From NCBI GenBank assembly GCA_035315065.1, contig DATFYM010000002.1:5949-69948 (forward strand): a DNA stretch of 64,000 bases, written 5' to 3'. This stretch comes from Terriglobia bacterium (GTDB lineage Bacteria > Acidobacteriota > Terriglobia > UBA7540). How positions within the stretch are numbered: position 1 is the first letter of the stretch; every line of letters begins with the position of its first letter. The notes under the pieces were generated by a model. The model did no database searches, was not told the DNA's origin, and saw only the letters and a program-made list of their open reading frames with translations. The position numbers and the translations under genes were made by a program. This document shows, in pieces, positions 1 through 64,000 of this stretch.

Positions 1-1
1 G

Positions 2-1849
2 GAGCCGCCGCCACCGCCGTCTACTCATCCTCTCGGCCCGGGTACCATGGAGGACGTAGATTTCGGCTTCTCATTCGGCGGCATCCCGGAGGAGCCGCAA
101 AATCCCTTCGACTTCTCGGGCTTCGGGAATCCGGCGCCGGTCGAGGGCATGATGCCGGCGCTCAAGGCGGGTGAAATCAAGGAAGAAACCATTACCCGCG
201 CTGTAGGGCGGATTCTCTTTGAGATGGACAAGTTCGGGTTCCTCGACGGCAAAGGCAAGCATAGCGTGACACCGATCGAGTCCGCCGGCAATGCTCCGAT
301 AGTGCGGAAGACCGGTGAAGATGCTGCCGTGCTGCTCAAGAACGAGGACGGCGCGCTACCGCTGAAGCCGGCTGATCTCGACTCGCTGGCCCTGATCGGC
401 CCCGGCGCCGGGCAGACCATCGCCATCGGCGAGCCGGGCGAGAAAGCTCTGGGCATCCCCGAGCGCCAGATCGGTACTCTTGAAGCCGTGCGAAAACTCG
501 CCCCCACTGCCAAGGTCACTTACGCCGTCGCCGACGACATGACCGGTACAGCGGTGCCCGCCGGCGTCCTCAGCCACGACGGCCAGCCGGGCCTCCTGCG
601 CACCGACGCCAAGACGAAGGCGACGCAGGTGGACCCGCAACTCAACTTCACCAAATCAAATCACCAGGCTCTGCCCGCCGGCGGCTCGTACACCTGGACC
701 GGTACTCTCAACGCGCCAAGCGCGGGCGACTACCTTATCTACCTGCAGATTCTCGGCACTTCCGGCGCTCTGAGCGTGGACGGAAAGCGCATTGTCAGCT
801 CCGGAAACCCGCTTGGCAACCTGCACGGCAACGTCATCAAGGCAGGCGAGCACAACGTGCTGCCTACCACCGACGGACTCGACAACATGCGCCACCGTCT
901 CAGTCTCACGGCCGGCCCGCACGCGCTCTCCGTCACCGCCAGGGCGGACACCTCAGGCGCCCCGGTGCAGATCCGTCTGAGCTGGGTGACTCGCGAGCAG
1001 CAGAAGGCCAACTACGACGCCGCCCTGACGGCAGCGAAAAACGCCAAGACCGTTGTGGTGTTTGTGTGGGGACGCGGCCGGCCCGACTTCGGATTGCCGG
1101 GCGATCAGGCGAAGCTCATCGACGACATCGCCGCGATCAACCCGAACACCATCGTGGTGATGAACCTCAGCCAGCCGGTGGCCATGCCCTGGCTCGACAA
1201 GGTCAAGGCAGTGTTCCAGATGTGGTACCCGGGTGACGAGGGTGGCTGGGCCACGGCTAATTTACTGCTCGGCAAAGTGAGCCCGGCCGGCCGGTTGCCG
1301 TTCACCTGGCCGAAGCGGTTGCAGGACGGTCCCGCCAACGATCCCTCCCATCCCGAGCGCTCGTCCAAAGGCGTTCAAGGCAAGACCACCTACGCCGAGG
1401 GCATCAACGTGGGCTATCGCTGGTTCGACCAGCAGAACATCGAGCCGCAGTTCCCCTTCGGCTTCGGCCTGTCGTATACGACATTCGAGTACTCGGGACT
1501 CAAGATTTCCCGTGCCGCAGACGGCGGGCTGGAGGTGAGCTTCACGCTGCGCAATGCCGGCAAAGTGACGAGCGACGAGGTGCCTCAGGTGTATCTGGGC
1601 GCCCCGAAGGAGCCGCCCGGCGGCGCGCAGTTTGCGGTAAAGGCGCTCGCGGCGTTCGACCGCGTCAGCGTCCCGGCCGGTCAGTCGAAGACCATCACAT
1701 TGCATCTGCCAAGGCGTCGGCTGGAATACTGGTCCACGGCCGATAATCGTTGGGACATTGCCGCCGGCAGCCGCATCCTTTACGTCGCTTCTTCTTCGCG
1801 TGACGTGCGCTTGCAGCATGACGTGAACATCGCTGGCGCGTCTCGGTAG
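2..1849 (+). CDS. Glycoside hydrolase family 3 beta-glucosidase, C-terminal ~615 aa (5' end outside window), with PA14-like insert
   Basis: Frame stays open back to nt 2. GH3 blocks RILFEMDKFGFLD, KLIDDIAAINPNTIVVMN, WYPGDEGG, FPFGFGLSYTTFEYS. Confidence 0.85.
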   Translation, partial: EPPPPPSTHPLGPGTMEDVDFGFSFGGIPEEPQNPFDFSGFGNPAPVEGMMPALKAGEIKEETITRAVGRILFEMDKFGFLDGKGKHSVTPIESAGNAPIVRKTGEDAAVLLKNEDGALPLKPADLDSLALIGPGAGQTIAIGEPGEKALGIPERQIGTLEAVRKLAPTAKVTYAVADDMTGTAVPAGVLSHDGQPGLLRTDAKTKATQVDPQLNFTKSNHQALPAGGSYTWTGTLNAPSAGDYLIYLQILGTSGALSVDGKRIVSSGNPLGNLHGNVIKAGEHNVLPTTDGLDNMRHRLSLTAGPHALSVTARADTSGAPVQIRLSWVTREQQKANYDAALTAAKNAKTVVVFVWGRGRPDFGLPGDQAKLIDDIAAINPNTIVVMNLSQPVAMPWLDKVKAVFQMWYPGDEGGWATANLLLGKVSPAGRLPFTWPKRLQDGPANDPSHPERSSKGVQGKTTYAEGINVGYRWFDQQNIEPQFPFGFGLSYTTFEYSGLKISRAADGGLEVSFTLRNAGKVTSDEVPQVYLGAPKEPPGGAQFAVKALAAFDRVSVPAGQSKTITLHLPRRRLEYWSTADNRWDIAAGSRILYVASSSRDVRLQHDVNIAGASR

Positions 1850-1874
1850 CAATGGACTTTTCCAAGAAGCGGTC

Positions 1875-4277
1875 ATGGCCGCGCAAGAAGCAGCACACGA
1901 CCTGTCGGTGGGCGGCCGGCGGGCTTCGAGGCCGCCTCGGGTGGCTCTCGCCCTCATCGGTTTCACGGCCATCATTGCGCAGATCGTGTTGATGCGAGAG
2001 CTGATCGTTGTCTTCTATGGCAACGAAATATCACTGGGCTTCATTCTAGCCAACTGGTTGCTCTGGACTGCCTTTGGCAGCGGCGCCTTGGGCCGCCTTG
2101 CCGGCAAAGTCCGCAACCCTCGCACGCTCATGGCCGGCTTGCAGGGTCTCATCGGGGTGGTACTTCCTGTCACCATTCTCGTCGTAAGAGCCAGCAAAAA
2201 CGCCTTTCAACCTACATCAGGCGAGATCCTTGGACCGGGCCCCATGTTTCTGACGTCCTTGGCGGTCCTCAGCGTGTTCTGCTCGGTCTCCGGGTTGCTT
2301 TTCGCCGCCGGCAGCCGCGCCTATGCTCGCGAGGCAGGGGCGTCGAGCATTGAGGCAACCAGTTCCGTGTACCTGCTGGAGGCGATAGGCTCCGGTGTGG
2401 GTGGCCTTCTGGCGAGCCTGGTTCTGATCCGCTACTTCGATGCTTTCGAAATAGCGTCGTTGGTCAGCATCCTGAACTTCGTGGCCGCGATTCTGATCGT
2501 CGAGGCGCCGCGGCTCCGACGCGCCCTCGTCGGAGGGCTTCTCGCAGTCTTCGCCTTTCTCGTTCTCCCCTTCCTCAACCGCCGACTCGAGAAGATGTCA
2601 CTGGCCTGGCTCTGGCGTGGCTTCCAGGTGGTGGCGATCCGCAACTCCATCTATGGCAATCTGGCCGTGGTTAAGACAGAAGGCACTCGCAGTCTCTTCG
2701 AAAATGGTCTGGTAGTCTTCAGCGTACCGAACCTCGAGTCGGCGGAGGAAGCTGTCCATTTCGCCCTGCTGCAACATCCCGCGCCGCGAAGCCTGCTGCT
2801 GATCGGCGGCGGCGTGAACGGAAGCCTCGCCCAGGCTCTCCAGCACTCGACCATCGAGCGCGTCGACTACGTTGAGCTTGATCCGGCGGTTCTGGATTTG
2901 GCCCGGCGCTACTTTCCGCAAGAATGGAGTCCGATCGGTTCCGATCCACGAGTGCACGCGCACCCCATCGACGGGCGCTTGTTTCTGAAGACGACGCGAG
3001 ACAGGTTCGACGTCATCATCCTCAACCTTCCCGATCCGGAGACTGCGCAGCTCAACCGATTCTATACCGACGAGTTCTTCCGGGAAGTGGCGGCCAAGCT
3101 GACCCCATCCGGAATCTTTTCGTTCCAGCTCCGAGCGGCGGAAGACTTTATCAGCCCCGAACTGGCGGACTTCCTGCGTTGCATCAAGAAGACGCTGAGC
3201 GAGGTCTTTCCGGAAGTGACCTTTATTCCCGGGGGTACCGTCCATTTCTTTGCCGCCCAGCGCCCCGCACTCCTCGCCACTGGTTCCCAGGACCTTTTGT
3301 CACGACTGCAAGCGCGGCATCTCCGCACCCGCTATGTTCGCGAGTATTACATTCCCTTCCGCATGATGCCGGACCGCATGGCCGATCTCGACCTGCAGAT
3401 CCGGCCACTCGCGGATACGCCCGTCAACCGCGATTTCACACCGGTAGCCTACTATTTCGATGTCGCCCTTTGGAGCCAGCGGTTCAATCACAGCTACCGT
3501 CAGGTGTTCCATTCCGCGGCGAGCGTGCGCTTCCGTTCCGTGATTGTCGCCGTGGGGTTGCTCCTGCTCGCGATCGCCGGAAGCCTTCGCTGGTTGGCGA
3601 AGAACGGTCAGCGATCCCGATCCAGTGCCGGCTTCTGCGTCGCCACCACCGGATTCACACTCATGGGCCTGGAGATGCTTTTGTTGCTGGGTTTCCAGGC
3701 CATCTACGGCTACGTTTACCACCAACTGGCCATCCTGATCGCTGCCTTCATGGTGGGAATGGCGGTGGGCAGTTGGTGGGCTAGGGGGGGGTCCAGTGGT
3801 GCCCCGAAGAGCGGCGCTAAGGGGCCGGACCCCGCTGGACCGAAACCGGGCGGCGCGGCAGGAAAACGGCAGGCAGTGTTGATCCTTGCCTGGCTGCAGA
3901 TCCTCGTCGCCGTCTCTCCGCTCCTGCTGTACGCATTGTTGGCCTGGTTCGCCGGGATCAGGACCGCGCTGGGACTGTGGGTGGTAAGCCAGATCGTGTT
4001 TCCCACCCTGGCCATCCTCTGCGGACTCCTGGGAGGATACCAGTTCCCGGTTGCCAGCCGGATGTTTTTCGTCAGCTCGCGGCAGGAGTCTAGCGGTCTA
4101 GGCTCGCTATATGCTCTGGACCTCCTGGGAGCCTGCCTCGGCGCGGTGCTCCTGAGCGTGTATTGGGTTCCCGTCTTCGGCTTCCTGAAGACCGCGTTGC
4201 TTAGTGCGGTGGTGAACCTGGCACCTGCCGGCCTTGCATATCTCTCGATGGGGGAACCCCCGGTTGATCGGGCATGA
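1875..4277 (+). CDS. Fused multi-TM (MFS-like) / spermidine synthase-like protein
   Basis: Hydrophobic helix blocks at both ends flank a SpeE-type core (LLLIGGGVNGS, VDYVELDPAV, FDVIILNLPDP, FYTDEFF). Confidence 0.75.
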   Translation: MAAQEAAHDLSVGGRRASRPPRVALALIGFTAIIAQIVLMRELIVVFYGNEISLGFILANWLLWTAFGSGALGRLAGKVRNPRTLMAGLQGLIGVVLPVTILVVRASKNAFQPTSGEILGPGPMFLTSLAVLSVFCSVSGLLFAAGSRAYAREAGASSIEATSSVYLLEAIGSGVGGLLASLVLIRYFDAFEIASLVSILNFVAAILIVEAPRLRRALVGGLLAVFAFLVLPFLNRRLEKMSLAWLWRGFQVVAIRNSIYGNLAVVKTEGTRSLFENGLVVFSVPNLESAEEAVHFALLQHPAPRSLLLIGGGVNGSLAQALQHSTIERVDYVELDPAVLDLARRYFPQEWSPIGSDPRVHAHPIDGRLFLKTTRDRFDVIILNLPDPETAQLNRFYTDEFFREVAAKLTPSGIFSFQLRAAEDFISPELADFLRCIKKTLSEVFPEVTFIPGGTVHFFAAQRPALLATGSQDLLSRLQARHLRTRYVREYYIPFRMMPDRMADLDLQIRPLADTPVNRDFTPVAYYFDVALWSQRFNHSYRQVFHSAASVRFRSVIVAVGLLLLAIAGSLRWLAKNGQRSRSSAGFCVATTGFTLMGLEMLLLLGFQAIYGYVYHQLAILIAAFMVGMAVGSWWARGGSSGAPKSGAKGPDPAGPKPGGAAGKRQAVLILAWLQILVAVSPLLLYALLAWFAGIRTALGLWVVSQIVFPTLAILCGLLGGYQFPVASRMFFVSSRQESSGLGSLYALDLLGACLGAVLLSVYWVPVFGFLKTALLSAVVNLAPAGLAYLSMGEPPVDRA

Positions 4278-5826
4278 CGGCATCGGGAGCGTGAGGCTGG
4301 CCGAAAACCAGGGCGGAGAACTGGAAAACATCCGTATCCTCGTTCTGCCAGCAGCGCCGCGGCAGTCCCGCCTTGACGCACGTCTGGTCGAGGAAGGTCG
4401 TCCGATCCCAGTGCTCCTCACTGGCGACCTGAGGCAAAAGCACCCCTTGCGATTCGCCCTCCCGCACGAGTAATCCATCATGGCCGACCTGGATTTGCTT
4501 CCAGTCCGTCACCCGGCGCAGCGGTGACAGGACCGAGATCTCGTATTCCAGCTCACCCAGTTCGGCAGCGGAGACCGGCGAAAAGCGCGGGTCTCGAACT
4601 GCCGCAAATGCCGCCACGTCGCGCACCGTCATACAGAGAGGTTTGAGGGGTGTGATGTAGCCGATACACCCGCGCAGCTCTCCTTTCTTCTTTAGCGTCA
4701 CGAAGGCGCCGCGGTCCCGCGTCAGAGCTTCGAGCCCCCCGGGCGAGCACTCATAGAGCTTGCCCTCGCGTACGGCGCTTTCCACGGACTTTTTCGCGAT
4801 CGTCATCAGCGCCTGCTCTTCCTTCACGTCCAGCCTGAACTCAGCGCCTTTCGAACCGCGTGACGCCGCCTCCTTGACGAACGCCTCCGCTCCGTAGCCG
4901 ACCACCCGACTCTTGTCGGGGGTGACGTCTCCCGAGTTGGCGTATTTGAGGATGATGGCGCGATTGGCTCCCAGGCGCTCGGCCGCGATCATCGCTGCCA
5001 CGATACCCCCTCCGCCGCAAGCCTCCCACACCCGCTGCTCGAAGTTGCCCGACATGTTGAAGTAGTCCCACTCTTCGATCGCTTTCAGCGTCTTGTGGTC
5101 GATGGTCTCCGCCTCGTCGTAGGGATGGTAATGCGACATATCGGAGCTGGCCACGATGAGGGTGTTAAAGTCGCCATCGGCGGTCGTCCCCTCCTTCTCG
5201 ATGAGCTTGGCCAGGCTCACGCCCAGCGCCCGCGAGGTGCCGTAGTCTTGTTCGCCCATCACCACCGGCACCAGCTTGAATTCGCCCAGCACGCGTTGCA
5301 GGAAGGGCAGTTCGTCCTCCAACGCATGTTCCCACCGGCCTTGAACCTCTCCATGTCCCTGGCCGGAGAACTTGATGAGCGGACTCATAGCCACCAGCTT
5401 GGCGGCAAAAGCCTTGTCGACCAGGACCTGGCCCAGCGGCGTAGCGTAGGCGTCGCCGTCATAGACTGAATTGAAGGGGAAGGCCTCATAGTGGCTGGGC
5501 GCTATCACCACCACGCGAGTGAACTTCCGTCCCCGCAGCAGAGCGTAGGAGTACGCCGCCACCGGACCGGAAAAGGGATAACCCGCGTGCGGCGCAACCA
5601 GCGCCACCAGCGGCCCCTTGAGTGCCGGCGCCGTTGCCTGAGCCAGAAAGTCGTCCACCATTTTGCCCAGTTCCTTCGGGTCGGCGGGATAGAAGCTCCC
5701 GGCAACTCCGGGCTGTCTTACCTTTGGTTTGTCAGCCGCTCTGGCATGGCCGCGCGGCAGCGAACAAGCCAACAACAGAAATAGGGAAGGAAAGTAGCGC
5801 CAATCTAGTTTCTTGGTCACGCTCAT
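4201..5826 (-). CDS. AmmeMemoRadiSam system protein B (Memo-like) fused to protein A (AMMECR1), with N-terminal signal-like leader
   Basis: Leader MSVTKKLDWRYFPSLFLLLACSLPRGHARA. Memo blocks PHAGYPFSGPVAAYSY, IAPSHY, SSDMSHY. AMMECR1 blocks GAFVTLKKKGELRGCIGYI, LLPQVA. Confidence 0.85.
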   Translation of the reverse strand: MSVTKKLDWRYFPSLFLLLACSLPRGHARAADKPKVRQPGVAGSFYPADPKELGKMVDDFLAQATAPALKGPLVALVAPHAGYPFSGPVAAYSYALLRGRKFTRVVVIAPSHYEAFPFNSVYDGDAYATPLGQVLVDKAFAAKLVAMSPLIKFSGQGHGEVQGRWEHALEDELPFLQRVLGEFKLVPVVMGEQDYGTSRALGVSLAKLIEKEGTTADGDFNTLIVASSDMSHYHPYDEAETIDHKTLKAIEEWDYFNMSGNFEQRVWEACGGGGIVAAMIAAERLGANRAIILKYANSGDVTPDKSRVVGYGAEAFVKEAASRGSKGAEFRLDVKEEQALMTIAKKSVESAVREGKLYECSPGGLEALTRDRGAFVTLKKKGELRGCIGYITPLKPLCMTVRDVAAFAAVRDPRFSPVSAAELGELEYEISVLSPLRRVTDWKQIQVGHDGLLVREGESQGVLLPQVASEEHWDRTTFLDQTCVKAGLPRRCWQNEDTDVFQFSALVFGQPHAPDAVMPDQPGVPPSRDMQGRQVPGSPPH

Positions 5827-5885
5827 AGTTCGTCCTCCCGAGAGTTCATGCTAAGGCGACGCTGAGGAAGGCGTGAAAAAATAAG

Positions 5886-5975
5886 AAGTTTCTCGCAAAG
5901 GCGCAAAGGCGCGCACAGTCGCAAAGAAGAAACCCTTTGCGTGCTTTGCGAACTTTGCGGCTTTGCGAGAAACTT
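5886..5975. repeat. Word-periodic palindrome, GCAAAG class
   Basis: AAGTTTCTCGCAAAGGCGCAAAG.. pairs with ..CTTTGCGGCTTTGCGAGAAACTT. A-run/T-run flanks. Lies between the radical SAM and Memo/AMMECR1 genes. Confidence 0.85.
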
Positions 5976-6148
5976 TTTGCTTTTCAACTTTCTTCACACG
6001 TTCTGAGGTCTCACCGTGCGTGAAGAGCCGCACCACCCATTTGTAAGCCAGGTCAGCCGGGTGTTTTTGCGCGCGTCCTATGGCCGAACGCTGTTCGGCC
6101 CTACGATTCTCCTTGCTGCCGACTGCCTTCTGCCTTCTGCCTACTTCT

Positions 6149-7414
6149 TCACGACCACAAGCCCGGAATCACCTGCTGGCAGTACTCGCACTTGCCTTTT
6201 CTCACGTGCATCTGGCCTACGGTGAACCCCTGGCGCTCCACCACGATACGGCGGCACTTGGGGCAGTAAGTGTTTTCCGCGGGGTGGCCGGGCACGTTAC
6301 CGATGTAAACGTAGTGGAGACCCTCGGCATCGGCGATGGCCTTGGCCCGTTCCAAGGTCTCCACCGGCGTCTCGGGAAGGTTGGTCAACAGATACTCGGG
6401 ATGGAAACGCGTGAAGTGCACGGGGACGTCAGGGCCCAAGTCGGACTTCACCCACCGTGCCATGGCCTTGAATTCCGCGTCTCCGTCGTTCAAGGTCGGG
6501 ATCACCAGGTACACGATCTCGGTCCACGTTCCCTGTTTCTTGATCGTCACCAGGGTGTCGAGCACGGGCTTCAACTCGCCGTTCACGACTTCTTTGTAGA
6601 ACTTCTCTGAAAATCCCTTCAGGTCTATCTTGATGGCGTCTACGGTCCGGCACCAGGTTTTCAGGGGATCTTGTTGGATGTACCCTCCGCTGATCACCAC
6701 GCTTTTGACGCCGACATTGTGTCCGGCCTCCGCCGCGTCCATCACATACTCGTAGAAGATCACGGGCTCGCTATAAGTGTAGGCGATCGACGGGCACTGG
6801 TACTGTTTCGCCAGCGACGCGAGATCGCGGGGCGGTACGTAGTTGCTCTTGACCTGCTCCGGCCGCACCTGGGAGATCTCCCAGTTCTGGCACATCTTGC
6901 AGTTGACGTTGCAGCCCGCCGTGGCGATGGAGAAGGCCATGGTACCGGGCTGGAAATGGAACAAGGGCTTCTTTTCAATGGGATCGACGTGCGCGGTCAC
7001 CACCCGTGAATGGACCAGGCTGTAGTATTTGCCCCCGCGGTTCTCCCGCGCGCCGCAGTAGCCCCGCTCGCGATCGTCGATCACGCACTCGCGCGGGCAA
7101 AGCTTGCACTTGGTCTTCTTGTACGCGAGCTTCTCGTAGAACTTCGCTTCGACGATGAATTGCGAATCGTCAGCCGCCGCCGTGCCCGTTGGGATGGGAC
7201 TTGTTGGGATGGGACTTGCCCCACCGCCGGAGGCAGGCCCGGAAAGAAGTCCTATCGGGATCGCGCTCGCCGACGCCAGCGCACAACCGGCCAGGCAGGG
7301 AAGCGCGGCGGCTTTCAGGAACGCCCTGCGATCAACCCCCGAGTTCTGATCCCAAGTCAGGAACCGGCGGTCGCCGATCTTCAACCCCTGCTTTTCGGTG
7401 GCTTCGTTCCTCAT
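6149..7414 (-). CDS. AmmeMemoRadiSam system radical SAM enzyme with twin-arginine/lipobox-type N-terminus
   Basis: CNVNCKMC (CxxxCxxC) cluster motif. N-terminus DRRAFLKAAALPCLAGCALASASA. Adjacent to the Memo/AMMECR1 gene. The ATG at 7414 lies inside a repeat element, and a TTG at 7384 is an alternative start. Confidence 0.85.
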   Translation of the reverse strand: MRNEATEKQGLKIGDRRFLTWDQNSGVDRRAFLKAAALPCLAGCALASASAIPIGLLSGPASGGGASPIPTSPIPTGTAAADDSQFIVEAKFYEKLAYKKTKCKLCPRECVIDDRERGYCGARENRGGKYYSLVHSRVVTAHVDPIEKKPLFHFQPGTMAFSIATAGCNVNCKMCQNWEISQVRPEQVKSNYVPPRDLASLAKQYQCPSIAYTYSEPVIFYEYVMDAAEAGHNVGVKSVVISGGYIQQDPLKTWCRTVDAIKIDLKGFSEKFYKEVVNGELKPVLDTLVTIKKQGTWTEIVYLVIPTLNDGDAEFKAMARWVKSDLGPDVPVHFTRFHPEYLLTNLPETPVETLERAKAIADAEGLHYVYIGNVPGHPAENTYCPKCRRIVVERQGFTVGQMHVRKGKCEYCQQVIPGLWS

Positions 7415-7500
7415 CTTTTCCTATCGACTTCCTTTATTTTCATACAAATCGGTGGCTTCGTTTTTCAAAAAGCTCTCAGCTTTCAGCTCTCAGCTGTCAG
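7396..7500 (+). repeat. Element A copy (two GGTGGCTTCGTT cores ~54 nt apart plus CAGC-word tail)
   Basis: CGGTGGCTTCGTTCC at 7396 and CAAATCGGTGGCTTCGTTTTTCAAAAAGCTCTCAGCTTTCAGC at 7445. Core 1 overlaps the first codons of the radical SAM ORF. Confidence 0.85.
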
Positions 7501-7810
7501 TTTTCAGTTCCAGCCCCTTTCCCGCTTGACTTTCCCTCGTTAATACCGCCCCTCCCGGGTTTTCCACCGTCCGTGCTCCCCGATCTGCGAGGCCGGTCAA
7601 TAGTAAGGACTGGTTGGCGATCCGAAAACGCCAAATGGGTTCGTATGGAAAACCCAACCCAAGATGTCCTTTGCTGCCAATACAGATTTGGGTTCGGTCC
7701 GATTTTTTCGCCTTTCTTTCCGGATTTCTCGATATATTTGCTGACGTCATGCATCCACTCTGTCCAGTACAACCTCGTTACTCTTATGGTAAAATAGGCG
7801 GAAAGAATAA

Positions 7811-7909
7811 GAGGTTTCTCGCAAAGCCGCAAAGTTTAGGAGGAGTCGCAAAGAAGCAACTTCTTCTCTTTGTTTGCATTGCGAACTTTGCGCCTTGGCG
7901 AGAAACTCC
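7811..7909. repeat. Word-periodic palindrome, GCAAAG class
   Basis: GAGGTTTCTCGCAAAGCCGCAAAG.. / ..CTTTGCGCCTTGGCGAGAAACTCC. Sister of the 5886 copy. Confidence 0.85.
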
Positions 7910-8044
7910 TTTGTTCTCCCCATTTCTTCACACCTTCTCAGTTTTCAGCCTTCAATCACCCAACCCCCACTTCTCACTCTCATTTCCAAGGTCAAGCCTG
8001 GGCGTTCTCTTTACCGAGAACTGATAACTGAGAACTGAAAACCC

Positions 8045-8150
8045 TCAAACGGTGGCTTCGTTCCTGACTCTTCCACAGGCCGATCCTTTGTTTTCAAGCA
8101 AATCGGTGGCTTCGTTTTTCAAAAGCTGTCGGCTTTCAGCCGTCAGTCAT
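8045..8150 (+). repeat. Element A copy
   Basis: AACGGTGGCTTCGTTCCTGACTCTTCCACAGGCCGATCCTTTGTTTTCAAGCAAATCGGTGGCTTCGTTTTTCAAAAGCTGTCGGCTTTCAGCC. About 30 nt past the ADOP stop. Confidence 0.9.
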
Positions 8151-8177
8151 CACCTTCCTCCCATTGATCGAGGGGCG

Positions 8178-10592
8178 CTATTCGGCACGCAGCGCCACCA
8201 TGGGATCCACGCAAGTGGCGCGGCGGGCTGGAATGAAAATGGCAAGCATGGCCACTGATCCGATCAGCAGCACGCTCACCAGAAAACTGAGCGGGCTCGG
8301 CCCGCCAGCCCCCGCCACGGCGGGAACCATCAGCGTGATCGCGTAAGCGGCCGTGAGTCCGACGGCCAAACCGGCCACCGCAATAACGGCCCCCTGGCGC
8401 AGGCAGAGCCAGAGTACATCCCGGCGTGGCGCTCCCAACGCCATGCGAATCCCTAGTTCCCGGCTGCGGGAACTGGCGGCATAGCTCGCGCTTCCGTAAA
8501 GTCCGACACAAGCGAGCACGACAGCTAGCGCACCCAACACGCCCAGGAGTACGCTGCCCGCGATTTCGACCTTGCGGGCAAGCCGCAGATGCTGTTTCAT
8601 CGTGCTCGCATTGACGAATTCGAGGTTCGGATGTGCCTTGTGCAACTCGCCGCGCACCAGACCCACCAGGGCTGAGGGCTCCCCGGCGGTTTCGACAACC
8701 AGCGTCATCTCGCCGAACGCTGAGCCGAGCGGTACAAATACACACTCCTGCGGCTGCTCATAAAAGCTCGAATACTTTCCATCCTCAACCACGGCCACAA
8801 CCTGCAAATTGTTGTAGCCTTCCGCTTGAATCCACCGCCCCACCACCTGGTTCGGCGGCGTGTTGGGCCACAACCGCCTCGCGGCGGTTTCATTCAGCGC
8901 GACAACCCTCGCGGCGTTCTTCGAAGCCGGCAGATCCTGCCGGACGAAGTCGCGCCCGGCCAGAACCCGAGTCCCCAGCGCGCCAAAGTAACCGGGGCCA
9001 ACGTAGATTTGGCCTACTGACCGCATGGAGTCGGGCGCGTTGCCTCCGGGTGAGGCAATCTTGAGAGAGAACATTCCGGTGTCGCCCAGCGGAACCGGAC
9101 CTGCATACGTGGCGCGTCGCGCACCGGGAAGGGCTCCAAGCTCTTCCGCGACTCCGCCCCAATTCGTGCGCTTCGAGAGGTCGAAGGAGACCACAAGAAC
9201 CAGCAGGAGTTTTCTGTCCACGTCCAAGCCGGGGTTCATTTTCAGCGCGCCGGAATAACTCAAGAGAAACCCGAAGGCGCCGGCAGCGAGAAGCTGCGCC
9301 ACCGCAATCTGGACGATGAGCAGGCCTTTCAGGACGGGCATGCGCCCTCGCGGTGGCGTAAATGCAGCGCTGGTAGCATTCAGGTCCGCGAGCACATTCC
9401 GCCGCGACGCCTGGATAGCAGGCCACGCCCCGAAAGCTATCCCCGTGGCCAGCGCGAGGAAGATGCTGTACAGCAGCACCCGCCGGTCGATGTGGATGCC
9501 GTAGTCCATCGGGATGATCAACGGACTCACGCGATTGAGCGCATAGATCAAGCAGGCAGCGAGCACCAGCCCGATCGCCACTCCGCCTATCGACAGCAAC
9601 ACGCTTTCGGTGAGGAACTGCCGAAAGATTCGCAGGCGGCTGGCGCCCAAGGCAGCGCGAATCGCGGTCTGTTGCCGCTGCCTGGCCGCGCGGGCGAGCA
9701 TCAGGTTGGCGATATTCGCACAGGCGATAAACAGCACCAGATTAACCAGCGACATCAAGATTGAACTGAAAAACAATCCCACCCGGGAGTTTTTCGTTGC
9801 TGCTTCCTCCAGATCGGCTTCGCAGTCATTGTCCGTGGCGGGATATTCCTGCCCGAGTTGCTGCGCAATCAGGTTCAACTCCGCCCGAGCTTGCGCGAAG
9901 GTGCTGCCCTGACGCAGGCGGCCCAGACTGTTCAAGTAACGCGCGTCACGCCGCATGTAATCCGCCTTCTCCAGGGCGGGCATCGAATCGAAGGTGATCC
10001 AAAGATCAACCGGGAACTGGAAGTCCAAGCCGCTAAACCCGGCGGGGGCGATTCCCACCACCGCGTACCCCTGGCCGTTGAGATAGATTGTGCTGCCGAC
10101 GAGGTCGGGCGCGCTGTTGAAGCTCCGCGTCCACAGGCGGTGGCTAATCACTATCTCCGGCACGCCGGCCTGATTCCCTCCCGTTGCTGGCGCGAAAAAC
10201 ACTCCAGCTCTGGGCTTTACGCCTAGCACGGAAAAGTAGTTCCGTGACACGTGGTTGACGGTGTGAACCTCGGCTTGGCCGTGAATTCTAATCAGACCGC
10301 CAGCGCGGTCCCACGCGATTAAGCCCGCTAGCGAACGCGAACGCCGCGCCAAGTCCGCGTAGTCCGGATAAGACATGCCTACTCCCTCATGGTGCCGGAC
10401 CATATAGACATAAACCAGTTCGTTCGGTCTCTCCACCGGCCATGGGTGCAACAGAACAGACGATACGACGCTGAACAAGGCGGAGTTTGGTCCCGTGCAG
10501 ATGGCCACCGATAACATGGCGGCGAGGGCAACAAAGGGATGCTGCCGAACCGTTCTCAGGGCGTGTCGGACATCCAAGAAGAGGCTACCCAT
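8178..10592 (-). CDS. ADOP/MacB-like ABC transporter permease (duplicated FtsX domains)
   Basis: 804 aa. Two FtsX-type modules (FIACANIANLMLARAARQRQQTAIRAALGASR..FLTES and RELGIRMALGAPRRD). C-terminus ARRATCVDPMVALRAE. Confidence 0.85.
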   Translation of the reverse strand: MGSLFLDVRHALRTVRQHPFVALAAMLSVAICTGPNSALFSVVSSVLLHPWPVERPNELVYVYMVRHHEGVGMSYPDYADLARRSRSLAGLIAWDRAGGLIRIHGQAEVHTVNHVSRNYFSVLGVKPRAGVFFAPATGGNQAGVPEIVISHRLWTRSFNSAPDLVGSTIYLNGQGYAVVGIAPAGFSGLDFQFPVDLWITFDSMPALEKADYMRRDARYLNSLGRLRQGSTFAQARAELNLIAQQLGQEYPATDNDCEADLEEAATKNSRVGLFFSSILMSLVNLVLFIACANIANLMLARAARQRQQTAIRAALGASRLRIFRQFLTESVLLSIGGVAIGLVLAACLIYALNRVSPLIIPMDYGIHIDRRVLLYSIFLALATGIAFGAWPAIQASRRNVLADLNATSAAFTPPRGRMPVLKGLLIVQIAVAQLLAAGAFGFLLSYSGALKMNPGLDVDRKLLLVLVVSFDLSKRTNWGGVAEELGALPGARRATYAGPVPLGDTGMFSLKIASPGGNAPDSMRSVGQIYVGPGYFGALGTRVLAGRDFVRQDLPASKNAARVVALNETAARRLWPNTPPNQVVGRWIQAEGYNNLQVVAVVEDGKYSSFYEQPQECVFVPLGSAFGEMTLVVETAGEPSALVGLVRGELHKAHPNLEFVNASTMKQHLRLARKVEIAGSVLLGVLGALAVVLACVGLYGSASYAASSRSRELGIRMALGAPRRDVLWLCLRQGAVIAVAGLAVGLTAAYAITLMVPAVAGAGGPSPLSFLVSVLLIGSVAMLAIFIPARRATCVDPMVALRAE

Positions 10593-10680
10593 GCTGCAAC
10601 CTCCCTAGCTGCTGGGCAACGACGCCGGGGCAGACTCGGTCTGATCTCCTCCGACATCATTTCAGTCAGGGACCACTTGC

Positions 10681-10760
10681 TTCAGACCTCCACCTTCTCA
10701 ATCAGATTAGGGTCATTCATCCCCAGCCGGTGCCGCGCATCGGCGGCGGTCGCGATGTAC
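10681..10760 (-). pseudogene. 3'-terminal remnant (~25 codons plus stop) of a DUF362-family gene
   Basis: Reverse strand reads YIATAADARHRLGMNDPNLIEKVEV*. The intact DUF362 gene at 16480 ends YIATAADARHRLGTNQPSQIEKVEV*. About 85% nt identity over ~80 nt, with no upstream ORF. Confidence 0.65.
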
Positions 10761-10964
10761 GATACTAAGACCCTTGTTTTTCATAAGCGTCGTGGCTTTC
10801 CGAGCCGCGCGGTTTCTGCCATCATAGCGTCTTCAATAGCACCGTGGCTCAAGTTGCCCCAAGAGGATTCTTCGCGTCACAATGCCAAAATCAATTCGTC
10901 AAGATCCCGGTGCGTCGCAGCCTGCTGCCCACTGCCGACTCCCGACCGGGCGACTGCCTTCCTC

Positions 10965-11050
10965 CTTACGGTGGCTTTGCTCTTCACTTCTCTCGATCGA
11001 CTTCCTTTGTTTTCAACGAAATCGGTGGCTTCGATTTTTCAAACTGCGAA
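10965..11050 (+). repeat. Element A copy (diverged core 1)
   Basis: TTACGGTGGCTTTGCTCTTCAC...CCTTTGTTTTCAACGAAATCGGTGGCTTCGATTTTTCAAAC. Confidence 0.8.
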
Positions 11051-11715
11051 CCGATCCCGCTAGCGCCGGGTTGCAACCGCAAGTCCTAGGTTCTGCATCA
11101 CCGCCGCCACCAGGAACCCGCCGAGGAGTATCCCGCCGGCAACTGCATACAGCCGGGCTGCCCGGGTTTGCGCCAGCCCCGCGCCGCCAATCGCGCCCGC
11201 GACGGTGAACTCGGCCAATTCACATGCCGCCCAAGCTGCCAACATGTCCCCGCCCAAGGGGAACATCGAGAAAAGCCCAACATTTCCAGCTACTGCGAAC
11301 ACAAGTCCAAACCCGGCGCCGAACCTGGCGCCGGATGCCGCACCACGGATGTCCAGGTGCCGCTCCAACCACAGCAGCAACGCCGTCAACAGCAGGAAAG
11401 ACCCGTAACCGAAAGGGATTCGCCGGAACATCAGCGCCGGCGGCAAGAACACCGGCCCGGGGTTGACGTAGTACCGCGACAGAAGACCGGCGTTGAACAG
11501 GAAGTCGACGCCGAGGAATGCGATCCACATCGCACCGGCGATGGCGACCATGCGTCCGATGGTCAGCCGCAGTTCAGTGTCATGTGCTGTCGTCGGGACG
11601 TTCATGCACTTCCCTCTGGTTTAAGAAGCTCTCAGCCGTCAGCCCTCAGCTTCCCGCCTTTTGCCTTTCTTTTCTCTTCCTGTCCGCCTGCTACTCGCGA
11701 CCGCTCAACGCCGGT
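11040..11715. repeat. Segmental duplication, copy 1 (181-aa gene plus flanks)
   Basis: Aligns base-for-base with 15240-15850 at offset 4200 (~93% identity), then with indels through the word-rich upstream flank. Confidence 0.9.
11060..11605 (-). CDS. Hypothetical polytopic membrane protein (181 aa), paralog 1
   Basis: 4-5 hydrophobic helices. About 93% identical to the ORF at 15260..15805. No family recognised. Confidence 0.6.
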   Translation of the reverse strand: MNVPTTAHDTELRLTIGRMVAIAGAMWIAFLGVDFLFNAGLLSRYYVNPGPVFLPPALMFRRIPFGYGSFLLLTALLLWLERHLDIRGAASGARFGAGFGLVFAVAGNVGLFSMFPLGGDMLAAWAACELAEFTVAGAIGGAGLAQTRAARLYAVAGGILLGGFLVAAVMQNLGLAVATRR

Positions 11716-11808
11716 TCCCAAAGATGTTCCGGCCCGCAGATGTCAGATATTTTCAGCTTGACTAGCGTCGGCCCTTAGCCCCCCACCTTTCCGTTTTTTC
11801 CTCTGTGA

Positions 11809-12065
11809 CAGGGCGCGACCGTTCGCATCAGATTGCACCTTGACATGAACCGCACGACTTGGCCCATTTTCCGAAAAGCCGCGCCATTCGCCTTCCGCCT
11901 TGGTGAACCTCGGAAATGGGTTCGTGTTGGGTTCGGTCCCGGGACACGATCTTGTGTTTTCAATAAGTCGGTGGCTTCGGTCCTGAAAAAATGATTACGT
12001 TTGATGCTCGACCAAGTGCTGGCCAGAGCAAATCGTCGTGCATGCTGATAATCACATATATAATG
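11809..12065 (+). repeat. Element B copy 1 (~260 nt)
   Basis: CAGGGCGCGACCGTTCGCATCAGATTG...AAATGGGTTCGTGTTGGGTTCGGTCCC...TTTTCAATAAGTCGGTGGCTTCGGTCCTGAAAAA...TGGCCAGAGCAAATCGTCG. Confidence 0.85.
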
Positions 12066-12164
12066 TAATATACCAACATGACAAATCCTGGTCCGGTCTC
12101 TAAACTCAGGTGGTTTATTGACGCACATTATGCTACCCCGAGAGCGATATGCCCGTTTGCGAAT

Positions 12165-12215
12165 CAACCAGCAAATCGGTGGATTCGTTTTTCGAAAAAC
12201 TCCCAGCTTTCAGCC
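12165..12215 (+). repeat. Element A half copy (core 2 only)
   Basis: CAGCAAATCGGTGGATTCGTTTTTCGAAAAACTCCCAGCTTTCAGCC. Confidence 0.75.
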
Positions 12216-12309
12216 GCCGCCCTATCAGCGCCTGCCCATTTGCCCTTTGCCCTTTGCCCTTTGCCATTTGCCTTCCTGCCCGCTGCCTACTGCCGACCGC
12301 TTTCCGCCC

Positions 12310-12425
12310 TCTAACGGTGGCTTCGTTCCTGACTTTTCCACCGCCCGATCCTTCGTTTTCAAGCAAATCGGTGGCTTCGTTTTTGAAAAGCTATCAGCTT
12401 TCAGCCGTCAGCCATCAGCTTCCTG
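12310..12425 (+). repeat. Element A copy
   Basis: TAACGGTGGCTTCGTTCCTGACTTTTCCACCGCCCGATCCTTCGTTTTCAAGCAAATCGGTGGCTTCGTTTTTGAAAAGCTATCAGCTTTCAGCCGTCAGCC. Confidence 0.9.
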
Positions 12426-12478
12426 CCATTTGCCTTTTGCCATTTGCCTTTTGCCTTTCTTTTCTCTTTCCTGTCGGC

Positions 12479-12737
12479 CAGGGCGCGGCCGTTCGCATCA
12501 GATTGAACCTGGACACGAACCACACGACTTGGCCCATTTTCCGAAAAGTCGCACCATTTGCCCTCCGCCTGGGTGAACTTCGGAAATGGGTTCGTAATGG
12601 GTTCGGTCCCGGGGCACGATCGTTTGTTTTCAATAAGTCGATGGCTTCGGTCCTGAAAAAAACGATTACGTTCTGCGCTCCACCAAGAACTGGCCAGAGC
12701 GAATCGTCGGGCATCTGGATGATCAAATATATGATTC
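12479..12737 (+). repeat. Element B copy 2 (~85-90% identical, offset ~670 nt, 1-nt indel)
   Basis: CAGGGCGCGGCCGTTCGCATCAGATTG...AAATGGGTTCGTAATGGGTTCGGTCCC...TTTTCAATAAGTCGATGGCTTCGGTCCTGAAAAAA. Confidence 0.85.
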
Positions 12738-13051
12738 AAGATAACTACCCTATCGTAGCTCCGCATCCGGCCGGTAAACTCCAGTTGTTTAAGTTATTTA
12801 TCAATAACTCTCATGATACCCTTCAACTAAACCGTCTGCCCGTGTATCATTCTCTGGCACAAGCTGCCGGATTCTCTCTCTACGGAGGTTTTTCCTGCCC
12901 ATCACCATCACTGCCAACTCTCAGTTGTCGGCCATCACCTTCTAGTCTTCCCGTGCCGCGCTACTGTCGGCGGGCCCTTTGCGTACCTACCGACTGCCTT
13001 CTGCCGACTGCCGACTGCTTCTTGACGACCCTCAACTCCTCTTGTCAACGG

Positions 13052-14014
13052 TTATTGCGACTTCCCTTTCGCATGTCCTTCTTCACGATAACGGAGAGCT
13101 TCAGCCGCGTCGCTTAACGGGTAGCGCCTGTCGATGACGGGTACAACTTTTCCGGCTTCAAGAAGACTTTTCAGAAAAACCAAATCCTTCGTGTTTATCT
13201 TCGCAATAAAGAAACGCATCTTCTTGCTCCCAATCCGTGATAGGAATGGTCCCAGTAACATAGCTTGAAAAACTCGACCCAAACCACCTCCGACCATGAC
13301 AAAAATTCCGTCCTGACTCAGCGCACGCCGGTAATCGAAAATCGAATGATGGGCGTTCACACCGAGAATGAGATCGTAACGCTGGCCACTTTGCGTGAAA
13401 TCTTCTCGAGTGTAATCAATGACATGGTCTGCGCCAAGCGATCGCGCCGTGTCCACATTCCTCGTACTGCACACGGCAGTGACCTCAGCCCCGAACGATT
13501 TGGCAATCTGGACCGCAAACGTACCCACACCACCAGACGCGCCATCAACCAGAACCTTTTGGCCTCGCTGAATCCGTCCCTTGTCACGAAGACCCTGGAG
13601 GGCGGTGATTGCCGCCACGGGTACAGCTGCGGCATCCTCGAACGATAGGTTGGCCGGCTTCAGCGCCAGTTTATCTTCAACCGCACACACATACTCGGCA
13701 AACCCTCCCACACCTTTTCCCCCGAACACCTCGTCGCCGGGCTGAAACTGTTTTACGTGTCTGCCAACCGCTTCAACTCGCCCCGCGATATCACAGCCTA
13801 TGACCTTGTATTTTGGTTTGAGCAGCCCCCCGATCATCGGGAGGAAGAACAACGGTCCTCTCATGGAGAAACTGTCAAGCGGATTTACAGATGCCGCGTA
13901 GATTTTTATCAGGACCTCGTTGTCCGCGGGGGTAGGTACTGCAATCTCGCTTAGCTGCAACACATCCGGCGGTCCGTATTGCGTGTGTACGATCGCTTTC
14001 ATAAAGTGCTTCAA
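13052..14014 (-). CDS. NAD(P)-dependent zinc-type alcohol dehydrogenase/quinone oxidoreductase family (MDR)
   Basis: MKAIVHTQYGPPDVLQL start region and nucleotide-binding block VDGASGGVGTFAVQIAKSFGAEV. The ATG at 14002 is an alternative start. Confidence 0.85.
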   Translation of the reverse strand: MKHFMKAIVHTQYGPPDVLQLSEIAVPTPADNEVLIKIYAASVNPLDSFSMRGPLFFLPMIGGLLKPKYKVIGCDIAGRVEAVGRHVKQFQPGDEVFGGKGVGGFAEYVCAVEDKLALKPANLSFEDAAAVPVAAITALQGLRDKGRIQRGQKVLVDGASGGVGTFAVQIAKSFGAEVTAVCSTRNVDTARSLGADHVIDYTREDFTQSGQRYDLILGVNAHHSIFDYRRALSQDGIFVMVGGGLGRVFQAMLLGPFLSRIGSKKMRFFIAKINTKDLVFLKSLLEAGKVVPVIDRRYPLSDAAEALRYREEGHAKGKSQ

Positions 14015-14127
14015 GAGTTCTCAGCTCTCGGCCGTCAGCCATCAGCTTCCCGCGCTGCCTTTTGACTTCCGGCGACTCCGTTCTGCCGACCATCGCCTGG
14101 AATGGCCCTCCGACCGTGATCCGTCCC

Positions 14128-14215
14128 CCAAATGGGTTCGTAATGGGTTCGGTCCCAAGTATCGCCTTTCGTTTTCAATAACTCAGTGGCTTCGGTCCTT
14201 CAAAATCGACTGATT
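14128..14215 (+). repeat. Element B partial copy
   Basis: CAAATGGGTTCGTAATGGGTTCGGTCCCAAG...TTTTCAATAACTCAGTGGCTTCGGTCCTTCAAAATCG. Confidence 0.75.
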
Positions 14216-14284
14216 CGCTTCCTTCTTGTCACAGCCTTGACACTGCCGAATGCCTTCTGCCTGCCGTCGGCTGCTTTCCGCGTT

Positions 14285-14400
14285 CTAACGGTGGCTTCGT
14301 TCCTGATTTCTCCAGAGCCCGATCCTTTGTTTTCTATCAAATCGGTGGCCTCTTTCTTCAAAAAGTTCCCGGCTTTCAGTTGTCAGCCATCGGTTTCCGA
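14285..14400 (+). repeat. Element A copy
   Basis: TAACGGTGGCTTCGTTCCTGATTTCTCCAGAGCCCGATCCTTTGTTTTCTATCAAATCGGTGGCCTCTTTCTTCAAAAAG. Just past the DUF4386 gene stop. Confidence 0.85.
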
Positions 14401-14409
14401 TGATTCCGT

Positions 14410-15093
14410 TCAAGGTTGCTTTGGTTCTGAAGCACTATTCATGCCTTTGACCAGAATCCACACCCCGATTGTAAATTCAAAGGGGACGTAGGGAAGGTAC
14501 AGGAAAAATGAAACTTGATGGCCAAACACAGCAAACAGTGTCCCTACCAGGCAAGGGAAAACTGCTATCAGACCCCAGAGAGACAGCGCACGGGGAACAA
14601 TTCTCGATTTGTCGAGCAGGTAATAAAAAAGGATCGCACCCAAACAAAAAGCCAACATACTCAGCGTAGCTCCAACAAAATCCATGGATTCCAACGCCAG
14701 GTTTCCTATCGTCTGCAAATAGGCAGGGTGTCCTGCGGTTACATATTCCTGACTTGTGCGAAGGAGAGAGAAAGAGGCTATTTTGCTGGTAGCAACCAGC
14801 GCCGCTTCTAAGACATAGAACCCCATGGCAACAAGAGCTACGGTTTCGTTCTGATTCCTCAGGGTTATAAAAAGAACGGCCCCTAAAAAGATGACGCCAA
14901 AGGCGGTGATCATATCAACCAAAATGTTTGCTCTCATCAGCCAGGCATTATTGGCAACCTTGATCATACTTTCACTTATATTTCCAGTCGGCGTCAATGC
15001 CAGTTTCAGAATCAGTCCACTGATCAAAGATGTAATCGCCTGAAGAAGAAATGCACCTCCCAAAACTCTTGAAGTACTGTTGACTGAATCCAT
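14410..15093 (-). CDS. DUF4386-like membrane protein
   Basis: About 6 TM helices. C-terminal pattern SRIVPRALSLWGLIAV..LPYVPFEFTIGVWILVKG resembles DUF4386 members (recalled, not searched). Confidence 0.6.
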   Translation of the reverse strand: MDSVNSTSRVLGGAFLLQAITSLISGLILKLALTPTGNISESMIKVANNAWLMRANILVDMITAFGVIFLGAVLFITLRNQNETVALVAMGFYVLEAALVATSKIASFSLLRTSQEYVTAGHPAYLQTIGNLALESMDFVGATLSMLAFCLGAILFYYLLDKSRIVPRALSLWGLIAVFPCLVGTLFAVFGHQVSFFLYLPYVPFEFTIGVWILVKGMNSASEPKQP

Positions 15094-15164
15094 TTCTTAT
15101 TCCCTGTTGTTTATTTCGATGACGCTGTCGATTGACTTCCGCCTACTGACGACTGCTTTCCGCC

Positions 15165-15250
15165 CTCTAAGGTGGCTTCGTTCCTGACTTTTCCAGAACC
15201 CGATCCTTTGTTTTCATGCAAATCGGTGGCTTCGTTTTTCAAATTGGGAA
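15165..15250 (+). repeat. Element A copy
   Basis: TAAGGTGGCTTCGTTCCTGACTTTTCCAGAACCCGATCCTTTGTTTTCATGCAAATCGGTGGCTTCGTTTTTCAAAT. Confidence 0.9.
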
Positions 15251-15935
15251 CTGATCCCGCTAGCGCCGGGTTGCGACCGCAAGTCCTGCGTTCTGCATCA
15301 CCGCCGCCACCAGGAAACCCCCGATTAGTATCCCGCCCGCGACCGCATACAGCCGGGTCGCTGGGGCCTGCGCCAGCCCCGCGCCGCCAATGCCGCCGGC
15401 GACGGTGAACTCGGCCCATTCACATGCCGCCCAAGCTGCCAACATGTCCCCGCCCAGCGGGAACATCGAGAACAGCCCAATGTTTCCAGCTACTGCGAAC
15501 ACAAGTCCAAACGCGGCGCCGAACCTGGCGCCCGCCGCCGCACCACGGATGCCCAGGTGCCGCTCCAACCACAGCAGCAACGCAGTCAACAGCAGAAAAG
15601 AACCGTAACCGAAAGGGATTCGCCGAAACATCAGCGCAGGCGGCAAGAACACCGGCCCGGGGTTGACGTAGTACCGCGACAGAAGACCGGCACTGAACAG
15701 GAAGTCTACACCGAGGAATGCGATCCACATCGCGCCGGCGATGGCGACCAGGCGTCCCATAGTCAGCCGCAGTTCATTGTCATGTGCTGTCGTCGGGACG
15801 TTCATGCACTTCCCTCTGGTTTAAGAAGCTCTCAGCTCTCAGCCATCAGCTATCAGCCATCAGCTTCCTGCCTTTTGCCTTTTGCCCTTTGCCTTTCTTT
15901 TCTCTTCCTGCCGACTACCTGCTGCCGACCGCTTT
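15240..15935. repeat. Segmental duplication, copy 2
   Basis: See copy 1. A direct repeat bracketing the oxidoreductase and DUF4386 genes. Confidence 0.9.
15260..15805 (-). CDS. Hypothetical polytopic membrane protein (181 aa), paralog 2
   Basis: Near-identical to 11060..11605, at an offset of exactly 4200 nt. Confidence 0.6.
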   Translation of the reverse strand: MNVPTTAHDNELRLTMGRLVAIAGAMWIAFLGVDFLFSAGLLSRYYVNPGPVFLPPALMFRRIPFGYGSFLLLTALLLWLERHLGIRGAAAGARFGAAFGLVFAVAGNIGLFSMFPLGGDMLAAWAACEWAEFTVAGGIGGAGLAQAPATRLYAVAGGILIGGFLVAAVMQNAGLAVATRR

Positions 15936-15939
15936 CCGC

Positions 15940-16045
15940 CCTGTAACGGTGGCTTCGTTCCTGACTTTTCCACAGCCCGATCCTTTGTTTTCATGCAAAT
16001 CGGTGGCTTCGTTTTTGGAAGCTCTCAGCTTTCAGCCATCAGTCT
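15940..16045 (+). repeat. Element A copy
   Basis: TAACGGTGGCTTCGTTCCTGACTTTTCCACAGCCCGATCCTTTGTTTTCATGCAAATCGGTGGCTTCGTTTTTGGAAGCTCTCAGCTTTCAGCC. Confidence 0.9.
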
Positions 16046-16264
16046 GCCCGCCACTTGCCGTCTGCCCATTGCCTTTTGCCTGTCTTGCTCCCTGCGACCC
16101 GCTTCTCCTGACTGACGAGAAAGAGAGGAAAGGGGGTGGCCATCTGCCCCAGGGCTTTCGCCCTGGGCTACATTATTTCGCCGCTCCGCGGCTTCCCCAC
16201 CTGCCTTCTGCCTCCTCTCGCCAGCGCGGCCTGTCGCCTGGACTGCCTGCCGGCTGCCACTGCC

Positions 16265-16385
16265 TCCTAACGGTGGCTTCGTTCCTGACTTTCCCACCGC
16301 CTGAGCCTTTGTTTTCTAGCAAATCGGTGGCTTCGTTTTTCAAAAAGCTTTTAGCTATCAGTCGTCAGCCATCAGCTTCCGGTCT
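16265..16385 (+). repeat. Element A copy
   Basis: TAACGGTGGCTTCGTTCCTGACTTTCCCACCGCCTGAGCCTTTGTTTTCTAGCAAATCGGTGGCTTCGTTTTTCAAAAAGC. About 100 nt past the DUF362 stop. Confidence 0.9.
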
Positions 16386-16444
16386 CACTGTGCCACTTGC
16401 GTTCCGGCTTGTCTGGGTCCGGAGCCCGACCGGAAACCGTCTTG

Positions 16445-16478
16445 CAATCGTCAACCGTAAATCGTAAATCGTCAATTC
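16445..16478. repeat. ATTGACG-word array (half palindrome) abutting the DUF362 stop
   Basis: CAATCGTCAACCGTAAATCGTAAATCGTCAATTC. The inverted partner lies at 17671 on the other side of the gene. Confidence 0.8.
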
Positions 16479-16479
16479 C

Positions 16480-17502
16480 TCACACCTCCACCTTCTCAAT
16501 CTGACTCGGCTGATTCGTCCCCAGCCGGTGCCGGGCATCGGCGGCCGTCGCGATGTACGTGGGCGCCCGTTTCTCGGCCTCCAGGGACTTCATGCCTTGC
16601 TCCGACCTTTTCTGTTCAATCAGCCGCCAACCGGTGTAGTCGAGAGCCACGGGGTCCTGGGCCACCAGCAATCCGTTAAAGGGCCAAGACCACTGAGGCA
16701 TGTAGGAAGGCCCGCCTTCGTATTGCGCGGTCGTGGCGTCACAGATGCTGAGCCGGATTTTCTGCCGAATCGGCGGCAGCATATTTACGTCGGCGATGTA
16801 GGGGTCGCCCACATCGAGGTGATACTTGTTGGGGTTGTGGATGGCGCCGAAGAGATTCTTGAGTGCCAGCGTTATGCCGGCGATTCCATGGTCCTTGAGC
16901 ACGGGCAGGTTGATGACCGCGTCGCAAGTACGAGTGAGGGTTCTCGACACCAAGCTGCCAACACTGCCGTAGATCGCGAGGTCCTGCTCGTAACCCGCGC
17001 TATCGTTGCCGATGTAGCGGATCCCTGACTGCTTCGATCCAGGCCGAAAGCCCGCGCTTTCCAGATCGCCGTCCAGCCGGTCCCACACCACGATGTCCTT
17101 GATGCCCGCCTGCTGGAGTCGCTCCGCGATCGCTTCCACCAGCATCACGTTGGTGGAGGCGGTGCCTCGTCCCGCCAGGCAGTTGACTTTCAGGCCTACC
17201 ACTTCGCCCGGCCGCACCAACTTCTTCCAAGCGGCTAAGGGAGAGTCGCAGTCATAGAAAGACTGCATGGCTCGATCCAGCAGTTTCAGGAGCCGTGCGG
17301 AGTCGACGCTCGCGCCTGACCCTCGCAGCGCCGCGTCCCGCGCCACCACGACTCTCGATTTAGTCTGTAGGGCGGCAGGTGCCGATCCCGCATGCGGGAC
17401 CGGCGCTACACCCAACGCGGCGCCAGCAATGCAGGTCCGCAGAAACTCGCGACGATTAGACCCACAAAAAATGGGCTTTAACTCCGAATTCTCCAGTGGC
17501 AT
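16480..17502 (-). CDS. DUF362 domain protein with twin-arginine leader
   Basis: MPLENSELKPIFCGSNRREFLRTCIAGAALGVA leader. Shares the block INLPVLKDHGIAGITLALKNLFG with the neighbouring paralog. Start trimmed to the ATG at 17502. Confidence 0.75.
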   Translation of the reverse strand: MPLENSELKPIFCGSNRREFLRTCIAGAALGVAPVPHAGSAPAALQTKSRVVVARDAALRGSGASVDSARLLKLLDRAMQSFYDCDSPLAAWKKLVRPGEVVGLKVNCLAGRGTASTNVMLVEAIAERLQQAGIKDIVVWDRLDGDLESAGFRPGSKQSGIRYIGNDSAGYEQDLAIYGSVGSLVSRTLTRTCDAVINLPVLKDHGIAGITLALKNLFGAIHNPNKYHLDVGDPYIADVNMLPPIRQKIRLSICDATTAQYEGGPSYMPQWSWPFNGLLVAQDPVALDYTGWRLIEQKRSEQGMKSLEAEKRAPTYIATAADARHRLGTNQPSQIEKVEV

Positions 17503-17670
17503 GGTTGCACCCGTCAGCCCAGATCGGTTAGCCAGGCACACGAATGCCCGACGCGATGCCCTAAAGTTAAACCCTTGACAAAAGTGCCGTCAGTATCACC
17601 GGTCACCCGTGCCTGTGACTAACGTCACTGCGGGTCAGGTCCTTAGTTGGATAAGTTCCAGATGGCCGTT

Positions 17671-17815
17671 AAGAATTGACGGTTGCAGATTGACGATTGG
17701 AAGAGGACCACCAATGACGATTGTCTGGGCCTATTGAAGGCCGCCGCGGCCTGCTTCTCTTTCTTTTTCAGTCGTCAATCGTAAATCTGTCCCGCCAGGC
17801 GGGATCAATTCTTCG
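17671..17815. repeat. Word-periodic palindrome, ATTGACG class
   Basis: AAGAATTGACGGTTGCAGATTGACGATTGG ... CAGTCGTCAATCGTAAATCTG ... GATCAATTCTT. Confidence 0.8.
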
Positions 17816-17905
17816 CCTTTGTCAGGAATTGGGTGTAACAGCACATTAGCCAGTCCGCACCCTGGGCCTTATATCCCGTTTACGGGGTTATTTCAGGGGC
17901 CATCT

Positions 17906-18907
17906 ATGGGCGCCAAAACCGATCTGCCGGGCCGTCGTCACGCTTTGCTTAAACTGGCGCGCTTGGGAGGATTGGGAGGGTTGGGAGCAGCTACCGCCGG
18001 TCTGGGTGTCTGGCTTAGCGCCCGCAGCAAGCAGCCCGAAGAGAACCCAGAGGAGAGCTTAGCTGCGAGCTTTGAACCCCGTCGAAACCTGCCGCCCGAT
18101 CCAAACCTGCCCGAGTTGGTGGTGGTGCAAGGCGAGGACCCGCGACTGCTGGTGCGCAGATCGCTCGAAGGACTGGGCGGCATAGGGCGGTTTGTCGTCC
18201 AGGGTGATGTGGTCCTGATCAAGCCGAACATCGCCTGGGACCGCACGCCGGAGCAGGCGGCCAACACCAATCCCCAGGTGGTGGCGGAGATGGTCCGACT
18301 CTGCCGGGAGGCCGGGGCGCGGAAGGTGATCGTCACTGACGTGAGTTGCAACGACCCCCGGCGCTGTTTCCGGCGCAGTGGCATCGCTGAGGCCGCGAGC
18401 GCCGAGGGCGCGGAAGTGGTCCTGCCCGAGGATCGGCACTTCAAGAGGGTCAACCTGCCAGGAAACCTCGGTTCGTGGCCCGTGCTGGAGCCCCTTCTCA
18501 CCGCCGATAAGGTGATCAACATCCCTGTCGCTAAACATCACAGCCTGACAGGCGTGACCCTGGGCATGAAGAACTGGATCGGCATCGTGGGCGGGCCTCG
18601 GGTTTGGCTGCACCAGGATATTCACACCAGTGTAGTCGACCTGGCCGAATTCGCGCGGCCGACGGTCACCATCATCGATGCCTATCGCGTCCTCGTGCGC
18701 AACGGCCCCACCGGCGGAAGCCTTTCCGACGTCGAGGTAAGGAAGACGTTGATTGCCGGCACCGACCCAGTAGCGCTGGACGCCTATGCCGCCAAGACCT
18801 ATTGGAACCTGGACCCGCGATCGCTGAGGTATCTGAAGATCGCCAGCGATCGTGGTCTGGGAAACATGAACTTCGAGCAAGTGAGGTCGCAAAAGGTGAC
18901 GCTGTGA
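17906..18907 (+). CDS. DUF362 domain protein with twin-arginine leader (paralog)
   Basis: MGAKTDLPGRRHALLKLARLGGLGG leader. Blocks VVLIKPNIAWD and INIPVAKHHSLTGVTLGMKNWIG. Start trimmed to the ATG at 17906. Confidence 0.75.
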   Translation: MGAKTDLPGRRHALLKLARLGGLGGLGAATAGLGVWLSARSKQPEENPEESLAASFEPRRNLPPDPNLPELVVVQGEDPRLLVRRSLEGLGGIGRFVVQGDVVLIKPNIAWDRTPEQAANTNPQVVAEMVRLCREAGARKVIVTDVSCNDPRRCFRRSGIAEAASAEGAEVVLPEDRHFKRVNLPGNLGSWPVLEPLLTADKVINIPVAKHHSLTGVTLGMKNWIGIVGGPRVWLHQDIHTSVVDLAEFARPTVTIIDAYRVLVRNGPTGGSLSDVEVRKTLIAGTDPVALDAYAAKTYWNLDPRSLRYLKIASDRGLGNMNFEQVRSQKVTL

Positions 18908-18960
18908 AGGAAGGGCCGCTTTTATGCGGAGCGACATAATTCGCTGCGGGAAAACTCCAT

Positions 18961-19147
18961 GGCTGTCATGCTGAACGCAGATTCCATGAGCCTTTGGCTC
19001 GCCACTGTGCATGAAAATGGCCTCGTTGGAGCAAGTCTTTTTTTTTCAGTACCGCCTTTGGCTATTTTCATGGCAGCGAAGCATCTCTCTTCTTGCCGGC
19101 TGAGGCAGCACAAGAGAGATTCTTCGCTACGCTTAGAATGACATGCC
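18961..19147. repeat. Degenerate palindrome of the GTCATTCTGAGCGAAGCGAAGAATC type
   Basis: GGCTGTCATGCTGAACGCAGATTCC ... GAGATTCTTCGCTACGCTTAGAATGACATGCC. Confidence 0.65.
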
Positions 19148-19202
19148 GACGCTTATCGCGAATGCATGTTGTTTTGTCGAAGTCGTCAATCAGCCGTCGT
19201 GA

Positions 19203-20933
19203 ATGGTAATGAGCCAATCGGACCTTCCCAAGCTGCGGCGCGCCTCACAGATTCTCTTCTTCGCTCTATTCCTGCTCCATCTGTTCGAGACCGAGTTCCG
19301 CGGCTCGCTCAAGGGCGTAACCGGCGACATCCGGTTGCCGATCCCTTACCCCGCCATCTTCCTCCTGTCGGACCCACTGGTCGCTATCTGCAACGCTCTC
19401 GCTTCCCGCGCCTTGTACCGGGGACTTCTTTGGAGTTTGACCATTTTGCTTCCCACTTTCTTCCTGGGACGATTCTTCTGCGGCTGGATTTGCCCGCTTG
19501 GCACACTGCATCACTTTTTCAGCCATCTCAAATCGGAGACAAAGCGTGGCCAGCGGCTGATCGAATCAAACCGCTATAAGAAGTGGCAGGCCACCAAGTA
19601 CTACATCCTCGCCGTGCTTCTGGTGTCGAGCCTCTTCGGGGTGATGATGCCAGCCCTGATGGACCCCATTTCCTTCCTGATTCGGTCACTGACGGTGTCC
19701 GTCCTGCCCGGACTGAATCTGGCCTTTAACGCCGTGCTGGATTCTCTCTATCAGACCAACAGCGGCGTGCTGGGGTTCATCGCCCATGCCTTGCAGTTTT
19801 TGCTGAACGCGACCCTGCTCAGCTTCAAGCAGCCGCATTTCAGGCAGGGATTCTTCCTGGGATTAATTCTGATCACGCTGCTCGCTCTGAATCTGCGCGT
19901 AACTCGCTTCTGGTGCCGCGCCCTGTGCCCGTTGGGGGCCCTGCTGGGTCTGGTGTCACGGTGGTCGATTCTGGGGATGGAGAAATGTGCGAGCGATTGT
20001 GACGATTGCCAGCGCTGCCTGTTGCATTGCCAGGGTGGCGATGACCCCATGCCAGGCGTGCCGTGGCGCAAGGCGGAATGTCACCTCTGTTTCAACTGCG
20101 TCGGCGACTGCCCGAAGAGCGGCGTCAAATTCAAGTTCTTCCCGGAGCTTGGTAGGGGCGAGCGGCGCTCGATCAATCCCAACGCTGACGCGGGGCCGAA
20201 CGCCGTTCGGCCGTACCAGACCACACTGATCGGTCCTCAGTTGCATCGGCGTAAGCTCCTCGCTTCGGTGGCGGCGGGCGCGGCCTTGCTCCCGATGTTT
20301 CGGAGCACCACCGCCTTCGGCGTTGAGCGCAGCCCTAGCCTCATCCGTCCGCCGGGGTCGCTGGACGAATCAGACTTTCTCGCTCGTTGCATCCGCTGCG
20401 GCGAGTGCATGAAGGTCTGCCCTAACAACGCCCTGCATCCGACGTTGACTGAAGCTGGATTCGAGGGCATTTGGAGTCCGGTGCTGGTGCCGCGCGTCGG
20501 CTACTGCGAGCCGAGTTGCACGCTGTGCGGCCAAGTGTGCCCCACCGGCGCCATCTGGGAGATCACGCAGGCAGAAAAGGCGTGGCTTCCAGCGGCCAGC
20601 CGACCAGACGCCAAGCCTGCTAAGCCTATTCGGCTCGGAACCGCATTCTACGATCAGGGCCGCTGCCTGCCGTGGTCGATGGCCACCGAGTGCATCGTCT
20701 GCGAAGAGTGGTGCCCTACCTCTCCCAAAGCGATTTATCTGGTTGCGGCGGTGGTGGTCGACGCTCAGGGCAAGGTGAAGCAGGTCCGCCAACCCCATGT
20801 CGATCCCAACCGCTGCGTAGGATGCGGTGCCTGCGAGTTCGCGTGTCCGGTGAAGGATCGTGCTGCCGTATACGTCACGAGCATTGGTGAGAGCCGCTCG
20901 CGGACACACCAGATCCTGCTTCAGAAGGTGTGA
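19203..20933 (+). CDS. Membrane-bound polyferredoxin, NapH/MauN-like N-half fused to NapG/MauM-like 4x[4Fe-4S] C-half
   Basis: FFCGWICPLG and FWCRALCPLG membrane motifs. Cys clusters CDDCQRCLLHC and CHLCFNCVGDCP. Internal RRKLLASVAAGAALL segment. CIRCGECMKVCP, CTLCGQVCPTG, CIVCEEWCPTS, CVGCGACEFACP. Confidence 0.8.
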   Translation: MVMSQSDLPKLRRASQILFFALFLLHLFETEFRGSLKGVTGDIRLPIPYPAIFLLSDPLVAICNALASRALYRGLLWSLTILLPTFFLGRFFCGWICPLGTLHHFFSHLKSETKRGQRLIESNRYKKWQATKYYILAVLLVSSLFGVMMPALMDPISFLIRSLTVSVLPGLNLAFNAVLDSLYQTNSGVLGFIAHALQFLLNATLLSFKQPHFRQGFFLGLILITLLALNLRVTRFWCRALCPLGALLGLVSRWSILGMEKCASDCDDCQRCLLHCQGGDDPMPGVPWRKAECHLCFNCVGDCPKSGVKFKFFPELGRGERRSINPNADAGPNAVRPYQTTLIGPQLHRRKLLASVAAGAALLPMFRSTTAFGVERSPSLIRPPGSLDESDFLARCIRCGECMKVCPNNALHPTLTEAGFEGIWSPVLVPRVGYCEPSCTLCGQVCPTGAIWEITQAEKAWLPAASRPDAKPAKPIRLGTAFYDQGRCLPWSMATECIVCEEWCPTSPKAIYLVAAVVVDAQGKVKQVRQPHVDPNRCVGCGACEFACPVKDRAAVYVTSIGESRSRTHQILLQKV

Positions 20934-20939
20934 AGACTA

Positions 20940-21044
20940 AACACAGAGGCACCGAGACACAGAGAAGAGAAAGAGAATCACATGGACATGTCGCTTGGTT
21001 TCCGACGTTCCCCATTTTTCTCTGTGCCTCCGTGTCTCTGTGTT
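20940..21044. repeat. Word-periodic palindrome, CACAGAG class
   Basis: AACACAGAGGCACCGAGACACAGAGAAGAGAAA / TTTTTCTCTGTGCCTCCGTGTCTCTGTGTT. The right arm lies inside the tracked lipoprotein ORF. Confidence 0.85.
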
Positions 21045-21530
21045 GGAAGCTCCCTCGCAATCCTTACGCTGAGTCTTTCCCTGGCGTGTGGCTCGAAATC
21101 CAGCTCCAAGCCCGCAACGTATTTCCCCGAGTCCAATGAGGCGCCTGGCTGGAGCAAGTCCGGCGAGACCCGAACCTTTCCTGCCGACCGGCTCTGGGAA
21201 TACATCGACGGCGACGCCGACAAGTACGTTCAGGCCGGCGTGCAGCAGACTCTGACCACCGACTACCGCTACGGCGACAAGATCGAAGCAGTGGCGGACG
21301 TGTATGTGATGGCCACGGCCGACGGAGCCGAAAAGGCCTTTGAATCGCAGGCGACGACGGGGAGCCAATCCGTGCCGCTGGGCGATGCGGCGCGGCTTTA
21401 CAAAGGAAGCCTGACGCTACGCAAGAATCGCTATTTTGTGCGTCTGGTGGCTTACGAAGATTTGCCGGAAGCACCACAGGCGCTGGTCGCCTTGGGGCGC
21501 GCCATCGCGGGCAAGCTAGACCAAAAATGA
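20982..21530 (+). CDS. Hypothetical lipoprotein (possibly DUF6599-like)
   Basis: Leader ending LSLSLACGS (lipobox). Start uncertain because codons 11-21 are the right arm of a palindrome. Family call is from memory only. Confidence 0.55.
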   Translation: MDMSLGFRRSPFFSVPPCLCVGSSLAILTLSLSLACGSKSSSKPATYFPESNEAPGWSKSGETRTFPADRLWEYIDGDADKYVQAGVQQTLTTDYRYGDKIEAVADVYVMATADGAEKAFESQATTGSQSVPLGDAARLYKGSLTLRKNRYFVRLVAYEDLPEAPQALVALGRAIAGKLDQK

Positions 21531-21654
21531 GCCCTCACAGCTCCCAGACCTTACGTTGTTCACATAAGAGGTTTGAGGAGATTGTTCACGAGACTTGTTC
21601 CCGAGAGACCCCCTCAGCCGGCCCGCCCCGGCTGGAGAAAGCGCCGGTTGCGGT

Positions 21655-21732
21655 CCACCCTCTCCCCCAAAGGGGGCAAGGGTAGTAAATCCAGATTATT
21701 GCTCCCCTCGCCCCCTTGGGGGAGAGGGTCGG
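21655..21732. repeat. Palindrome CCACCCTCTCCCCCAAAGGGGG / CCCCCTTGGGGGAGAGGGTCGG
   Basis: Read directly in the 420-nt gap upstream of coaD. Confidence 0.8.
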
Positions 21733-22023
21733 GGATGGGACGAGGCTGACTTAGATGAGGGTTCGCTCCTAACGGAGCTCGCCCTCCATGAGCTATAAGG
21801 GGGTCGAATTGGACACAGTCAGCATAAGCGAACAGTGTTGCTCCTACGCCCCAGACTTAGACTAGTCCGCCGCTGCATCCGCGATCAATCACCCTAAACG
21901 AACCGGGCAACTGCCTTCGAGCCGAACCCAATCCAACCCCCCAACCCCTTCTTGGGTTTACAACTCCTCAAGGGAAAAGCTAGAATGACGGATTCGGAGT
22001 CGGCTTTCGACGGCAACGGACCT

Positions 22024-22518
22024 ATGCCTGAGATCCTCGCCATTTATCCAGGGTCGTTTGACCCGATGACCAACGGCCACCTCGACCTGATCGAGCGCGG
22101 CTGCCGGCTGTTTGACCGGCTGATTGTGGCGGTGCTGACCAACCTCGATAAGGAGCCGTTCTTCACCGTCGCCGAACGGGTGGAGATGCTCGCGGCCGTG
22201 ACCAGCAAAATGGAAAACGTCTCGGTGGACACCTTCAGCGGCTTGCTGGTGGACTATGCGAGATACAAGCGGGCGGAGGTGATCCTGCGGGGCGTGCGCG
22301 CTTTCTCGGACTACGAGTACGAGTTGCAAATGGCGTTGATGAACCGCAAGCTGGAGCCGAAGGTGGAGACGGTTTTCCTGATGCCGCAGGAAGAGTACAG
22401 CTATCTCAGTTCGCGGATGGTAAGGGAAATCTTCAAGTTGGGCGGACCCGTGAAGGGCTTGGTACCGCCCCTGGTAGAAGAGTGGCTGCATCGGAAAGCC
22501 TTTCCCCAAGTTTCATAA
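22024..22518 (+). CDS. coaD: Phosphopantetheine adenylyltransferase
   Basis: YPGSFDPMTNGHLDLIERG motif. Start trimmed to MPEILAIYPG. In-frame ATG at 21985 and the track's alternative (non-ATG) start at 21952 are also possible. Confidence 0.9.
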   Translation: MPEILAIYPGSFDPMTNGHLDLIERGCRLFDRLIVAVLTNLDKEPFFTVAERVEMLAAVTSKMENVSVDTFSGLLVDYARYKRAEVILRGVRAFSDYEYELQMALMNRKLEPKVETVFLMPQEEYSYLSSRMVREIFKLGGPVKGLVPPLVEEWLHRKAFPQVS

Positions 22519-22533
22519 GGGTCGTCCAGAAGA

Positions 22534-23706
22534 ATGCATTTCTCCCAGAGCGTTTCTCGCATTTCGATTTCCTCCACCGCGGCGGTGGTGCAGAAGGCGG
22601 CCAAGCTCAAAGCCGACGGCGTCAGCGTGGTGGACTTTGGCGCCGGCGAGCCGGACTTTCCAACGCCTGACAACATCAAGCGCGCCGCCGTCGAGGCTCT
22701 GAACGAGAACTTCACCAAGTACACGCCCACCGGCGGCACGCGTGAGTTGCGGCAAGCGTTGGTGGAACGGCACGCCGCCGATTTCGGATCGAACTACCAC
22801 CCCGAAGAGTGCCTGGTGACCCCGGGCGGCAAGATGGCCATCTTCGAGGCGGTCGCGGCGGTGATCAACGATGGCGACGAAGTGATCCTGCCCGTCCCCT
22901 ACTGGGTATCGTACCTGGATATGGTTCATTACGCGGGCGGCAAGGTGGTGCTGCTCGAAACCGACGAGCACGACAATTTTGCCGTCCGCGCCCAGGCAAT
23001 CGAGCGGCTCATCACTTCCAGAACCAACCTCATCATTCTTAACTCGCCCAGTAATCCCGCGGGCACCGTGATTCCCGCCCGGGAGATGGAGCAGATCCTG
23101 GCGCTGGCTGTGGAGCGGAACTTGCTGCTGATGACGGACGAGTGCTACTGCCATTTCCTCTATGACGGGCGCCAGCGGTTTTCTCTCGGATCGTCGCACA
23201 ACCGGGAGCACCTGATCGTGGTGGGATCGCTCTCCAAGACTTATGCCATGACGGGTTGGCGCGTCGGCTTCGCGCTCGGCTCGGCGCCCCTGCTTGCGAA
23301 TATGCTGAAGCTGCAGAGTCACTCGACCTCCAATCCCAATTCGATCGCCCAAAAAGCGGCGGTCGAGGCAGTGCGAGGGCCACAGGACTCGGTGGCTCGG
23401 ATGCTGGCCGAGTACAACTGGCGGCGCGACCTGATCGTCTCCGGGCTACGTGCCATCCGCGGCGTCCAGTGCGCAATGCCGGAGGGCGCGTTCTACGTTT
23501 ATCCCAACGTCCGCTCGTACCTGCAAGGAAACGGCTTGGGCGAAACGACGGCCCTGGCCGAGAGGCTCCTGGACGAGGCGCACGTGGCCGTGGTGCCGGG
23601 TCCCGCCTTTGGAACCCACGAGCATTTGCGGATTTCGTACGCGACTTCGCGCGAACAGATCGAGGAGGGATTGCGTCGGTTGAAGGACTTCTTCGCCCGA
23701 ATGTAG
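22534..23706 (+). CDS. Pyridoxal-phosphate-dependent aminotransferase (aspartate aminotransferase class I)
   Basis: GSLSKTYAMTGWRVGF PLP-lysine block. NSPSNPAG. 390 aa. Confidence 0.85.
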   Translation: MHFSQSVSRISISSTAAVVQKAAKLKADGVSVVDFGAGEPDFPTPDNIKRAAVEALNENFTKYTPTGGTRELRQALVERHAADFGSNYHPEECLVTPGGKMAIFEAVAAVINDGDEVILPVPYWVSYLDMVHYAGGKVVLLETDEHDNFAVRAQAIERLITSRTNLIILNSPSNPAGTVIPAREMEQILALAVERNLLLMTDECYCHFLYDGRQRFSLGSSHNREHLIVVGSLSKTYAMTGWRVGFALGSAPLLANMLKLQSHSTSNPNSIAQKAAVEAVRGPQDSVARMLAEYNWRRDLIVSGLRAIRGVQCAMPEGAFYVYPNVRSYLQGNGLGETTALAERLLDEAHVAVVPGPAFGTHEHLRISYATSREQIEEGLRRLKDFFARM

Positions 23707-23770
23707 GAATTGACGATTGCCGATTGGTCCCGGAGTGAAGCGAAGGCTAGACGATTGGAAGAGAAGAAAT

Positions 23771-23877
23771 GAATCCACAGATTACGCAGATTTCACAGAC
23801 CGATGATGATAAGGGAAGAAAAGCGCGTTGTTCTTTTCTTGTCCTATATCTGTGTAATCTGCGAAATCTGTGGATTG
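23771..23877. repeat. Word-periodic palindrome, AATCCACAGATTACGCAGAT class
   Basis: GAATCCACAGATTACGCAGATTTCACAGA / TCTGTGTAATCTGCGAAATCTGTGGATTG. Confidence 0.9.
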
Positions 23878-23899
23878 CCTTCCGCTCACCAGCCAAGCT

Positions 23900-25018
23900 A
23901 TGACGAAACTCGATGTTCCCCTCCAGCTCGCTCCTGCATTCCAGCCCAAAATCTGGGGCCGGCGTGATCTCGCGCCGCTCTATCAGCGGCCAGGGATGTC
24001 TCGAAGGCGGCGCCGCGCCGATGAGGGTGTTGCCGTTGCGCCTGCGATCGCGACCATGGAACGCATCGGCGAGGCGTGGCTCACGGGTGACGAGGCGCGC
24101 TTCATGAACGGCCCGGTTTCCGGGCTAACCCTCGGCGAAGTTTCCCGGCAATACGGCGCGGAGCTGCACGGCGAGTCCTGGAAGGGCGATCGCTTTCCTG
24201 TCCTGGCGAAATTCATTTACACCAGCGACTGGCTCTCGGTGCAGGTCCACCCCGATGACGCGTACGCCGCCGTGCACGACCCCGGCAACGTCGGCAAGTG
24301 CGAGGGGTGGTACATCCTCAAGGCGGACCGTGGCGCGAGCTTCCTCCTGGGGCTGAAGCCGAAAACCAGCATCGAGGCTCTGCGGGCCGCGTGTGAGCGC
24401 GGGCTCTCGAAGAAACTGCTCCGGCTGTTTCACCCCAAGGCCAACGAGGCGGTTTTCGTGCCGCCGGGTACGGTCCACGCCCTCGGGCCCGGCCTTGTCC
24501 TTTTTGAAGCGGAGCAGAACTCAGATCTCACTTATCGCCTGGATGATTTCGGCCGGCTGGGACTCGACGGCAAGCCTCGGCCTCTGCACCTCAAGAAGGG
24601 AATGGAAGTGGCCCGCCTTGACTCTCCGGCCCACCGCGCTTTGCCGCAGGTGGTGCTGAGCGAGCCTTATGGGTCGCGCCGGTTGGTCGTGGCCTGCCGT
24701 ACCTTCGCAGTGGAAGAGTTGACGTTGCGGAAAGCGGCGTCGTTTGCCGGGTCGGCGGTGCGCGTCGAAGCCCTGGCGGTGGTGGCGGGCGACGGTCGCG
24801 TCGAAACCGGCGCCGGATGGCTGGGTTATCGCACGGGCGAAACGTGGCTGATTCCGCCCGCCACCACAAGCTACCGGTTGGTTCCGCGGGTGCCGACGCG
24901 GTTGCTGAAATTCTACGTGCCCGACCTCGCCCGCGATTTCGTTCAGCCGCTGACGGCGCGGCGTGGCGGCGCCGCGAAACTTAGCAAAATCGTCTTTCTT
25001 ACGGATCAAGAAAAATGA
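23900..25018 (+). CDS. Type I phosphomannose isomerase-like protein
   Basis: LSVQVHPDD and PPGTVHALGPG cupin motifs. Start trimmed to the ATG at 23900 because upstream codons are a palindrome arm. Confidence 0.75.
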   Translation: MTKLDVPLQLAPAFQPKIWGRRDLAPLYQRPGMSRRRRRADEGVAVAPAIATMERIGEAWLTGDEARFMNGPVSGLTLGEVSRQYGAELHGESWKGDRFPVLAKFIYTSDWLSVQVHPDDAYAAVHDPGNVGKCEGWYILKADRGASFLLGLKPKTSIEALRAACERGLSKKLLRLFHPKANEAVFVPPGTVHALGPGLVLFEAEQNSDLTYRLDDFGRLGLDGKPRPLHLKKGMEVARLDSPAHRALPQVVLSEPYGSRRLVVACRTFAVEELTLRKAASFAGSAVRVEALAVVAGDGRVETGAGWLGYRTGETWLIPPATTSYRLVPRVPTRLLKFYVPDLARDFVQPLTARRGGAAKLSKIVFLTDQEK

Positions 25019-25118
25019 ATCCGCAGATTACGCAGATTTCACCGAGTAAGAGCTCAACGACTTAAAGCGGCGCTCGATCGTTCTTGAAATCTGTGGAATC
25101 CGTGCAATCTGTGGATTC
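25017..25118. repeat. Word-periodic palindrome, AATCCACAGATTACGCAGAT class
   Basis: GAATCCGCAGATTACGCAGATTTCA / TGAAATCTGTGGAATCCGTGCAATCTGTGGATTC. Starts inside the stop codon of the isomerase gene. Confidence 0.9.
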
Positions 25119-25130
25119 CCTCTTCTCTTT

Positions 25131-26219
25131 ATGTCGTCACCTGTAGACCACGCTTACGCGGTGATTATGGCGGGCGGGAGCGGTACCCGCTTCTGGCCGC
25201 TGAGTCGGCGCAAGCGTCCAAAGCAGTTGCTCGAACTGTACGGCAGCGGCTCGTTGCTGGAGCAGACCGTCGAGCGGATTCGCAGCTTGATTCCACCCGA
25301 GCGTGTCTACGTCTTCACCAGCGACGCGGTCCGCAGAGAAGTGGTTCGGCGGTTGCCGGGAGTGCCCACGGAGCAGATTGTGGCGGAACCGGCCTCGCGG
25401 AACACCGCCCCGACCATTGGGTTGGCCGCGAACGAAATCCTGCGCCGCGACCCGGGCGGAATCATGGTGGTGTTGCCGTCCGACCACGTGATTGGCAAGC
25501 CGGCGGAGTTCCATCGGGTGCTGCGCGCGGCGTGCCGGTTTGGCGCGGTAGAGGGTCGCTCTGTCCTGATCGGGCTGAAGCCCACGCGCGCGGAAACGGG
25601 CTACGGTTACATCCGCCTGGGACCGCTGGCGACGCGACTGCGCGGTCAGGACCTCTACGAAGCCAGGCAGTTTACCGAGAAGCCCGATGCCGCGACCGCG
25701 AAGCAGTATGTGGACTCGGGAGAGTATCTGTGGAACGGCGGGATGTTCGTGTGGCGAGCCTCCACGCTGCTGCGAAATCTTGCGGCGTGCAAACCGGAAA
25801 TGGCGCAAGGTCTGGCTGAAATCGCGGCTCGCGGCGGCGCCGGCAACTCCCGGGCGATGAAGGAACTTTATCCGAAGGTGGAGAAGGTTTCCATCGACTA
25901 CGCAGTGGTGGAGAGAATCACTGATGTCTTTGTGGTCGCGGCCGACATGGGCTGGAGCGACGTAGGAAGCTGGGCCGAAGCCTACGAGCTGAACGCGAAG
26001 GACGCCGCCGGAAACGTGGCACCCAGCGGAAGTTTGTGCCTCAACTCATCCGGCAACCTGATCCGGGTGGAAGGCAAGCTGGTGGTGACGGTGGGCGTGG
26101 ACGACTTGGTGGTCGTCGAAACGCCTGACGCGTTGCTGGTCTGCCGCCGTCAGCGCTCCCAGGAGGTCGGCAAGGCGGTGCAGGAGTTGGAGCGCCGAGG
26201 TCGGGGTGATCTTCTGTAG
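25131..26219 (+). CDS. Mannose-1-phosphate guanylyltransferase
   Basis: MAGGSGTRFWPLSR nucleotidyltransferase motif. 362 aa. Confidence 0.85.
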   Translation: MSSPVDHAYAVIMAGGSGTRFWPLSRRKRPKQLLELYGSGSLLEQTVERIRSLIPPERVYVFTSDAVRREVVRRLPGVPTEQIVAEPASRNTAPTIGLAANEILRRDPGGIMVVLPSDHVIGKPAEFHRVLRAACRFGAVEGRSVLIGLKPTRAETGYGYIRLGPLATRLRGQDLYEARQFTEKPDAATAKQYVDSGEYLWNGGMFVWRASTLLRNLAACKPEMAQGLAEIAARGGAGNSRAMKELYPKVEKVSIDYAVVERITDVFVVAADMGWSDVGSWAEAYELNAKDAAGNVAPSGSLCLNSSGNLIRVEGKLVVTVGVDDLVVVETPDALLVCRRQRSQEVGKAVQELERRGRGDLL

Positions 26220-26228
26220 CGAGTGAAG

Positions 26229-26378
26229 GTAGACAGTAGACGGTAGACTGTAGACGGGGAAGACGGAGCGTCGCGGGTTGGCTCCTTGCCTTTTGTCTAA
26301 CTGTCCCTCTGCCAGGGTGCGCAACTTGTGGCGGGCGTACCGTCTTCCCCGTCTACGGTCTACTGTCTACTGTCTACC
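26229..26378. repeat. Word-periodic palindrome, GTAGAC class
   Basis: GGTAGACAGTAGACGGTAGACTGTAGACGGGGAAGACGG / CCGTCTTCCCCGTCTACGGTCTACTGTCTACTGTCTACC. Loop is ~72 nt. Confidence 0.9.
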
Positions 26379-26381
26379 AAT

Positions 26382-27779
26382 ATGGACACGATCAAGTTCG
26401 GTACCGATGGATGGCGAGGCGTCATCGCTGACGACTTCACGTTTGCCAACATTGAGCGCGTGGCGGCGGCGATGGCGGCCTACGTCAAGACGGAGGGTGA
26501 GCCGGAGCGTGGCCTCATTGTCGGTTACGACACCAGGTTCCTCTCCGCAGAGGCCGCCGACTTGGTGGCGCAGGTGGTGGCAGGAGCCGGAATTCAGGTG
26601 ACGCTCGCCGACCGACCCACGCCGACACCCGCCGTCAGCTATGCGGTGGTGGCGCGGAAAGCTGCGGGCGGCATCATGGTGACGGCCAGTCACAATCCCT
26701 ACAAGTGGAATGGCATCAAGTTCAAGGCATCCTACGGCGGATCGGCAGCGCCCTCCATCATGCGCCGCATCGAGGAACACCTCGACCAGTCCGAGCCGGG
26801 CCGGACAAAGCGCGGCATTTCCGTCGACGATCTCGTCACCCCGTATCTCGCGCGTCTCCGTGAGTTGGTCCACCTCGATCGCGTCGCGTCCTCGGGCCGC
26901 CGCCTGGTGATCGACCCCATGTACGGCGCCGGACGCGGGGTCATCGCCCGGCTCTTCCAGCCGGCGGGCGTTCCGTTCTGTGAGATTCACGGCGAGCACA
27001 ACCCCCTTTTCCCGGGACTGAATCCCGAGCCCATCGAGCCGCATGTGAAAGAATTGCGCCGGGTGGTTACTAGTGGGGGCTATGATGCTGGTCTGGCGAC
27101 CGATGGCGACGCGGACCGCGTCGGCGCCATCGACCGCGCCGGCGGCTTCATTGATTCGCACAAGATTTTTTGCATTCTGCTCAAGCACCTCGTGGAAGAC
27201 CTGGGACTGGGCGGCGAAGTGGTGAAAACCTTCTCCACCACCCGGATGGTGGACAAGATGGCCGCCAAGTACGGCCTGCCGGTCCATCTGACGCCTATCG
27301 GCTTCAAGTACATCTGCGAGCTCATGCTCACCCACGACGTTTTGATCGGCGGCGAGGAGAGCGGTGGCATCGGGATCAAGGGGCACTTGCCCGAGCGCGA
27401 CGGATTGCTGAACTCCCTGCTTTTGGCCGAGGTGATGGCGGATCGAGGCAAGACGCTGGGCGAACTGGTGGGGGAGCTGAGCGCGGAGTTCGGGCCGCAC
27501 GAGTATGGCCGCATCGACCTTGAGGTCCGGCACGAGGCCATGGCCCGTCTGCTGGCGCGCGTGAGGCATCACACGTTCAAGCAGGTGGCGGGATCGCTGA
27601 TTACCAGCACCGAGAGTCTGGATGGATTCAAGATGAGCTTCGGCGACGACGCGTGGCTGCTGGTGCGGCCCTCGGGAACGGAGAACATGCTGCGGCTGTA
27701 CGCCGAGGCACCGACGCGGGAGCAAGTGAACGCGCTGCTGGAGGAGATGTCGGCGCTTGCACACGATTGCGAAGGGTGA
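26382..27779 (+). CDS. Phosphoglucomutase/phosphomannomutase
   Basis: TASHNPYKWNGIKF (active-site Ser), ATDGDADR, GEESGG. Start trimmed to MDTIKFGTDGWRG. Confidence 0.9.
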   Translation: MDTIKFGTDGWRGVIADDFTFANIERVAAAMAAYVKTEGEPERGLIVGYDTRFLSAEAADLVAQVVAGAGIQVTLADRPTPTPAVSYAVVARKAAGGIMVTASHNPYKWNGIKFKASYGGSAAPSIMRRIEEHLDQSEPGRTKRGISVDDLVTPYLARLRELVHLDRVASSGRRLVIDPMYGAGRGVIARLFQPAGVPFCEIHGEHNPLFPGLNPEPIEPHVKELRRVVTSGGYDAGLATDGDADRVGAIDRAGGFIDSHKIFCILLKHLVEDLGLGGEVVKTFSTTRMVDKMAAKYGLPVHLTPIGFKYICELMLTHDVLIGGEESGGIGIKGHLPERDGLLNSLLLAEVMADRGKTLGELVGELSAEFGPHEYGRIDLEVRHEAMARLLARVRHHTFKQVAGSLITSTESLDGFKMSFGDDAWLLVRPSGTENMLRLYAEAPTREQVNALLEEMSALAHDCEG

Positions 27780-27789
27780 TCAAGAGACA

Positions 27790-27988
27790 GAATCCACAGA
27801 TTACGCAGATTTCACGGATTACAAAAAGAGGAGTCAGGAGACAGGAGTCAGGAGTCAGCATGAAAGACCCATCTTCGTTCTCTTTCCTGTTACCTATCCC
27901 ATCTTCGTTCTCTTTCCCGTCTTAAGTTTGTCTCTTGTCTCCTGACTCCCTTTTTGTAATCCGTGGAATCTGCGTAATCTGTCGATTC
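27790..27988. repeat. Composite two-class palindrome (CACAGATTACGCAGAT plus AGTCAGGAG words) with a 20-nt direct repeat in the loop
   Basis: About 69-nt left arm and ~59-nt right arm. The loop carries CCCATCTTCGTTCTCTTTCC twice (27868, 27898). Confidence 0.9.
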
Positions 27989-28409
27989 ACTCTTCTTGTT
28001 TCGCTACGGCCAGGCTCTTCCGGATGCCGTCGAGAACGCCGTTGACAAACTCCACCGACTCGTCGCCCGAAAACCGTCGCGCGATTTCGAGCGCTTCGTC
28101 GATAACCACGGCCGGCGGCGTTTCCGGGTGGTGCAACAGTTCGTACAGGGCCAGGCGCAGCAGGTTGCGGTCCACGGCGGCCATCCGCTCCAGGCGCCAG
28201 TTCGCGGCCTGGTCGCCGATCAAACGATCGAGCGACGGGATATCGGCCAGGGTCCCCTCAAACAGCTCCCGAGCGAAAGATAGCACTTCGGGATCGGCCT
28301 TTTGGGCGCGGAGGAAAGTGGAAAGGACGTGCTCCGGCGTGTGCTTTCCCAGTTCGCACTGGAAGAGCATTTGCAACGCGAGTTCCCGAGATTTTCGACG
28401 AGAAGCCAT
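27987..28409 (-). CDS. nusB: Transcription antitermination factor NusB
   Basis: MASRRKSRELALQMLFQ start. About 140 aa. The upstream 51 codons of the tracked ORF are a palindrome arm. Confidence 0.85.
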   Translation of the reverse strand: MASRRKSRELALQMLFQCELGKHTPEHVLSTFLRAQKADPEVLSFARELFEGTLADIPSLDRLIGDQAANWRLERMAAVDRNLLRLALYELLHHPETPPAVVIDEALEIARRFSGDESVEFVNGVLDGIRKSLAVAKQEE

Positions 28410-28411
28410 AG

Positions 28412-28557
28412 GAAGAAAGTCGAGAGTCGAAAGTCGAAAGTTCAAAGTCGAAAACAGCGAACGGTTTTCTTGTCCGTGAACGACGAATGATTGAACGGAA
28501 GTCGAGAGAGGGAGGTTCGCAACTTTCGACTTTCGACTCTCAACTTTCGACTTCTTC
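28412..28557. repeat. Word-periodic palindrome, AGTCGAAAG class
   Basis: GAAGAAAGTCGAGAGTCGAAAGTCGAAAGTTCAAAGTCGAAAAC / GCAACTTTCGACTTTCGACTCTCAACTTTCGACTTCTTC. Fills the crotonase-nusB gap exactly. Confidence 0.9.
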
Positions 28558-28558
28558 G

Positions 28559-29341
28559 TCACTTGCCAACAAACTTCGCCGGCCGTTTTTCCAAGAATGC
28601 GCGCGTGCCTTCCTTCATATCCGCCGTCGTGCAGCAGAGGCCGAACAGGGTAGCTTCCAGAAACTCGCCCTCTTCCTGGGTCATCTCCATTCCGTGGTTG
28701 ATGGCTTCCATAGAGAATCTCACCGCTAGCGGGCCGTTCGCCATGATCTTCCGTGCCAGAGCTTCGGCGGTGGCGATCAGGTCTTTCTGCGGCACCACTT
28801 GGTTCACCAACCCGATTCGATAAGCCTCCTGAGCGTTAATCGGCTCCCCGCTCAGGATCAGTTCCATGGCGCGGCATTTGCCGACCAGGCGGGAAAGGCG
28901 CTGCGTGCCGGCGTAGCCGGGGATGATGCCCAGCTTCACTTCCGGCTGACCCAGCCGCGCGTTGTCGCTCGCGATTCGCAGCGTACACGCCATGGCAAGC
29001 TCGCAGCCGCCGCCCAGCGCGTAGCCGTTGATGGCGGCGATCACCGGTTTGCCGAGGTTCTCGATCAAGTCAAGCACTCGCTGGCCGCGCGTCGAAGTTT
29101 CCTTGCCCTCCACCGGCGTCTGCACCGCCAGTTCGTTAATGTCGGCGCCGGCGACGAAGGCCTTTTCTCCTGATCCGGTCAGGATCACCGCGCGTACTTC
29201 GTCGTCCTTCTGAATATCTTCGAAGCAGGCACGCAGGTCCTGCATGACTTTGTGGTTGAGAGCGTTCAGTTTCTCGGGCCGATTCACCGTCACGGCGCCG
29301 ATCCCGTCACGTTTCTCGTAGAGCAAAGTTTCGAAGGACAT
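28559..29341 (-). CDS. Enoyl-CoA hydratase (crotonase family)
   Basis: AFVAGADINEL and AAINGYALGGGCELAMAC. Start trimmed to MSFETLLYEKRDGIG. Confidence 0.85.
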   Translation of the reverse strand: MSFETLLYEKRDGIGAVTVNRPEKLNALNHKVMQDLRACFEDIQKDDEVRAVILTGSGEKAFVAGADINELAVQTPVEGKETSTRGQRVLDLIENLGKPVIAAINGYALGGGCELAMACTLRIASDNARLGQPEVKLGIIPGYAGTQRLSRLVGKCRAMELILSGEPINAQEAYRIGLVNQVVPQKDLIATAEALARKIMANGPLAVRFSMEAINHGMEMTQEEGEFLEATLFGLCCTTADMKEGTRAFLEKRPAKFVGK

Positions 29342-29390
29342 GTTGGACTCCTCGGGACAGACACTGGTCGGGTGCACAGCATAAGAGTGG

Positions 29391-29500
29391 GAAGAATCCA
29401 CAGATTACGCAGATTACACAGAAGCAGGACACGATCTCTCGCTGGAATACGGCCGTTCCCGTCTTCTAATCCGTGCAATCTGCGAAATCTGTGGATTGTC
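29391..29500. repeat. Word-periodic palindrome, AATCCACAGATTACGCAGAT class
   Basis: GAAGAATCCACAGATTACGCAGATTACACAGAAG / CTTCTAATCCGTGCAATCTGCGAAATCTGTGGATTGTC. Confidence 0.9.
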
Positions 29501-29534
29501 CTCTCTTCTGTCGCGCACCCGCGCTGGTCTTACT

Positions 29535-30425
29535 TCACCTTTCCAGCATCCGGTTGGGCTTCGGATTCTTGGGCTCAGCGTAATCGTAGAAGCCCTTGCC
29601 GCTCTTTCGGCCGTACATGCCGGCTGTCACCATTCGCTTCAGCAGCGGTGGCGGCGCGAAGCGCGTTTCGCGATACTCGTTGAACAGGATCTCGGCAATG
29701 TAGTACGTCGTTTCAATACCGACGAAATCGAGCAGAGTCAGCGGTCCCATCGGGTGATTGCAGCCAAGCTTCATGGCGTTGTCGATGTCCTCGATGGTGC
29801 CGAAGCCTTCCTCGAGGGCGCGAACCGCGTCGAGCAAGTACGGGACCAGCAGCCGGTTGACGATGAAGCCGGCGCGGTCGGAGGTGAGGATGGGGGTCTT
29901 CCCAACTTGGCGCGCGTAAGCGAGTGCTGTCGCGATGACCGCGGGGTCCGTGACTACGGTCTTCACTACTTCCACCAGCGTCATCAGCGGCACGGGGTTG
30001 AAAAAGTGCATGCCGATGAACTGCGGCCCGCGCTTGGTGGCGGTCATCATTTCGGTAATCGAAAGCGACGAAGTGTTGCTGGCGAAGGTGGCCTCGGGCT
30101 TCACGATCTTGTCGAGCGCGCCGTAAAGCTCGCGCTTCTGGCCGAGGTTCTCGATGATGGCTTCGATCACCAGGTCACAATCGGCAAAGTCCGCCAGTTC
30201 CGTCGTCGGCTTCAAGCGGCCGAGGGTCGCGGCTCTCTGGTCCGCGGTGATGGTTCCTTTGTCGACAAACTTGGCCAGGGATCTCTCGATGAACGACATT
30301 CCTTTACCCAGCAACTCGGGCGTCACTTCCCGCACTACGGTGGGAAAGCCTGCCATGGCGGCTACCTGGGCGATCCCTGAGCCCATCAGACCGCACCCCA
30401 CCACGCCTACGTGACGAATCGCCAT
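29535..30425 (-). CDS. 3-hydroxyacyl/3-hydroxybutyryl-CoA dehydrogenase
   Basis: VGVVGCGLMGSGIAQV Rossmann motif. GMHFFNPVPLM. Confidence 0.9.
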   Translation of the reverse strand: MAIRHVGVVGCGLMGSGIAQVAAMAGFPTVVREVTPELLGKGMSFIERSLAKFVDKGTITADQRAATLGRLKPTTELADFADCDLVIEAIIENLGQKRELYGALDKIVKPEATFASNTSSLSITEMMTATKRGPQFIGMHFFNPVPLMTLVEVVKTVVTDPAVIATALAYARQVGKTPILTSDRAGFIVNRLLVPYLLDAVRALEEGFGTIEDIDNAMKLGCNHPMGPLTLLDFVGIETTYYIAEILFNEYRETRFAPPPLLKRMVTAGMYGRKSGKGFYDYAEPKNPKPNRMLER

Positions 30426-30478
30426 ACCTTGGACTCCTTATTCTCAAACTGAGGAATGCAGTGGTTTGAAATCGTCCC

Positions 30479-30573
30479 CGGCATGTCATTCTGAGCGAAG
30501 CGAAGAATCTCTCTTTCCATTTTGAAATGAAGACGAAGAGCGATTCGTCGCTTTGCTCAGAATGACATGCGGG
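30479..30573. repeat. Palindrome GTCATTCTGAGCGAAGCGAAGAATC / GATTCGTCGCTTTGCTCAGAATGAC
   Basis: Read directly upstream of lepA. Confidence 0.85.
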
Positions 30574-30666
30574 CGAAACTTGGGCGGTACCGAATCGCCG
30601 CTCAAATTGACAGCATACGCGGGTTTTGTTAGATTTTCAAAGGTAATGAAGAGGTCGTCATTTGGC

Positions 30667-30780
30667 CTGGGAGCGCGGGCGTCCCGCCCGCTCTTGCCCG
30701 CAGCTTCCAGTAACGCCATTAAGAATGAAGTAGGTCTCCGACGGCGGAAAACAAGAGCGGGCGGGACGCCCGCGCTCCAG
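30667..30780. repeat. Palindrome CTGGGAGCGCGGGCGTCCCGCCCGCTCTTG / CAAGAGCGGGCGGGACGCCCGCGCTCCAG
   Basis: About 29-nt near-perfect arms with a ~55-nt loop, just upstream of the lepA start. Confidence 0.85.
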
Positions 30781-30806
30781 TCCTTCCGAGCTCCTGTGCA
30801 GACAAC

Positions 30807-32609
<1,803 letters not shown>

Positions 32610-32633
32610 GCCGGATAGCAAGGTGGCGAAATC

Positions 32634-33623
32634 ATGGACGATCCGAATCTTCAAACGCCGGTGACGCCCGGTGAAAGCGCTGCGGCGCCAGTTGATGCTG
32701 ACCGTGGCGGGCCCGTTCCCAGCCCTGGGCGTTCCGGGATCGAGGTGATCTTTCTAGGACCCAACGGCATTCGCGCCGGTTGGCGGCTGCTAATCTATTT
32801 CATCATCGCCGTTGTCGTTGGCGTCGTCTTGAGTCTCACAGCTAGACTGCTTGGGGTTCGGCCCACCAAAGGGTTCAGCCCAAGTATAGCGATCCTCGGC
32901 GAAGGTCTGCCTTTCTGTGCTCTGCTCACGGCGGCGGCGGTGATGGCTCGCATCGAGCGGCGCTCATTTGCTGACTACGCCTTGCCCGGACGAGGCGCAT
33001 TTGGAGCCAGGTTCTGGCAGGGAGTTGCGTGGGGCTTCGTTGCCCTTACCGCCCTGCTTCTCCTGATCCGCGCCGACCACGGATTCTCGTTCGGAAGTAT
33101 GGCCTTGCACGGACGACCGCTCGCTTACTACGCCGTCCTCTGGGGCGTAGCGTTCTTACTGGTCGGTTTCTTCGAGGAGTTCTTGTTTCGTGGTTACGCG
33201 CTCTATACCCTCACCACCGGCATGGGTTTCTGGCCGTCAGCGCTTTTGCTCTCGGCAGCATTTGGCGCGGTACACCTTGGCAATGCGGGCGAATCGTGGA
33301 TCGGTGGCGCGGCCGCTGGCCTCATCGGACTCTTCTTCTGTTTCACGGTGCGGCGCACCGGCAGCCTGTGGTTTGCCATCGGGCTGCACGCCATGTGGGA
33401 CTACTCGGAGAGCTTCATTTACTCGGTGCCTGATAGCGGAGCTATGGTCACCGGCCACCTCCTCAATTCTTCCTTCCACGGCCCCGTCTGGCTCACCGGC
33501 GGCTCGGTGGGACCGGAAGGAAGCTGGCTGGTGTTTGCGGTCATCGCCGCGATGTTCGTTGCCTTCGATCGATTGTACCGCAACGTGAAATTTCCGTTGC
33601 CATCGCCCCAAGGCCTAAAATGA
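32634..33623 (+). CDS. CPBP family intramembrane glutamic endopeptidase (CAAX protease-like)
   Basis: EEFLFRGY and GLHAMWD motifs in a polytopic membrane protein. Confidence 0.8.
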   Translation: MDDPNLQTPVTPGESAAAPVDADRGGPVPSPGRSGIEVIFLGPNGIRAGWRLLIYFIIAVVVGVVLSLTARLLGVRPTKGFSPSIAILGEGLPFCALLTAAAVMARIERRSFADYALPGRGAFGARFWQGVAWGFVALTALLLLIRADHGFSFGSMALHGRPLAYYAVLWGVAFLLVGFFEEFLFRGYALYTLTTGMGFWPSALLLSAAFGAVHLGNAGESWIGGAAAGLIGLFFCFTVRRTGSLWFAIGLHAMWDYSESFIYSVPDSGAMVTGHLLNSSFHGPVWLTGGSVGPEGSWLVFAVIAAMFVAFDRLYRNVKFPLPSPQGLK

Positions 33624-33706
33624 AGCTCCTTCTTGCAACGCACGACTGACAACCGACGACGGACGTAGAAATTCCGTCGAGGTACAGAATCGCCTGGGGG
33701 TAGGTC

Positions 33707-34189
33707 ATGGAACTTAAAATCATTACCATCCAAAAACCCGCCGACATGAATTTCATTCTTGGCCAGTCACACTTCATCAAGACAGTCGAGGACCTCTACG
33801 AGGCCATCGTCCAGACGGTGCCCGGCATGAAGTTCGGCATCGGCTTCTGCGAATCGTCGGGACCGGGGCTGGTCCGGTATGCCGGCAACGACGCCCGGCT
33901 TATCGAGTTGGCGCAGCGGAACGCCCTGGCGCTTTCCTGTGGCCACTCGTTCATCGTCTTCATGGAGGGTGGATTTCCCATCAACATTCTGAACACCATC
34001 AAGAACGTGCCCGAGGTCTGCCGGGTGTTTTGCGCGACGGCCAACCCCGTGGAAGTGATCGTGGCCGAGACCGAGCAGGGCCGGGGAATTCTGGGCGTGA
34101 TCGACGGTGTGAAGACGAAAGGGATCGAGACCGAGGCCGATATCAAGGTCCGCAAGGAATTCTTGCGCAAGATCGGGTATAAACTGTAA
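33707..34189 (+). CDS. Adenosine-specific kinase family protein
   Basis: Full-length resemblance to the small conserved family ([53 protein letters not shown]). Recalled, not searched. Confidence 0.7.
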
Positions 34190-34201
34190 AAAACTGTAAC
34201 T

Positions 34202-34317
34202 AAAATCAGAAGTCAGAAATTAGAAAGCAGAAATCAGAACGAAGACCGTCTTCTTTCTGATTTCTACTTTCTGATTTCTGATTTGACTTCTGATTCTACT
34301 TTCTGGTTTCTGATTCG
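34202..34317. repeat. Word-periodic palindrome, ATCAGAAG/AGTCAGAA class
   Basis: AAAATCAGAAGTCAGAAATTAGAAAGCAGAAATCAGAACGAAGAC / GTCTTCTTTCTGATTTCTACTTTCTGATTTCTGATTTGACTTCTGATT. Confidence 0.9.
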
Positions 34318-34319
34318 TT

Positions 34320-34883
34320 ATGGTCCTGATCATCGACAACTACGATTCGTTTACCTACAACCTGGTTCAGTACCTGGGCGAGTTGGGCGCATCGATCGAG
34401 GTGCGGCGCAACGACCAGGTGACGGTCGACGAAATCGAGCGCATGGCGCCGGAGCGCATCGTGATCTCGCCCGGCCCCAAGACCCCGAGCGACGCGGGTA
34501 TCTGCCTCGATGTAATCCAAAGGCTCTCCGGACAAGTTCCCATCCTCGGTGTTTGTCTCGGCCACCAGGCGATTGGCCAGGCCTTCGGCGGCAAGGTGGT
34601 GCGCGCGCCCGAGATCATGCACGGCAAAACCAGCCAGATCGCGCACGACGGCAAGACTGTCTTTTCCGGGTTGCCCAACCCTTTCCCGGCCACACGCTAC
34701 CATTCCTTGATCGTCGAGCGCACCCGCCTGCCCGATTGCCTGGAGATCTCCGCCACCTCGCCGGACGGCCTCATCATGGGACTGCGCCACAAACAAATGA
34801 AGGTGGAAGGCGTGCAATTCCATCCCGAGAGCGTGCTCACCGGCGCGGGAAAAGAGTTGCTGGCGAACTTCTTGAGGCTATGA
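34320..34883 (+). CDS. Anthranilate/aminodeoxychorismate synthase glutamine amidotransferase component II
   Basis: [12 protein letters not shown] (catalytic Cys) and GVQFHPES. 187 aa. Confidence 0.9.
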
Positions 34884-34895
34884 TGGGAAAGTTCG

Positions 34896-34984
34896 CACCA
34901 GTCAGCGATCAGCAATCAGTAAGAAGGACGGGTTCGATAAAAGGCGGCCTGCTGATGGCTGAGGGCTGACGGCTGATTCCTTCC
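34896..34984. repeat. Word-periodic palindrome, ATCAGC class, between convergent genes
   Basis: CACCAGTCAGCGATCAGCAATCAGTAAGAAGG / CCTGCTGATGGCTGAGGGCTGACGGCTGATTCCTTCC. Confidence 0.8.
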
Positions 34985-35008
34985 ATAAGCAATCGGCAGG
35001 ACAGCGCG

Positions 35009-35428
35009 TCAGTCTTGGCCGATGGCCAGCACGAAGTACTGCGCCGGGCCGGTTCCCAGGTTGCGAACGCCATGTTCGTCGTTCGAGGAGACGAACGCCA
35101 CCGAGCCCGGGCCGAGGCGCGAAGACCTACCGGCGATGGTCACCTCCAGCGCCCCTTCGCGTACAAAGAACATCTCTTCATGCATGTGGTGGTGGGGCGG
35201 GTGCGGTATCGCTCCGGGTGCCAGGCTGGTCTCGTGCAGCTCGATGTGGCAGCCAGCGTGGGTCATGCCGTCGAGAACGGCACGGAAGGCGTTACCGCCC
35301 GATGTTCGCACGGGGAGTTCCTCGAAGCGATACGCCTTCGAGATCAAGCTCGGACCTTCGGCTGCATGGCCCGTCGCAGCCACCAAAGCCGGCACTAACA
35401 AACATGCATCGCGGCGCGATATTTCCAT
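35009..35428 (-). CDS. Cupin domain protein with signal-like N-terminus
   Basis: HPPHHHMHEEMFFVREG cupin motif. MEISRRDACLLVPALVAATGHAAEG leader. Start trimmed to the ATG at 35428. Confidence 0.7.
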   Translation of the reverse strand: MEISRRDACLLVPALVAATGHAAEGPSLISKAYRFEELPVRTSGGNAFRAVLDGMTHAGCHIELHETSLAPGAIPHPPHHHMHEEMFFVREGALEVTIAGRSSRLGPGSVAFVSSNDEHGVRNLGTGPAQYFVLAIGQD

Positions 35429-35513
35429 GGAGCCTCCCGATGAGAAGCAGTGCGGCCGCTGTGGAATGCCCTCCAACAGAAAGGCAACAGGAGTTAGGGA
35501 CTAGCCTTAGCCC

Positions 35514-36026
35514 CTAGCCCTTACTTGAGTCAGCAATCGAAACAACAAGTGCGACGGCGTCGGCGCGAACGGCCTCACCGTGCCCGACTGCGTCCATGCC
35601 TTCGCCAGTCTTAGCCTTAACGCTCACCTGGTCGGGTCGAATTCCCAAGGCTGCCGCGAGCTTTTCTTGCATCTGCGGAATGTAAGGCGCGAGCTTGGGT
35701 CGCTCGATTCCTACCGTGGAATCGATATTGACGATGGCATAGCCGGCGGCGGCGAGAAGCTTCGCCACCTCGCGCAGGAACCGGAGGCTCGAGGCATCCC
35801 GCCACTTCGGCGACCGGTTGGGAAAGTGCCGGCCGATGTCGCCCATCCCGGCGGCGCCGAGCAGAGCGTCACAGATAGCATGCGCCAGCGCGTCGCCATC
35901 CGAATGCCCCTCGGGGCCTTTTTCGAACCGAATGTCGACGCCGCCTAAGATCAGCTTCCGGCCAGCGACGAGGCGATGTACGTCGTTGCCGGAACCGATT
36001 CGGTATGCGCCCTGCGTTGGTTTCAT
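35514..36026 (-). CDS. ispF: 2-C-methyl-D-erythritol 2,4-cyclodiphosphate synthase
   Basis: IGSGNDVHRL and HSDGDALAHAICDALLGA. Confidence 0.95.
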   Translation of the reverse strand: MKPTQGAYRIGSGNDVHRLVAGRKLILGGVDIRFEKGPEGHSDGDALAHAICDALLGAAGMGDIGRHFPNRSPKWRDASSLRFLREVAKLLAAAGYAIVNIDSTVGIERPKLAPYIPQMQEKLAAALGIRPDQVSVKAKTGEGMDAVGHGEAVRADAVALVVSIADSSKG

Positions 36027-36736
36027 GCGGGCAAGTGACCAGTCGCCTTTTCTGCTCGCTCCTGCGCGATGTAGAGCCTCGCCAGCGGAAGGTCCGTGGG
36101 CTTGGTGATTTTGATGTTGCGGTCGGAGCCCATCAACACCGTCACTTGGTGTCCCAGCCTCTCTACCAGGCTCGACTCATCGGTTCCATTGAAGCCATCC
36201 TCGACGGCGCGGTTGATAGCTTCGCGGAGCAGGTCCGCGCGAAACGCCTGCGGGGTCTGCGCCAGAACGATGCGCTCGCGCGGCAGCGTGCCCAGAATGG
36301 TGCGCTGCTGCACCTGCTTAACGGTATCCACGCTGGGGACGCCCAGAATCACCGCGCCCTGGCTGCGGGCCGCTTCCACCACCCGGCGGATGATATCTAC
36401 GTCCACGAAAGGCCGCACGGCGTCGTGGACCACCACCACTTCCGTGGCCGGCGGCGCCTGAGCCAAAGCACGCGCCACCGTTTCCTGTCGCGTCGCGCCG
36501 CCCGTCACCAGGCGCACCGTCTTGCCGAACCCCTCGCGGTCGATATCGCTTTGAGCGCGCTCCCGGTCCTCGTCGCGGAGCGCCAGCAGAACCTCGTCGA
36601 TCACGTCGCACGCCGCAAACTTGCGCAACGTGTAGATAAAGATCGGCACGCCCTCCAGGGAGAGAAACTGCTTGGGGGTGTCGGTCCCCATCCGGACACC
36701 CAGGCCGGCGGCGGGAATGATGGCAAGCACACTCAT
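36023..36736 (-). CDS. ispD: 2-C-methyl-D-erythritol 4-phosphate cytidylyltransferase
   Basis: AIIPAAGLGVRMG and VVVHDAVRPF. 4-nt overlap with ispF. Confidence 0.9.
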   Translation of the reverse strand: MSVLAIIPAAGLGVRMGTDTPKQFLSLEGVPIFIYTLRKFAACDVIDEVLLALRDEDRERAQSDIDREGFGKTVRLVTGGATRQETVARALAQAPPATEVVVVHDAVRPFVDVDIIRRVVEAARSQGAVILGVPSVDTVKQVQQRTILGTLPRERIVLAQTPQAFRADLLREAINRAVEDGFNGTDESSLVERLGHQVTVLMGSDRNIKITKPTDLPLARLYIAQERAEKATGHLPA

Positions 36737-36737
36737 T

Positions 36738-36877
36738 TTATTGGTTCATTGATCCATTGGTTCATTGCGCCATGGAAGGAACTGAGTCATTGAGCACTTG
36801 GTCGTTGAACGCACCCAGGTGACTTGGGGAGCGCTCTTTCCAATGGCCCAATGACTCAATGGCTCAATGACTCAATT
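36738..36877. repeat. Word-periodic palindrome, CATTGAG/CATTGG class
   Basis: TTATTGGTTCATTGATCCATTGGTTCATTGCGCCATGG ... CCAATGGCCCAATGACTCAATGGCTCAATGACTCAAT. Confidence 0.8.
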
Positions 36878-36880
36878 CTT

Positions 36881-37909
36881 CTACACCTTGCCGACCGGCT
36901 CTGCTGCGTCGACACGCGACCGGTCGTCGAACTTGCCAAAGATCATCCTGCCGGCCGTAGTTTGCAGGACGCTGGTGACGGCGATGTCTATGGTCTTGGA
37001 GATCATCTTGCGAGCGTTATCCACCACCACCATGGTACCGTCGTCAAGGTAAGCCACGCCCTGGTTGTATTCCTTGCCTTCCTTGAGGATAAACACGCGC
37101 ATGGCCTCGCCCGGAAGCACAGCGGGCTTCAAGGCGTTAGCCAGCTCGTTTACATTGAGCACCGGGACGCCCTGGAGTTGCGCCACCTTGTTCAGGTTGA
37201 AGTCGTTGGTGACGATCTTGCCCTCGTACACCTTGGCCAGCTCGATCAGCTTCAGATCGACGGCGCGCACCTGAGGGAAGTCGTCCTCCACGATCTGCAC
37301 TTTAGGGCCCGTCATCTTCTGTATGCGCTGCAGGATGTCGAGCCCCCGGCGCCCGCGGTTGCGCTTGAGTGAGTCCGACGAATCGGCAATGAGCTGCAGC
37401 TCGCGCAGGACGAACTGGGGGATCACCAGTACTCCCTCTACGAAGCCGGTTTCGCAGACATCGGCGATGCGACCGTCGATGATGACGCTGGTATCCAGGA
37501 TCTTATACGGGTTTTTCTGCTGCCGTTCGCCCGTGAACAGACCGCCCAGCGCCGCCAGGTTTAACATCTCGCCCTTATTGGCCCCCAGGGTCAAACCGAC
37601 GTAGGCCATGAAGATGAGCAAGCTCACATGGAAAAAGGACAGTGAGGCGCGGTCGATAGACGTGAAGTTGAGCAGGTGGCTGATCATCAGTGCGCCCAGA
37701 ATACCGAGAATCGAACCGACGGCGGCGCCAATCAGCCGCTTGAGGCTCGTCTTCTCCAGGCGCAGTTCGAACATAACGAAGAGAATGCCCACGGCCGTCC
37801 CCAACAGCGCGGAGTATAAATGCGAAAGCTGGAAAGGCCGGAGGTGGTAGGAAGCGGTCGCAAGAATAACAACGACGAGCAGTCTTACGATGATGAATTC
37901 CCACGACAT
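36881..37909 (-). CDS. PIN/TRAM domain membrane protein (YacL-like)
   Basis: Four N-terminal TM helices, PIN block ILDTSVIIDGRIADV, C-terminal TRAM-like region. Confidence 0.8.
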   Translation of the reverse strand: MSWEFIIVRLLVVVILATASYHLRPFQLSHLYSALLGTAVGILFVMFELRLEKTSLKRLIGAAVGSILGILGALMISHLLNFTSIDRASLSFFHVSLLIFMAYVGLTLGANKGEMLNLAALGGLFTGERQQKNPYKILDTSVIIDGRIADVCETGFVEGVLVIPQFVLRELQLIADSSDSLKRNRGRRGLDILQRIQKMTGPKVQIVEDDFPQVRAVDLKLIELAKVYEGKIVTNDFNLNKVAQLQGVPVLNVNELANALKPAVLPGEAMRVFILKEGKEYNQGVAYLDDGTMVVVDNARKMISKTIDIAVTSVLQTTAGRMIFGKFDDRSRVDAAEPVGKV

Positions 37910-37999
37910 TGACGATCGACCTTCTTTCCGGGGTGTGGCTACCTCGCATGAACCCCCCTCGGGGCTGACTGAGCCTCCGTTGGGCTGAGTATAACACCG

Positions 38000-38125
38000 A
38001 AGAAGTCGAGAGTCGAAAGTTGAAAGTCGAAAGTAAAGAACCCCTCTTCTCTCGACTTCCCTTCACCACTTGAGGTTTCGGGGTTCGGTACTTTCGACTT
38101 TCAACTCTCCACTTTCGACTTCTTC
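38000..38125. repeat. Word-periodic palindrome, AGTCGAAAG class
   Basis: GAAGAAGTCGAGAGTCGAAAGTTGAAAGTCGAAAGT / ACTTTCGACTTTCAACTCTCCACTTTCGACTTCTTC. The right arm overlaps the last codons of the CDS at 38101. Confidence 0.9.
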
Positions 38126-38889
38126 TGACCCCAACGTGGCGGTCGCTTCTCAAGAAAGGCGTTGATCCCTTCGGCGGCATCCGCCGTCGACATCAGCCCG
38201 TCCAGGTACAACCTTTCGAGATGGGGGAGGTCTTCAACGAGTGCGCGCTGAATGGCGAGTCGAGCTGCACGACAGGCGTAACTGAGCGAGGAAGATGAGC
38301 GCGGAAGAAAGTCGGCATGCAGCCAGTGGTCGAGGGCGTCCTCCAGGCCTGCCTTCACCACTCGCGCCACCAGTCCTTGCCGGGCCGCGTCCAAGCCGCT
38401 GATCGATTCGCCGGTGAGAAGGAGGTGCGACGCAATGGCCTGAGTTGTCCGCACGGGTAGCAGGGCTGAAGCCGCCGGAGCGAAGACCCCAAGTTTGATC
38501 TCCGGGCACCCGAACTGCGCTGTTTCTTCGGCAACGACCAGATCACAGGCCAGCACCAGTTCGAATCCGCCGCCCAGGCATCGTCCTCGGACCGCCGCGA
38601 TCACCGGCGCCGGTGTCTCGGTAACGCGTCTCAGCAACCCGTGCAAGGCCGCCAGTGCGTCGGGAATGTGCTCGCAACGGTGCTCTTCGATGCTGGAGCC
38701 GAAACTGAAGTTCGGCCCTTCGGCGCCAAGGACCACAGCATTCAGTTCGCGCCCGGCGCAAAGTGCGAAGGCGGCGTCGAGTTCCGCCATCATTGGGCGA
38801 TCGAGGATGTTCGCCTTCGGTACCGCCAGGGCGACGCGCGCGACGCGGTCTCGATGGGAGAAGTCCAGCCGGACCTTTTGGAAGTTCAT
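38101..38889 (-). CDS. Enoyl-CoA hydratase/isomerase family protein
   Basis: AAVRGRCLGGGFELVLACD. The last 8 codons (KKSKVES*) run into a palindrome arm. ATG at 38889 preferred over TTG at 38901. Confidence 0.8.
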   Translation of the reverse strand: MNFQKVRLDFSHRDRVARVALAVPKANILDRPMMAELDAAFALCAGRELNAVVLGAEGPNFSFGSSIEEHRCEHIPDALAALHGLLRRVTETPAPVIAAVRGRCLGGGFELVLACDLVVAEETAQFGCPEIKLGVFAPAASALLPVRTTQAIASHLLLTGESISGLDAARQGLVARVVKAGLEDALDHWLHADFLPRSSSSLSYACRAARLAIQRALVEDLPHLERLYLDGLMSTADAAEGINAFLEKRPPRWGQKKSKVES

Positions 38890-39463
38890 GAAAACTCTCA
38901 AATCTCAGCTATTAGCTGGCAGCCTCGACTGAACTCTTCAACCATCGACATTTGACCTTAGCTCTTTTCCAGTCTCCTGATCGTATGGTCATCTCCGGCC
39001 TACTGATTCTAAGAGACTTCTCCGCCTTGCTGGGTTTGAGGCGCCTCCGACCTTTGCAGGCTAATTCTGCCAGTCGCAGGGGGGGCACCGACAGGCCTGA
39101 AAGTCCCTGCAACCAATGGAAACCAATGGCGATACCTGCTACGGGTTCGTTGGCGGTTTCTCCAATCTTCCATCCGCCGCCGCACTTCCTAGAGCAGAGC
39201 CCTGTACCCTATACGTTGTCCCCTGTATCGACCCTAGGACTGGATTGCCTGTTTCTAGCCTACTCTATCGGCGGGAAAAGTCAAGCAAAAAGTTGGGGCC
39301 GCCCTACCCCGATTGTCAGCAGTGACTATTACGCACATCAGCAAAGGCGATTACCTTCTGCCACGTGTTAACCAACCGGCCCCTCGCGGCGTAATAGTGG
39401 TGTAAAGCGGAATGCCTGCTGTTCAGGGCAACGCATCAACTCTCAAGCGAGAGGGGAAACACC

Positions 39464-40393
39464 ATGAAAAAGAGACCTTCGACGCTGTGGTTCACGACGG
39501 CGCTTCTGGCAGCGCTGATGTCGGCGTTGGCCGCAACGCTCGGCGCCCGCCAGTCTTCGCCGGCTCCGGCGGCCACGCCCGCGTCATCCAAGCAGTCCAG
39601 GGCCACCAGGAGTGCGCAGGCGCAGGAACCGGCCCGGCCGCCGCTCGCCAGTAACCCGCAAGATCCGGAAACAATGGAGATCACCAAGCGCGACCTCAAT
39701 AATCTCTTGCGCCGCTATCCTCAAGCCAACGCCACCCTTCGCCTCGACCAGTCGCTCGTCGCCGACCAGGAATACCTGGACCATTACCCTGACCTCCGAG
39801 ATTTCCTCAAGGCGCATCCCGAGGTGGTGGCTAACCCAAGTGCCTTTATCGAGAGCAGCTTTAGAGTCGATTCGCAACAAGGAGGTGACCCCGTGTTTCT
39901 CCGATTTATGAATGATCTTTGGCCGTTTTTGGTTTTTCTGGTAGTGACGGCCGCGCTGCTCTGGATCCTCAAGGTGATTCTGGAAAACCGCCGCTGGGGC
40001 AAAATGGCGAAAGTCCAATCGGAGGCCCACGCCAAGCTGCTGGAGAAATTCGCCACTAACCAGGAGTTGCTGGCCTATATGCAGACGGAAGCGGGCAAGC
40101 GGTTCCTGGAGTCGGCACCCATCCCTGTTGATCTGGAACAAAGGCCGCGCATGAGCGCGCCGTTTGGGCGTATCCTCTGGTCGGTGCAGTTAGGGTTTAT
40201 ACTGGCGCTGGCAGGATTGGGATTGATCTACGTGCGCGGTTACGCGCCCGATGTCGCCGAGGAGTTGCTGGTGTTCGGCACTCTGGCCCTGACGCTGGGA
40301 TTGGGTTTTGTTCTTTCGGCGCTCGTCTCCTTTGGGCTCTCCAAGCACCTGGGGCTGCTGACCAACGCGCCCGTGAAATCATTGAGTGATTGA
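39464..40393 (+). CDS. Hypothetical membrane protein with signal peptide
   Basis: MKKRPSTLWFTTALLAALMSALAATLGA leader and 3-4 later TM helices. Upstream of the ECF sigma gene. No family recognised. Confidence 0.55.
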   Translation: MKKRPSTLWFTTALLAALMSALAATLGARQSSPAPAATPASSKQSRATRSAQAQEPARPPLASNPQDPETMEITKRDLNNLLRRYPQANATLRLDQSLVADQEYLDHYPDLRDFLKAHPEVVANPSAFIESSFRVDSQQGGDPVFLRFMNDLWPFLVFLVVTAALLWILKVILENRRWGKMAKVQSEAHAKLLEKFATNQELLAYMQTEAGKRFLESAPIPVDLEQRPRMSAPFGRILWSVQLGFILALAGLGLIYVRGYAPDVAEELLVFGTLALTLGLGFVLSALVSFGLSKHLGLLTNAPVKSLSD

Positions 40394-40528
40394 GCCATTG
40401 GAGAATTGAGTTATTGGGTGATTGCAACATTGAAGTATATTGGGCCATGAGTTGTTGAGCCATTGAAAACAAGAAAGAACAACCTACTTCTTCAATGGCG
40501 CAATGACCGATGGCTCAATGACTCAATT
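40378..40528. repeat. Word-periodic palindrome, CATTGAG class
   Basis: TCATTGAGTGATTGAGCCATTGGAGAATTGAGTTATTGGGTGATTG ... CTTCAATGGCGCAATGACCGATGGCTCAATGACTCAATTC. Confidence 0.8.
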
Positions 40529-40539
40529 CAAGGAAAATC

Positions 40540-41244
40540 ATGCGGGAAATCGCCATCACCGAAATCGGGCAGGCGCAGGCGGGCGCGGCGGAGTCCGAAG
40601 AGACCTTTCACATGGACGAGGAGAGCTTCCGGGGGTTCTACGAGCGCACGGCCCGTTCCCTGTGGGCTTACCTTTCCCGCGCCTCCGGCGACCCGTCCCT
40701 GGCCGACGATCTGCTTCAGGACACCTACTATCGCTTCCTGCGCGCCGCCTTGCCGGAAACCACTGAGGCCCATCGCAAGAACTATCTTTTTCGCATCGCT
40801 ACCAATCTGCTTCGCGACCACTGGCGGCGGCACAAACCCACGGAGCCCCTCACGTCGCCGGAATCGGGGTCTGAACCCGGCTCGGAATCGGAGCAAGGAA
40901 GGGACTTCGAGGCGGCCGACCGCGCCGCCGATCAAATCCAGCAACAGTCGGACTTGGGTCGCGCGCTCAATTACCTCAAGCCGCGCGAGCGCGAGATGTT
41001 GTGGATGGCTTACGTCGAGGGCTTCAGCCACAAGGAGATCGCCGACACGGTGGGTTTGAAAGCGGGCAGTATCCGCCTGCTGCTGTTCCGCGCGCGGCAC
41101 AAGCTGGCGGGGTTGTTGAAGAGGAGTAAGGAAACGGAAGCCAGAAGCCAGAAGTCAGAAGTTAGAATGAAGAGCGGAATAGGGGATATTCTGGCTCCTG
41201 ACTTCTGTCTCCTGTCTCCTTTTGTCGGGAAGGTGGAGTCATGA
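40540..41244 (+). CDS. ECF-type RNA polymerase sigma-70 factor with repeat-derived C-terminal tail
   Basis: Region 2 YLFRIATNLLRDHWRR. Region 4 REMLWMAYVEGFSHKEIADTVGLKAGSIRLLLFRARHKL. Stop overlaps the next ATG (ATGA). Confidence 0.85.
   Translation: MREIAITEIGQAQAGAAESEETFHMDEESFRGFYERTARSLWAYLSRASGDPSLADDLLQDTYYRFLRAALPETTEAHRKNYLFRIATNLLRDHWRRHKPTEPLTSPESGSEPGSESEQGRDFEAADRAADQIQQQSDLGRALNYLKPREREMLWMAYVEGFSHKEIADTVGLKAGSIRLLLFRARHKLAGLLKRSKETEARSQKSEVRMKSGIGDILAPDFCLLSPFVGKVES
41135..41219. repeat. Word-periodic palindrome, AGTCAGAAG class, inside the 3' end of the sigma-factor ORF
   Basis: GGAAGCCAGAAGCCAGAAGTCAGAAGTTAGAAT / ATTCTGGCTCCTGACTTCTGTCTCCTGTCTCC. Confidence 0.85.
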
Positions 41245-41753
41245 ACGTACCCTACTGCGAGCGCGAAACCGAACTGGTGGAGGCGATGACGTCGGGACGC
41301 TGGCCTGACGCCTGCGGCGACGACTTGCGTCGCCACGTGGCGGCCTGCGCGGTGTGCGCGGACGCAGTCCTGGTGGCGCGAGCCCTCGAACTGGAGAGCG
41401 CGCAGGCCAAAGCTGAAATGGCGCTGCCAACGGCCGGCTTGGTCTGGTGGAAAGCTCAGATGCGCGCCCGGCGCGAGGCGGCCGATCAGGCTGCCCAACC
41501 CATTGCCATCGTCGAAGGCCTGGCTTGGGTCAGCGGGGTGCTGTGCCTTGTGGGCACGGCGATCTGGCAACGGAGGTGGATTGAGGAATGGCTGGGCTGG
41601 TTTGCCCAAATCACGCAGTTCAGCCATTTCGCGTGGAGCAGCCTTTGGTCCCAGGGGCTCCGAACGGGACCGTGGAGCCTCACCTTGATGATGGTTTTGG
41701 GCGCCGGCCTTCTGGTGAGTGCGCTGGTTTATGCGGTGCTCGCGGATCGATAG
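41241..41753 (+). CDS. Anti-sigma factor (zf-HC2-like), membrane-anchored
   Basis: H-x3-C-x2-C block HVAACAVCAD plus later TM helices. Translationally coupled to the sigma gene. Confidence 0.7.
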   Translation: MNVPYCERETELVEAMTSGRWPDACGDDLRRHVAACAVCADAVLVARALELESAQAKAEMALPTAGLVWWKAQMRARREAADQAAQPIAIVEGLAWVSGVLCLVGTAIWQRRWIEEWLGWFAQITQFSHFAWSSLWSQGLRTGPWSLTLMMVLGAGLLVSALVYAVLADR

Positions 41754-41833
41754 AGCAGTGGCGAGTGACTCTGATTTCTTGAACTCTCTCACCCCCTCTT
41801 TCATCAGCATCGTTACAGACCGCCGGTCGACCA

Positions 41834-44473
41834 CTACTCGGCGCGCAACGCCATCAGCGGGTCGGTATTAGCCGCCCGGCGCGCAGGGACGAAGCCCGCC
41901 ACCACACCCACCGCCACCAGCAGCGCGCCGGCGGCAACATAGGTGATGGGATCGGTGGTGGTAACGCCGTAGAGCAAGCTGGTCATCATGCGAACCAGCA
42001 GCAGCGAGGCGCCGGCCCCCAACGCCAGTCCGGTGAGCACGAGGCGAAGGCTCTGGCCCAGCACCAGTCCGATGATATTGAGCCGGGAAGCTCCCAGCGC
42101 CATTCGCACTCCCATTTCATACGTCCGCTGGGTAGTAGAGTAGGAAATCACTCCGTAGGTGCCAATGGCCGCGAGCAGCAGCGCACAGGCGGCAAAGCTG
42201 ATGAAGAGCCACATCAGGGACCGGGGCTGGGACGTGGAGTCCTTCATCACGTCCTCCAGGGTGCGCACCTCACCCACTGGGATATTGGGATTCAGATCGC
42301 GCACCAGGCCGCGAATTTGGTTGGCCACCTGGGCCACCTGGGCCGGGTCCGATCCCGTCCGCACCATTAAGTTCATGGTGGCCGGCAGTTGCTCCGTCAG
42401 GTCCACCGCCTGAGGATAGGGCAGGTACAAGGTCCCCTGTAGCCAGTCGGGAAGGTCGCTTGCCAGGCTGTAGAGTCTCACGTCGCCCACCACGCCCACC
42501 ACCGTTCGCCACTGCTGGTCCCAAACCGCCCGGATCTTTTTGCCGATGGGATTCTCGCCGGACCAGTAGCGGCGGGCCGTGGATGCACTCACTATCACCA
42601 CGGAAGCGGACTTCTCGCCGTCGACTTCAGTGAACGCCCGTCCGGCGAGGATGGGAATGTGCAAGATCCGGAAGGCGCCCGGGGTGACGGCTTCCGCCCA
42701 GAGGAGGGGCGCGATGTTTTGCGCCGCATCCCGGGAATGCCCTTCCACCTCCACCGGGAGGGACGGCGCTACGCCGCTCAAGGGGATGGCATTGGCGGCA
42801 GCCACGTCCGAGACTCCGTTGATTCCCCGCGCGCGCATCAGCAGTTGATTGTAGAGGGCGACGCAGGCGGCACGCTCCCGGCAGAGGGAGAGGTCCGGCG
42901 ACACCTGGACCGCGACGAGTTGGGTGGGGCTGAAGCCAGGGTCCACTTGTGTCATGCGCCAGAGGCTTCGGGTGAGGAGTCCGGCGGCAACCGCCAGCAC
43001 CACGGCCAAGGCCACCTCGGCGGTGATAATCGAGCCACGCAAGCGGGCTCCCGCCGTGCCGGTGGCGCGCTGTCCGCCCGACTTGATGGTCTCAAGGAGA
43101 TTCAGCCTTGAGGTGCTCCAAGCTGGAGCCAGGCCGGCGGCGACGCCGGTGAGAAGGGTCAACACGGCCATAAACGCCAGCACGCGCCAGTCGATGCCCA
43201 CCTGGGCCAGGCGGGGAGTGCCGGCGGGGAGGGAGGCTTTCAATACAGCCAACGCTCCCCACGCCAGCCACAGACCCAGGAGGCCGCCGATCAAAGCCAG
43301 CGCCACGCTTTAGGTGAGAGGTTGGCGCAGCAGCCGGCCACGCGCCGCACCCAGCGCCGACCGCAGACCAATCTCCTTGCGGCGGGCGGTGGCGCGGGAA
43401 AGCAAAAGACTGGCCACGTTGGCGCAGGCAATCAGCAGGATCATTCCCACCGCCGCCGCCAGCACCAGTAACTTGGTGCGGACATCGCTTACCAGATCCT
43501 CCTGCAACGGGCGCACGGTGGCATCCTAATTCCAGTAGCGGCCCATGGGAAACGAAAACAAGGTGATGATGTGCGAGACGAGCGGGTGCAACTCATTGCG
43601 GGCTTGTGCCAGGGTCGCGCCTGGACGCAACCTTGCCACTACCGGCATGAAGCCCTTGCCCCAATAGTCCTCCGCGTCGTTGGGGTCAAGGTGAAGGGGA
43701 ATCCAGAGTTGCACTTCGGAGGAAGGAAAGAGAAAGCCGGGCGGCATCACCCCCACGATCTGCCTGCCCACGCCCTCCACGCTGATAATGCGTCCCAGGA
43801 CGCCCGGGGCACCGGCGAACCGCTGCCGCCACAGAGCGTCGCTGATGATGGCCACGCGGTCCTCGCCCGGACGGTCCTGGCCGGCGGAGAACGTGTTCCC
43901 TATCTCCGCTTCCACTCCCAGCAAGGAGAAAAAGTTCGCCGAGACGGTGCTCCCACGCATTCGCTGCGCCTCGCCCGCAATTACCACATTGAGTTCGGCG
44001 GGCCCTCCGACGCCGGCGACCTCCATGGTCCGACTCTCCTGCTGCAACGCGACGCCTGCACTTTTGGGGTAATAACCCGTCACGTGCACCAATCGGTCCG
44101 GATGCGCGTAAGGGAGGGGCTGCAAGAGGACGCCGTTCACAATGCTGAACATCGCGGCGTTGCCACCGATTCCCAGAGCGAGAGAAAGCGCCGCCACGGC
44201 GGTGAATCCTGCATTCTTCCGCAAGGTGCGAAAACCGTAGCGCAAGTCCTGCCAGAATTGCTCCAGCCACATCCACCCCCACGCTTCGCGGACCTCTTCC
44301 TTCACCAGGGCCGTGCTGCCGAAAGCGCGCCGGGCGGCATGGCGGGCTTCGCCGGCAGGGACACCGGTCTGCTGCTGTTCCTCGGTTTCGAGATCAAGGT
44401 CGGTGCCGACCTCTCTCTCCAGGTCCTCTTCCCGGGCCTGCCGTCTCTCGCGCCATCGGCTCCAAATGCTCAT
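41834..44473 (-). pseudogene. ADOP/MacB-like permease interrupted by two in-frame stops (TAG 43526-43528, TAA 43310-43312)
   Basis: Three tracked ORFs (43526..44731, 43310..43516, 41834..43306) share one frame and together align collinearly with the intact 804-aa paralog. The TAA replaces the Glu of the conserved FLTES block (RQPLT*SVALA). Confidence 0.8.
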
Positions 44474-44497
44474 TTGTGCGTCCTCCGTCAAGAAATC

Positions 44498-44590
44498 GGG
44501 AGTAGGGAGCAGGGAGTAGGGAGTAGGGAAAGAAGGAATAAGGCAAAGGCCTGATCTTTCCCTACTCCCTACTCCCCACTCCCTACTCCC
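44498..44590. repeat. Word-periodic palindrome, GTAGGGA class, between padR and the ADOP gene
   Basis: GGGAGTAGGGAGCAGGGAGTAGGGAGTAGGGAAAG / CTTTCCCTACTCCCTACTCCCCACTCCCTACTCCC. Confidence 0.9.
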
Positions 44591-44592
44591 TA

Positions 44593-44949
44593 TTAAGCGG
44601 GCCGCATCACCCGCGCGATAGCGCCCACCAGTTGATTCCACTTCGACGCTTCCGCGGCCAACTGTTTCCTCCCCGCCGGGGTCAAGCGGTAGTACTTGAA
44701 TTGCCGGTTCCGATCCTTGGCCATCTCCCACTTCGCCGCCACCAAGCCCTTCCGCTCCAGGCGATGCAAGGCCGGATAAAGCGACCCGTGCTCGATGCGT
44801 AGTACTTCGTCTGTCGTGCTCTGGATGTGCCTGGCGATCTGGTGGCCATGGGCGGGGCCGAATACGAGCGTGCGCAGGATGAGCATATCCAGCGTGCCTT
44901 GCAACAACTCCGTACGGCCGGAAGTGTCTTTGCTCATGATGGTAGACAT
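44593..44949 (-). CDS. PadR family transcriptional regulator
   Basis: GTLDMLILRTLVFGPAHGHQIARHI and GSLYPALHRLERKGLV. Directly upstream of the ADOP gene. The ATG at 44937 is an alternative start. Confidence 0.9.
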   Translation of the reverse strand: MSTIMSKDTSGRTELLQGTLDMLILRTLVFGPAHGHQIARHIQSTTDEVLRIEHGSLYPALHRLERKGLVAAKWEMAKDRNRQFKYYRLTPAGRKQLAAEASKWNQLVGAIARVMRPA

Positions 44950-44957
44950 TCTACCAT
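44939..44957. promoter_or_regulatory. Perfect 8-3-8 palindrome ATGGTAGA-CAT-TCTACCAT at the padR start; candidate PadR operator
   Basis: Read directly. Centred on the first in-frame ATG of padR. An extra GGTAGAC half-site lies ~25 nt further upstream. Confidence 0.5.
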
Positions 44958-45343
44958 AAGAAGCTCAAGCAGGGTAGACGTCCTTCCCTCGAAATCGTTA
45001 GCACACGGCGTGGGGTCTACCTGCGATCTGCGAACGGCAGTCGAAAATCGGCAATGAGGAGTGGGTCCGGAAACTCTGCGGCTTGGGGCTTGGGGCGATT
45101 GAGCGAATGATTCCGGCAGACGTCGAGCTACAGTCGATGGGCTGCGTGGCGTTGTTCTGTGGCTCCGCTCTCGGGCCGCTCAGAACGAACGGCAAAGTTC
45201 GAACAGCACAAACTCTGCGCTGCCCTCCGCAACCATAATCTACCGATAATTTGAGGGAAGAGATCACGCTGCCGCTTTCGCCTGGCCTGCCGCAACCATG
45301 GTTCGAGATTGACACTGATGCATTAACGCACTAAAATGATTTT

Positions 45344-45613
45344 ATGCGTACTACAATCGAGCTTCGAGATGATCTGTACCGGGCGCTCAAGGCCCGTGCC
45401 GGGCTGAATGGCGTTACACTGGGGCACTTGGTTCAACGATTGATTGAGCAGGGCCTTCGCTCGTCGACGGACGCGACGACCGCAGCGAAGAGGCAAGGTC
45501 CCCCTCCGGTGATCGTTCCTCCCCGCGGACTGCTCATTCCCGCCATATCGCGGGCGGAACTGACCCGCATGGAAGAGGAAGAAGAGGAAGCAAAGCATGC
45601 GCGACTTGCTTGA
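45344..45613 (+). CDS. vapB: Type II antitoxin, VapB-like
   Basis: MRTTIELRDDLYRALKARAG N-terminus. 17-nt overlap with the PIN toxin ORF. Confidence 0.7.
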   Translation: MRTTIELRDDLYRALKARAGLNGVTLGHLVQRLIEQGLRSSTDATTAAKRQGPPPVIVPPRGLLIPAISRAELTRMEEEEEEAKHARLA

Positions 45614-46026
45614 TGCCAGTGTTTGGCTTCCTTTGAGTGCGCCCGATCATGCGCACTATCTCCGAGCGCGGCGGTACTGGGATGATGAAGCCGCGAGCGA
45701 GCTTGCGTTTTGCCGAATAACTGCGCTAGCTCTGCTGCGTCTGCTGACGAACCCCAGGATCCTTGGCGAGGCGGCCCTGAATGGCGGTGCGGCTTGGCGT
45801 GCGCTTGAGACCTGGCTCGCGCTGCCGAAAATCACTCTGCTCGGGGAGCCGGCCGGCTTGGACGAATTACTGAGGCAAATGGGCCGGGCAGCTTGACCTG
45901 CGCGCTGGAGAGTGGACCGACGCGTATCTTGCCGCCTTCGCGGCGGCGAGTAACTGCCGTCTGGTTGCCTTTGACGGAGACTTTCATCGTTACCCAGGGA
46001 TCGAGTTCCTGCACTTGCGGCCCTAA
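45597..46026 (+). pseudogene. vapC: PIN-domain toxin VapC, split by a 1-nt frameshift near 45870-45895
   Basis: Frame 0 gives MRDLLDASVWL..FCRITALALLRLLTNPRI and stops at 45896. Frame +1 continues ..WTDAYLAAFAAASNCRLVAFDGDFHRYPGI to 46026. Catalytic acidic residues are split between the frames. Confidence 0.7.
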
Positions 46027-46061
46027 CTTCACAATCATTCTTCTTTCTTATAATTAGAGGC

Positions 46062-46143
46062 GGGTCGAAAGCTAAAAGTCGAAAGCAGAAGCCGGGCGTT
46101 CTTGGCTTTCGACTTCTCGACTTTCGACCTTCAACTCTTTTTT
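46062..46143 (+). terminator. Word palindrome (GTCGAAAG words) followed by a T-run; likely terminator after vapBC
   Basis: Arms GGGTCGAAAGCTAAAAGTCGAAAGCAGAAGCC / GGCTTTCGACTTCTCGACTTTCGACC, then CTCTTTTTT. Confidence 0.6.
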
Positions 46144-46354
46144 CCCCGGACTTTCAACTCTTGTCGGAAGTGTCTCACTTCATGTAGCTTGTGACCAGAT
46201 TTCAGGGGCGCGAGTTTCGAGATTGTGATGCCTGACCGTACCATTGTGACGTAAGTCACTGCGCGGGCGCTGGCGCGCGGCTTACGCTCGCTCTGAAGTC
46301 GAAGGGGTTCCCACATTCCCGATAGTTGGGGCTACGGACGCATCGGATGGAGGC

Positions 46355-49300
46355 ATGGACATGGCTAGGACTAAAGTGACGATCGATGGAAACGAGGCGG
46401 CGGCCTCGGTAGCATACAAAATCAATGAAGTGATCGCGATTTACCCGATCACGCCCTCGTCGCCAATGGGCGAGTGGGCGGACCAGTGGGCTTCGGAAGG
46501 CAAGCCGAACCTCTGGGGCGCCGTCCCCAAGGTGGTGGAGATGCAGAGCGAAGGCGGAGCTGCCGGCGCGCTCCACGGGGCTTTGCAGACGGGATCGCTG
46601 GCCACCACGTTTACCTCCTCTCAAGGCCTGCTGCTGATGATTCCCAACATGTTCAAGATCGCCGGCGAGCTGACCGCGGCGGTGATCCACGTGGCGGCTC
46701 GGACGCTGGCCACCCACGCCCTCTCGATCTTTGGCGATCACAGCGATGTCATGGCCACCCGCGCTACCGGCTTCGCCCAAGTCGCCTCGAACTCGGTGCA
46801 GGAGGTGATCGACTTTGCGTTGATGGCGCAGGCGGCGTCGCTCGAGGCGCGCGTCCCCTTCCTCCATTTCTTCGATGGCTTTCGCACCTCGCACGAGGTG
46901 GCCAAGGTGGAGCAACTCGATCCCGAAGTGATTCGTGCCTTGATCGACGAGAACCTGGTCCGGGCCCATCGTGCCCGCGGCCTATCGCCGGACCACCCGG
47001 TGCTTCGCGGCACCGCCCAGAACCCCGACGTCTATTTCCAGGCGCGGGAGGCCGTAAACCCGTACTACCTGGCGTGCCCGACCATCGTCGAGAACGTGAT
47101 GGACAAATTCGCCGACCTCACGGGGCGCCGCTACCATCTCTTTAATTACGTCGGAGCGCCAGACGCCGAGCGTGTGGTGGTGCTGATGGGCTCGGGCGCG
47201 GAGGCGGCCCAGGAAACCGCCGAAGCACTGGTGGCGCGCGAACAGCGGGTGGGCGTGCTGAAGGTCCACCTTTATCGCCCCTTCTCCGTGGAGCACTTCA
47301 TTCGGGCCCTGCCGCAGACCGTGAAGACCATCGCCGTCCTCGACCGCACCAAGGAACCGGGCGCCGTTGGCGAGCCGCTCTACGTCGATGTAATCGCGGC
47401 ACTTACCGAGGCAATGGGAGCCGGCAAGGTTCCATTCCGCACCATGCCGCGCGTGATCGGAGGACGATACGGACTCTCCTCCAAGGAATTTACTCCGGCC
47501 ATGATCAAGGCGGTTTTCGACGAGATGCTGAAGCCAAACCCCAAGAACCATTTCACGGTCGGCATCCACGACGACGTCACCCACACCAGCCTCGATTACG
47601 ACGAGGGCTTCTCCACTGAGGACGCCCAAACGGTGCGCGCCATCTTCTACGGGCTGGGGGCCGACGGCACGGTGGGCGCCAACAAGAATTCGGTCAAGAT
47701 CATCGGTGAGGACACGGAAAACTACGCGCAGGGTTATTTTGTCTACGACTCGAAGAAGTCCGGAGCGGTCACCATCTCCCATTTGCGCTTCGGCCCACGG
47801 CCCATCCACTCGACCTACCTCATCAGCCGCGCCAGCTTTGTGGCCTGCCACCAGTTCAACTTCCTGGAGCGCTTCGACATGCTGAAGGCGGCGGAGCCGG
47901 GCGCCACCTTCCTGCTCAACAGCCCCTACGGGCCGGAAGAGGTGTGGGAACACCTGCCGCGCGCCATGCAGGACCACATCGTGCGCAAGAAGATCCGTTT
48001 CTTTGTCATCGACGCCGTCCAAGTAGCACGCGATGCAGCGATGGGCGGCCGTATCAACACCGTCATGCAGACCTGCTTCTTCGCCATCAGCGGCGTGCTG
48101 CCGCGCGACGAGGCCATCGCGGCCATCAAGCATTCCATCGAAAAAACGTACGGCAAGCGTGGCGAGGCCGTGGTCCAGAAGAACTTTGCGGCGGTCGATG
48201 CGGCGCTCGGCCACCTGCACGAGGTCAAGGTTCCGGCGCGGGCCACCAGCACGTTCGACATCGCCCCGCCGGTGTCGGCGGCGGCCCCCGCGTTCGTGCA
48301 GAGCGTCACGGCGCGGATCATCGCCGGCGAAGGCGACTCGCTGCCGGTCAGCGCCCTGCCCCCCGACGGCACCTTCCCCACCGCTACCGCGCAGTGGGAG
48401 AAGCGCAACATCGCACTGGAGATCCCAGTGTGGGACGAGGACTTGTGCATCCAGTGCGGCAAATGCGTGATGGTTTGTCCGCACTCGGTGATCCGCGCCA
48501 AAATCTACGAGTCGGCCGCGCTCGCCGGCGCCCCATCCACCTTCAAGTCCACCGCGGCGCGCTGGAAGGACTTCAAGGAGATGCGCTATACGCTCCAGGT
48601 GGCGCCCGAAGATTGCACGGGTTGCACCCTTTGCGTGGAAGTCTGCCCCGCCAAGAGCAAGAGCGAGGTGAAGCACAAGGCCATCAATATGGCGCCTCAG
48701 CCACCGCTGCGTCAGCCGGAGCGCGAGAACTGGGAGTTCTTCCTGCGCCTATCGGAACCGGACCGCGAGAAGCTGAGCCTTGGCTTGGTGAAGGATGCCC
48801 AGTTGCTTCAGCCGCTGTTCGAGTTCTCCGGCGCCTGCGCGGGTTGCGGCGAGACGCCCTACCTCTCGCTGCTGACACGGCTCTTTGGCGACCGCACCGT
48901 AATTGCCAACACGACGGGCTGTTCATCGATCTATGGCGGCAACCTGCCCACTACCCCTTACACCGTGGACCGCGACGGCCGCGGCCCGGCGTGGTCCAAT
49001 TCGCTGTTCGAAGATAACGCCGAGTTCGGCATGGGCATGCGTCTGGCGATCGACAAGCAGGCGGACTACGCGCGTCTGCTGCTGGTGCGGGTCTCGGCCT
49101 TGGTCGGGAGCGAACTGGTGGAAGCAATCCTCACGGCCGATCAGTCGTCGCCGGAGGGCATCGCGGCGCAGCGCGAGCGCGTACAGACGCTCAAGCAGAA
49201 GCTGAGCATCTTCGAGACGCTCGATGCGCGCGACCTGCTGGCCGTGGCGGACGCGCTGGTGAAGAAGAGCGTCTGGATTGTGGGCGGCGATGGCTGGGCT

Positions 49301-49936
49301 TACGACATCGGCTACGGCGGTCTCGACCACGTCCTCGCCTCCGGCGCCAACGTCAACATCCTGGTGCTCGATACGGAGGTCTATTCGAATACCGGCGGGC
49401 AGATGTCCAAGGCGACGCCGCTCGGCGCGGTGGCCAAGTTCGCCGCCGGGGGCAAGAGGCGGCCCAAGAAGGACCTCGGCATGATGGCCATGACCTACGG
49501 CAACGTCTACGTGGCGCAGGTGGCCATGGGCGGCAGTGATACCCAGACCCTCAAAGCTTTCTGGGAGGCCGAGTCGTATGACGGGACGTCGCTGATCATC
49601 GCTTACAGCCACTGCATCGCTCACGGTTACGATATGATGTACGGCATCGATCAGCAGAAGGCGGCGGTTTTGTCGGGCCACTGGCCCCTTTTCCGATTTC
49701 ACCCCGGACTCGCCAAGGAAGGGAAAAACCCGCTACAGCTCGATTCCCGGGCGCCGTCGATACCGCTGGAGAAGTACATCTACAACGAAACGCGCTACAC
49801 GATGCTGGCGCACAGCGATCCGCAAGAAGCAAAGGAACTACTGAAGGAAGCGCAGGAGAACGTCAACGAGCGCTGGCGGCTCTATGAGAACTGGGCGAAG
49901 ATGGGCGCGCCTGAACTGGTGAAAGGGACGAAGTGA
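46355..49936 (+). CDS. nifJ: Pyruvate:ferredoxin (flavodoxin) oxidoreductase, single-polypeptide type
   Basis: 1193 aa. CIQCGKCVMVCPH and CTGCTLCVEVCP ferredoxin motifs. TPP block GGDGWAYDIGYGGLDHV. Confidence 0.95.
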   Translation: MDMARTKVTIDGNEAAASVAYKINEVIAIYPITPSSPMGEWADQWASEGKPNLWGAVPKVVEMQSEGGAAGALHGALQTGSLATTFTSSQGLLLMIPNMFKIAGELTAAVIHVAARTLATHALSIFGDHSDVMATRATGFAQVASNSVQEVIDFALMAQAASLEARVPFLHFFDGFRTSHEVAKVEQLDPEVIRALIDENLVRAHRARGLSPDHPVLRGTAQNPDVYFQAREAVNPYYLACPTIVENVMDKFADLTGRRYHLFNYVGAPDAERVVVLMGSGAEAAQETAEALVAREQRVGVLKVHLYRPFSVEHFIRALPQTVKTIAVLDRTKEPGAVGEPLYVDVIAALTEAMGAGKVPFRTMPRVIGGRYGLSSKEFTPAMIKAVFDEMLKPNPKNHFTVGIHDDVTHTSLDYDEGFSTEDAQTVRAIFYGLGADGTVGANKNSVKIIGEDTENYAQGYFVYDSKKSGAVTISHLRFGPRPIHSTYLISRASFVACHQFNFLERFDMLKAAEPGATFLLNSPYGPEEVWEHLPRAMQDHIVRKKIRFFVIDAVQVARDAAMGGRINTVMQTCFFAISGVLPRDEAIAAIKHSIEKTYGKRGEAVVQKNFAAVDAALGHLHEVKVPARATSTFDIAPPVSAAAPAFVQSVTARIIAGEGDSLPVSALPPDGTFPTATAQWEKRNIALEIPVWDEDLCIQCGKCVMVCPHSVIRAKIYESAALAGAPSTFKSTAARWKDFKEMRYTLQVAPEDCTGCTLCVEVCPAKSKSEVKHKAINMAPQPPLRQPERENWEFFLRLSEPDREKLSLGLVKDAQLLQPLFEFSGACAGCGETPYLSLLTRLFGDRTVIANTTGCSSIYGGNLPTTPYTVDRDGRGPAWSNSLFEDNAEFGMGMRLAIDKQADYARLLLVRVSALVGSELVEAILTADQSSPEGIAAQRERVQTLKQKLSIFETLDARDLLAVADALVKKSVWIVGGDGWAYDIGYGGLDHVLASGANVNILVLDTEVYSNTGGQMSKATPLGAVAKFAAGGKRRPKKDLGMMAMTYGNVYVAQVAMGGSDTQTLKAFWEAESYDGTSLIIAYSHCIAHGYDMMYGIDQQKAAVLSGHWPLFRFHPGLAKEGKNPLQLDSRAPSIPLEKYIYNETRYTMLAHSDPQEAKELLKEAQENVNERWRLYENWAKMGAPELVKGTK

Positions 49937-49937
49937 A

Positions 49938-50025
49938 GGTCATTGAGTCATTGGGTGATCGGGTGACTGAGTGTTGCAAGAAGGGTTCTTGCGAGTTTCG
50001 AGTTTCGACTTTCGACTTTCGATGA
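49938..50025. repeat. Juxtaposed word arrays (CATTGAG class then TTTCGAC class) around a short hairpin
   Basis: GGTCATTGAGTCATTGGGTGATCGGGTGACTGAGTG, then TTGCAAGAAGGGTTCTTGCGA, then GTTTCGAGTTTCGACTTTCGACTTTCGATG. Confidence 0.8.
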
Positions 50026-50036
50026 GGAGTTGAGCC

Positions 50037-51050
50037 ATGATTGACCTGAAGACCACCTACCTCGGTCTGGACCTGAAAAACCCGCTGGTGGCGTCGCCCT
50101 CACCGCTGTGTGAGGAGATCAGCAACATCCGCCAAATGGAGGACGCGGGCGCGGCTGCCGTGGTGCTGCACTCGCTCTTTGAGGAGCAGATCACGCTCGA
50201 GAGTTCCCAGCTTGACGACAGCCTGGAGGCGGGCGCCGAGAGCTTTGCCGAGTCCCTGAGCTACTTCCCGGACATGACCAGCTACAACCTTGGTCCGGAG
50301 GGTTACCTCGAGCACGTCCGCAAGGCCAAAGCGGCGGTGGACATTCCCGTCATCGCTAGCCTCAACGGCGTTTCCACCGAAGGCTGGATCAAGTACGCCA
50401 AGAAGATCGAAGAGGCCGGGGCCGATGCACTAGAGCTCAACATCTATTATCTGCCTACCGACCCGGACATGACCGCGGCCGAAGTCGAGCAGGTCTATTA
50501 CGACTTGGTCGCCGAGGTCAAGACTCGGCTCCGAATTCCGCTGGCGGTCAAGATCGGCCCCTATTTCAGCTCCATGGGCAACGCCGCGCAGCGCCTGGAT
50601 GAATCGGGCGCCGACGCGCTGGTGCTCTTCAACCGTTTCTACCAGCCCGATTTCGATCTGGAGAACCTCGAAGTGGTGCCTAACCTCATTTTGAGCACTC
50701 CGCACGAACTGCTGTTGCGCCTTCACTGGGTGGCCATCATCTATGGGCATATTCGCGCCGATTTGGCGTTGACTGGCGGCGTCTATACCGCCGCAGACGT
50801 GCTGAAGTCCATGATGGCGGGGGCGCGTGTGGCCATGATGACCTCGGCCTTGTTGAGGTATGGCATCCCGCACCTGGAGATGGTGCGCCGTGACCTGGTG
50901 GAGTGGATGGAGAAGCACGAGTACGAGTCCATCCACCAGATGCAGGGCAGCATGGCGCACAAATCCGTCGCCGATCCTTCCGCGTTCGGCCGCGCCAACT
51001 ATATGAAGATGCTCAGTTCCTATACGCCGCGAGCCGTCAGCAAAAAGTAG
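50037..51050 (+). CDS. Dihydroorotate dehydrogenase-like TIM-barrel protein
   Basis: DHOD class 1-like pattern ([11 protein letters not shown].., ELNIY.., [11 protein letters not shown]). Directly downstream of PFOR. Confidence 0.7.
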
Positions 51051-51104
51051 GGAACAGGGAATAGGCAACCGCCGCGTCCTCTTGTCTCCTATTCCCTGTT
51101 CCCT
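51050..51104. terminator. Palindrome GGGAACAGGGAATAGG / CCTATTCCCTGTTCCC between convergent genes
   Basis: 16-nt perfect arms between the DHOD-like stop (51050) and the rapZ stop (51113). Confidence 0.6.
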
Positions 51105-51112
51105 TTTCCCTC

Positions 51113-51994
51113 TTACGACCGTCCGATGTCGCGGTGAATGAGCTTCGTCTTATAGCCCTCACTCGCTAGCGCTGCGCTCACCCGTTCTGCCAACCCCACG
51201 GATCGGTGGCGCCCACCTGTGCAACCAAACCCGATAGTGAGATAGCTCTTTCCCTCGCGGAGGTAATGCGGCAGGAGGAAAAGCAAAAGGCTCATGACCC
51301 GGCTCACAAATTCTTTGGTCTGAGGGTAGGAATCCATGAAGCGCCGGACTGCCTGGTCCCGCCCTGTCTTATCTTTGAGCCTCGGCGCGTAGTTGGGGTT
51401 GGGAAGAAAGCGCACGTCGAAAACAAGGTCCGCGTCCGAAGGTACGCCAAAACGAAACCCGAACGAGAGGACGCTGAGCAGCATGTTTCTGCGCTCCCTG
51501 GCGCCACCGAAGCGAAGCTGAATGGTGTCGCGCAACTCGTGAACGTTCATCCGCGTGGTTTCGATGACCACGTCCGCAAGCTGCCGCATGGGCCTTAACA
51601 GCTTGCGCTCCTGGCGCAGGACCTCCTGTACCGGGATGTCGCGCCCCAGCGGATGAGGGCGGCGAGTCTCATCGAAACGGCGGACCAGCGCTTTGTCGGA
51701 AGCCTCGAGATACACCAGCGAGAGGTTCCGACTACGCACGAGTTCGCGATACAAGGCAGGAAACTGGTTCAGCGCTTTTCCCTCGCGGACATCAACTACC
51801 ATCGCGGCGCGCTCGATCCGGCTACCCGCCTGGCTCGACAACTCCACAAACTTCGGGATGAGGTCCACCGGGAGATTGTCCACGCAGTAGAACCCCAGGT
51901 CCTCAAAGGCCTTCAGGACTGAGCCTTTACCCGACCCGCTCATCCCGGTGATGAGCACGAATTGCCGCAGGGACTTTTTGGGAGTCGGCGTCAT
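51113..51994 (-). CDS. rapZ: RNase adapter protein RapZ
   Basis: ITGMSGSGKGS P-loop and GCTGGRHRSV. Start trimmed to the ATG at 51994. Confidence 0.9.
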   Translation of the reverse strand: MTPTPKKSLRQFVLITGMSGSGKGSVLKAFEDLGFYCVDNLPVDLIPKFVELSSQAGSRIERAAMVVDVREGKALNQFPALYRELVRSRNLSLVYLEASDKALVRRFDETRRPHPLGRDIPVQEVLRQERKLLRPMRQLADVVIETTRMNVHELRDTIQLRFGGARERRNMLLSVLSFGFRFGVPSDADLVFDVRFLPNPNYAPRLKDKTGRDQAVRRFMDSYPQTKEFVSRVMSLLLFLLPHYLREGKSYLTIGFGCTGGRHRSVGLAERVSAALASEGYKTKLIHRDIGRS

Positions 51995-51996
51995 AA

Positions 51997-52058
51997 AAAG
52001 GGAACAGGGACGATGCTTTCTGTTCCCTGTTCCCTGTTCCCTATAACCTGTTCCCTTT
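51997..52058. repeat. Word-periodic palindrome, CAGGGAA class
   Basis: AAAGGGAACAGGGACG / CTGTTCCCTGTTCCCTGTTCCCTATAACCTGTTCCCTTT, between hpf and rapZ. Confidence 0.85.
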
Positions 52059-52084
52059 CCATTCGTCACTCGTTACCGGGCTTC

Positions 52085-52624
52085 TCACTTTTCACTGTCC
52101 GGTTCGATCAGGCCCAGATTCCCGTCGTGGCGGCGGTAGAGCACGTTCACGCGCTCGGTCTCGAAATTACGGAACACCACGACACCGTTGCGGATGCCAT
52201 CCAGGGCGTCGATGGCCTCCTCCACGGTGAGCGGTTTGATGGCGATGCGTTCCGTCTCGAGAACCCGGTGCTCCTCGTGATCCGTGCCGGTTCGCAACAC
52301 GTTAAGCAAGATGGCCGAAGTCGGGTCGGGTCGCCGCTTGCGCGTGCGCTTCCTCTCCATCAGGCGCACCGCTTGGCGCTCGATCTTGTCAATGGCCCCA
52401 TTGATGGCGCTGAGGGCTTCGTTGGTTTGCTCGACGGCCATCAGCGTGTGATCGCGAACTGTGACCCCAACCTCAGCGATCCGGCGGTGCTTTTCGGCCG
52501 TCAGAATCAGCTTGACGTCAAATTGGCCGCGCAGGACGCGCGTGAGCTTGCGCAGGCGGTCTTCAGTATACCGCCGCAGGTCCGCGGTGATCTCCGTTTG
52601 TCGACCCGTGAAATCGAGACGCAT
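52085..52624 (-). CDS. hpf: Ribosome hibernation promoting factor (long form)
   Basis: MRLDFTGRQTEIT start and C-terminal dimerisation-type domain. Located between rpoN and rapZ. Confidence 0.85.
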   Translation of the reverse strand: MRLDFTGRQTEITADLRRYTEDRLRKLTRVLRGQFDVKLILTAEKHRRIAEVGVTVRDHTLMAVEQTNEALSAINGAIDKIERQAVRLMERKRTRKRRPDPTSAILLNVLRTGTDHEEHRVLETERIAIKPLTVEEAIDALDGIRNGVVVFRNFETERVNVLYRRHDGNLGLIEPDSEK

Positions 52625-52676
52625 GGGTGACCTCCTCGAATTGTTGGTACACGGGAAATGTGAAGGAAGGTTTCTC

Positions 52677-54149
52677 TCAAGCCTTTACCCGGCGCTGGTG
52701 AGTACTGGGAATTCGCATGTCCTCGCGGTACTTGGCCACCGTTCGACGCGTGACAACGATCCCCTGTTCTCGCAGACGATCGGCAATATGTTCGTCGGTC
52801 AAGGGATTGCCGGGGTCCTCCTCCTCGATCATTTTCTTCACCAGGCGCTTCAAGTTGATCAGCGAAGTGGACCCGCCCGAGGGTCCCTGAACCGCCTCGG
52901 AGAAAAAGTAACGCAACTCGTAAACACCCTGGGGTGTGTAAGCGTACTTGTTGGCGACAGCGCGGCTCACCGTGGAAGGATGAACGCCGACCTCCTCCGC
53001 CACTTCCTTGATCATCATCGGCTTGAGATAATCGATGCCCCGGTCCAAAAAGTCCCGCTGCCGCCGCAGAATGACCTCGCAGACCCGGATGATGGTCTGC
53101 TTGCGTTGCTCGATGTTCTTGATGAGCTGGATGGCGGAAATGAAGCGCTCCTTCACATAGTTGCGAACTTCGCGGCTCTCAGAGGCGTTCTGTAACATGC
53201 GCCGGTAGCGGTGGCTCAGCCGCAACTGGGGAAGCCCGTCCTCGTTCATCCGTATCTTGTACTCGCTTCCGTCCTTTTCGAAGACCACGTCAGGCTCAAT
53301 CAGGCGCGCCTGGGTGTTGTTGTAGCGTTGCCCCGGCCGCGGATCCAGCTTCTTGATCAGCTCCACCGCCCGCTCTACCAGGGGCACCGGCCGGTCCAGC
53401 GCCCGCGCGATTTCCCGATACTGTTTGTTTTGGAGCTGCTTCAGGTGGTCGGTGACGATCTTGGATGCCAAGTGGTTTTCCGGCGCCAGGGTTTGAAGCT
53501 GAATCAGCAGGCATTCGCTGAGATCGCGGGCCGCTACGCCCACCGGGTCGAGGTGCTGGATCATCTTCAACGCTTCCTCAACATCCTCCAGCCGGTGCCC
53601 GCCGGTCTGGGAGATTTCCTCCAGGGTAGCGGTGAGATAACCGTCCTCATTGAGGTTGCCAATGATGGAAACGCCCGCCTCGTAGACTTCCCGCGAGGTA
53701 TTGGAAAGCCGGAGCTGCCATTCCAGGTGGTCTGCCAGCGAGGGACTCTCGCTGAGAAAATTCTCGAAGGAGGGCTTTTCGATCTGCTCCGCTTCCTCCG
53801 CGGCGGGTGACTTGAAGCCCGGGTCAAGGTAATCGTTGAAGAACGACCCGAAATCGACCTCGGCGAAAGCGTCCTGGCCGTTTCCCTCGTTGGCGGCCTG
53901 GATCTCCCGATCAGCCGGAGGTTCAGGCGTCTTTTCCACCTCCAGTTTCTGATCCTCCTGCTCGATGGTCGGGACTTCCTCCGACAACTCCTCGAGGACA
54001 GGGTTCTCTACCATCTCCTGATTGATCATCTCGCGCAACTCGAGCTTGTTGAGCACGAGGACACTGACCATTTGCACGAGACTCGGCGTCAGAATCTGCT
54101 TCTGCGCCACCTTGAGGCTCAAACCGAGTCTTGGTTGTGAATTTCCCAT
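52677..54149 (-). CDS. rpoN: RNA polymerase sigma-54 factor
   Basis: RpoN box TRRTVAKYRE. N-terminal LKVAQKQILTPSL. Start trimmed to the ATG at 54149. Confidence 0.95.
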   Translation of the reverse strand: MGNSQPRLGLSLKVAQKQILTPSLVQMVSVLVLNKLELREMINQEMVENPVLEELSEEVPTIEQEDQKLEVEKTPEPPADREIQAANEGNGQDAFAEVDFGSFFNDYLDPGFKSPAAEEAEQIEKPSFENFLSESPSLADHLEWQLRLSNTSREVYEAGVSIIGNLNEDGYLTATLEEISQTGGHRLEDVEEALKMIQHLDPVGVAARDLSECLLIQLQTLAPENHLASKIVTDHLKQLQNKQYREIARALDRPVPLVERAVELIKKLDPRPGQRYNNTQARLIEPDVVFEKDGSEYKIRMNEDGLPQLRLSHRYRRMLQNASESREVRNYVKERFISAIQLIKNIEQRKQTIIRVCEVILRRQRDFLDRGIDYLKPMMIKEVAEEVGVHPSTVSRAVANKYAYTPQGVYELRYFFSEAVQGPSGGSTSLINLKRLVKKMIEEEDPGNPLTDEHIADRLREQGIVVTRRTVAKYREDMRIPSTHQRRVKA

Positions 54150-54158
54150 AAGAACAGA

Positions 54159-54349
54159 GAAGAAAGGAGACAGGAGACAGAACACAGGAGTCAGAATGAA
54201 AAAGAGCGCCTACTCTTAACTTCCACTTCCTCGCCGTTCTGGCGCCCGACGCCACTTCTGAACCCGAATCCTGAATTCCTTCTTCCTCTTATTCTGACTC
54301 CTGACTTCTGGCTCCTGACTCCTCCTCTTGACTCCTGACTCCTTCTTCA
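54159..54349. repeat. Word-periodic palindrome, AGTCAGGAG class, between lptB and rpoN
   Basis: GAAGAAAGGAGACAGGAGACAGAACACAGGAGTCAGAATG ... CTTATTCTGACTCCTGACTTCTGGCTCCTGACTCCTCCTCTTGACTCCTGACTCCTTCTTC. Confidence 0.9.
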
Positions 54350-55075
54350 GATCATCAGCCGGAAATTATCGCCAAGGTAGATCTTCTTCACCTCCGCGTC
54401 GTTACCCAACTCCTCCGGCGTGCCGGCCCTGAAGATCCGCCCGTTGTTGATTATATAGGCCCTATCGGTCACCTGCAAAGTTTCTCGCACATTGTGGTCC
54501 GTCAGGAGGATGCCAATTCCCGAACCTTTAAGTTGGAGGATGATCTTCTGGATGTCGATCACGGTGAGCGGGTCAATTCCAGAAAACGGTTCATCGAGAA
54601 GAATAAACGATGGCGAAATCACCAGCGAACGAGCGATCTCAACCCGGCGCCGCTCCCCTCCCGAGAGAAGGTACCCGTAACTTCGGCGAACCTGCTGCAA
54701 GCCTAGGTCCTCAATCAGTTCCTCCAAGCGCTCGCGCCGTCGGTTGGCGGTGAAAGGCAGGGTTTCGAGCACCGCCAGGATGTTCTCTTCCACCGTCAGC
54801 TTGCGGAAAATGGAGGGCTCTTGCGGGAGGTAACTGATGCCGTTGCGCGCACGGAGATACATCGGGAAACTGGTGATGTCAACGCCGTCGAGAAGTACCC
54901 GCCCTGAATCCGGGTTGGTGAGTCCCACCACCATATAGAACGTGGTGGTCTTACCGGCGCCGTTCGGTCCCAGCAGTCCAACTACTTCACCCTGACCGAT
55001 CCTGAGGTTAATATCGTCGACTACTTTACGACCTTTGAAGGATTTGTTGAGGTCGACGGTGGAAAGAATCTGCAT
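54347..55075 (-). CDS. lptB: LPS export ABC transporter ATP-binding protein
   Basis: [16 protein letters not shown] and [15 protein letters not shown]. Immediately upstream of rpoN. Confidence 0.9.
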
Positions 55076-55081
55076 GGCCGT

Positions 55082-57931
55082 TCATTGCGACACGCGATGC
55101 TTAGTGAGGGTGGGCGATTGATCACCTCCGTCCACATAGAGGCTATCATCGTGAATGAAGAAAGTCAAACGCTTGCCCGTAGTGAGCCCCCTTTGCTCGT
55201 CGTACACGATGGGTGGACCTCCCGTCAGCGTCACTTTACCCGTTGCCGCTAGATATTCGACGTGATCTCCCGTAGCCCGCCGCCCGGGCTCCTCCACGGT
55301 GACGTGCTCATCCGCCAGCACGTGATCGACCTCCGAACCCTCGTTCCCGGGCCCACTCTTCCCGCCGGCGGTCTTTGTAAAATAAACGTCCATCTTGTCA
55401 GCCTTCAAAGTCGTCTGCTCGGTCCGAAGCTCCACATGACCCCGGTAACTGGCCTTTTGGTCCTCGTCGAAATAGGTCAAACTGTCGGCGCGGATCGCGA
55501 CCGGCGCTGTCTTCGAGACCACCCGATCCTTGGATGCAACCGAAGCGGCTGGCGACGCTCGGGAGGCGGGTGGCGACGACGACCGAGCTAGACTCGACGT
55601 CAGCACTTGGCTCCCCGAGTTGAGCCGGCGCGTAACCCCGTCGTAGTCCAGGGAGGAGGACTCGATGAGATCGTGGTCGTGCCACGCCCTCACGTGACCC
55701 TGATAGTGAACCAACTGGCTGCGCCGCTCCACAACGACCTGGTCCGCCAGCACGTTGGTGGCGCTGGCGAGAGCGCTGGCGCTGGCGACCGGGGGGCCGG
55801 CGACGCCGGCATTTCCCTTAGTCGGCTGCCCCTTCTCGGTGATCGGTGCCGGGCTTTGGAAATGGGTTGATTGGACCTTGCCCAGCCCTTCGCCAGTCTC
55901 GGTATCCAGGTGCCACAAGATCCGATCGGCAGCCATGCGGGTTGCGGCGTCCCAGAGCCGAGGCTGGCCGCTCAACGTCAAAACCTGAGACTCCGCAGAG
56001 TACTGTGCCTTGGCCGCAGAACTCTCACGCTCGCCGTTGCTATAGCGGAAATTGCCCGATTGTTCCAAGCTGCGGAGATCGCCGCTGGAAGCGTCAAAGA
56101 CGGCAGCCAAGCGGTCGGAAAAGCTCTCCTCAATCACCAAGGGCGCCAACGGCGCCGGCGGCCGCGGTGGCGCGCCGGCTGGAGACCGCCCGACGCCGGG
56201 CGCGGGGCTGGGCGTGTAGACAATGTGGGTTCCTTTGATCCCATCGAGAGTTCGCAACCGGTTTTGTTCATTGAAGGCCATGAGAAACTGGCCGGCGGTG
56301 ATCACCTGCTCGCCCCGCTTGGCATCCTCGGAGTTCAGCACGAGTTTGCCGGCCCCGACTGTCTGCGCCTCTCTCAGGCTGCGGCCGTCGGGTCTAAAGC
56401 CGAAGAGCATCTCGGACGCCGTCAAGGTCTCCGTCTTCACCGGCGGTCGTGCAGCAGCGGGAGGCGGAAGGCGGTGGGCAGGAGGCAGAAGGCAGAAGGC
56501 AGAAGGCAGAAGGCCGCTGCCAACCGCTTCTTGCTGACCGCTCTCTACCCTCTGCTGGCTGCCAACTGTCGGCTGCCAACTGACTTCTGCCGAAAGCTGA
56601 CTGCTTTCTGCCCTCTGCCGACTGCCAACTGCCGACTGCCGACTGCCGACCGCCTCGTCACTGGCCACAGACCTGAATATGAACCTGACGTTCCCGGAGG
56701 CGTCCGCTTTCGCGGGCTCGGGATGATGTCCGGCCGAGAAGATAACGTCGAGTTGCTGTGCCTCAAAATCGCTCGGCTCGCCCGGCCGTCCCTGGGGCAG
56801 TGACTCGCCCTCGACGCCGTCCTCTGCAACCAAATGACGAATCTCGGCGGTGGCCGGATTAAAGTCCGCCACCAGGCGGGGCGTTCTGCCGGTGAGCACG
56901 CTGGACGTTGAATCGCTCGAGAAATGAACGTCGCCTTCCAGGATAGCCTGCGTCGGGCGATTCTGGCCGTCCAGAAGAACCGTTCCGCCGGCGCCCGCCA
57001 ACTTCCACCCACTCTGGCTGAGCTCGACGGGGCCATCCAGCGTCAAGTCGTTGGATTCCTTCTTGTAAAGCAAATGGCTGGCAACCAATCGGGTGATCCC
57101 GGGTTCAGCCACGGCATTCGTAGCGCCGGGCTTTAGCCCGGCATCTTCAGCAGCACTTTCGGTGGCTGCCGGCCTTAGTCCGGCATGTGCCGCCCCTTCG
57201 CTGCGCTCAGGGCGGGCTCTAAAGGGCGTCGCTACAGGTGTAGTCTCCGTGCGGAGGTCCATCGCCACGTCTTTCTTCAGCTCCAGCCAGCCATCGCGGG
57301 TGGCATAGGTCATGCCCACCGCCGAGCCAGACGCCGGACCAATGCGAAACCGTACCGGCGCGTCCGTTATCGCCAAAGACTTCTCCTGATCGAAGTGAAC
57401 TCCCGAGGTCTCAAGGAACACCGGTTGTTGCCCGTGCAGGCTTCTCCCTGGCAAAAGACCTGGCCGGGCGTTCAGTTCAATCTCCACCTTGCCCGGGCTG
57501 GTGAAATCGCCGGAATGCGAGCTGTATTCGGCGCGCTGGGTGCGAAGCGTGTCATGACGAGTACCGGTCTTCCCGTAGATTTCCACATACACTTGTTCGA
57601 GGACGCTCGCCCCACCCGCGTTGAGGGCTTGCGTACGCGCCGCCTGGATCTTGAAGACCTGCCGGCCTCCGATTGAGCGGGTGAAGGTGAAACCGGAAGC
57701 CTGCTGGTCGACATTACTTGGTAACTCTACCGACGCGGGAGGCTTGCTTTCCGGGCGCGCCTTCTTCGCGATGTAGACCGCAACGATTGTCACGATGGTG
57801 ACAGCCAGCGCACCCAACACCATCAGGGTGATCCAGCGTTTGCGGCGCTGGGCCGCCGGGCCGATGACTGGTCTTCCCGAGTTGACTGTCGCGCCTTCCG
57901 TCGAGAGGGCCGCTTTATCCATTGAGGACAT
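55082..57931 (-). CDS. 949-aa LptC/LptA (OstA)-like periplasmic bridge protein with N-terminal TM anchor and repeat-derived inserts
   Basis: Occupies the lptC-lptA slot upstream of lptB. Single TM WITLMVLGALAVTIVTIVAVYI. Family assignment rests mainly on synteny and OstA-like beta-rich segments. Confidence 0.6.
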   Translation of the reverse strand: MSSMDKAALSTEGATVNSGRPVIGPAAQRRKRWITLMVLGALAVTIVTIVAVYIAKKARPESKPPASVELPSNVDQQASGFTFTRSIGGRQVFKIQAARTQALNAGGASVLEQVYVEIYGKTGTRHDTLRTQRAEYSSHSGDFTSPGKVEIELNARPGLLPGRSLHGQQPVFLETSGVHFDQEKSLAITDAPVRFRIGPASGSAVGMTYATRDGWLELKKDVAMDLRTETTPVATPFRARPERSEGAAHAGLRPAATESAAEDAGLKPGATNAVAEPGITRLVASHLLYKKESNDLTLDGPVELSQSGWKLAGAGGTVLLDGQNRPTQAILEGDVHFSSDSTSSVLTGRTPRLVADFNPATAEIRHLVAEDGVEGESLPQGRPGEPSDFEAQQLDVIFSAGHHPEPAKADASGNVRFIFRSVASDEAVGSRQSAVGSRQRAESSQLSAEVSWQPTVGSQQRVESGQQEAVGSGLLPSAFCLLPPAHRLPPPAAARPPVKTETLTASEMLFGFRPDGRSLREAQTVGAGKLVLNSEDAKRGEQVITAGQFLMAFNEQNRLRTLDGIKGTHIVYTPSPAPGVGRSPAGAPPRPPAPLAPLVIEESFSDRLAAVFDASSGDLRSLEQSGNFRYSNGERESSAAKAQYSAESQVLTLSGQPRLWDAATRMAADRILWHLDTETGEGLGKVQSTHFQSPAPITEKGQPTKGNAGVAGPPVASASALASATNVLADQVVVERRSQLVHYQGHVRAWHDHDLIESSSLDYDGVTRRLNSGSQVLTSSLARSSSPPASRASPAASVASKDRVVSKTAPVAIRADSLTYFDEDQKASYRGHVELRTEQTTLKADKMDVYFTKTAGGKSGPGNEGSEVDHVLADEHVTVEEPGRRATGDHVEYLAATGKVTLTGGPPIVYDEQRGLTTGKRLTFFIHDDSLYVDGGDQSPTLTKHRVSQ
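56478..56650. repeat. Word-periodic palindrome-like element (GGCAGAA / CTGCCGA words) embedded in frame in the 949-aa Lpt-like ORF
   Basis: GCAGGAGGCAGAAGGCAGAAGGCAGAAGGCAGAAGGCC ... CTGCCCTCTGCCGACTGCCAACTGCCGACTGCCGACTGCCG. The same words occur intergenically at 6110-6145 and 12985-13020. Confidence 0.8.
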
Positions 57932-57941
57932 CCGTGATTCA

Positions 57942-58012
57942 GAGCAGTCGAAGAGTCGAAGGTTGAAGGTCGAAAAGCTGAAGAGCCCTACTCTTCAACA
58001 TTCGACTTCTTC
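57942..58012. repeat. Word-periodic palindrome, AGTCGAAG class, between recJ and the Lpt-like ORF
   Basis: GAGCAGTCGAAGAGTCGAAGGTTGAAGGTCGAAAAGCTGAAGAG / CTCTTCAACATTCGACTTCTTC. Confidence 0.85.
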
Positions 58013-59830
58013 TTACTGCACTCGAAAGTCCTTGAGCACGAGTTGTAGCGACGCCAGCCCCTGGTAGACATTCTCGTCCAGGGTGAATGCCGCCGCAAGC
58101 TCGTGCCCCTCCGTCAATCCCGCCAAGGCGGGACCTTGATCCGCTAAGCCCCACCCCAGAGCATCGAACGAGTTCGATCCGACCGCACTGGCAGCGCCGG
58201 CCGGTCTGGTTGCACTGGCCGCACTGCCCCCACTATATTGAGCCAGTCTTAGTTTTAGATGCCGTTCTTTGAGGATGCGGGGCGGCGAAACCAGCCGGAG
58301 TCCGTCGGCCACGAAGACCGGCGTCGGATTGCCGAAGCCGTAGGGTTCGAGCAGGTTGAGGGCGGCATACAGATCGCGATTGAGATCGGCGAAGCTCACC
58401 CGGGCATCGACGCGCTGGGTCGGCTCAAGATCCTCGGGCGAGAGGACGGCACGAGCGTGACTTTCCAGGGCGGCCTCAAGCTCGGGAATGCGGTCGGCGG
58501 CCAGAGTGAAGCCGGCGGCCTGAGCGTGCCCGCCGTAACGCTGAAGCAGCCGGTCGGCGCTGGCGAGGGCATCGAGCAGGTGGAACCCCCGAATCGACCT
58601 CCCGGACCCCTGGCCGACCCCGTTCTCGACGCCGATCACCACCGCCGGCCGGTTGGTGCGCTCGACCACGCGCTGCGCCACGATTCCGATGACGCCGCGA
58701 TGCCAACCCTCTCCCGCGAACACCATGAAGTAACGCGAGGCCCTCTCCGGCTCCTGCTCCAGGCGCGCCAGAATCTCTTTAACGATGTGCTCTTCCACTT
58801 GCTGACGCTCGGTGTTCAGGCGGTCGAGCCGCTCGGCAATGGCGCAGGCTTTCGCCGCGTCCGGCGTGGTGAAGAGTTCGATCACGTCGCGCGCGTCCTC
58901 CATGCGTCCGGCGGCATTGAGGCGCGGCGCGATTCGGAACCCGACGTCGCCCGCCGTCACGGGCCGGTTGCCGAGGCCGGAGACCTCCAGCAGTGCCCGC
59001 AGGCCGGGATGGGCCCGCCTGGCGGGGTCCGAAAGGCTTGCGAGCCCCAACCGGGTGATGACGCGGTTCTCACCCACCAGCGGCACTACGTCAGCAATGG
59101 TGCCGATGGCGACGATCTTGAGATAGGACTCGAGAAGGCGCGGCGAGGGCCCCGCTCCTGCCTGTTCCCTGTTCCCTGTTCCCTGCTCCCTCAAGAGCGC
59201 CTGCGCCAGCTTGAACGCCACTCCCACGCCGGCGAGGTTTTTCTCCGGATACGCGCAGTCGGGACGCTTCGGATTCAGGATGGCGCACGCCGGAGGCAGG
59301 CGGCTAGCCCCGCCTGGGCCCGGCAAGTGGTGATCGGTGACGATGCAGTCGACACCCAGGTCGCGGGCGCGGGCGATCACCTCGTGCTCGCGGATGCCCG
59401 TATCAACGCTCAGCACCACGCGGTAACCGTCGGCGGCCGCTCGCTCCACCACCGGCACCCGCATGCCGTAGCCGTCGGTCAGCCGGTGGGGAACGTAGGT
59501 GTCGACGCTCGCGCCCATCGACCGCAGCACGGTGAGCAGCACCACCACCGACATGGTGCCGTCGACGTCATAGTCGCCGTAGATCAGGATCTTCTCGTGC
59601 GCCGCCACGGCTCGCCGCAGCCGCTCCACCGCCTTGCCCATGTCGGCCATGCGGAAGGGATCGTGGAGGTGGTCCAGGCGCGGATGGAGGAAGCGATCGG
59701 CAGCCGCGGGATCCTCCAATCCGCGCGCCGCCAGCAAGCCGGCCACCAGCGGCGGAATGGCTAGTTCTCTAGTTAACCGGGCCGCCGCTCCCGCCCGCGC
59801 GGGGTCGGCTTGGGGAAGCAGCCAGCGCAT
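58013..59830 (-). CDS. recJ: Single-stranded-DNA-specific exonuclease RecJ
   Basis: DHH motifs DYDVDGTMS and VTDHHLPG, plus GGHAQAAG. Start trimmed to MRWLLPQADP. Confidence 0.9.
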   Translation of the reverse strand: MRWLLPQADPARAGAAARLTRELAIPPLVAGLLAARGLEDPAAADRFLHPRLDHLHDPFRMADMGKAVERLRRAVAAHEKILIYGDYDVDGTMSVVVLLTVLRSMGASVDTYVPHRLTDGYGMRVPVVERAAADGYRVVLSVDTGIREHEVIARARDLGVDCIVTDHHLPGPGGASRLPPACAILNPKRPDCAYPEKNLAGVGVAFKLAQALLREQGTGNREQAGAGPSPRLLESYLKIVAIGTIADVVPLVGENRVITRLGLASLSDPARRAHPGLRALLEVSGLGNRPVTAGDVGFRIAPRLNAAGRMEDARDVIELFTTPDAAKACAIAERLDRLNTERQQVEEHIVKEILARLEQEPERASRYFMVFAGEGWHRGVIGIVAQRVVERTNRPAVVIGVENGVGQGSGRSIRGFHLLDALASADRLLQRYGGHAQAAGFTLAADRIPELEAALESHARAVLSPEDLEPTQRVDARVSFADLNRDLYAALNLLEPYGFGNPTPVFVADGLRLVSPPRILKERHLKLRLAQYSGGSAASATRPAGAASAVGSNSFDALGWGLADQGPALAGLTEGHELAAAFTLDENVYQGLASLQLVLKDFRVQ

Positions 59831-59868
59831 GTGTTCATTGTATCGCGAGCGAGGCCCCAGCAGGTCAG

Positions 59869-59933
59869 AAGAATTGACGATTGACGATTGCAAGACAAGA
59901 AATGAATCCGCACATTTCGCAGATTACACAGAT
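59869..59933. repeat. Two adjacent half-arrays (ATTGACG class, CACAGATTACGCAGAT class) upstream of recJ
   Basis: GAAGAATTGACGATTGACGATTGCAAG and GAATCCGCACATTTCGCAGATTACACAGAT. Only a weak partner lies near 60030-60058. Confidence 0.7.
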
Positions 59934-60918
59934 AGTGGATAATAAGACGTACGGCGTGCTTTTCCTTCCTATCTTGAGGCTGCAAAGTCAGCCTGATCGG
60001 TTGAATCTATTTCTTCTCTTGCCATCGTCGATCGTCGACCTGCAATCGGCAATTACTCTCTCCGTTTTGCGCTTGACTACCAAAAGCCAGCAACCCCCTC
60101 TTGTCTAACCACCTTCTGTTTCATAGAGACAGTGGATCATTCACTAGATCCTCCAGGTGTTCAGTCACCGAAAACTGATGACCCAAAACTGCTAATCACT
60201 TATTTTCAATCACATGGCGGCTTCACGCTGAATAAGCGTCTTGTTTTCATAGATATACTGGCCTTTTGGGTTCGGTCCTGAAAACCTAAGCCAAGATCTA
60301 CTTTGTTTTCAATACAAATTGGGTTCGGTCCTTGCATTTTCGATAGATAACCCGACTCTCAGACTGCCATCGGCGGCAAACTCCGACCTTCCCCTGCCCG
60401 CCGCCATCCGAGGTCATGCTTATGAGTATCCGCCCCTTTCCAACGCGAATCGGCAACCGAGAGAGTGGGAGGGCCGCCGCATCATAATTCATTGAATCTA
60501 TGCAAGATCTCTGTTTCCTTCCGGTCTCGCCCGATTCTCTCCCAGCAGCAGTTGGCCCGCACGGACTCCTCCGGCTCGCCCATCAGCTTGCTGGCCGCCC
60601 GCTGTTTTCTGCCCTCCTGCGGATTGGGATGGCACTTGGCTGGCGACGCTTCCGAACAACGGATTCCTATTTGCAAACGATCCTGTCACCTCTTGCCTTC
60701 GACTTTCGGTGCTCGCCGGTATGTTCGGGCGGCCTATTAGCCTTATTGGAATACCCCATGAGTAATAGACTCCTGCGTGCGAACCGATGTGGCCGAACCA
60801 TATAGGACGAGCTTACCGCAGGATTATAGGAAAGTCAACTCCCCTTTTTATACGATAGTCTTCCAAGTGAGGTTTCGCCCAACTTGGTGTAAACTGGCCC
60901 CCGGGCACCGACGACATC

Positions 60919-61707
60919 ATGACAGAGACTTCGACCTCTCAAACCTACAAGCTGCTCGCGCGGTACTACGACGATTTTTTCACCTTTCACTTGGAATGGT
61001 ACCGCCAAGCCCGGCGACGGTTGCTGAGTGAGATCCTTCCGCAGGTACGCGCGGCCTGCGACCTCGCTTGCGGCACCGGAACCACGGCACTGGAGTTGGC
61101 GCAGCCTGGGATCAAGGTCTTTGGCGTCGATCTCTCGCCTACCATGTGCCGCCTCGCGCGCAGCAAGGTGCGCCGCGCGAGTCGGGAAGGTCGAGATGGC
61201 GCCGATGTCACCATCATCCCCGGCGACATGCGGACGTTTCGGCTTCCGGAGCGCGTCGATCTCATCACCTGCGAATTCGACGCCTTGAATCACGTACCGC
61301 GCAAGTCCGACTTGGCGCGAGTGGCCGGCGCCGTCGCGCGGGCATTGCGTCCAGGCGGAACCTTCTATTTCGACGTCAACAACCGCCTCGCCTTCCAAAC
61401 GATCTGGCCTGGGAACGCCTGGTTCGAAAAACCCGGGGTGGTGATGGTGATGCGGGGCGCTTATGACGAGCGTCGCGACAAGGGCCGGACCGATGCCGAG
61501 TGGTTCATTCGCGAGAAGGGCGGCTGGCGGCGATTTCACGAGCGCGTCGAGGAAGTAGCCTGGGCGCGGGCAGAGGTCCTTCAGACCTTACGCGCAACGG
61601 GCTTCCACCGCATTCGCGCCTACGACGCGAACGCCTTCTTCCACGGCAATCCTCGGTTTCACCCCGGTTGCCGCACGTTCTATGTGGCCCAAAGGCAAGT
61701 CGCCTAG
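60919..61707 (+). CDS. Class I SAM-dependent methyltransferase
   Basis: DLACGTGTTALELA motif I. 262 aa. Confidence 0.8.
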   Translation: MTETSTSQTYKLLARYYDDFFTFHLEWYRQARRRLLSEILPQVRAACDLACGTGTTALELAQPGIKVFGVDLSPTMCRLARSKVRRASREGRDGADVTIIPGDMRTFRLPERVDLITCEFDALNHVPRKSDLARVAGAVARALRPGGTFYFDVNNRLAFQTIWPGNAWFEKPGVVMVMRGAYDERRDKGRTDAEWFIREKGGWRRFHERVEEVAWARAEVLQTLRATGFHRIRAYDANAFFHGNPRFHPGCRTFYVAQRQVA

Positions 61708-61784
61708 TGGCAAGATATCGCCAACTGAGTGCAGCGTTGGGAAGCCCGCAATCGGTGCTACGCCTCACATAAATGATACTGTTC

Positions 61785-64000
61785 TTAGCAAGTTAAAGTG
61801 TCCTTCCCGCTGCGACGCTGCATCATGACGTATGCCACCATCGCCAGCAGCGCCGTGCCCAGCATCAGCCAGGCGGACGGCTCCGGAGTCGGGGCTGTGC
61901 CGTTGATGTCCAGCGTTACCGAGCCGTTGCCGTAGTTATAATCCAGCGTGCAGGTGGCGCAGCCGAAGCCATTGAAGGTGTCGCTGGCGAAGACACCGGC
62001 AAGGTTTCCCGCTTCCGCTGTCAGGAACGTAAAGGTTTCTCCGGCCGACGGCGTGAAGCCGAAGTCGAAGGTAACGTTGCCATCGAGCGACCCCGCACCG
62101 AGCACGTCGAGCACGCTGAGGCTGTTCAGCGCATTGATGTCGATAGTCAGCGTCCCGCTCGGGCCCTGCGTATAGCTTCCGTTGATGACCAGCTTACCGG
62201 GGACACCCGGGGCAGACGCCGGCTCCACGCTCCCACCACTGTTGTTCACGTTTCCATTGATCCTGCCCGCGCCCAACAACGAGCCGCCCTGAAGGCTGAC
62301 GCCGCCTCCCGCGGTCAGCGTGCCGTTCACCGTGGTGCTGCCGCCGGTCTGAGTGTAGGTGCCCGGCTGCTGGACCGCCGGGAGGTTCACGGTTTCGTTC
62401 ACGCCGATGGATACCGTCCCGGTGTTGGTGAACGACCCCGCGGTGAGCGTGTCGCCGCTGCCGGAGAGAGTCACCGTACCGCCGTTAATAAACGCAACGG
62501 CCGTCATCAGGGTGCCGTTGGTGCCGCTCATCGTCACGGATGCGCCCGGATTGTTATTGAAGTTGGTGGCGACGGTGACTTGGTCGGAATCGGCCGTCAG
62601 GCTCAGCGAACCGCCGCTGTTGTTGTTGAAGTCGCCCAAGTCAGTCAGGCTGTCGCCGTTGCCGCTGAGCGTGATGGGGCCCGAGTTGTCAAAGTCAGCG
62701 GTCAAGGAGTTATTCGACCCTCCCAGATTGATCGTGCCGTTGTTGGTAAACTTTCCCGTCACCGAGATGCTGCCGTTGGTGCCGTTCATCGCCACCAGGG
62801 CGTTGGCATCGTTGGTGAAGGTTCCACCCACCGTCAGACTGTCGTGGTCCCCGTTCAGTTGTACTGCGGGAAGCAGGGTGCCCCCGACACCGCCAGCACC
62901 GTTAACGAAGTTGTCGGCGACCCTCACGCTGCCATCGGCGGCGCTAATGTTAAGAGTACCGCCGTTGTTAACGAAGTTCCCGGCGACCCTCACGCTGCCA
63001 TCAGCAGCTCTGATGTTAAGACTGAGACTACCGCCGTTGTTAACGAAATTGCCGGCGACCCTCACGCTGCCATCAGCGGCGCCGATGTTAAGAGCACCGC
63101 CGTTGTTGTTGAGATCGCCCGTGTCGATGAGCGTCTGGTTGTTGGCGAGCAGTTCGATGGCGCCCGTGTTCGTCAGGTCGGCGGTCAGCGATTCGCCCAC
63201 TCCTTCCAGCAAGATGTTGCCGCTGTTGGTCAGCGTGCCGGCGGTGGTGAAGTCGTCGCCGTTTCCGGTCATCTCAATGAGGTTTTCGTTCGAGGAATTA
63301 CCCGTGACCATCAAGCTCTGCGCAGCACTGGCGCCGTTCGTCTCCGTCACCCCACTGTTGTCGAAGTTCCCGGTCACCGTCAAGCTGGTGGGAGCGCCGC
63401 TAAGGTTGGTAAGAACCAATTCGCCCGAGTTGCTGAAGCTGCCAACTCCGGGTGTAAAGGACTCGTTGTAGCTCACGAGTTGAACGAACCCGGCGTTGGT
63501 GGTCAGCCCTGCCAGGGCGTCAACACCGCCGCCCGGGGTGACGAGGCCGCCCGGCCTGAGAGTGACGTCCACTCCGCTGTCGATGGTGCTGATGCCGTTC
63601 GCCGGTGCCGTGTACTGGAAAAGGCCGGCAACGTCGTAAGTCCCGCCGCCCGACAGCTCCCCGGTATTACTCAGGTTGCTCCACGTATCAATGGTGAAGG
63701 TGTTCCCGTTGCCGCCAATCGTAATGGTACCCCCGTTCGTGAGCGATCCCGTCACCGAGATGCTGCCGCTGGTGCCGTTCATCTTCAGCGTGCCGGTGTT
63801 CGTCAGGTTTTCGGCCACGGTCACCTTATCGGTAAACCCGCTCAGGAAGAGCAAGCCGCCGTTGTTATTGAGATCGCCCGTGACAGTCAGAGTTTCACTG
63901 TTGCCGATGAGGCCGATGCTGCCCGTGTTGTTTAGATCGGGCCGATCGTCCGTGGGCGGCGCCGCGCTCAGAGAGTCTCCGGGACCGCTGAGGGTGATGG
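61785..64000 (-). CDS. PEP-CTERM-anchored repetitive beta-helix/adhesin-like protein (5' end outside window)
   Basis: C-terminus PTPEPSAWLMLGTALLAMVAYVMMQRR. Gly/Asn/Thr-rich repeats (GNFVNNGG, LTNTG). Reading frame stays open from 63855 to nt 64000. Confidence 0.8.
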   Translation of the reverse strand, partial: ITLSGPGDSLSAAPPTDDRPDLNNTGSIGLIGNSETLTVTGDLNNNGGLLFLSGFTDKVTVAENLTNTGTLKMNGTSGSISVTGSLTNGGTITIGGNGNTFTIDTWSNLSNTGELSGGGTYDVAGLFQYTAPANGISTIDSGVDVTLRPGGLVTPGGGVDALAGLTTNAGFVQLVSYNESFTPGVGSFSNSGELVLTNLSGAPTSLTVTGNFDNSGVTETNGASAAQSLMVTGNSSNENLIEMTGNGDDFTTAGTLTNSGNILLEGVGESLTADLTNTGAIELLANNQTLIDTGDLNNNGGALNIGAADGSVRVAGNFVNNGGSLSLNIRAADGSVRVAGNFVNNGGTLNISAADGSVRVADNFVNGAGGVGGTLLPAVQLNGDHDSLTVGGTFTNDANALVAMNGTNGSISVTGKFTNNGTINLGGSNNSLTADFDNSGPITLSGNGDSLTDLGDFNNNSGGSLSLTADSDQVTVATNFNNNPGASVTMSGTNGTLMTAVAFINGGTVTLSGSGDTLTAGSFTNTGTVSIGVNETVNLPAVQQPGTYTQTGGSTTVNGTLTAGGGVSLQGGSLLGAGRINGNVNNSGGSVEPASAPGVPGKLVINGSYTQGPSGTLTIDINALNSLSVLDVLGAGSLDGNVTFDFGFTPSAGETFTFLTAEAGNLAGVFASDTFNGFGCATCTLDYNYGNGSVTLDINGTAPTPEPSAWLMLGTALLAMVAYVMMQRRSGKDTLTC
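62901..63104. repeat. Three near-identical tandem units (66/72/66 nt) inside the PEP-CTERM gene
   Basis: GTTAACGAAGTT..GGCGACCCTCACGCTGCCATC..GATGTTAAGA..ACCGCCGTT x3. Encodes (A)ADGSVRVAGNFVNNGG(S/T)L(N/S) three times. Confidence 0.9.

What the first reader, a model, noticed from the sequence alone, without database searches (positions are those of the whole stretch)
4201..7414. AmmeMemoRadiSam triad that looks exported: Sec-type leader on the Memo-AMMECR1 fusion, twin-arginine plus lipobox leader on the radical SAM enzyme
Seen: the 541-aa ORF fuses Memo-like (system protein B) to AMMECR1 (protein A) and opens with MSVTKKLDWRYFPSLFLLLACSLPRGHARA. The adjacent 421-aa radical SAM enzyme (CNVNCKMC) opens with ..DRRAFLKAAALPCLAGCALASASA. 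That is an RRxFLK Tat motif, a hydrophobic core, an LAGC lipobox and an ASA site. About 45 aa of Pro/Gly/Ser/Thr linker then precede the catalytic domain, and no internal Met exists before the Cys motif. Established: the substrate and role of this three-component system are unknown. Radical SAM chemistry needs SAM and a low-potential reductant, both normally cytoplasmic. Inference: either a periplasm-facing, membrane-tethered radical SAM system (very unusual) or leaders acting as anchors. A multi-TM spermidine-synthase-like (SAM-fold) protein converges on the locus and overlaps it by 77 nt.
Basis: partly seen in the sequence, partly recalled or inferred. Interest (0 to 1): 0.7.

Follow-up and report, generated by a model that had tools for sequence, protein, structure and literature searches.

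The report
Radical SAM enzyme system built for export
An enzyme set that uses radical chemistry normally confined to the cell interior carries conserved export signals and sits among exported electron-transfer proteins, so it probably works outside the inner membrane, where its cofactor SAM is not known to exist.

Summary
Both ORFs exist as described. The leaders cannot be avoided by a downstream start codon.

- **Conservation.** About 110 of 120 acidobacterial orthologues of each protein keep the leader. Roughly a quarter of all AmmeMemoRadiSam radical SAM clusters carry RRxFL leaders with divergent hydrophobic cores.
- **Fusions.** Other family members fuse the radical SAM domain to modules that face, or feed electrons to, the outside of the membrane. 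These are FMN_bind, DsbD, NosR/NapH-like and CBM domains.
- **Wider cluster.** The two genes belong to a conserved seven-gene cluster. It also holds two twin-arginine DUF362 proteins, a NapH/NapG-like membrane polyferredoxin and a DUF6599 lipoprotein.
- **Fourth partner.** The "spermidine-synthase-like" neighbour is a 14-helix membrane protein. Its degenerate SAM-fold domain is predicted to face the periplasm. It recurs beside leader-bearing enzymes in other phyla (13/27 loci versus 4/53 for leaderless ones).
- **Lipobox.** It is specific to this clade.

Best reading is an extracytoplasmic variant of the system (confidence about 0.65). The sources of SAM and of low-potential electrons are unresolved. 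Nothing has been tested experimentally.

The parts
6149..7414 (-). AmmeMemoRadiSam radical SAM enzyme, 421 aa, with an N-terminal leader
   Evidence: TIGR04337 scores 378.7 bits against a cut-off of 220. The protein is 100% identical to P0001, annotated as a Terriglobia MAG protein. The closest solved fold is PFL-activating enzyme 3cb8, TM-score 0.74 normalised to the target.
7262..7414 (-). Twin-arginine-type leader, residues 1-51: DRRAFLK at 28-34, hydrophobic core with C40 and C44, LAGC lipobox at 41-44, ASA at 49-51
   Evidence: TIGR01409 scores 17.7 bits against a cut-off of 16.7. RRxFL is kept in 108/120 close homologues. AlphaFold2 gives pLDDT below 50 for residues 1-27 and from residue 38 onward, with a lone helix at 29-48. 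No alternative start lies between codons 11 and 111.
7154..7261 (-). Pro/Gly/Ser/Thr/Ala-rich linker, residues 52-87
   Evidence: Read from the sequence. Length and sequence vary among homologues. pLDDT is below 50 for residues 38-90.
4201..5826 (-). Memo-AMMECR1 fusion (system proteins B and A), 541 aa
   Evidence: TIGR04336 scores 248 bits and TIGR04335 scores 177.9 bits. PDB sequence relatives are MEMO1 3bcz and AMMECR1 PH0010 1vaj.
5737..5826 (-). Sec-type signal peptide, residues 1-30: K/R-rich n-region, FPSLFLLLACSL core, ARA|A cleavage-like site
   Evidence: A GGAGGA Shine-Dalgarno sequence lies 6 nt upstream of the ATG. All 112/112 homologues with an extension have a 9-residue Kyte-Doolittle hydropathy (KD) window of at least 2.0 (median 2.99). 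Of these, 104 have a net positive n-region.
1875..4277 (+). Membrane protein with 14 predicted helices (7+7) and a central spermidine-synthase-like (SAM-fold) domain at residues 237-552, predicted to face the periplasm
   Evidence: PF01564 scores 90 bits, but all SpeE equivalogs fall below their cut-offs. A 51-sequence alignment places the K/R-rich loops 62-85, 210-216, 573-581 and 636-671 on the side opposite the domain. The Asp of GGGDG and the first catalytic Asp are missing. It is a neighbour in 55/80 acidobacterial loci and in L083, L084, L085 and L087.
16480..17541 (-). DUF362 protein with a twin-arginine leader (SNRREFLRTC). In relatives it is the first gene of the operon, directly upstream of the radical SAM gene
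   Evidence: PF04015 scores 83 bits. tblastn hits lie directly upstream of the radical SAM gene in about 75 of 80 loci (79 of 80 loci have a hit). 71/74 orthologues have an RRxFL-type motif.
17819..18907 (+). Second DUF362 protein with a twin-arginine-like leader (GRRHALLKLARLGGLGGLG)
   Evidence: PF04015 scores 184.6 bits. 32/33 orthologues have the motif. It lies within the cluster in 33-38 of 80 loci.
19203..20933 (+). NapH-like membrane ferredoxin fused to a NapG-like polyferredoxin through an internal RRKLL helix
   Evidence: Fer4_5 scores 69 bits. NapG (PRK09476) matches at 91 bits over residues 347-559 and NapH (PRK09477) at 85 bits over residues 11-191, both below their cut-offs. It lies within the cluster in about 20 of 80 loci.
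20982..21530 (+). DUF6599 small protein with a lipoprotein-like N-terminus
   Evidence: PF20244 scores 61.9 bits. It follows the NapH/G-like gene in relatives, and L075 has a canonical MLTAC lipobox.
7415..16479 (.). Insertion of about 9 kb that splits DUF362a from the radical SAM gene in this genome only. It holds a MacB-type permease, an alcohol dehydrogenase, a DUF4386 protein, two copies of a 181-aa membrane protein gene and many REP-like repeats
   Evidence: L001, the closest relative, has DUF362a about 170 nt upstream of the radical SAM gene. An 80-nt copy of the DUF362a 3' end lies at 10682-10761. Repeat families D1-D10 are listed.

Best explanation
The locus encodes an envelope-located variant of the AmmeMemoRadiSam system.

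**Shown**
- Domain identities of all proteins.
- Unavoidable, conserved leaders on both core proteins.
- The conserved seven-gene cluster.
- Cross-phylum recurrence of the partners.
- Fusions of the same radical SAM domain to extracytoplasmic or transmembrane electron-transfer modules.

**Inferred**
- The radical SAM enzyme folds and receives its iron-sulfur clusters in the cytoplasm.
- It is exported by the Tat pathway. It then stays at the outer face of the inner membrane, either lipid-anchored at Cys44 or released at ASA51, on a flexible linker of about 36-44 aa.
- The Memo-AMMECR1 fusion is exported unfolded by Sec.
- Both act there together with a 14-helix membrane protein whose degenerate SAM-fold domain faces the periplasm. 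The likely substrate is membrane- or envelope-bound.
- Electrons are fed from the membrane through the NapH/NapG-like polyferredoxin and the Tat-exported DUF362 proteins.

**Unknown**
- The chemical reaction and the substrate.
- How SAM reaches the enzyme. It could be carried out bound to the folded enzyme and used catalytically or once. Alternatively it could be supplied by the 14-helix partner.
For: **1. The leaders are translated.**
- For the radical SAM gene there is no usable start between codons 11 and 111, and a stop lies 3 codons upstream.
- The fusion's ATG has a strong Shine-Dalgarno sequence.

**2. The Tat motif is conserved with variable cores.**
- 108/120 close homologues keep it.
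- 29-36 of 150 clusters (at 50% identity) have it.
- 111/120 best hits of a profile built from distant members have it. These come from Brocadiales, Desulfobacteraceae, Syntrophobacteraceae and Zixibacteria.

**3. The partner's leaders match.**
- In the metagenome sample, 20/21 Memo-AMMECR1 fusions carry a hydrophobic leader.
- Separate Memo and AMMECR1 genes carry none.

**4. Fusion proteins point the same way.**
- The tested fusions score 362-386 bits on TIGR04337.
- In P0261 and P0291 the radical SAM domain follows FMN_bind, which carries an SGAT flavinylation motif, with no helix in between.
- In P0253, P0257, P0262, P0264 and P0272 it follows NosR/NapH-like or DsbD modules.
- In P0249 and P0247 it follows a CBM_11 domain or a beta-propeller behind a single N-terminal helix.
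- FMN_bind domains flavinylated by ApbE are extracytosolic (PMC8238504).

**5. The cluster is conserved.**
- It contains three twin-arginine proteins and a NapG-like domain.

**6. Neighbours track the leader.**
- A SpdSyn-like neighbour occurs in 13/27 loci with a leader-bearing enzyme against 4/53 with a leaderless one (p=6e-5).
- DUF362 occurs in 7/27 against 0/53 (p=3e-4).

**7. The leader is not part of the fold.**
- It is modelled as a lone helix plus a disordered linker.
Against: - No SAM pool and no reductant of about -450 mV is known outside the cytoplasm (established knowledge). A NapGH-type module works at quinol potential.
- No dedicated signal-peptide predictor and no experiment was available.
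- A few family members carry Sec-type rather than Tat-type leaders on the iron-sulfur enzyme (P0445, L089, L100, L105, L152). This is hard to reconcile with export of a folded cluster protein.
- Six metagenome loci pair a leaderless radical SAM enzyme with a leader-bearing fusion (L095, L099, L109, L112, L113, L134).
- The leader cores are unusually Cys-rich, with 1.1-2.1 Cys in the 25 residues after RR. This hints at an additional or different role.
- TIGR01409 reaches E<=0.01 in only 13/73 close homologues.
- The operon is interrupted in this genome.
Confidence: 0.65

Rival explanations
1. The N-terminal helices are uncleaved membrane anchors. They hold both catalytic domains at the cytoplasmic face of the membrane, next to the 14-helix partner. 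SAM and ferredoxin or flavodoxin are then available as usual.
For: - Radical SAM chemistry needs SAM and a low-potential reductant.
- Some loci have a leaderless radical SAM enzyme beside an anchored fusion.
- Some members have plain hydrophobic N-termini.
- The conserved Cys pair in the helix would be more plausible in a retained segment.
Against: - Positive charges, including RR, precede the helix. This predicts N-terminus in and C-terminus out.
- The hydrophobic stretch is short (9-17 residues) and rich in Ala, Gly and Pro. It is followed by AxA-type sites in 112/113 and 107/111 leaders.
- FMN_bind, CBM and NapG-like contexts are extracytoplasmic.
- The partner's SAM-fold domain is itself predicted to lie outside.
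Confidence: 0.15
2. The enzyme works in the cytoplasm first and is exported afterwards. It might perform its SAM-dependent step on itself, on a bound cofactor or on a hitchhiking partner while held by Tat proofreading. It then leaves as a spent or single-use carrier.
For: - Tat exports folded, cofactor-loaded proteins and complexes (established knowledge).
- The closest fold is an activase, PFL-AE, which uses one SAM per activation.
- This removes the SAM-supply problem.
Against: - The fusion partner uses Sec, so it cannot meet the enzyme before export.
- Dedicated electron-input modules fused to or encoded next to the enzyme argue for continued turnover outside.
Confidence: 0.12
3. The RR segment is a vestigial or chaperone-binding Tat-like peptide, as in NarG. 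The enzyme stays cytoplasmic and only the fusion is exported.
For: Remnant Tat motifs exist on cytoplasmic-facing enzymes (established knowledge, NarG/NarJ). TIGR01409 scores are marginal.
Against: - A complete n-h-c architecture with cleavage-type sites is kept across phyla.
- Some lineages replace it with Sec-type signal peptides, not with nothing.
- The neighbours DUF362a and DUF362b carry the same kind of leader.
- Enzyme and partner would end up in different compartments.
Confidence: 0.06
4. Gene-calling artefact: translation starts downstream and the leaders are not made.
For: None found.
Against: For the radical SAM gene, the only in-frame starts are codons 1, 11 and 111. Starting at 111 would delete invariant residues E89-C110. 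For the fusion, starts beyond codon 19 delete the conserved VAGSFYP, and a Shine-Dalgarno sequence precedes codon 1.
Confidence: 0.01

Closest known systems
Canonical AmmeMemoRadiSam system (TIGR04335, TIGR04336, TIGR04337)
   Same: All three domains match above their curated cut-offs and are adjacent. The radical SAM motif and invariant residues are kept.
   Different: - Canonical members are leaderless. 56 of 150 clusters are plain enzymes of about 330-350 aa.
- In the few such loci sampled (L124, L166, L151), separate Memo and AMMECR1 genes lack leaders.
- Here Memo and AMMECR1 are fused, both proteins carry export leaders, and four or five further envelope proteins are linked.
Pyruvate formate-lyase activating enzyme and other glycyl-radical activases
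   Same: It is the best structural match (3cb8, TM-score 0.74 normalised to the target). Weak sequence matches also exist (TIGR02493, 48 bits).
   Different: - The score is far below the family cut-off (231.75).
- The enzyme has extra N-terminal CxxCxxC...C and C-terminal CxxC...CxxC motifs.
- No glycyl-radical enzyme is encoded nearby.
- PFL-AE is cytoplasmic.
NapGH quinol dehydrogenase and NosR
   Same: The 576-aa neighbour combines a NapH-like membrane part carrying Fer4_5 motifs with a NapG-like polyferredoxin. Family members fuse the radical SAM domain to NosR-like FMN_bind plus Fer4_5 modules.
   Different: - All matches are below the equivalog cut-offs.
- NapH and NapG are fused into one chain.
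- No nitrate or nitrous oxide reductase is present.
- Quinol potential is too high for a radical SAM cluster.
ApbE-flavinylated extracytosolic electron-transfer systems (Meheust et al. 2021, PMC8238504)
   Same: FMN_bind domains with [ST]GA[TS] motifs, NapH-like modules and DsbD-like modules are attached to this radical SAM family.
   Different: Full-text term searches of that paper and its 2024 follow-up returned no hit for 'radical', 'Memo', 'AMMECR' or the Pfam accession PF04055, which was queried in the 2021 paper only. The window itself has no FMN_bind domain or ApbE in the cluster.
Tat-exported iron-sulfur proteins such as hydrogenase small subunits and NapG
   Same: An RRxFLK leader sits on a cluster-containing passenger. 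Basic residues follow the hydrophobic core in DUF362b.
   Different: No radical SAM enzyme is among described Tat substrates in the literature searched.
Spermidine synthase (PABS family)
   Same: PF01564 matches. The VE[LI]DP, DGR and DP motifs are kept.
   Different: - The Asp of GGGDG and the first catalytic Asp are absent.
- The domain is inserted between two 7-helix bundles and predicted to face the periplasm.
- All SpeE equivalog scores fall below their cut-offs.

Membership tests
AmmeMemoRadiSam system | Radical SAM enzyme matching TIGR04337 above its cut-off, with a CX3CX2C motif | tested here: met
   378.7 bits against 220. CNVNCKMC lies at residues 168-175.
AmmeMemoRadiSam system | Memo-like protein B (TIGR04336) and AMMECR1-like protein A (TIGR04335) encoded next to the enzyme | tested here: met
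   248 bits against 26, and 177.9 bits against 99. The two are fused in one ORF 323 nt downstream of the radical SAM gene.
AmmeMemoRadiSam system | Soluble, leaderless proteins as covered by the family models | tested here: not met
   The models start at residue 91 of the enzyme and residue 37 of the fusion. Leaders of 87 and 36 aa precede them.
Tat (twin-arginine) substrates | S/T-R-R-x-F-L-K motif, then a moderately hydrophobic core, then a short c-region | tested here: met
   DRRAFLK is followed by AAALPCLAGCALASASA. TIGR01409 scores 17.7 bits against 16.7. The longest uncharged run is 36 residues.
Tat (twin-arginine) substrates | The motif is conserved in orthologues while the core varies | tested here: met
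   Found in 108/120 close homologues, 111/120 distant profile hits and 29-36/150 clusters.
Tat (twin-arginine) substrates | Export depends on TatABC and on the two arginines | not testable with these tools
   Requires reporter fusions or fractionation.
Bacterial lipoproteins | Lipobox [LVI][ASTVI][GAS]C at the end of the signal peptide | tested here: inconclusive
   LAGC lies at residues 41-44. The pattern occurs in 82/113 acidobacterial leaders but only 2/111 distant ones. The Cys may instead belong to a family-wide Cys pair.
Sec signal peptides (Memo-AMMECR1 fusion) | Positive n-region, hydrophobic core, small-x-small cleavage site | tested here: met
   The leader is MSVTKKLDWRY / FPSLFLLLACSL / PRGHARA|A. 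Its best 9-residue Kyte-Doolittle hydropathy (KD) window is 2.81. All 112/112 homologues have a KD window of at least 2.0, and 106 have a small-x-small site. SignalP was not available.
Spermidine synthase (SpeE) | Scores above the equivalog cut-off, with the GGGDG Asp and catalytic Asp residues | tested here: not met
   TIGR00417 scores 98.7 bits against 249.55.
Glycyl-radical enzyme activases | Scores above the TIGR02493 or TIGR02494 cut-offs, with a glycyl-radical enzyme partner | tested here: not met
   48.2 bits against 231.75, and 44 bits against 174.35. No partner was found in the cluster. Only the fold is similar.
NapH / NapG | Scores above the equivalog cut-offs, in a nap operon context | tested here: not met
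   85.4 bits against 234, and 91.3 bits against 269. No napA was seen among the cluster genes examined.

The most novel reading that the evidence does not exclude
Radical SAM chemistry is carried out outside the cytoplasm by a self-sufficient envelope machine with three parts.
- A Tat-exported radical SAM enzyme works with a Sec-exported Memo-AMMECR1 partner.
- The 14-helix protein, with its periplasm-facing degenerate SAM-fold domain, delivers or holds SAM across the membrane.
- NapH/NapG-like, DUF362, FMN_bind or DsbD modules deliver electrons.

This would be the first extracytoplasmic radical SAM system. It would also imply SAM export.
Probability: 0.3. Interest if true: 0.95.

Novelty: new variant of a known kind. 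Interest (0 to 1): 0.8.

Why it matters
- **A rule would be broken.** Radical SAM enzymes are treated as strictly cytoplasmic because they need SAM, iron-sulfur assembly and low-potential electrons. A widespread, multi-phylum subfamily built for export would overturn that assumption. It would also imply unknown routes for SAM and strong reductants across the membrane.
- **It narrows an old question.** The function of the Memo/AMMECR1/radical SAM triad is unknown, and both Memo and AMMECR1 have human disease homologues. The envelope variant points to a membrane- or envelope-bound substrate. It also supplies new obligatory partners to test: the 14-helix SAM-fold protein, DUF362 and the NapH/G-like polyferredoxin.

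Tried and rejected
**Literature**
- Searches for AmmeMemoRadiSam, for Memo plus AMMECR1 plus radical SAM, for periplasmic or exported radical SAM, and for flavinylation plus radical SAM found no functional or localisation study.
- Burroughs et al. 2019 (JBC 294:10211), cited in PMC7159879 for 'Memo-Ammecr1 systems', is not held. It may already mention membrane-associated contexts.

**Structure**
- No PDB sequence relative exists for the enzyme or for DUF362a.
- Structure prediction for the 14-helix partner and for DUF362 was not attempted. Their homologues came from loci, which the tool does not accept.

**Methods that fell short**
- TIGR01409 as a family-wide counter is too weak, reaching only 13/73 close homologues. 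A motif count was used instead.
- Single-sequence helix counting on NosR-like and DsbD-like fusions gave ambiguous helix numbers. Only the single-helix FMN_bind, CBM and propeller fusions were used as topology evidence.

**Rejected idea**
- A downstream start codon is ruled out.

**Uninformative loci**
- Contexts L082, L086 and L088 showed the leader-bearing enzyme alone.

Full report
**1. What is in the window**

ORF 6149..7414(-) encodes a 421-aa protein. It matches the AmmeMemoRadiSam radical SAM model TIGR04337 at 378.7 bits (cut-off 220) over residues 91-420. ORF 4201..5826(-) encodes a 541-aa fusion. The Memo-like part (TIGR04336, residues 37-314) is followed by AMMECR1 (TIGR04335, residues 339-508). 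PDB sequence relatives are MEMO1 and archaeal AMMECR1 proteins.

The radical SAM protein is identical to a protein annotated in a Terriglobia MAG. All 80 closest genomic loci are acidobacterial MAGs from peat and soil.

The enzyme's N-terminus reads ..VDRRAFLKAAALPCLAGCALASASA. A P/G/S/T/A-rich stretch follows, to about residue 87. The twin-arginine model TIGR01409 passes its cut-off (17.7 against 16.7).

The fusion opens with MSVTKKLDWRYFPSLFLLLACSLPRGHARA|ADKPK. A GGAGGA Shine-Dalgarno sequence lies 6 nt before its ATG.

Neither leader can be skipped.
- In the radical SAM gene the only in-frame starts are codons 1, 11 and 111. Codon 111 lies inside the invariant Cys-rich N-terminal part of the domain. 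A stop lies 3 codons upstream.
- In the fusion, any start after codon 19 removes the conserved VAGSFYP.

The 77-nt convergent overlap with ORF 1875..4277(+) is real. The Pro-rich tail that causes it is conserved.

**2. The leaders are conserved features**

Among the 120 closest homologues of the enzyme (70-84% identity), 108 keep RRxFL followed by a hydrophobic core. The linker varies in length and sequence.

Among fusion homologues, all 112 with an N-terminal extension have a strongly hydrophobic 9-residue window (median Kyte-Doolittle 2.99). Of these, 104 have a positive n-region and 106 have a small-x-small site. Leader sequences are otherwise poorly conserved, as expected of signal peptides.

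An AlphaFold2 model built with 73 homologues shows a lone helix at residues 29-48. Residues 1-27 and 38-90 have pLDDT below 50. The catalytic core is folded, and its best PDB match is PFL-activating enzyme. The leader is therefore not part of the enzyme fold.

**3. The phenomenon is family-wide**

A full HMMER scan of 1.84 billion cluster representatives returned 150 best clusters (37-62% identity). They divide as follows.
- 56 are plain leaderless enzymes.
- 29 by a strict motif rule, about 36 by eye, carry [ST]RRxF[LI] leaders with quite different hydrophobic cores.
- A few carry Sec-type or transmembrane N-termini.
- 15 have long N-terminal fusions.

A profile built from 29 distant leader-bearing members retrieved 120 proteins. 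Of these, 111 have RR or KR leaders. Named sources include Brocadiales, Desulfobacteraceae, Syntrophobacteraceae and Zixibacteria.

The N-terminal fusions are telling. All those tested score 362-386 bits on TIGR04337.
- P0261 and P0291 have one N-terminal helix, then an FMN_bind domain with an SGAT flavinylation motif, then the radical SAM domain. No helix lies in between.
- P0253 and P0257 add a NosR/NapH-like Fer4_5 membrane module.
- P0262 and P0264 have a DsbD-type module. P0272 has both module types.
- P0249 and P0247 place a CBM_11 domain or a beta-propeller behind a single N-terminal helix.

FMN_bind domains flavinylated by ApbE are extracytosolic electron-transfer modules (PMC8238504). 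That paper and its follow-up do not mention radical SAM enzymes.

**4. The two genes belong to a larger cluster**

tblastn of window ORFs against the 80 acidobacterial loci shows a recurrent order:

NapH/G-like polyferredoxin, DUF6599 protein, DUF362b / DUF362a, radical SAM, Memo-AMMECR1, then the convergent 14-helix spermidine-synthase-like protein.

- DUF362a hits 79 of 80 loci and lies directly upstream of the enzyme in about 75 of them.
- Its orthologues keep an RRxFL leader in 71/74 cases, and DUF362b in 32/33.
- The 576-aa polyferredoxin has a NapH-like membrane part with two Fer4_5 motifs. An internal RRKLL helix links it to a NapG-like four-cluster domain.

All these genes are present in the window: 16480..17541(-), 17819..18907(+), 19203..20933(+) and 20982..21530(+). 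Here, however, DUF362a is separated from the radical SAM gene by about 9 kb of inserted, repeat-rich DNA. The closest relative, L001, lacks this insertion.

**5. The spermidine-synthase-like neighbour is a partner**

It is present in 55/80 acidobacterial loci, many of which are truncated. It also lies next to leader-bearing enzymes in other lineages.
- A Syntrophobacteraceae MAG (L083).
- A Calescamantes MAG (L084, which also has a DsbD gene).
- Two further lineages (L085 and L087), where no Memo or AMMECR1 gene lies within 8 kb.

A mixed metagenome sample of 80 family loci gives the following counts.

| Neighbour | Leader-bearing enzyme | Leaderless enzyme | Fisher p |
|---|---|---|---|
| SpdSyn-like protein | 13/27 | 4/53 | 6e-5 |
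| DUF362 | 7/27 | 0/53 | 3e-4 |

A 51-sequence alignment gives seven helices, a 316-residue domain, then seven more helices. The four K/R-rich loops (62-85, 210-216, 573-581, 636-671) all fall on one side. Summed K+R is about 24 on that side against about 2 on the other. The positive-inside rule therefore places the domain in the periplasm.

The domain keeps nucleotide-binding motifs (VE[LI]DP, DGR). It lacks the Asp of GGGDG and the first catalytic Asp, so it is not a true aminopropyltransferase.

**6. How it most likely works**

Shown:
- Domain identities.
- Unavoidable, conserved leaders.
- Cluster conservation.
- Cross-phylum association.
- The fusion architectures.

Inferred:
- The iron-sulfur enzyme is exported folded by Tat.
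- The fusion is exported by Sec.
- Both act at the outer face of the inner membrane with the 14-helix protein.
- Electrons arrive through the NapH/G-like protein and DUF362 proteins. In other lineages they arrive through FMN_bind, NosR-like or DsbD modules.

The split between Tat for the cluster protein and Sec for the other is what genuine export predicts.

The substrate is unknown. The membrane partner and envelope location point to a membrane- or envelope-bound molecule. As I recall its abstract, Burroughs et al. 2019 linked Memo contexts to isoprenoid modification. I could not read that paper.

The SAM source is the main gap. There are two possibilities.
- SAM is exported bound to the folded enzyme and is used catalytically or once.
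- SAM is delivered by the 14-helix partner.

**7. Evidence that does not fit**

- A minority of family members carry Sec-type leaders on the iron-sulfur enzyme.
- Six loci pair a leaderless enzyme with a leader-bearing fusion.
- The leader cores carry 1.1-2.1 Cys per 25 residues, often as a pair.
- The canonical lipobox is clade-specific, at 82/113 against 2/111.
- Quinol-level electrons cannot reduce a radical SAM cluster without energy input (established knowledge).

**8. Novelty and verdict**

No paper in the searchable library describes an exported radical SAM enzyme or a function for the prokaryotic system.

I file this as a new variant of a known kind: a true AmmeMemoRadiSam member by all sequence criteria, but with an envelope architecture and new partners.

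| Reading | Confidence |
|---|---|
| Extracytoplasmic system | about 0.65 |
| Cytoplasmic-face anchoring | about 0.15 |
| Act first, then export | about 0.12 |
| Vestigial Tat-like motif | about 0.06 |

Interest is 0.8.

Noticed in passing
window 7415-16479: About 9 kb of inserted DNA splits the otherwise contiguous DUF362a to radical SAM operon. It holds a MacB/FtsX permease (8178-10592), an alcohol dehydrogenase (13052-14014), a DUF4386 protein (14410-15093) and two copies of a 181-aa membrane protein gene (11060-11605 and 15260-15805, about 90% identical). An 80-nt copy of the DUF362a 3' end lies at 10682-10761.
   Followed up: partly
window 5935-5985, 7396-7526, 7868-7918, 8042-8172, 11951-12660, 14166-14404, 15162-16394: There are many copies of short REP/MITE-like repeat families, such as CAAATCGGTGGCTTCGTTTTTCAAAAA and AGCTxTCAGC runs. 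They lie in intergenic regions, including the unusually long 323-nt spacer between the radical SAM and fusion genes. They also generate spurious long ORFs, for example 12149-13117.
   Followed up: partly
P0001-P0120, P0391-P0510 (leaders); window 7283-7297: The hydrophobic cores of the twin-arginine leaders of this enzyme family are Cys-rich. They often hold a pair spaced 2-4 residues apart (LPCLAGC, FCGTSFC, ACLGC, ACVCG). DUF362a leaders keep one Cys (FLRxC). This is unusual for signal peptides and unexplained.
   Followed up: partly
L089, L100, L105, L106, L152; P0445 (L084): Some family members carry classical Sec-type signal peptides, not Tat-type, on the iron-sulfur radical SAM enzyme. 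This is difficult to reconcile with cluster insertion before export.
   Followed up: no
L095, L099, L109, L112, L113, L134: These operons have a leaderless radical SAM enzyme, then a Memo-AMMECR1 fusion with an N-terminal helix. In L099 and L134 a very large spermidine-synthase-like membrane protein follows (1147 and 1304 aa), and L112 has a contig-truncated hit. This may be a third architecture of the system.
   Followed up: partly
P0301, P0305, P0312, P0315, P0325, P0340, P0374 and others: These are proteins of 900-1150 aa with the AmmeMemoRadiSam-type radical SAM domain at the N-terminus and long C-terminal extensions. Their N-termini have a WWH-type motif. The domain content of the extensions was not examined.
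   Followed up: no
L065 and L066; L012: L065 (labelled Verrucomicrobiia) and L066 (labelled Acidiferrales) show identical gene coordinates and near-identical percent identities for the whole cluster. L012 is labelled Limnocylindrales but carries the acidobacterial-type cluster. This probably reflects the same or near-identical contigs binned into different MAGs.
   Followed up: no
L053, L054, L059, L071, L072, L080: In several Bryobacteraceae loci the NapH/G-like polyferredoxin and the DUF6599 protein appear as one ORF of about 680-700 aa. This supports a functional link between the two.
   Followed up: no

Follow-up and report, generated by a model that had tools for sequence, protein, structure and literature searches.

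Dispersed hairpin repeats with slipping microsatellite arms in the intergenic gaps of a soil acidobacterium

Repeat-built hairpins between genes

The window examined here, a stretch of 64,000 nucleotides from a soil acidobacterium, includes the genes lptB, rpoN, hpf, rapZ and recJ, and most of its intergenic gaps hold a long hairpin in which both arms are short tandem repeats, mostly of 7 nt (Table 1). Over the whole window a repeat finder returned 42 inverted pairs, and an ungapped scan yielded 22 strong inverted-repeat clusters versus 0-2 in five dinucleotide shuffles, with none of the shuffled clusters being periodic. The arm words are 6-9 nt long, and 34 of the window's 45 tandem arrays have a period of 7. 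TRF found arrays of AGTCGAAAG, GGGAACA/GGGAGTA, AGGAGTC, CATTGAG, ATTGACG, CGCAAAG, CACAGAG, GTAGAC and CTGCCGA, and every word class reported in an earlier note on this DNA was recovered where that note had placed it. The window holds at least ten word classes, most of them free of G-tracts; some words are 8 or 9 nt long, and some elements are nested composites. A set of 237 heptamer arrays comprised 119 word classes. Eight arms in the whole window match the 25-mer of the ACAGATT class with three or fewer mismatches (positions 23772, 23852, 25018, 27791, 27963, 29395, 29473 and 59905), while the shuffles contain none.

The elements persist almost only between genes. Tandem arrays are enriched about 18-fold in non-coding DNA, and 23 of 30 arrays in the well-annotated stretch from 19 to 62 kb lie within its non-coding 16%. 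The earlier statement that nearly every gap carries an inverted repeat was too strong: word-array inverted repeats occupy about 19 of the 28 gaps of at least 48 nt in this stretch, and other palindromes three more. Word hairpins are present in three of its four convergent gaps. The reported placement at gene boundaries applies to most elements but not to two sites within coding sequence, a palindromic pair (56461-56656) and a single array (59161-59191). The former is in frame and encodes a variable low-complexity linker of the LptD_N-like protein, and the latter varies in copy number among relatives.

Table 1. Repeat-array elements of the window, in order of position
Position	Strand	Feature	Context
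5877..5984		CGCAAAG(G)-word palindrome, arms 5877-5908 / 5953-5984	Gap between Memo/AMMECR1 and radical-SAM genes, both on - strand
6107..6142	-	Single array (GGCAGAA)x5	6 nt past radical-SAM stop; then small ordinary hairpin
7471..7507	+	Unpaired (AGCTTTC)x5 array	Adjoins copy of 23-nt GGTGGCTTCGTT element
7809..7911		CGCAAAG-word palindrome, arms 7809-7836 / 7884-7911 (repeat finder)	
12233..12458	+	Three unpaired pyrimidine-rich arrays: TGCCCTT, AGCTATC, TGCCTTT	
15827..15896	+	AGCTATC and TGCCTTT arrays	Direct copy of 12389-12458
17670..17790 (approximate, read from sequence)		ATTGACG-word palindrome, GGAAGAG / CTCTTTC collars	Gap called divergent, two DUF362 genes
20940..21044		CACAGAG-word palindrome, arms 20940-20966 / 21018-21044	Base 6 nt past Fer4 gene stop
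23709..23887		Composite: ATTGACG array, GAAGAGAAGAA collar, ACAGATTWC arms 23761-23820 / 23828-23887	
25018..25126		ACAGATTWC-word palindrome	Overlaps PMI stop; 4 nt short of next start codon
26228..26378		GTAGAC(N)-word palindrome, 39-nt arms, 95% complementary	
27785..27993		Nested composite: outer ACAGATTAC arms, inner AGGAGTC arms	Between convergent genes
28401..28555		GAAAGTC-word palindrome	3 nt past ECH stop, - strand
29386..29506		ACAGATTWC-word palindrome (repeat finder and 25-mer match)	
34198..34315		AAATCAG / AGAAGTC-word palindrome, centre almost loop-less, 5' array shorter than 3' array	
34900..34990 (approximate)		Weaker ATCAGC / GCTGAYG palindrome	Between convergent genes
36740..36878		CATTGAGN palindrome (8-nt word)	
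37999..38125		AGTCGAA-word palindrome, 46-nt arms, GAAGAAG / CTTCTTC clamps	3' arm overlaps final ECH2 codons
40381..40527		ATTGAGYN palindrome (8-nt word)	Overlaps stop codon of upstream gene
41122..41220		GAAGCCA / GAAGTCA palindrome	5' arm polymorphic by one unit (see text)
44494..44594		GGGAGTA-word palindrome, 40-nt arms, 93% complementary	Overlaps PadR stop codon
46062..46136 (start approximate)		AGTCGAAAG-word hairpin	Upstream of PFOR gene
49937..50030	+	Two non-complementary arrays (GTCATTGA type, GTTTCGA type) around small hairpin	
51049..51104		GGGAACA-word palindrome	Between convergent genes; DHODH stop codon within 5' arm
51996..52060		GGGAACA array with short partner	Between hpf and rapZ
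54161..54343		AGGAGTC / AGGAGAC palindrome	Spans whole lptB-rpoN gap, stop codon to start codon
56461..56656		Palindromic GGCAGAA / CTGCCGA arrays	Inside LptD_N-like gene
57947..58012		GTCGAAG-word hairpin	Directly 3' of RecJ stop codon
59161..59191	-	(GGGAACA)x4 array	Inside recJ; encodes GNREQGT-type repeat
59873..60050		Composite: outer ATTGACG / CGTCGAT arrays, AAGACAAGAAATG collar, one ACAGATT-type arm with decayed partner	Gap called divergent

Slippage, turnover and dispersal

Replication slippage grows and shrinks the arm arrays, as had been suspected of their origin. Over 21 kb compared with two other assemblies (L001, L002 and L095), the only difference is one 7-nt GAAGCCA unit at 41137-41161, with no substitutions at all; slippage is the fastest mutation seen, and its gains and losses of word units alter the number of copies and the length of the arms at a rate that point mutation does not reach. 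Orthologous gaps in relatives, which the earlier note had proposed to compare, show filled and empty sites, changed copy numbers and switches of class. In L089 the rpoN-hpf gap is 228 nt long, whereas the other sequences have 52 nt there, and the extra DNA begins right after the TGA. Between relatives with 84-96% RpoN identity the word class at the same gap may differ, and at 96% identity a whole array cassette has been swapped between conserved flanks; at 49937-50030 one such relative has a GTCGGCA array. In the hpf-rapZ gap relatives carry the GGGAACA class in other copy numbers or a different class (GTGGCTA). Related species keep a hairpin at the same gap with its copy number or word class changed. 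Beyond the 3' end of hpf, word hairpins are found in the relatives that are rich in arrays; in those poor in arrays the place is taken by other palindromes or by an ordinary hairpin whose tail is T-rich.

The idea that the elements are specific to this lineage does not hold. At least 120 metagenome contigs of 36-67% GC carry the ACAGATT-type 25-mer arm, and their sources include Desulfobacterales, Nitrospinota and a Bacteroidota plasmid; the identical 25-mer is found in contigs from four phyla, and the family is common to at least three other bacterial phyla. Inverted heptamer arrays had, moreover, already been described in Xanthomonas (PMC4692102). A 133-nt element carrying this arm, of which the composite at 23709-23887 is a member, lies at six unrelated loci with 76-88% identity overall, loop included (65-90% in the non-array centre; length 127-133 nt), and neither blastn nor tblastx detects similarity between the flanks of these loci. 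Its presence there, loop and all, requires copy-and-paste dispersal, and for this one family the suggestion of REP-like behavior is borne out. The gene proposed to accompany such behavior was not found: neither the window nor the surroundings of 120 copies contain a RAYT or a transposase of another kind, and there is no transposase or other mobilizing candidate among the window's unannotated ORFs, no mobilizing gene enriched among 148 genes next to the 25-mer, and no target-site duplication in the flanks read.

Could each element instead have arisen where it stands, by slippage of a local seed and inverted duplication through template switching, with recurring words reflecting convergent selection and no copying? 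The primacy of slippage among the mutations seen, the broad repertoire of words and their variable unit numbers fit such an origin, as does a heptamer bias of slippage proposed earlier (Mrazek 2007, as cited in PMC4679880). So too do the loops, which are unrelated between most same-class copies in the window. In favor of dispersal, the loops of the 5.9 and 7.8 kb palindromes have 13 nt in common and those of the 28.4 and 38.0 kb palindromes 18 nt; the collar of the 17.7 kb palindrome recurs in the 23.8 kb element. Against an origin in place stand the six non-homologous copies of the 133-nt element with their shared non-repetitive centre, the identical 25-mer across phyla and GC contents, and the cassette replaced between conserved flanks. 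For the ACAGATT family such an origin is already contradicted, and as a general account we consider it improbable.

Relation to known repeat families

Among described systems, the inverted arrays of the GGGAATC heptamer in Xanthomonas (Rehm et al. 2015, PMC4692102) come nearest. They have no known function and belong to a wider group of long simple-sequence repeats, dominated by heptamers, that Mrazek et al. (2007) described. The Xanthomonas arrays likewise consist of tandem 7-nt units with degenerate positions, are about 90% intergenic and rare between divergent genes, mostly form convergent inverted pairs with the G-rich array first, follow closely on the upstream ORF (28 nt away on average, as against the window's median of 4 nt) and vary in length and sequence among close relatives. 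Unlike the window's elements, they form a single word family, read as G-quadruplex-forming, and the window differs further in its 8- and 9-nt words, its nested composites, the copying of whole elements between loci and the arm common to several phyla.

With REP/REPIN elements, which are mobilized by RAYTs, the elements share short length, non-coding nature, great abundance, intergenic (occasionally intragenic) placement just after genes, inverted doublets forming long hairpins, dispersal to non-homologous sites and proposed roles in termination and mRNA stability. The REP unit, however, is itself an imperfect palindrome of 20-40 nt with a GTAG or CGTC tag, whereas the window's arms are non-self-complementary tandem arrays of variable unit number. 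In Acidobacteria, TIR families adjoin genes for TIRYTs (Di Nocera et al. 2013, PMC3733652); no such gene, nor one for a RAYT, was found in the window or in the vicinity of 120 copies. Modular MITEs (pneumococcal BOX with its variable boxB number, Correia/NEMIS, ERIC) also have terminal inverted repeats, conserved size (133 nt in one family here), unrelated intergenic sites, transcription as hairpins and an internal module of variable copy number. In contrast to them, no parent IS and no target-site duplication was seen for the window's elements, whose loops are mostly unrelated and in which the parts that vary in number are microsatellite units of 7-9 nt, present in both arms. Cyanobacterial STRR heptamers and the TAACTGA repeats of Beggiatoaceae (PMC4679880) are likewise intergenic tandem heptamers of no known function, with arrays directly upstream of start codons, and their patchy occurrence across phyla suggests horizontal spread; accounts of them deal chiefly with direct arrays built from a single word or a few, not with inverted pairs set systematically at stop codons. 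Intrinsic (Rho-independent) terminators, including bidirectional ones, are similarly placed just after stop codons and between convergent genes, and the A-tract and U-tract of the bidirectional type have their counterpart here in a 5' flank rich in purines (GAAGAA) and a 3' side rich in pyrimidines. The window's stems, at 20-70 bp versus 5-15 bp, are repeat-built and not especially GC-rich, with loops of 20-120 nt and no U-tract.

Placement after stop codons and a probable transcript-end role

Several features tie the hairpins to the ends of genes, in agreement with the earlier description of stop-codon proximity, clamps and missing U-tracts. In 25 co-directional gaps the median distance from hairpin base to upstream stop codon is 4 nt, and a GAAGA-type collar marks the 5' edge of 11 of 22 clusters versus a 6% background. 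In 26 of 29 pairs (26 versus 1) the purine-rich arm comes first, on both strands, so that the RNA:DNA hybrid made by the 3' arm would be weak whichever way transcription runs. Against termination, no U-tract follows the hairpins (T fraction 0.31 in the 10-nt tails), and the next start codon often lies just 0-7 nt beyond the hairpin, with no room for a promoter if transcription really stops there.

The words themselves might be what matters, with palindromy secondary. An array could offer repeated sites to a protein that recognizes a specific DNA or RNA sequence (for example cold-shock proteins bound one to each heptamer, a nucleoid protein, or a 9-mer binder like DnaA), or it could adopt a non-B form such as a G-quadruplex. 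This seems very unlikely to us. In its favor, the 9-mer class is conserved across phyla and nearly invariant at seven of nine positions, its mismatches concentrating non-randomly at two degenerate ones; its terminal word ATCCACA resembles, on our reading, a DnaA box; CspB binds heptamer repeats according to work cited in PMC4679880; and G3 tracts such as those of the Xanthomonas G4 repeats (PMC4692102) are present in the GGGAACA and GGGAGTA arrays. But no core is common to the 119 classes, most classes lack G-tracts (GAAAGTC, AGGAGTC, ACAGATTAC, CATTGAG, ATTGACG, CGCAAAG, GTAGAC), and the inverted arrangement and arm polarity extend to all of them, which points to pairing rather than to one protein.

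Evidence that the pairing acts in RNA is suggestive only. In 20 of 25 cases the sense strand gives the better fold, but coding controls lean the same way (60% better on sense), and the asymmetry is partly compositional. In the 26228-26378 palindrome, both arm mismatches become G.U wobbles when the sense strand folds; counted strictly, wobbles number 26 versus 17 (p = 0.22). The placement (post-stop position, convergent gaps, ordinary hairpins in array-poor relatives) fits the terminator or RNA-stability role raised earlier. Copies in gaps called divergent (17.7 and 59.9 kb) and the two coding-sequence sites indicate that not every copy is a terminator.

Selfish or neutral elements of no use to the host, spreading and expanding by slippage, are a possibility that we take seriously but consider doubtful. 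Their location would follow from only intergenic post-stop DNA and flexible protein linkers tolerating them. The in-frame arrays of variable length in the LptD_N-like gene and recJ, the fast turnover of copy number and class at orthologous gaps, the multitude of word classes, the missing U-tract, the non-significant wobble test and the finding of no regulatory role for the Xanthomonas arrays by Rehm et al. (PMC4692102) all agree with this. Tolerance alone, however, does not predict the 26-to-1 arm polarity, arm pairing that is 95-100% Watson-Crick across 62 copies outside degenerate word positions, or the retention of some hairpin 3' of hpf in most relatives whatever its building material. Nor are conventional terminators seen alongside the elements; canonical terminator-like sites show no excess (23 versus 17 +/- 4).

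On balance we favor, with some reserve, the view that these are small non-coding, hairpin-forming dispersed repeats with microsatellite arms that are copied, slip and serve as transcript-end hairpins. Whole elements (collar, arms and loop) are copied to unrelated intergenic sites, newer ones also appearing in the loops of older ones to give the nested composites, and slippage then adds or removes word units. In a transcript leaving the gene, the element would fold into a long hairpin whose 3' arm is rich in pyrimidines. This would probably serve as the hairpin at the gene's 3' end, stopping transcription without a U-tract and/or blocking 3' exonucleases, and would also shield the next gene. 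In this genome, the elements would thereby stand in for canonical terminators.

Anatomy and placement of the word-built palindromes

The palindromes of the window are dispersed hairpins with microsatellite arms that are remodelled by slippage; they are retained almost exclusively after stop codons with a fixed purine-to-pyrimidine polarity, and are in part common to several phyla. A repeat finder returned 42 inverted pairs, with arms of 20-70 nt that are mostly built of 7-9-nt words, and TRF reported dozens of period-7 arrays. An ungapped scan placed 22 inverted-repeat clusters in the window as against 0, 0, 0, 1, and 2 in five dinucleotide shuffles, and no periodic clusters were found among the inverted repeats of the shuffled sequences. 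Among 45 non-overlapping arrays of at least 2.8 copies, 34 have a period of 7, six of 9, and two of 8 nt. The word classes number at least ten in the window (119 heptamer classes overall), and each class and position listed in the earlier note could be located. The 25-mer of the 9-nt-word class, the ACAGATT arm, is present as eight arms when up to 3 mismatches are allowed.

Non-coding DNA makes up 16% of the well-annotated 19-62 kb stretch and holds 23 of 30 arrays there. The initial impression that nearly every intergenic gap holds such an element was too strong: a word-array inverted repeat was found in about 19 of the 28 gaps of at least 48 nt, and three further gaps hold palindromes of other kinds. 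Three of the four convergent gaps in the annotated stretch are occupied. In 25 co-directional gaps between called genes, the hairpin base lies a median of 4 nt past the upstream stop codon, in agreement with the closeness to stop codons described before, and the next start codon follows the hairpin at a median of 7 nt. The layout of stop codon, GAAGAAG, and array recurs, and a GAAGA-type collar lies beside 11 of 22 clusters against a background of 6%. Among 29 array pairs, counted without redundancy across the window and related contigs, the purine-richer arm is the 5' arm in 26 and the 3' arm in one. Because the structure is palindromic, this purine-first polarity is valid on both strands, so that any transcript meets the purine arm first and the pyrimidine-rich arm last.

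Arrays occur within coding sequence at two sites, in an LptD_N-like gene and in recJ, where they are read as in-frame 7-residue repeats (SAVGSRQ..., LLPSAFC..., GNREQGT...). The lengths of these coding arrays differ in each relative (orthologues in L087, L089, and L091), so that the proteins evidently tolerate and inherit such arrays as variable linkers.

Features located in the window
Feature	Position	Strand	Remark
Palindromic array pair	56461-56656		inside LptD_N-like gene
Single array	59161-59191		inside recJ
Member of 133-nt family	23761-23887
GAAGCCA unit polymorphism	41137-41161		5' arm
ECF sigma-factor ORF	40540-41244		L001 counterpart 497-1129
23-nt element AATCGGTGGCTTCGTTTTTCAAA	7447, 8101, 11020, 12174, 12366, 14340, 15221, 15998, 16322	+
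Acido-Lenti-1 RNA, full length	16148-16193	+	Rfam RF01687, 55.8 bits, E = 7e-10
Long palindromes not of tandem words	30475-30576, 19064-19139, 30670-30778, 21657-21729
Segmental duplication	15150-15851 vs about 10950-11650		90-91% identity
Segmental duplication	8042-8165 vs 12307-12430		90-91% identity
Paralogous 181-aa hypothetical genes	11060-11605, 15260-15805		within segmental duplications
Substitution cluster of L005	49240-49537		PFOR gene
Split MacB/FtsX-type permease	43310-44473
66-nt tandem repeat, 3 copies	62901-63107		83% matches; inside 689-aa ORF 61785-63854

The window also holds repeats of other types. Four long palindromes are not made of tandem words: two are copies of a GTCATTCTGAGCGAAGCGAAGAATCTC type, one is of a ACCCTCTCCCCCAAAGGGG type, and one has perfect 27-nt GC-rich arms, GGAGCGCGGGCGTCCCGCCCGCTCTTG. 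Two of the four lie in the divergent gap upstream of lepA, and similar palindromes are found in relatives (e.g., in L009 downstream of hpf). A 23-nt element, AATCGGTGGCTTCGTTTTTCAAA, is present in nine copies (up to 3 mismatches), all on one strand, with none in shuffles. It usually lies within a unit of about 100 nt that continues with a second box, GGTGGCTTCGTTCCTGA, and pyrimidine-rich word arrays; it has no Rfam match and resembles a sigma-54-type promoter only loosely. No Rfam family covers the word-built palindromes; the only above-threshold match in the window is an Acido-Lenti-1 RNA, which is flanked by word arrays and by one of the 23-nt elements, and sub-threshold matches were miRNA-precursor hairpins that we attribute to chance similarity. 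The segmental duplications lie in the lower-GC 11-16 kb stretch. The 689-aa ORF that contains the 66-nt tandem repeat has a weak PEP-CTERM end. A MacB/FtsX-type permease is seemingly in two pieces, a 315-aa MacB_PCD ORF and a 68-aa FtsX fragment, directly upstream of a complete 490-aa paralogue, and may be a frameshifted pseudogene.

Slippage, class turnover and copying of whole elements

Over 21 kb, the window and L001, L002, and L095, contigs from two samples, show a single difference and zero substitutions. This difference is one GAAGCCA unit in a 5' arm, which indicates that unit slippage outpaces point mutation. The polymorphic unit falls within the 3' end of an ECF sigma-factor reading frame, called as 234 aa in the window versus 210 aa in other assemblies, so that arm slippage alters the predicted C-terminus of the protein. 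The metagenome contig L005 has 35 substitutions relative to the window, all within 300 nt of the PFOR gene in what looks like a recombination tract; outside it, L005 is identical to the window, two nearby hairpins included.

Orthologous gaps were compared in relatives with 96%, 91%, and 84% RpoN identity. A hairpin is retained in most of the gaps compared with its content changed, and unit numbers differ between relatives. The lptB-rpoN gap has AGGAGTC words in three genomes and GGTAGAC/GGTATAT in the fourth, and the hpf-rapZ gap has GGGAACA words in three and GTGGCTA in the fourth. Between PFOR and DHODH, the CATTGAG and CTTTCGA arrays of the window are replaced in the 96% relative by a GTCGGCA array with conserved flanks. 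The rpoN-hpf gap is 52 nt in three genomes and 228 nt in L089, where the added array-bearing DNA begins directly after the TGA.

Independent slippage cannot account for a unit of about 133 nt found in six copies, which consists of a GAAGAA collar, ACAGATT arms, and a non-repetitive centre of about 50 nt. The copies are 76-88% identical overall and 65-90% in the centre, and measure 133 nt in four cases, 132 nt in one, and 127 nt in one. Searches by blastn and tblastx, and by tblastn with the proteins neighbouring the window copy, detected nothing in common in their flanks, which rules out orthology. The presence of this unit at six unrelated loci shows that whole elements have been copied to new sites. 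Several of the copies carry outer ATTGNCG arrays of variable unit number, and the element at 59.9 kb in the window has the same composite order. Nesting order is not fixed: at 27.8 kb the AGGAGTC arms are enclosed by ACAGATT arms, whereas at 23.8 and 59.9 kb the ACAGATT arms are themselves enclosed by ATTGACG arrays, which suggests insertion into, or growth around, pre-existing hairpins. A loop motif of 18 nt is common to the 28.4 and 38.0 kb copies and one of 13 nt to the 5.9 and 7.8 kb copies, while most other loops within the window are unrelated.

Two known kinds of dispersed element, MITEs and REP/REPIN-RAYT systems, behave similarly, but not all of their defining features were found here. 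The 133-nt subfamily has the conserved internal sequence and size expected of a MITE, which the other ACAGATT copies of the window and most heptamer classes, with their unrelated loops, do not. No direct repeats indicative of target-site duplication were seen by eye at the borders of the copies read, and no IS element, including a possible parent, is present in the window or next to copies among the matches listed. As with REP/REPIN, the window 25-mer and the 133-nt family form inverted doublets and long hairpins at many non-homologous intergenic sites. However, the REP unit is a 20-40-nt imperfect palindrome with a GTAG/CGTC tag, whereas an arm in the window is a non-self-complementary tandem array, and GTAG appears solely within the words of two classes (GTAGAC and GGGAGTA). 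A RAYT (Y1 HUH transposase) was not detected among 10 unannotated window ORFs, the called genes, or 148 ORFs neighbouring the listed 25-mer matches. Nor was a linked transposase of any other kind detected in the window ORFs tested, and no family is enriched among the 148 neighbours, the commonest being generic methyltransferases (four) and PDDEXK_3 (three).

Distribution and relation to described systems

The window has a GC content of about 60%, and its genes include rpoN, hpf, rapZ, lptB, recJ, PFOR, lepA, and ispDF. A genome-collection scan with RpoN placed its nearest named relatives among uncultured Terriglobia (Acidobacteriota) at no more than 76% identity, and several soil and peat metagenome assemblies hold contigs near-identical to it. 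Per 10 kb, the window has 7 arrays; relatives whose RpoN identity is 84% or more have 5-8, those at about 75% have 0-6.5, and those beyond mostly 0-1; the feature is thus clade-enriched within Terriglobia. The suggestion that the system is lineage-specific was not upheld, as the 25-mer arm is also found in Desulfobacterales, Nitrospinota, and Bacteroidota. Among the matches listed, the arm AATCCACAGATTWCGCAGATTKCAC is exact in at least 120 metagenome contigs of 36-67% GC from many biomes, and 25-mer-bearing contigs hold word arrays at 4.8 per 10 kb. Exact protein look-ups assigned three low-GC carriers to Candidatus Desulfaltia (Desulfobacterales), Desulfobacteraceae, and Nitrospinota. The Desulfobacterales contig shows an AT-rich dialect of the window layout, which runs from the stop codon through purine arm, loop, and pyrimidine arm to a ribosome-binding site and start codon, and like the window it holds CGCAAAGG words. 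A plasmid search with the 25-mer gave one real match, a 28-nt arm match between convergent genes on a Persicobacter (Bacteroidota) plasmid; a phage vector found no support, the 25-mer having no match in viral contigs. Low-GC 25-mer contigs (L108, L196, L137, L141, L189, L190, and L216) carry other conserved palindromes too (e.g., TTCCCACGCTGGAGCATGGGAAC and CCCCGCAGCTTGCTGCGGGG), a hint that uncultured bacteria have a broader range of small hairpin repeats in common.

The closest description is that of the inverted GGGAATC arrays of Xanthomonas (Rehm et al. 2015, PMC4692102), of which there are about 185, with 70-75 pairs in convergent inverted orientation. About 90% of these arrays are intergenic, at a mean of 28 nt from the upstream ORF, and few stand in divergent gaps; Xcc and Xac differ in their arrays, for which no function was identified (PMC4692102). 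The window arrays are likewise tandem, overwhelmingly intergenic units of about 7 nt with degenerate positions, paired in convergent inverted orientation with the purine-rich array first, near the end of the upstream ORF, rare in divergent gaps, and variable in unit number between close relatives. Rehm et al. favoured G-quadruplexes for the Xanthomonas arrays (PMC4692102), but in the window G3 tracts are confined to the GGGAACA and GGGAGTA classes, and we reject this as a general explanation because most classes lack them. DUS/USS sequences also occur as inverted pairs in terminators, but they consist of one specific 9-12-nt word at very high copy across the genome, whereas the window has at least ten classes whose words stand in tandem arrays rather than as single copies. 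A common word core or a single binding protein is rejected in view of the 119 heptamer classes, and a resemblance of the 9-mer to the DnaA box, noticed by eye, is absent from the other classes. Heptamers dominate long simple-sequence repeats in bacteria, for which polymerase slippage has been proposed (Mrazek et al. 2007, as cited in PMC4679880). The sequences of the arms and of the other palindromes were not found in the literature searched. New here are a multi-class repertoire with which the gaps between genes of an acidobacterium are saturated, the rule of arm polarity, a slippage polymorphism seen directly, the nesting of composites, the copy-and-paste dispersal of whole elements, and an identical arm in four phyla.

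Possible roles and wider significance

Outside two degenerate positions, the arms of 62 non-redundant paired copies of the 9-mer class pair with 95-100% Watson-Crick complementarity. At these two positions, which are the R of CRC and base nine of the word, mismatches are common. An arm thus has the look of a degenerate word (CRCAGATTN) repeated in tandem, and not of a sequence in which every base was fitted to the partner arm. Of 25 co-directional gaps, 20 have a sense fold that is more stable than the antisense fold (mean -5.4 kcal/mol, Wilcoxon p = 0.0009), with 98 versus 50 G.U pairs. These values are suggestive, and no more than suggestive, of RNA-level selection, because random coding segments show the same lean (60%, -2.2 kcal/mol) and a strict count over the best ungapped arms gives 26 wobble pairs versus 17 A.C mismatches (p = 0.22).

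In mRNA, the element is predicted to form the hairpin at the 3' end or between cistrons, where it would bring about termination without a U-tract and/or block exonucleases and insulate the next gene. Such termination would rest on the pyrimidine-rich 3' arm, whose RNA:DNA hybrid is expected to be weak whichever way transcription runs. Like intrinsic terminators, the hairpins are placed just past a stop codon or where a transcription unit ends; they lack the short GC-rich stem with an immediate U-tract. The earlier note had seen no clear U-tract at most copies, and indeed none follows the hairpins, the T fraction in the 10-nt tails being 0.31. A consensus terminator scan flagged none of the palindromes and found no excess of canonical terminator-like sites in the window (23 versus 17 +/- 4). 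Downstream of hpf, relatives rich in arrays carry word hairpins of various classes, and those poor in arrays carry either a plain stem-loop whose tail is T-rich or palindromes of another kind. Three observations count against a simple terminator role: in many cases the hairpin runs up to the start codon of the following gene, the elements at 17.7 and 59.9 kb occupy gaps that were called divergent (no other such gap is occupied), and two array sites are inside genes. That the elements are selfish or neutral is a serious rival to a role in termination or insulation.

A broader proposal, which we regard as speculative and rather unlikely, is that the elements represent a class of non-coding "microsatellite-armed hairpins" that has had no name so far and spreads horizontally, with the hallmark arm AATCC-(CRCAGATTN)x3 and companion word families such as CGCAAAGG, AGCTATC, and ATTGACG. 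This class would settle directly behind stop codons in Acidobacteriota, Desulfobacterota, Nitrospinota, Bacteroidota, and probably further phyla. A mechanism acting in trans and encoded away from the copies would propagate it, and in genomes that it saturates it would take over the function of intrinsic terminators.

In practice the arrays serve as hypervariable strain markers and are a likely cause of metagenome assembly breaks. Gene callers misplace starts and stops within them; several window ORFs run into arrays. If the hairpins are the working terminators or insulators of array-rich genomes, terminator prediction and operon calling would fail in a sizeable number of uncultured bacteria from soil and sediment. 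The elements are moreover a natural system in which to study the co-evolution of palindromes and microsatellites, the dominance of heptamers among long bacterial repeats, and the presence of a 25-31-nt non-coding sequence in four phyla without a visible transposase.

Follow-up and report, generated by a model that had tools for sequence, protein, structure and literature searches.

The window analysed here, a 64,000-nt stretch of contig C2 from a soil-dwelling Terriglobia bacterium, contains between 6 and 17.5 kb a series of minus-strand genes interspersed with copies of a non-coding repeat, which we named family A. Window coordinates equal C2 coordinates minus 5948, and the genes were called with a rough caller written for this analysis. 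The core GGTGGCTTCGTT (one mismatch or fewer) had 16 matches in the window where 0.35 would be expected, always on the + strand and within 7397-16337. A profile search of the window recovered all eight full copies and the one half copy of the original prediction and, in agreement with it, no full copy elsewhere in the window. The copies were also confirmed to be antisense to the flanking minus-strand genes as read on the strand quoted there, and for five of the seven genes on the minus strand (those with stops at 16480, 15260, 14410, 11060 and 8178) a copy indeed lies within ~100 nt of the stop.

All units are given below on the - strand. Copy 1 (7395..7474; nhmmer E=1e-18) belongs to a subtype with TCGACTTCC replacing CCGATCC. 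Its core-1 end overlaps the start of the longest ORF of the radical SAM gene (ATG at 7414); in the relative L145, the copy belonging to the orthologous radical SAM gene lies 166 nt upstream of the gene start. Copy 2 (8046..8127; nhmmer E=3.8e-24) lies 21-50 nt past the stop of a MacB/FtsX-like permease gene (8178-10592, Pfam) and carries on its core-2 side a period-7 word array reaching ~8157. The diverged copy 3 (10965..11044, profile match) is located 15 nt past the stop of a gene for a 181-aa membrane protein, inside a 705-nt duplication. The half copy (12168..12200) consists of the core-2 box only and was a partial nhmmer match to model positions 51-83. The remaining copies were profile matches. 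Copy 4 (12311..12391) is surrounded by period-7 arrays of TGCCCTT (12233-12272), AGCTATC (12389-12420) and TGCCTTT (12424-12458). Copy 5 (14285..14366) lies directly past the stop of a DUF4386 gene (14410-15093, Pfam), and copy 6 (15168..15247) is 15 nt past the stop of the second copy of the 181-aa gene and 78 nt ahead of the DUF4386 gene start. Copy 7 (15944..16023) is followed by copy 8 (16267..16349), which lies ~94 nt past the stop of a DUF362 gene (16480-17541, Pfam). Three independent metagenome assemblies agreed at 99.98% identity and without gaps over window 7052-20000, indicating that the repeats are not an assembly artefact. Strain-level empty sites were sought, and the other assemblies of the same population were identical and provided none.

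Family A is ~85 bp long with two identical direct boxes of 12-16 bp, and the strong profile matches were all units of 75-85 nt. In gene sense, a GCTGANN heptamer run is followed by UUUUGAAAAACGAAGCCACCG (box 2), AUUUGAUUGAWAACAAAGGAUCGG, a variable block of ~9 nt and UCAGGAACGAAGCCACCGUUGG (box 1), and a third conserved box, AAAGGAUCG, is located between the two boxes. Purines predominate in the sense strand (A.30, G.31). By eye, a 27-nt sub-periodicity was also read, box 2, the middle box and box 1 all resembling TTGAWAAC-RAAG; TRF did not report it. The spacing between the boxes was exactly 54 nt in 61 of 62 copies. Since 54 bp is ~5 helical turns, both boxes would lie on the same face of double-stranded DNA, where they might be bound by a dimeric or tandem protein, for instance one associated with the nucleoid or linked to elongation. 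A conserved GATC and an AT-tract adjoining box 2, as well as the lack of RNA structure in family A, are consistent with such a site. We nevertheless consider a DNA site unlikely, as no fixed promoter distance exists, the 26:1 polarity to transcription described below would have no obvious reason, and no plausible regulon emerges from the neighbouring genes.

The expectation that the cores are direct rather than inverted and that the unit is not a structured RNA was borne out. RNAalifold gave no consensus structure on either strand, folding z-scores ranged from -1.45 to +1.19, and single-copy folds of family A were no better than shuffles on both strands. The only hairpin in family A reached ~-10 kcal/mol, and pairing between the variable block and the boxes showed a weak effect only (z -0.74 sense vs -0.49 antisense). 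We also considered a translated mini-ORF or MIRU-style coupling peptide in the frame K-NEATDLIDNKGS-xxxx-IRNEATV. The K-NEATDLIDNKGS frame was open between the boxes in 59/62 copies, the commonest variants, as judged by eye, were mostly third-codon or conservative (D/E, I/L, N/N), and three 315-bp units are read through in frame at C166:67502-70006. Two further frames were, however, as open (58/62 and 60/62), the start codon is not conserved, TGA occurs just upstream in all three frames, the array periods of 200-220 bp are not divisible by 3, and GC3 inside the repeats falls to non-coding levels. A translated product of either kind is thus highly improbable.

The related single units mentioned with the copies proved to be real and to belong to two sister families, B and C. 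Repeat search placed family B units (AAATGGGTTCG..GGGTTCGGTCCC..TTGTGTTTTCAATAAGTCGGTGGCTTCGGTCCTGAAAAA, + strand reading) at 11914..11992, 12584..12660 and 14130..14205. Family C (AAATGGGTTCG..AACCCAACCCAAGAT..TTTGGGTTCGGTCCG, + strand reading) has a unit at 7620..7700 and another at 60230..60340 (C2 + 66249, window ~60302), the latter being the one first noted at 60.2-60.35 kb. Genome-wide, family B has 23 copies with a co-directional polarity of 12:0 sense, and family C has 43 copies with a polarity of 14:0 sense and a strong hairpin.

Family A is not confined to these 9 kb: a profile scan of the genome gave 63 full copies in 40 intergenic loci on 32 contigs; exact cores numbered 108 against ~1 expected. 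Copies were often arranged in tandem, repeating every 200-315 bp. The placement mostly 3' of genes turned out to be a local impression: genome-wide, the mean relative position in the spacer was 0.45, copies occurred anywhere in the spacer, and distances to start or stop codons ranged from 5 to >2000 nt with no fixed value. Mapping against stop codons across the genome therefore did away with the link to 3' ends, placement being free, whereas the polar orientation stood. In co-directional spacers, 26 loci were sense and 1 was antisense to the genes (p=4e-7). The generic unit showed a polarity of 38:1 sense and, in divergent spacers, was nearer the co-oriented gene in 21/26. Divergent spacers (5) and convergent spacers (3) also had family A copies, and copy orientation tracks the genes even within single contigs, e.g. 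C67. The robust rule for family A is orientation relative to transcription, not gene-end placement.

No common function links the flanking genes, among which are rpoC, rplA-rplJ, ffh-rpsP and xseB; a shared regulon was rejected because the downstream genes have no relation to each other. Housekeeping spacers with copies were rplA-rplJ, ffh-rpsP and the one ahead of rpoC. The general intergenic GC skew is small (+0.04), so that a genome-wide compositional rule does not force the orientation of family A, and a genome-wide purine skew was rejected as its cause. The polarity could still arise in a selfish or neutral repeat with no function, provided that opposite insertions were purged because their C-rich, G-poor untranslated RNA, resembling a Rho-loading site, gives operon polarity. 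The antisense RNA of family A has a C/G ratio of 1.47, with C > G in 95% of copies, and copies reside within essential operons, in which a polar insertion would kill the cell. Position is not fixed, and loci are gained or lost between relatives, as a functionless repeat would allow. Such a repeat would not be expected to keep its boxes nearly unchanged when the 9-nt block and every flank have diverged, nor to retain units with the same boxes across genera, and the skew of +0.04 leaves no genome-wide rule to impose orientation. We therefore regard this explanation as possible but doubtful.

The original prediction had called the unit MITE-like, and a non-autonomous transposable element, either a MITE or a REP moved by a transposase of the RAYT type, would account for the high copy number on 32 contigs, for sub-lineages with a common variable block on different contigs (identical blocks, judged by eye from the alignment) and for the differences in presence between relatives. 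Inverted-repeat arms bracketing the copies were absent in a search over 6-18 kb and in the alignment of 63 copies, the ends being direct. In the same alignment the element borders run into word arrays, which makes a target duplication undefinable, and the unit is not a terminal repeat of any IS gene seen. The sole IS-family gene beside copies, located in C40, putatively encodes an IS630-type transposase (family from N-terminal sequence only); the two copies on either side of it are in direct orientation and differ in their variable blocks. The 13 Y1_Tnp genes of the genome are flanked by another repeat, Rfam Acido-Lenti-1 hairpins in inverted pairs, by which a RAYT/REP link was rejected; no units of families A-D were found within 1.5 kb of the six strongest of these genes. 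Moreover, an orthologous 'empty' spacer consisted of wholly different sequence rather than a clean excision. The MITE-like label is thus not supported, and a transposable element is very unlikely.

Family A itself had no Rfam match; the sole match at E<=1 in window 5500-18500 was Acido-Lenti-1 at 16148-16193, between two copies. A boxA antitermination signal was rejected, as the 16S leader of the same-family genome G013 has the canonical GCTCTTTGACAA and the unit reads UUGAWAACAAAGGAUCG in sense. Sigma-70 promoters and intrinsic terminators were rejected with counts at or below shuffle expectation, and a tRNA-like T-loop origin of GGNTTCGNTCC was rejected with no ARAGORN match.

Related taxa contained 133 copies with the same consensus on at least 86 metagenome contigs, this cross-species consensus being inflated by a scan pattern in which parts of both cores had to match exactly. 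When the spacers ahead of rpoC in five taxa were compared, the element alone could be aligned, with copy numbers of 1, 1, 2, 3 and 3. Other orthologous spacers held 4 vs 2 and 2 vs 4 copies, and presence also differed. The single orthologous spacer that had no copies was unrelated throughout and showed no clean excision site. Half-units with the CCGATCCTTTGTTTTCAA and GGNTTCGTT boxes were present in 9/24 genomes from other genera of the same family and in 0/16 from outside it, and a scan for the two-box pattern in one genome per species gave chance or coding matches only. Since the same consensus and copies in orthologous spacers extend to relatives at 80-93% nucleotide identity, the proposal that the unit had recently spread is doubtful.

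The interval from the DUF362 gene to the radical SAM gene spans 2.5 kb and has one copy in L145; in the window it spans 9.3 kb and contains six genes along with eight copies. This difference, together with the 705-nt duplication, which a copy and a heptamer array delimit, would fit an integron attC-like cassette site, each gene of the 9-kb cluster having brought its own copy. Against this, the element is not palindromic and its boxes are direct rather than inverted, copies occur in housekeeping operons, and a tyrosine recombinase (PF00589) is absent from the 73-kb contig C2 and from every contig with a full copy. A cassette origin is hence extremely improbable. The repeats do mark hot spots of gene gain, the 9-kb cluster in the window being an example.

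Family A is a new family among the poorly understood bacterial interspersed intergenic repeats and not a gene-end signal. The explanation that we favour, with a rough probability of 45%, is that it belongs to the STAR/MIRU kind of intergenic repeat, being specific to its lineage, polarised to transcription and both interspersed and tandem, and that it is co-transcribed, is under constraint in its sequence and probably has this linear sequence read by a trans-acting factor. The spacers that hold it, including those in housekeeping operons, are probably transcribed together with the flanking genes, as judged from position only. The element would then be carried within the mRNA as an unstructured purine-rich stretch, in which the two identical boxes and the AAAGGAUCG box may be read as linear sequence. 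Sequence-specific recognition by this putative factor is still the best reading; the factor would most likely be an RNA-binding protein whose targets are long untranslated operon spacers and which influences their stability, their processing or their protection against early termination. Multiplication within loci may occur by unequal recombination or slippage, and multiplication between loci by recombination via the word-array flanks with no dedicated transposase. It should be mentioned that box conservation could also reflect element-level selection in a mobile family and that the sub-lineages common to different contigs (by eye) also fit master-copy spread.

A broader interpretation, which we think quite unlikely, is that families A, B and C and the heptamer arrays form a polar 'spacer-marking' system, suited to a genome whose untranslated operon spacers are unusually long. 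The sense RNA, unstructured and purine-rich with its two identical boxes, would recruit a protective factor, e.g. against Rho or nucleases, and the C-rich, G-poor antisense RNA would invite Rho; such a system would therefore act as a one-way transcription valve between genes.

Among known repeats, the MIRUs of Supply et al. 1997 are reportedly direct tandem repeats of 40-100 bp in operon spacers, in one orientation and with strain-variable copy number, and are said to carry small ORFs whose ends overlap the stop and start codons of the flanking genes. Family A is similar in its one orientation to transcription (26:1 sense) and in its operon spacers, co-transcription being deduced from position. 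It differs in its codon distances of 5 to >2000 nt, in the stops in all frames upstream and in the lack of a conserved start. To our knowledge, STAR, MIRU and similar interspersed direct-repeat families are widespread, and we know of none with a settled function.

The STAR elements of Staphylococcus aureus are intergenic 14-bp direct repeats with a recurring spacer of ~40 bp, whose loci expand and contract and are conserved across lineages; their function and mode of spread are unsettled (PMC3532100). Family A likewise consists of interspersed direct repeats with a recurring spacer at many intergenic loci (63 copies, 40 loci) that expand and contract between lineages. It has no sequence similarity to STAR, and differs from it in having exactly two boxes per unit, the fixed 54-nt spacing, the third conserved box and the heptamer-array surroundings. 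Family A is strongly polar to transcription, whereas the orientation of STAR is not mentioned in PMC3532100. Pneumococcal BOX, RUP and SPRITE, ERIC and Correia elements are small repeats in transcribed intergenic DNA that are thought to act on co-transcribed mRNA, BOX being modular and variable in length (PMC3049150). These have inverted ends or extensive secondary structure, and family A has neither. REP/BIME repeats with RAYT (Y1) are high-copy and extragenic, as is family A, and the present genome also has a REP/RAYT-like system. This system uses Acido-Lenti-1, whereas family A is not palindromic and lies away from the Y1_Tnp genes.

Family A provides a clean handle, with its near-absolute polarity, fixed box spacing, copies in essential operons, family-wide related units and, in metagenomes, many natural variants that differ in copy number. 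Should the polarity stem from an RNA-level factor or from Rho avoidance, it would give general insight into operon transcription across long non-coding spacers. In sequence data, the repeats break assemblies and seed spurious ORFs and ORF extensions. Many family A copies sit at contig ends.

The core 12-mer GGTGGCTTCGTT of the two-box intergenic repeat (family A) matched the window 16 times with up to one mismatch, whereas 0.35 matches were expected from shuffles. All 16 matches were on the + strand, from 7397 to 16337. The eight two-box copies and the half copy at 12.17 kb described in the original prediction were recovered by a repeat finder and by direct reading, and five of the seven minus-strand genes of this stretch were confirmed to have their stop codon no further than about 100 nt from a copy. 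Independent assemblies of three further samples contain contigs that match window 7052-20000 at 99.98% identity without gaps, which indicates that the repeat cluster is not an assembly artefact. In the genome (7.07 Mb, 258 contigs, 60% GC), in which the window lies on contig C2, the exact core occurred 108 times against about one expected. A profile made from the eight window copies, run genome-wide as the original prediction had proposed, revealed 63 full copies on 32 contigs, which group into 40 intergenic loci. Head-to-tail arrays were frequent, their units repeating every 200-220 bp or, in a single case, every 315 bp, and the largest cluster of the genome was that of the window, with 8 of the 63 copies.

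The consensus was obtained from an ungapped stack of all copies with per-column counts. On the originally quoted strand it reads CCNAA-CGGTGGCTTCGTTCCTGA-(~9 variable nt, one conserved C)-CCGATCCTTTGTT(A/T)TCAA(T/G)CAAAT-CGGTGGCTTCGTTTTTCAAAA, and is then followed by an AGCYNTC heptamer array in 39 of the 63 copies. The distance between the boxes was identical in 61 of 62 copies. The opposite flank consists of TGCCNNC-type heptamers or of a single arm of a word hairpin (GTCGAAG/GTTGAAG), and a subtype has TCGACTTCC in place of CCGATCC. Period-7 word arrays (AGCTNTC, TGCCNTT, CCGACTG) fill spacers at window 6107-6142, 7471-7514, 12233-12272, 12389-12458, 12990-13029, and 15827-15896. Read in gene sense, GCTGANN arrays supply each of the three frames with a TGA immediately before the element. 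A long inverted repeat of CGCAAAG-type words (AAGTTTCTCGCAAAGGCGCAAAG...CTTTGCGGCTTTGCGAGAAACTT) occurs twice (window 5880-5980 and 7809-7911) and represents another word-palindrome class located at gene boundaries.

Our own codon-usage caller predicted 5,387 genes, for a coding fraction of 82%; in the window region its output agreed with the long ORFs, and six calls had Pfam matches. In co-directional spacers, 26 family A loci ran in sense with the genes (to which the originally quoted strand is thus antisense) and one ran opposite (binomial p = 4e-7). The antisense locus adjoins a contig end. The other loci were in divergent spacers (5), in convergent spacers (3), or at contig ends (5). Sense to antisense ratios in co-directional spacers were 12:0 and 14:0 for two sister families (B and C) and 38:1 for the generic unit. 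Since the orientation of family A switches along with the local genes within one contig (C67), the polarity tracks transcription and not replication. The main rival to the reading that we favor would account for this polarity by purging of a functionless repeat, because in antisense orientation a C-rich, G-poor RNA would enter untranslated operon spacers; the antisense-orientation RNA of family A has a C/G ratio of 1.47. The original prediction placed most copies 3' of genes. This impression is local to the window, since genome-wide mapping relative to stop codons gave no positional rule: the mean relative position within spacers was 0.45, their three thirds contained 17, 13, and 9 copies, and the upstream stop lay 5 to >2000 nt away and the downstream start 55 to about 1100 nt away. 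Per kb of spacer, loci were about as dense in divergent as in co-directional spacers, and they were sparser in convergent spacers. The spacers hosting family A had a median length of 616 nt, compared with 147 nt over all co-directional spacers.

The genes downstream of family A copies have unrelated functions, which rules out a pathway-specific operator. Pfam matches assigned the RNA polymerase beta' gene (copy 61 nt upstream), the ribosomal protein L10 gene (copy within the L1-L10 spacer), the ribosomal protein S16 gene (in the order SRP54, copy, transposase gene, copy, S16), and the XseB gene downstream of a copy, whereas glycerol kinase, TrpS, QueE, and others were assigned from their N-terminal sequences alone. 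The copies beside RNA polymerase and ribosomal protein genes indicate that essential gene clusters can accommodate the element in sense orientation. At C40:7427-8923, between two direct-oriented family A copies of the ffh-rpsP spacer, lies a gene for a putative 377-aa transposase, which its N-terminal sequence alone assigns to the IS630 type. The same spacer in the related metagenome contig L076 contains four copies but is only about 0.9 kb long, compared with 2.1 kb here, and is too short for a transposase gene of this size.

At least three sister families are present in the genome, with the common unit GAAGCCAYC-N-TTGAWAAC-AAAG in gene sense: family B (23 copies), which takes in the previously noted element B, family C (43 copies), which takes in the units at 7.64 and 60.3 kb, and the small family D. 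Family C (e.g., window 7620-7700 and about 60230-60340) forms, unlike family A, a strong sense-strand hairpin with G-U pairs (-15 to -21 kcal/mol). Divergent spacers are enriched in it (11 of 27 classified loci), and its mean relative position of 0.61 is shifted toward the start of the downstream gene; these features would be consistent with a 5'-leader element. A set of 40 species representatives yielded half-unit matches and no fuller ones. They came from 9 of the 24 genomes that belong to other genera within the same taxonomic family, and the 16 genomes from outside this family had none; CCGATCCTTTGTTTTCAA and GGNTTCGTT were common to these matches. The two-box form was found in at least 119 metagenome contigs, of which 29 belong to this population and 86 to relatives with 80-93% identity in the alignable coding DNA. 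The relatives' 133 copies showed the same consensus and variable block as family A of this genome, although their conservation is inflated because the metagenome scan pattern fixed parts of both boxes.

As originally predicted, family A does not behave as a structured RNA. RNAalifold gave no consensus structure on either strand, and six window copies folded no better than shuffles on both strands. One sense-strand hairpin, CCGAUUU...GGAUCGG (about -10 kcal/mol), recurs and is invariant within family A but is not retained in other genera, and shuffling the variable block changed the stability only slightly. No Rfam family matched the element, and no tRNA-like gene was found in it. No stop interrupts the frame KNEATDLIDNKGS-xxxx-IRNEATV in 59 of 62 copies; a coding function was rejected because two more frames are just as open, a conserved start is absent, and TGA occurs in all frames just upstream. 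Promoter and terminator counts were at or below expectation. The rRNA-leader boxA of this lineage is the canonical GCTCTTTGACAA, unlike the family A unit. The MITE-like origin that had been suggested was not upheld, as family A has no inverted ends, definable target duplication, or parent IS, and an integron-like origin was rejected because contig C2 encodes no tyrosine recombinase. A REP/RAYT system was also rejected, because Y1 transposase genes are bordered by inverted pairs of Acido-Lenti-1 hairpins and not by family A-type units. Such pairs surround Y1_Tnp (IS200/RAYT-like) genes at genome loci L022, L023 (e.g., 1393-1439 minus and 1997-2043 plus), and L025, which suggests that Acido-Lenti-1, an Rfam 'sRNA' motif, is a REP-like element of the RAYT system rather than an sRNA. 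One Acido-Lenti-1 motif lies between two family A copies (window 16148-16193, +), and this Rfam match points to a soil acidobacterium as the source.

Judged from the sequence, this pattern calls for a putative strand-specific recognition of the linear sequence, since the boxes are invariant amid a drifting middle block and flanks, their spacing is exact, excess structure is absent, strong polarity occurs without a positional rule, and the spacers are probably co-transcribed with the genes. Family A is most likely a co-transcribed, purine-rich, unstructured RNA module that would be bound by a putative trans-acting factor. Third, after the functionless repeat, ranks a site in double-stranded DNA that a tandem-binding protein would occupy. 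The closest known kinds are MIRUs, which are polar tandem repeats located in operon spacers, and STAR elements. The latter consist of 14-bp direct repeats with a recurring spacer of about 40 bp, and their loci expand and contract, with function unknown (PMC3532100). ERIC and the pneumococcal BOX, RUP, and SPRITE repeats share the idea of a co-transcribed repeat but are structured (PMC3049150). A limited search of the literature on acidobacterial intergenic repeats found nothing relevant and no published description of family A.

The copy number differs among relatives. The spacer upstream of rpoC contains 1, 1, 2, 3, and 3 copies in five related taxa; within it the element alone aligns, whereas the coding flanks are 85-93% identical. 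Further orthologous spacers contain 4 vs 2, 2 vs 4, 3 vs 3, 2 vs 2, and 1 vs 1 copies, and four others contain copies in a relative and none in this genome. In one of these four, a 1.5-kb stretch composed of A, D, and word modules in the related contig L136 corresponds to an unrelated word hairpin of 181 nt here (C241:2825-3006). The DUF362-radical SAM interval, which in the related contig L145 (6698-9142) measures 2.5 kb and contains a single gene and a single copy, spans 9.3 kb in the window (7159-16480), with six genes and eight copies, and is a gene-gain hot spot lined with repeats. The window genes include a MacB-like permease, two copies of a 181-aa membrane protein, a zinc ADH, and DUF4386, and the L145 gene is a different 482-aa ORF. 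The 181-aa gene lies in a 705-nt duplication with a family A copy at one edge and a heptamer array at the other. The copy-number differences, the unequal intervals, and this duplication indicate that the repeats mark sites of gain, loss, and duplication by recombination, events that they probably promote. Family A itself may multiply by tandem slippage or unequal recombination, together with exchange between word-array flanks. Upstream of the permease gene, an 80-nt fragment (window 10682-10761) matches the DUF362 gene at its 3' end (16480-16559) with 89% identity and is probably a rearrangement remnant. Elsewhere in the genome, an 835-codon ORF (C166:67502-70006) looks genuine over its first ~345 codons (GC3 0.8-0.88) and then runs stop-free through three 315-bp units, each with an in-frame family A copy, where GC3 falls to about 0.6; its stop codon appears to have been removed or displaced by repeat insertion.
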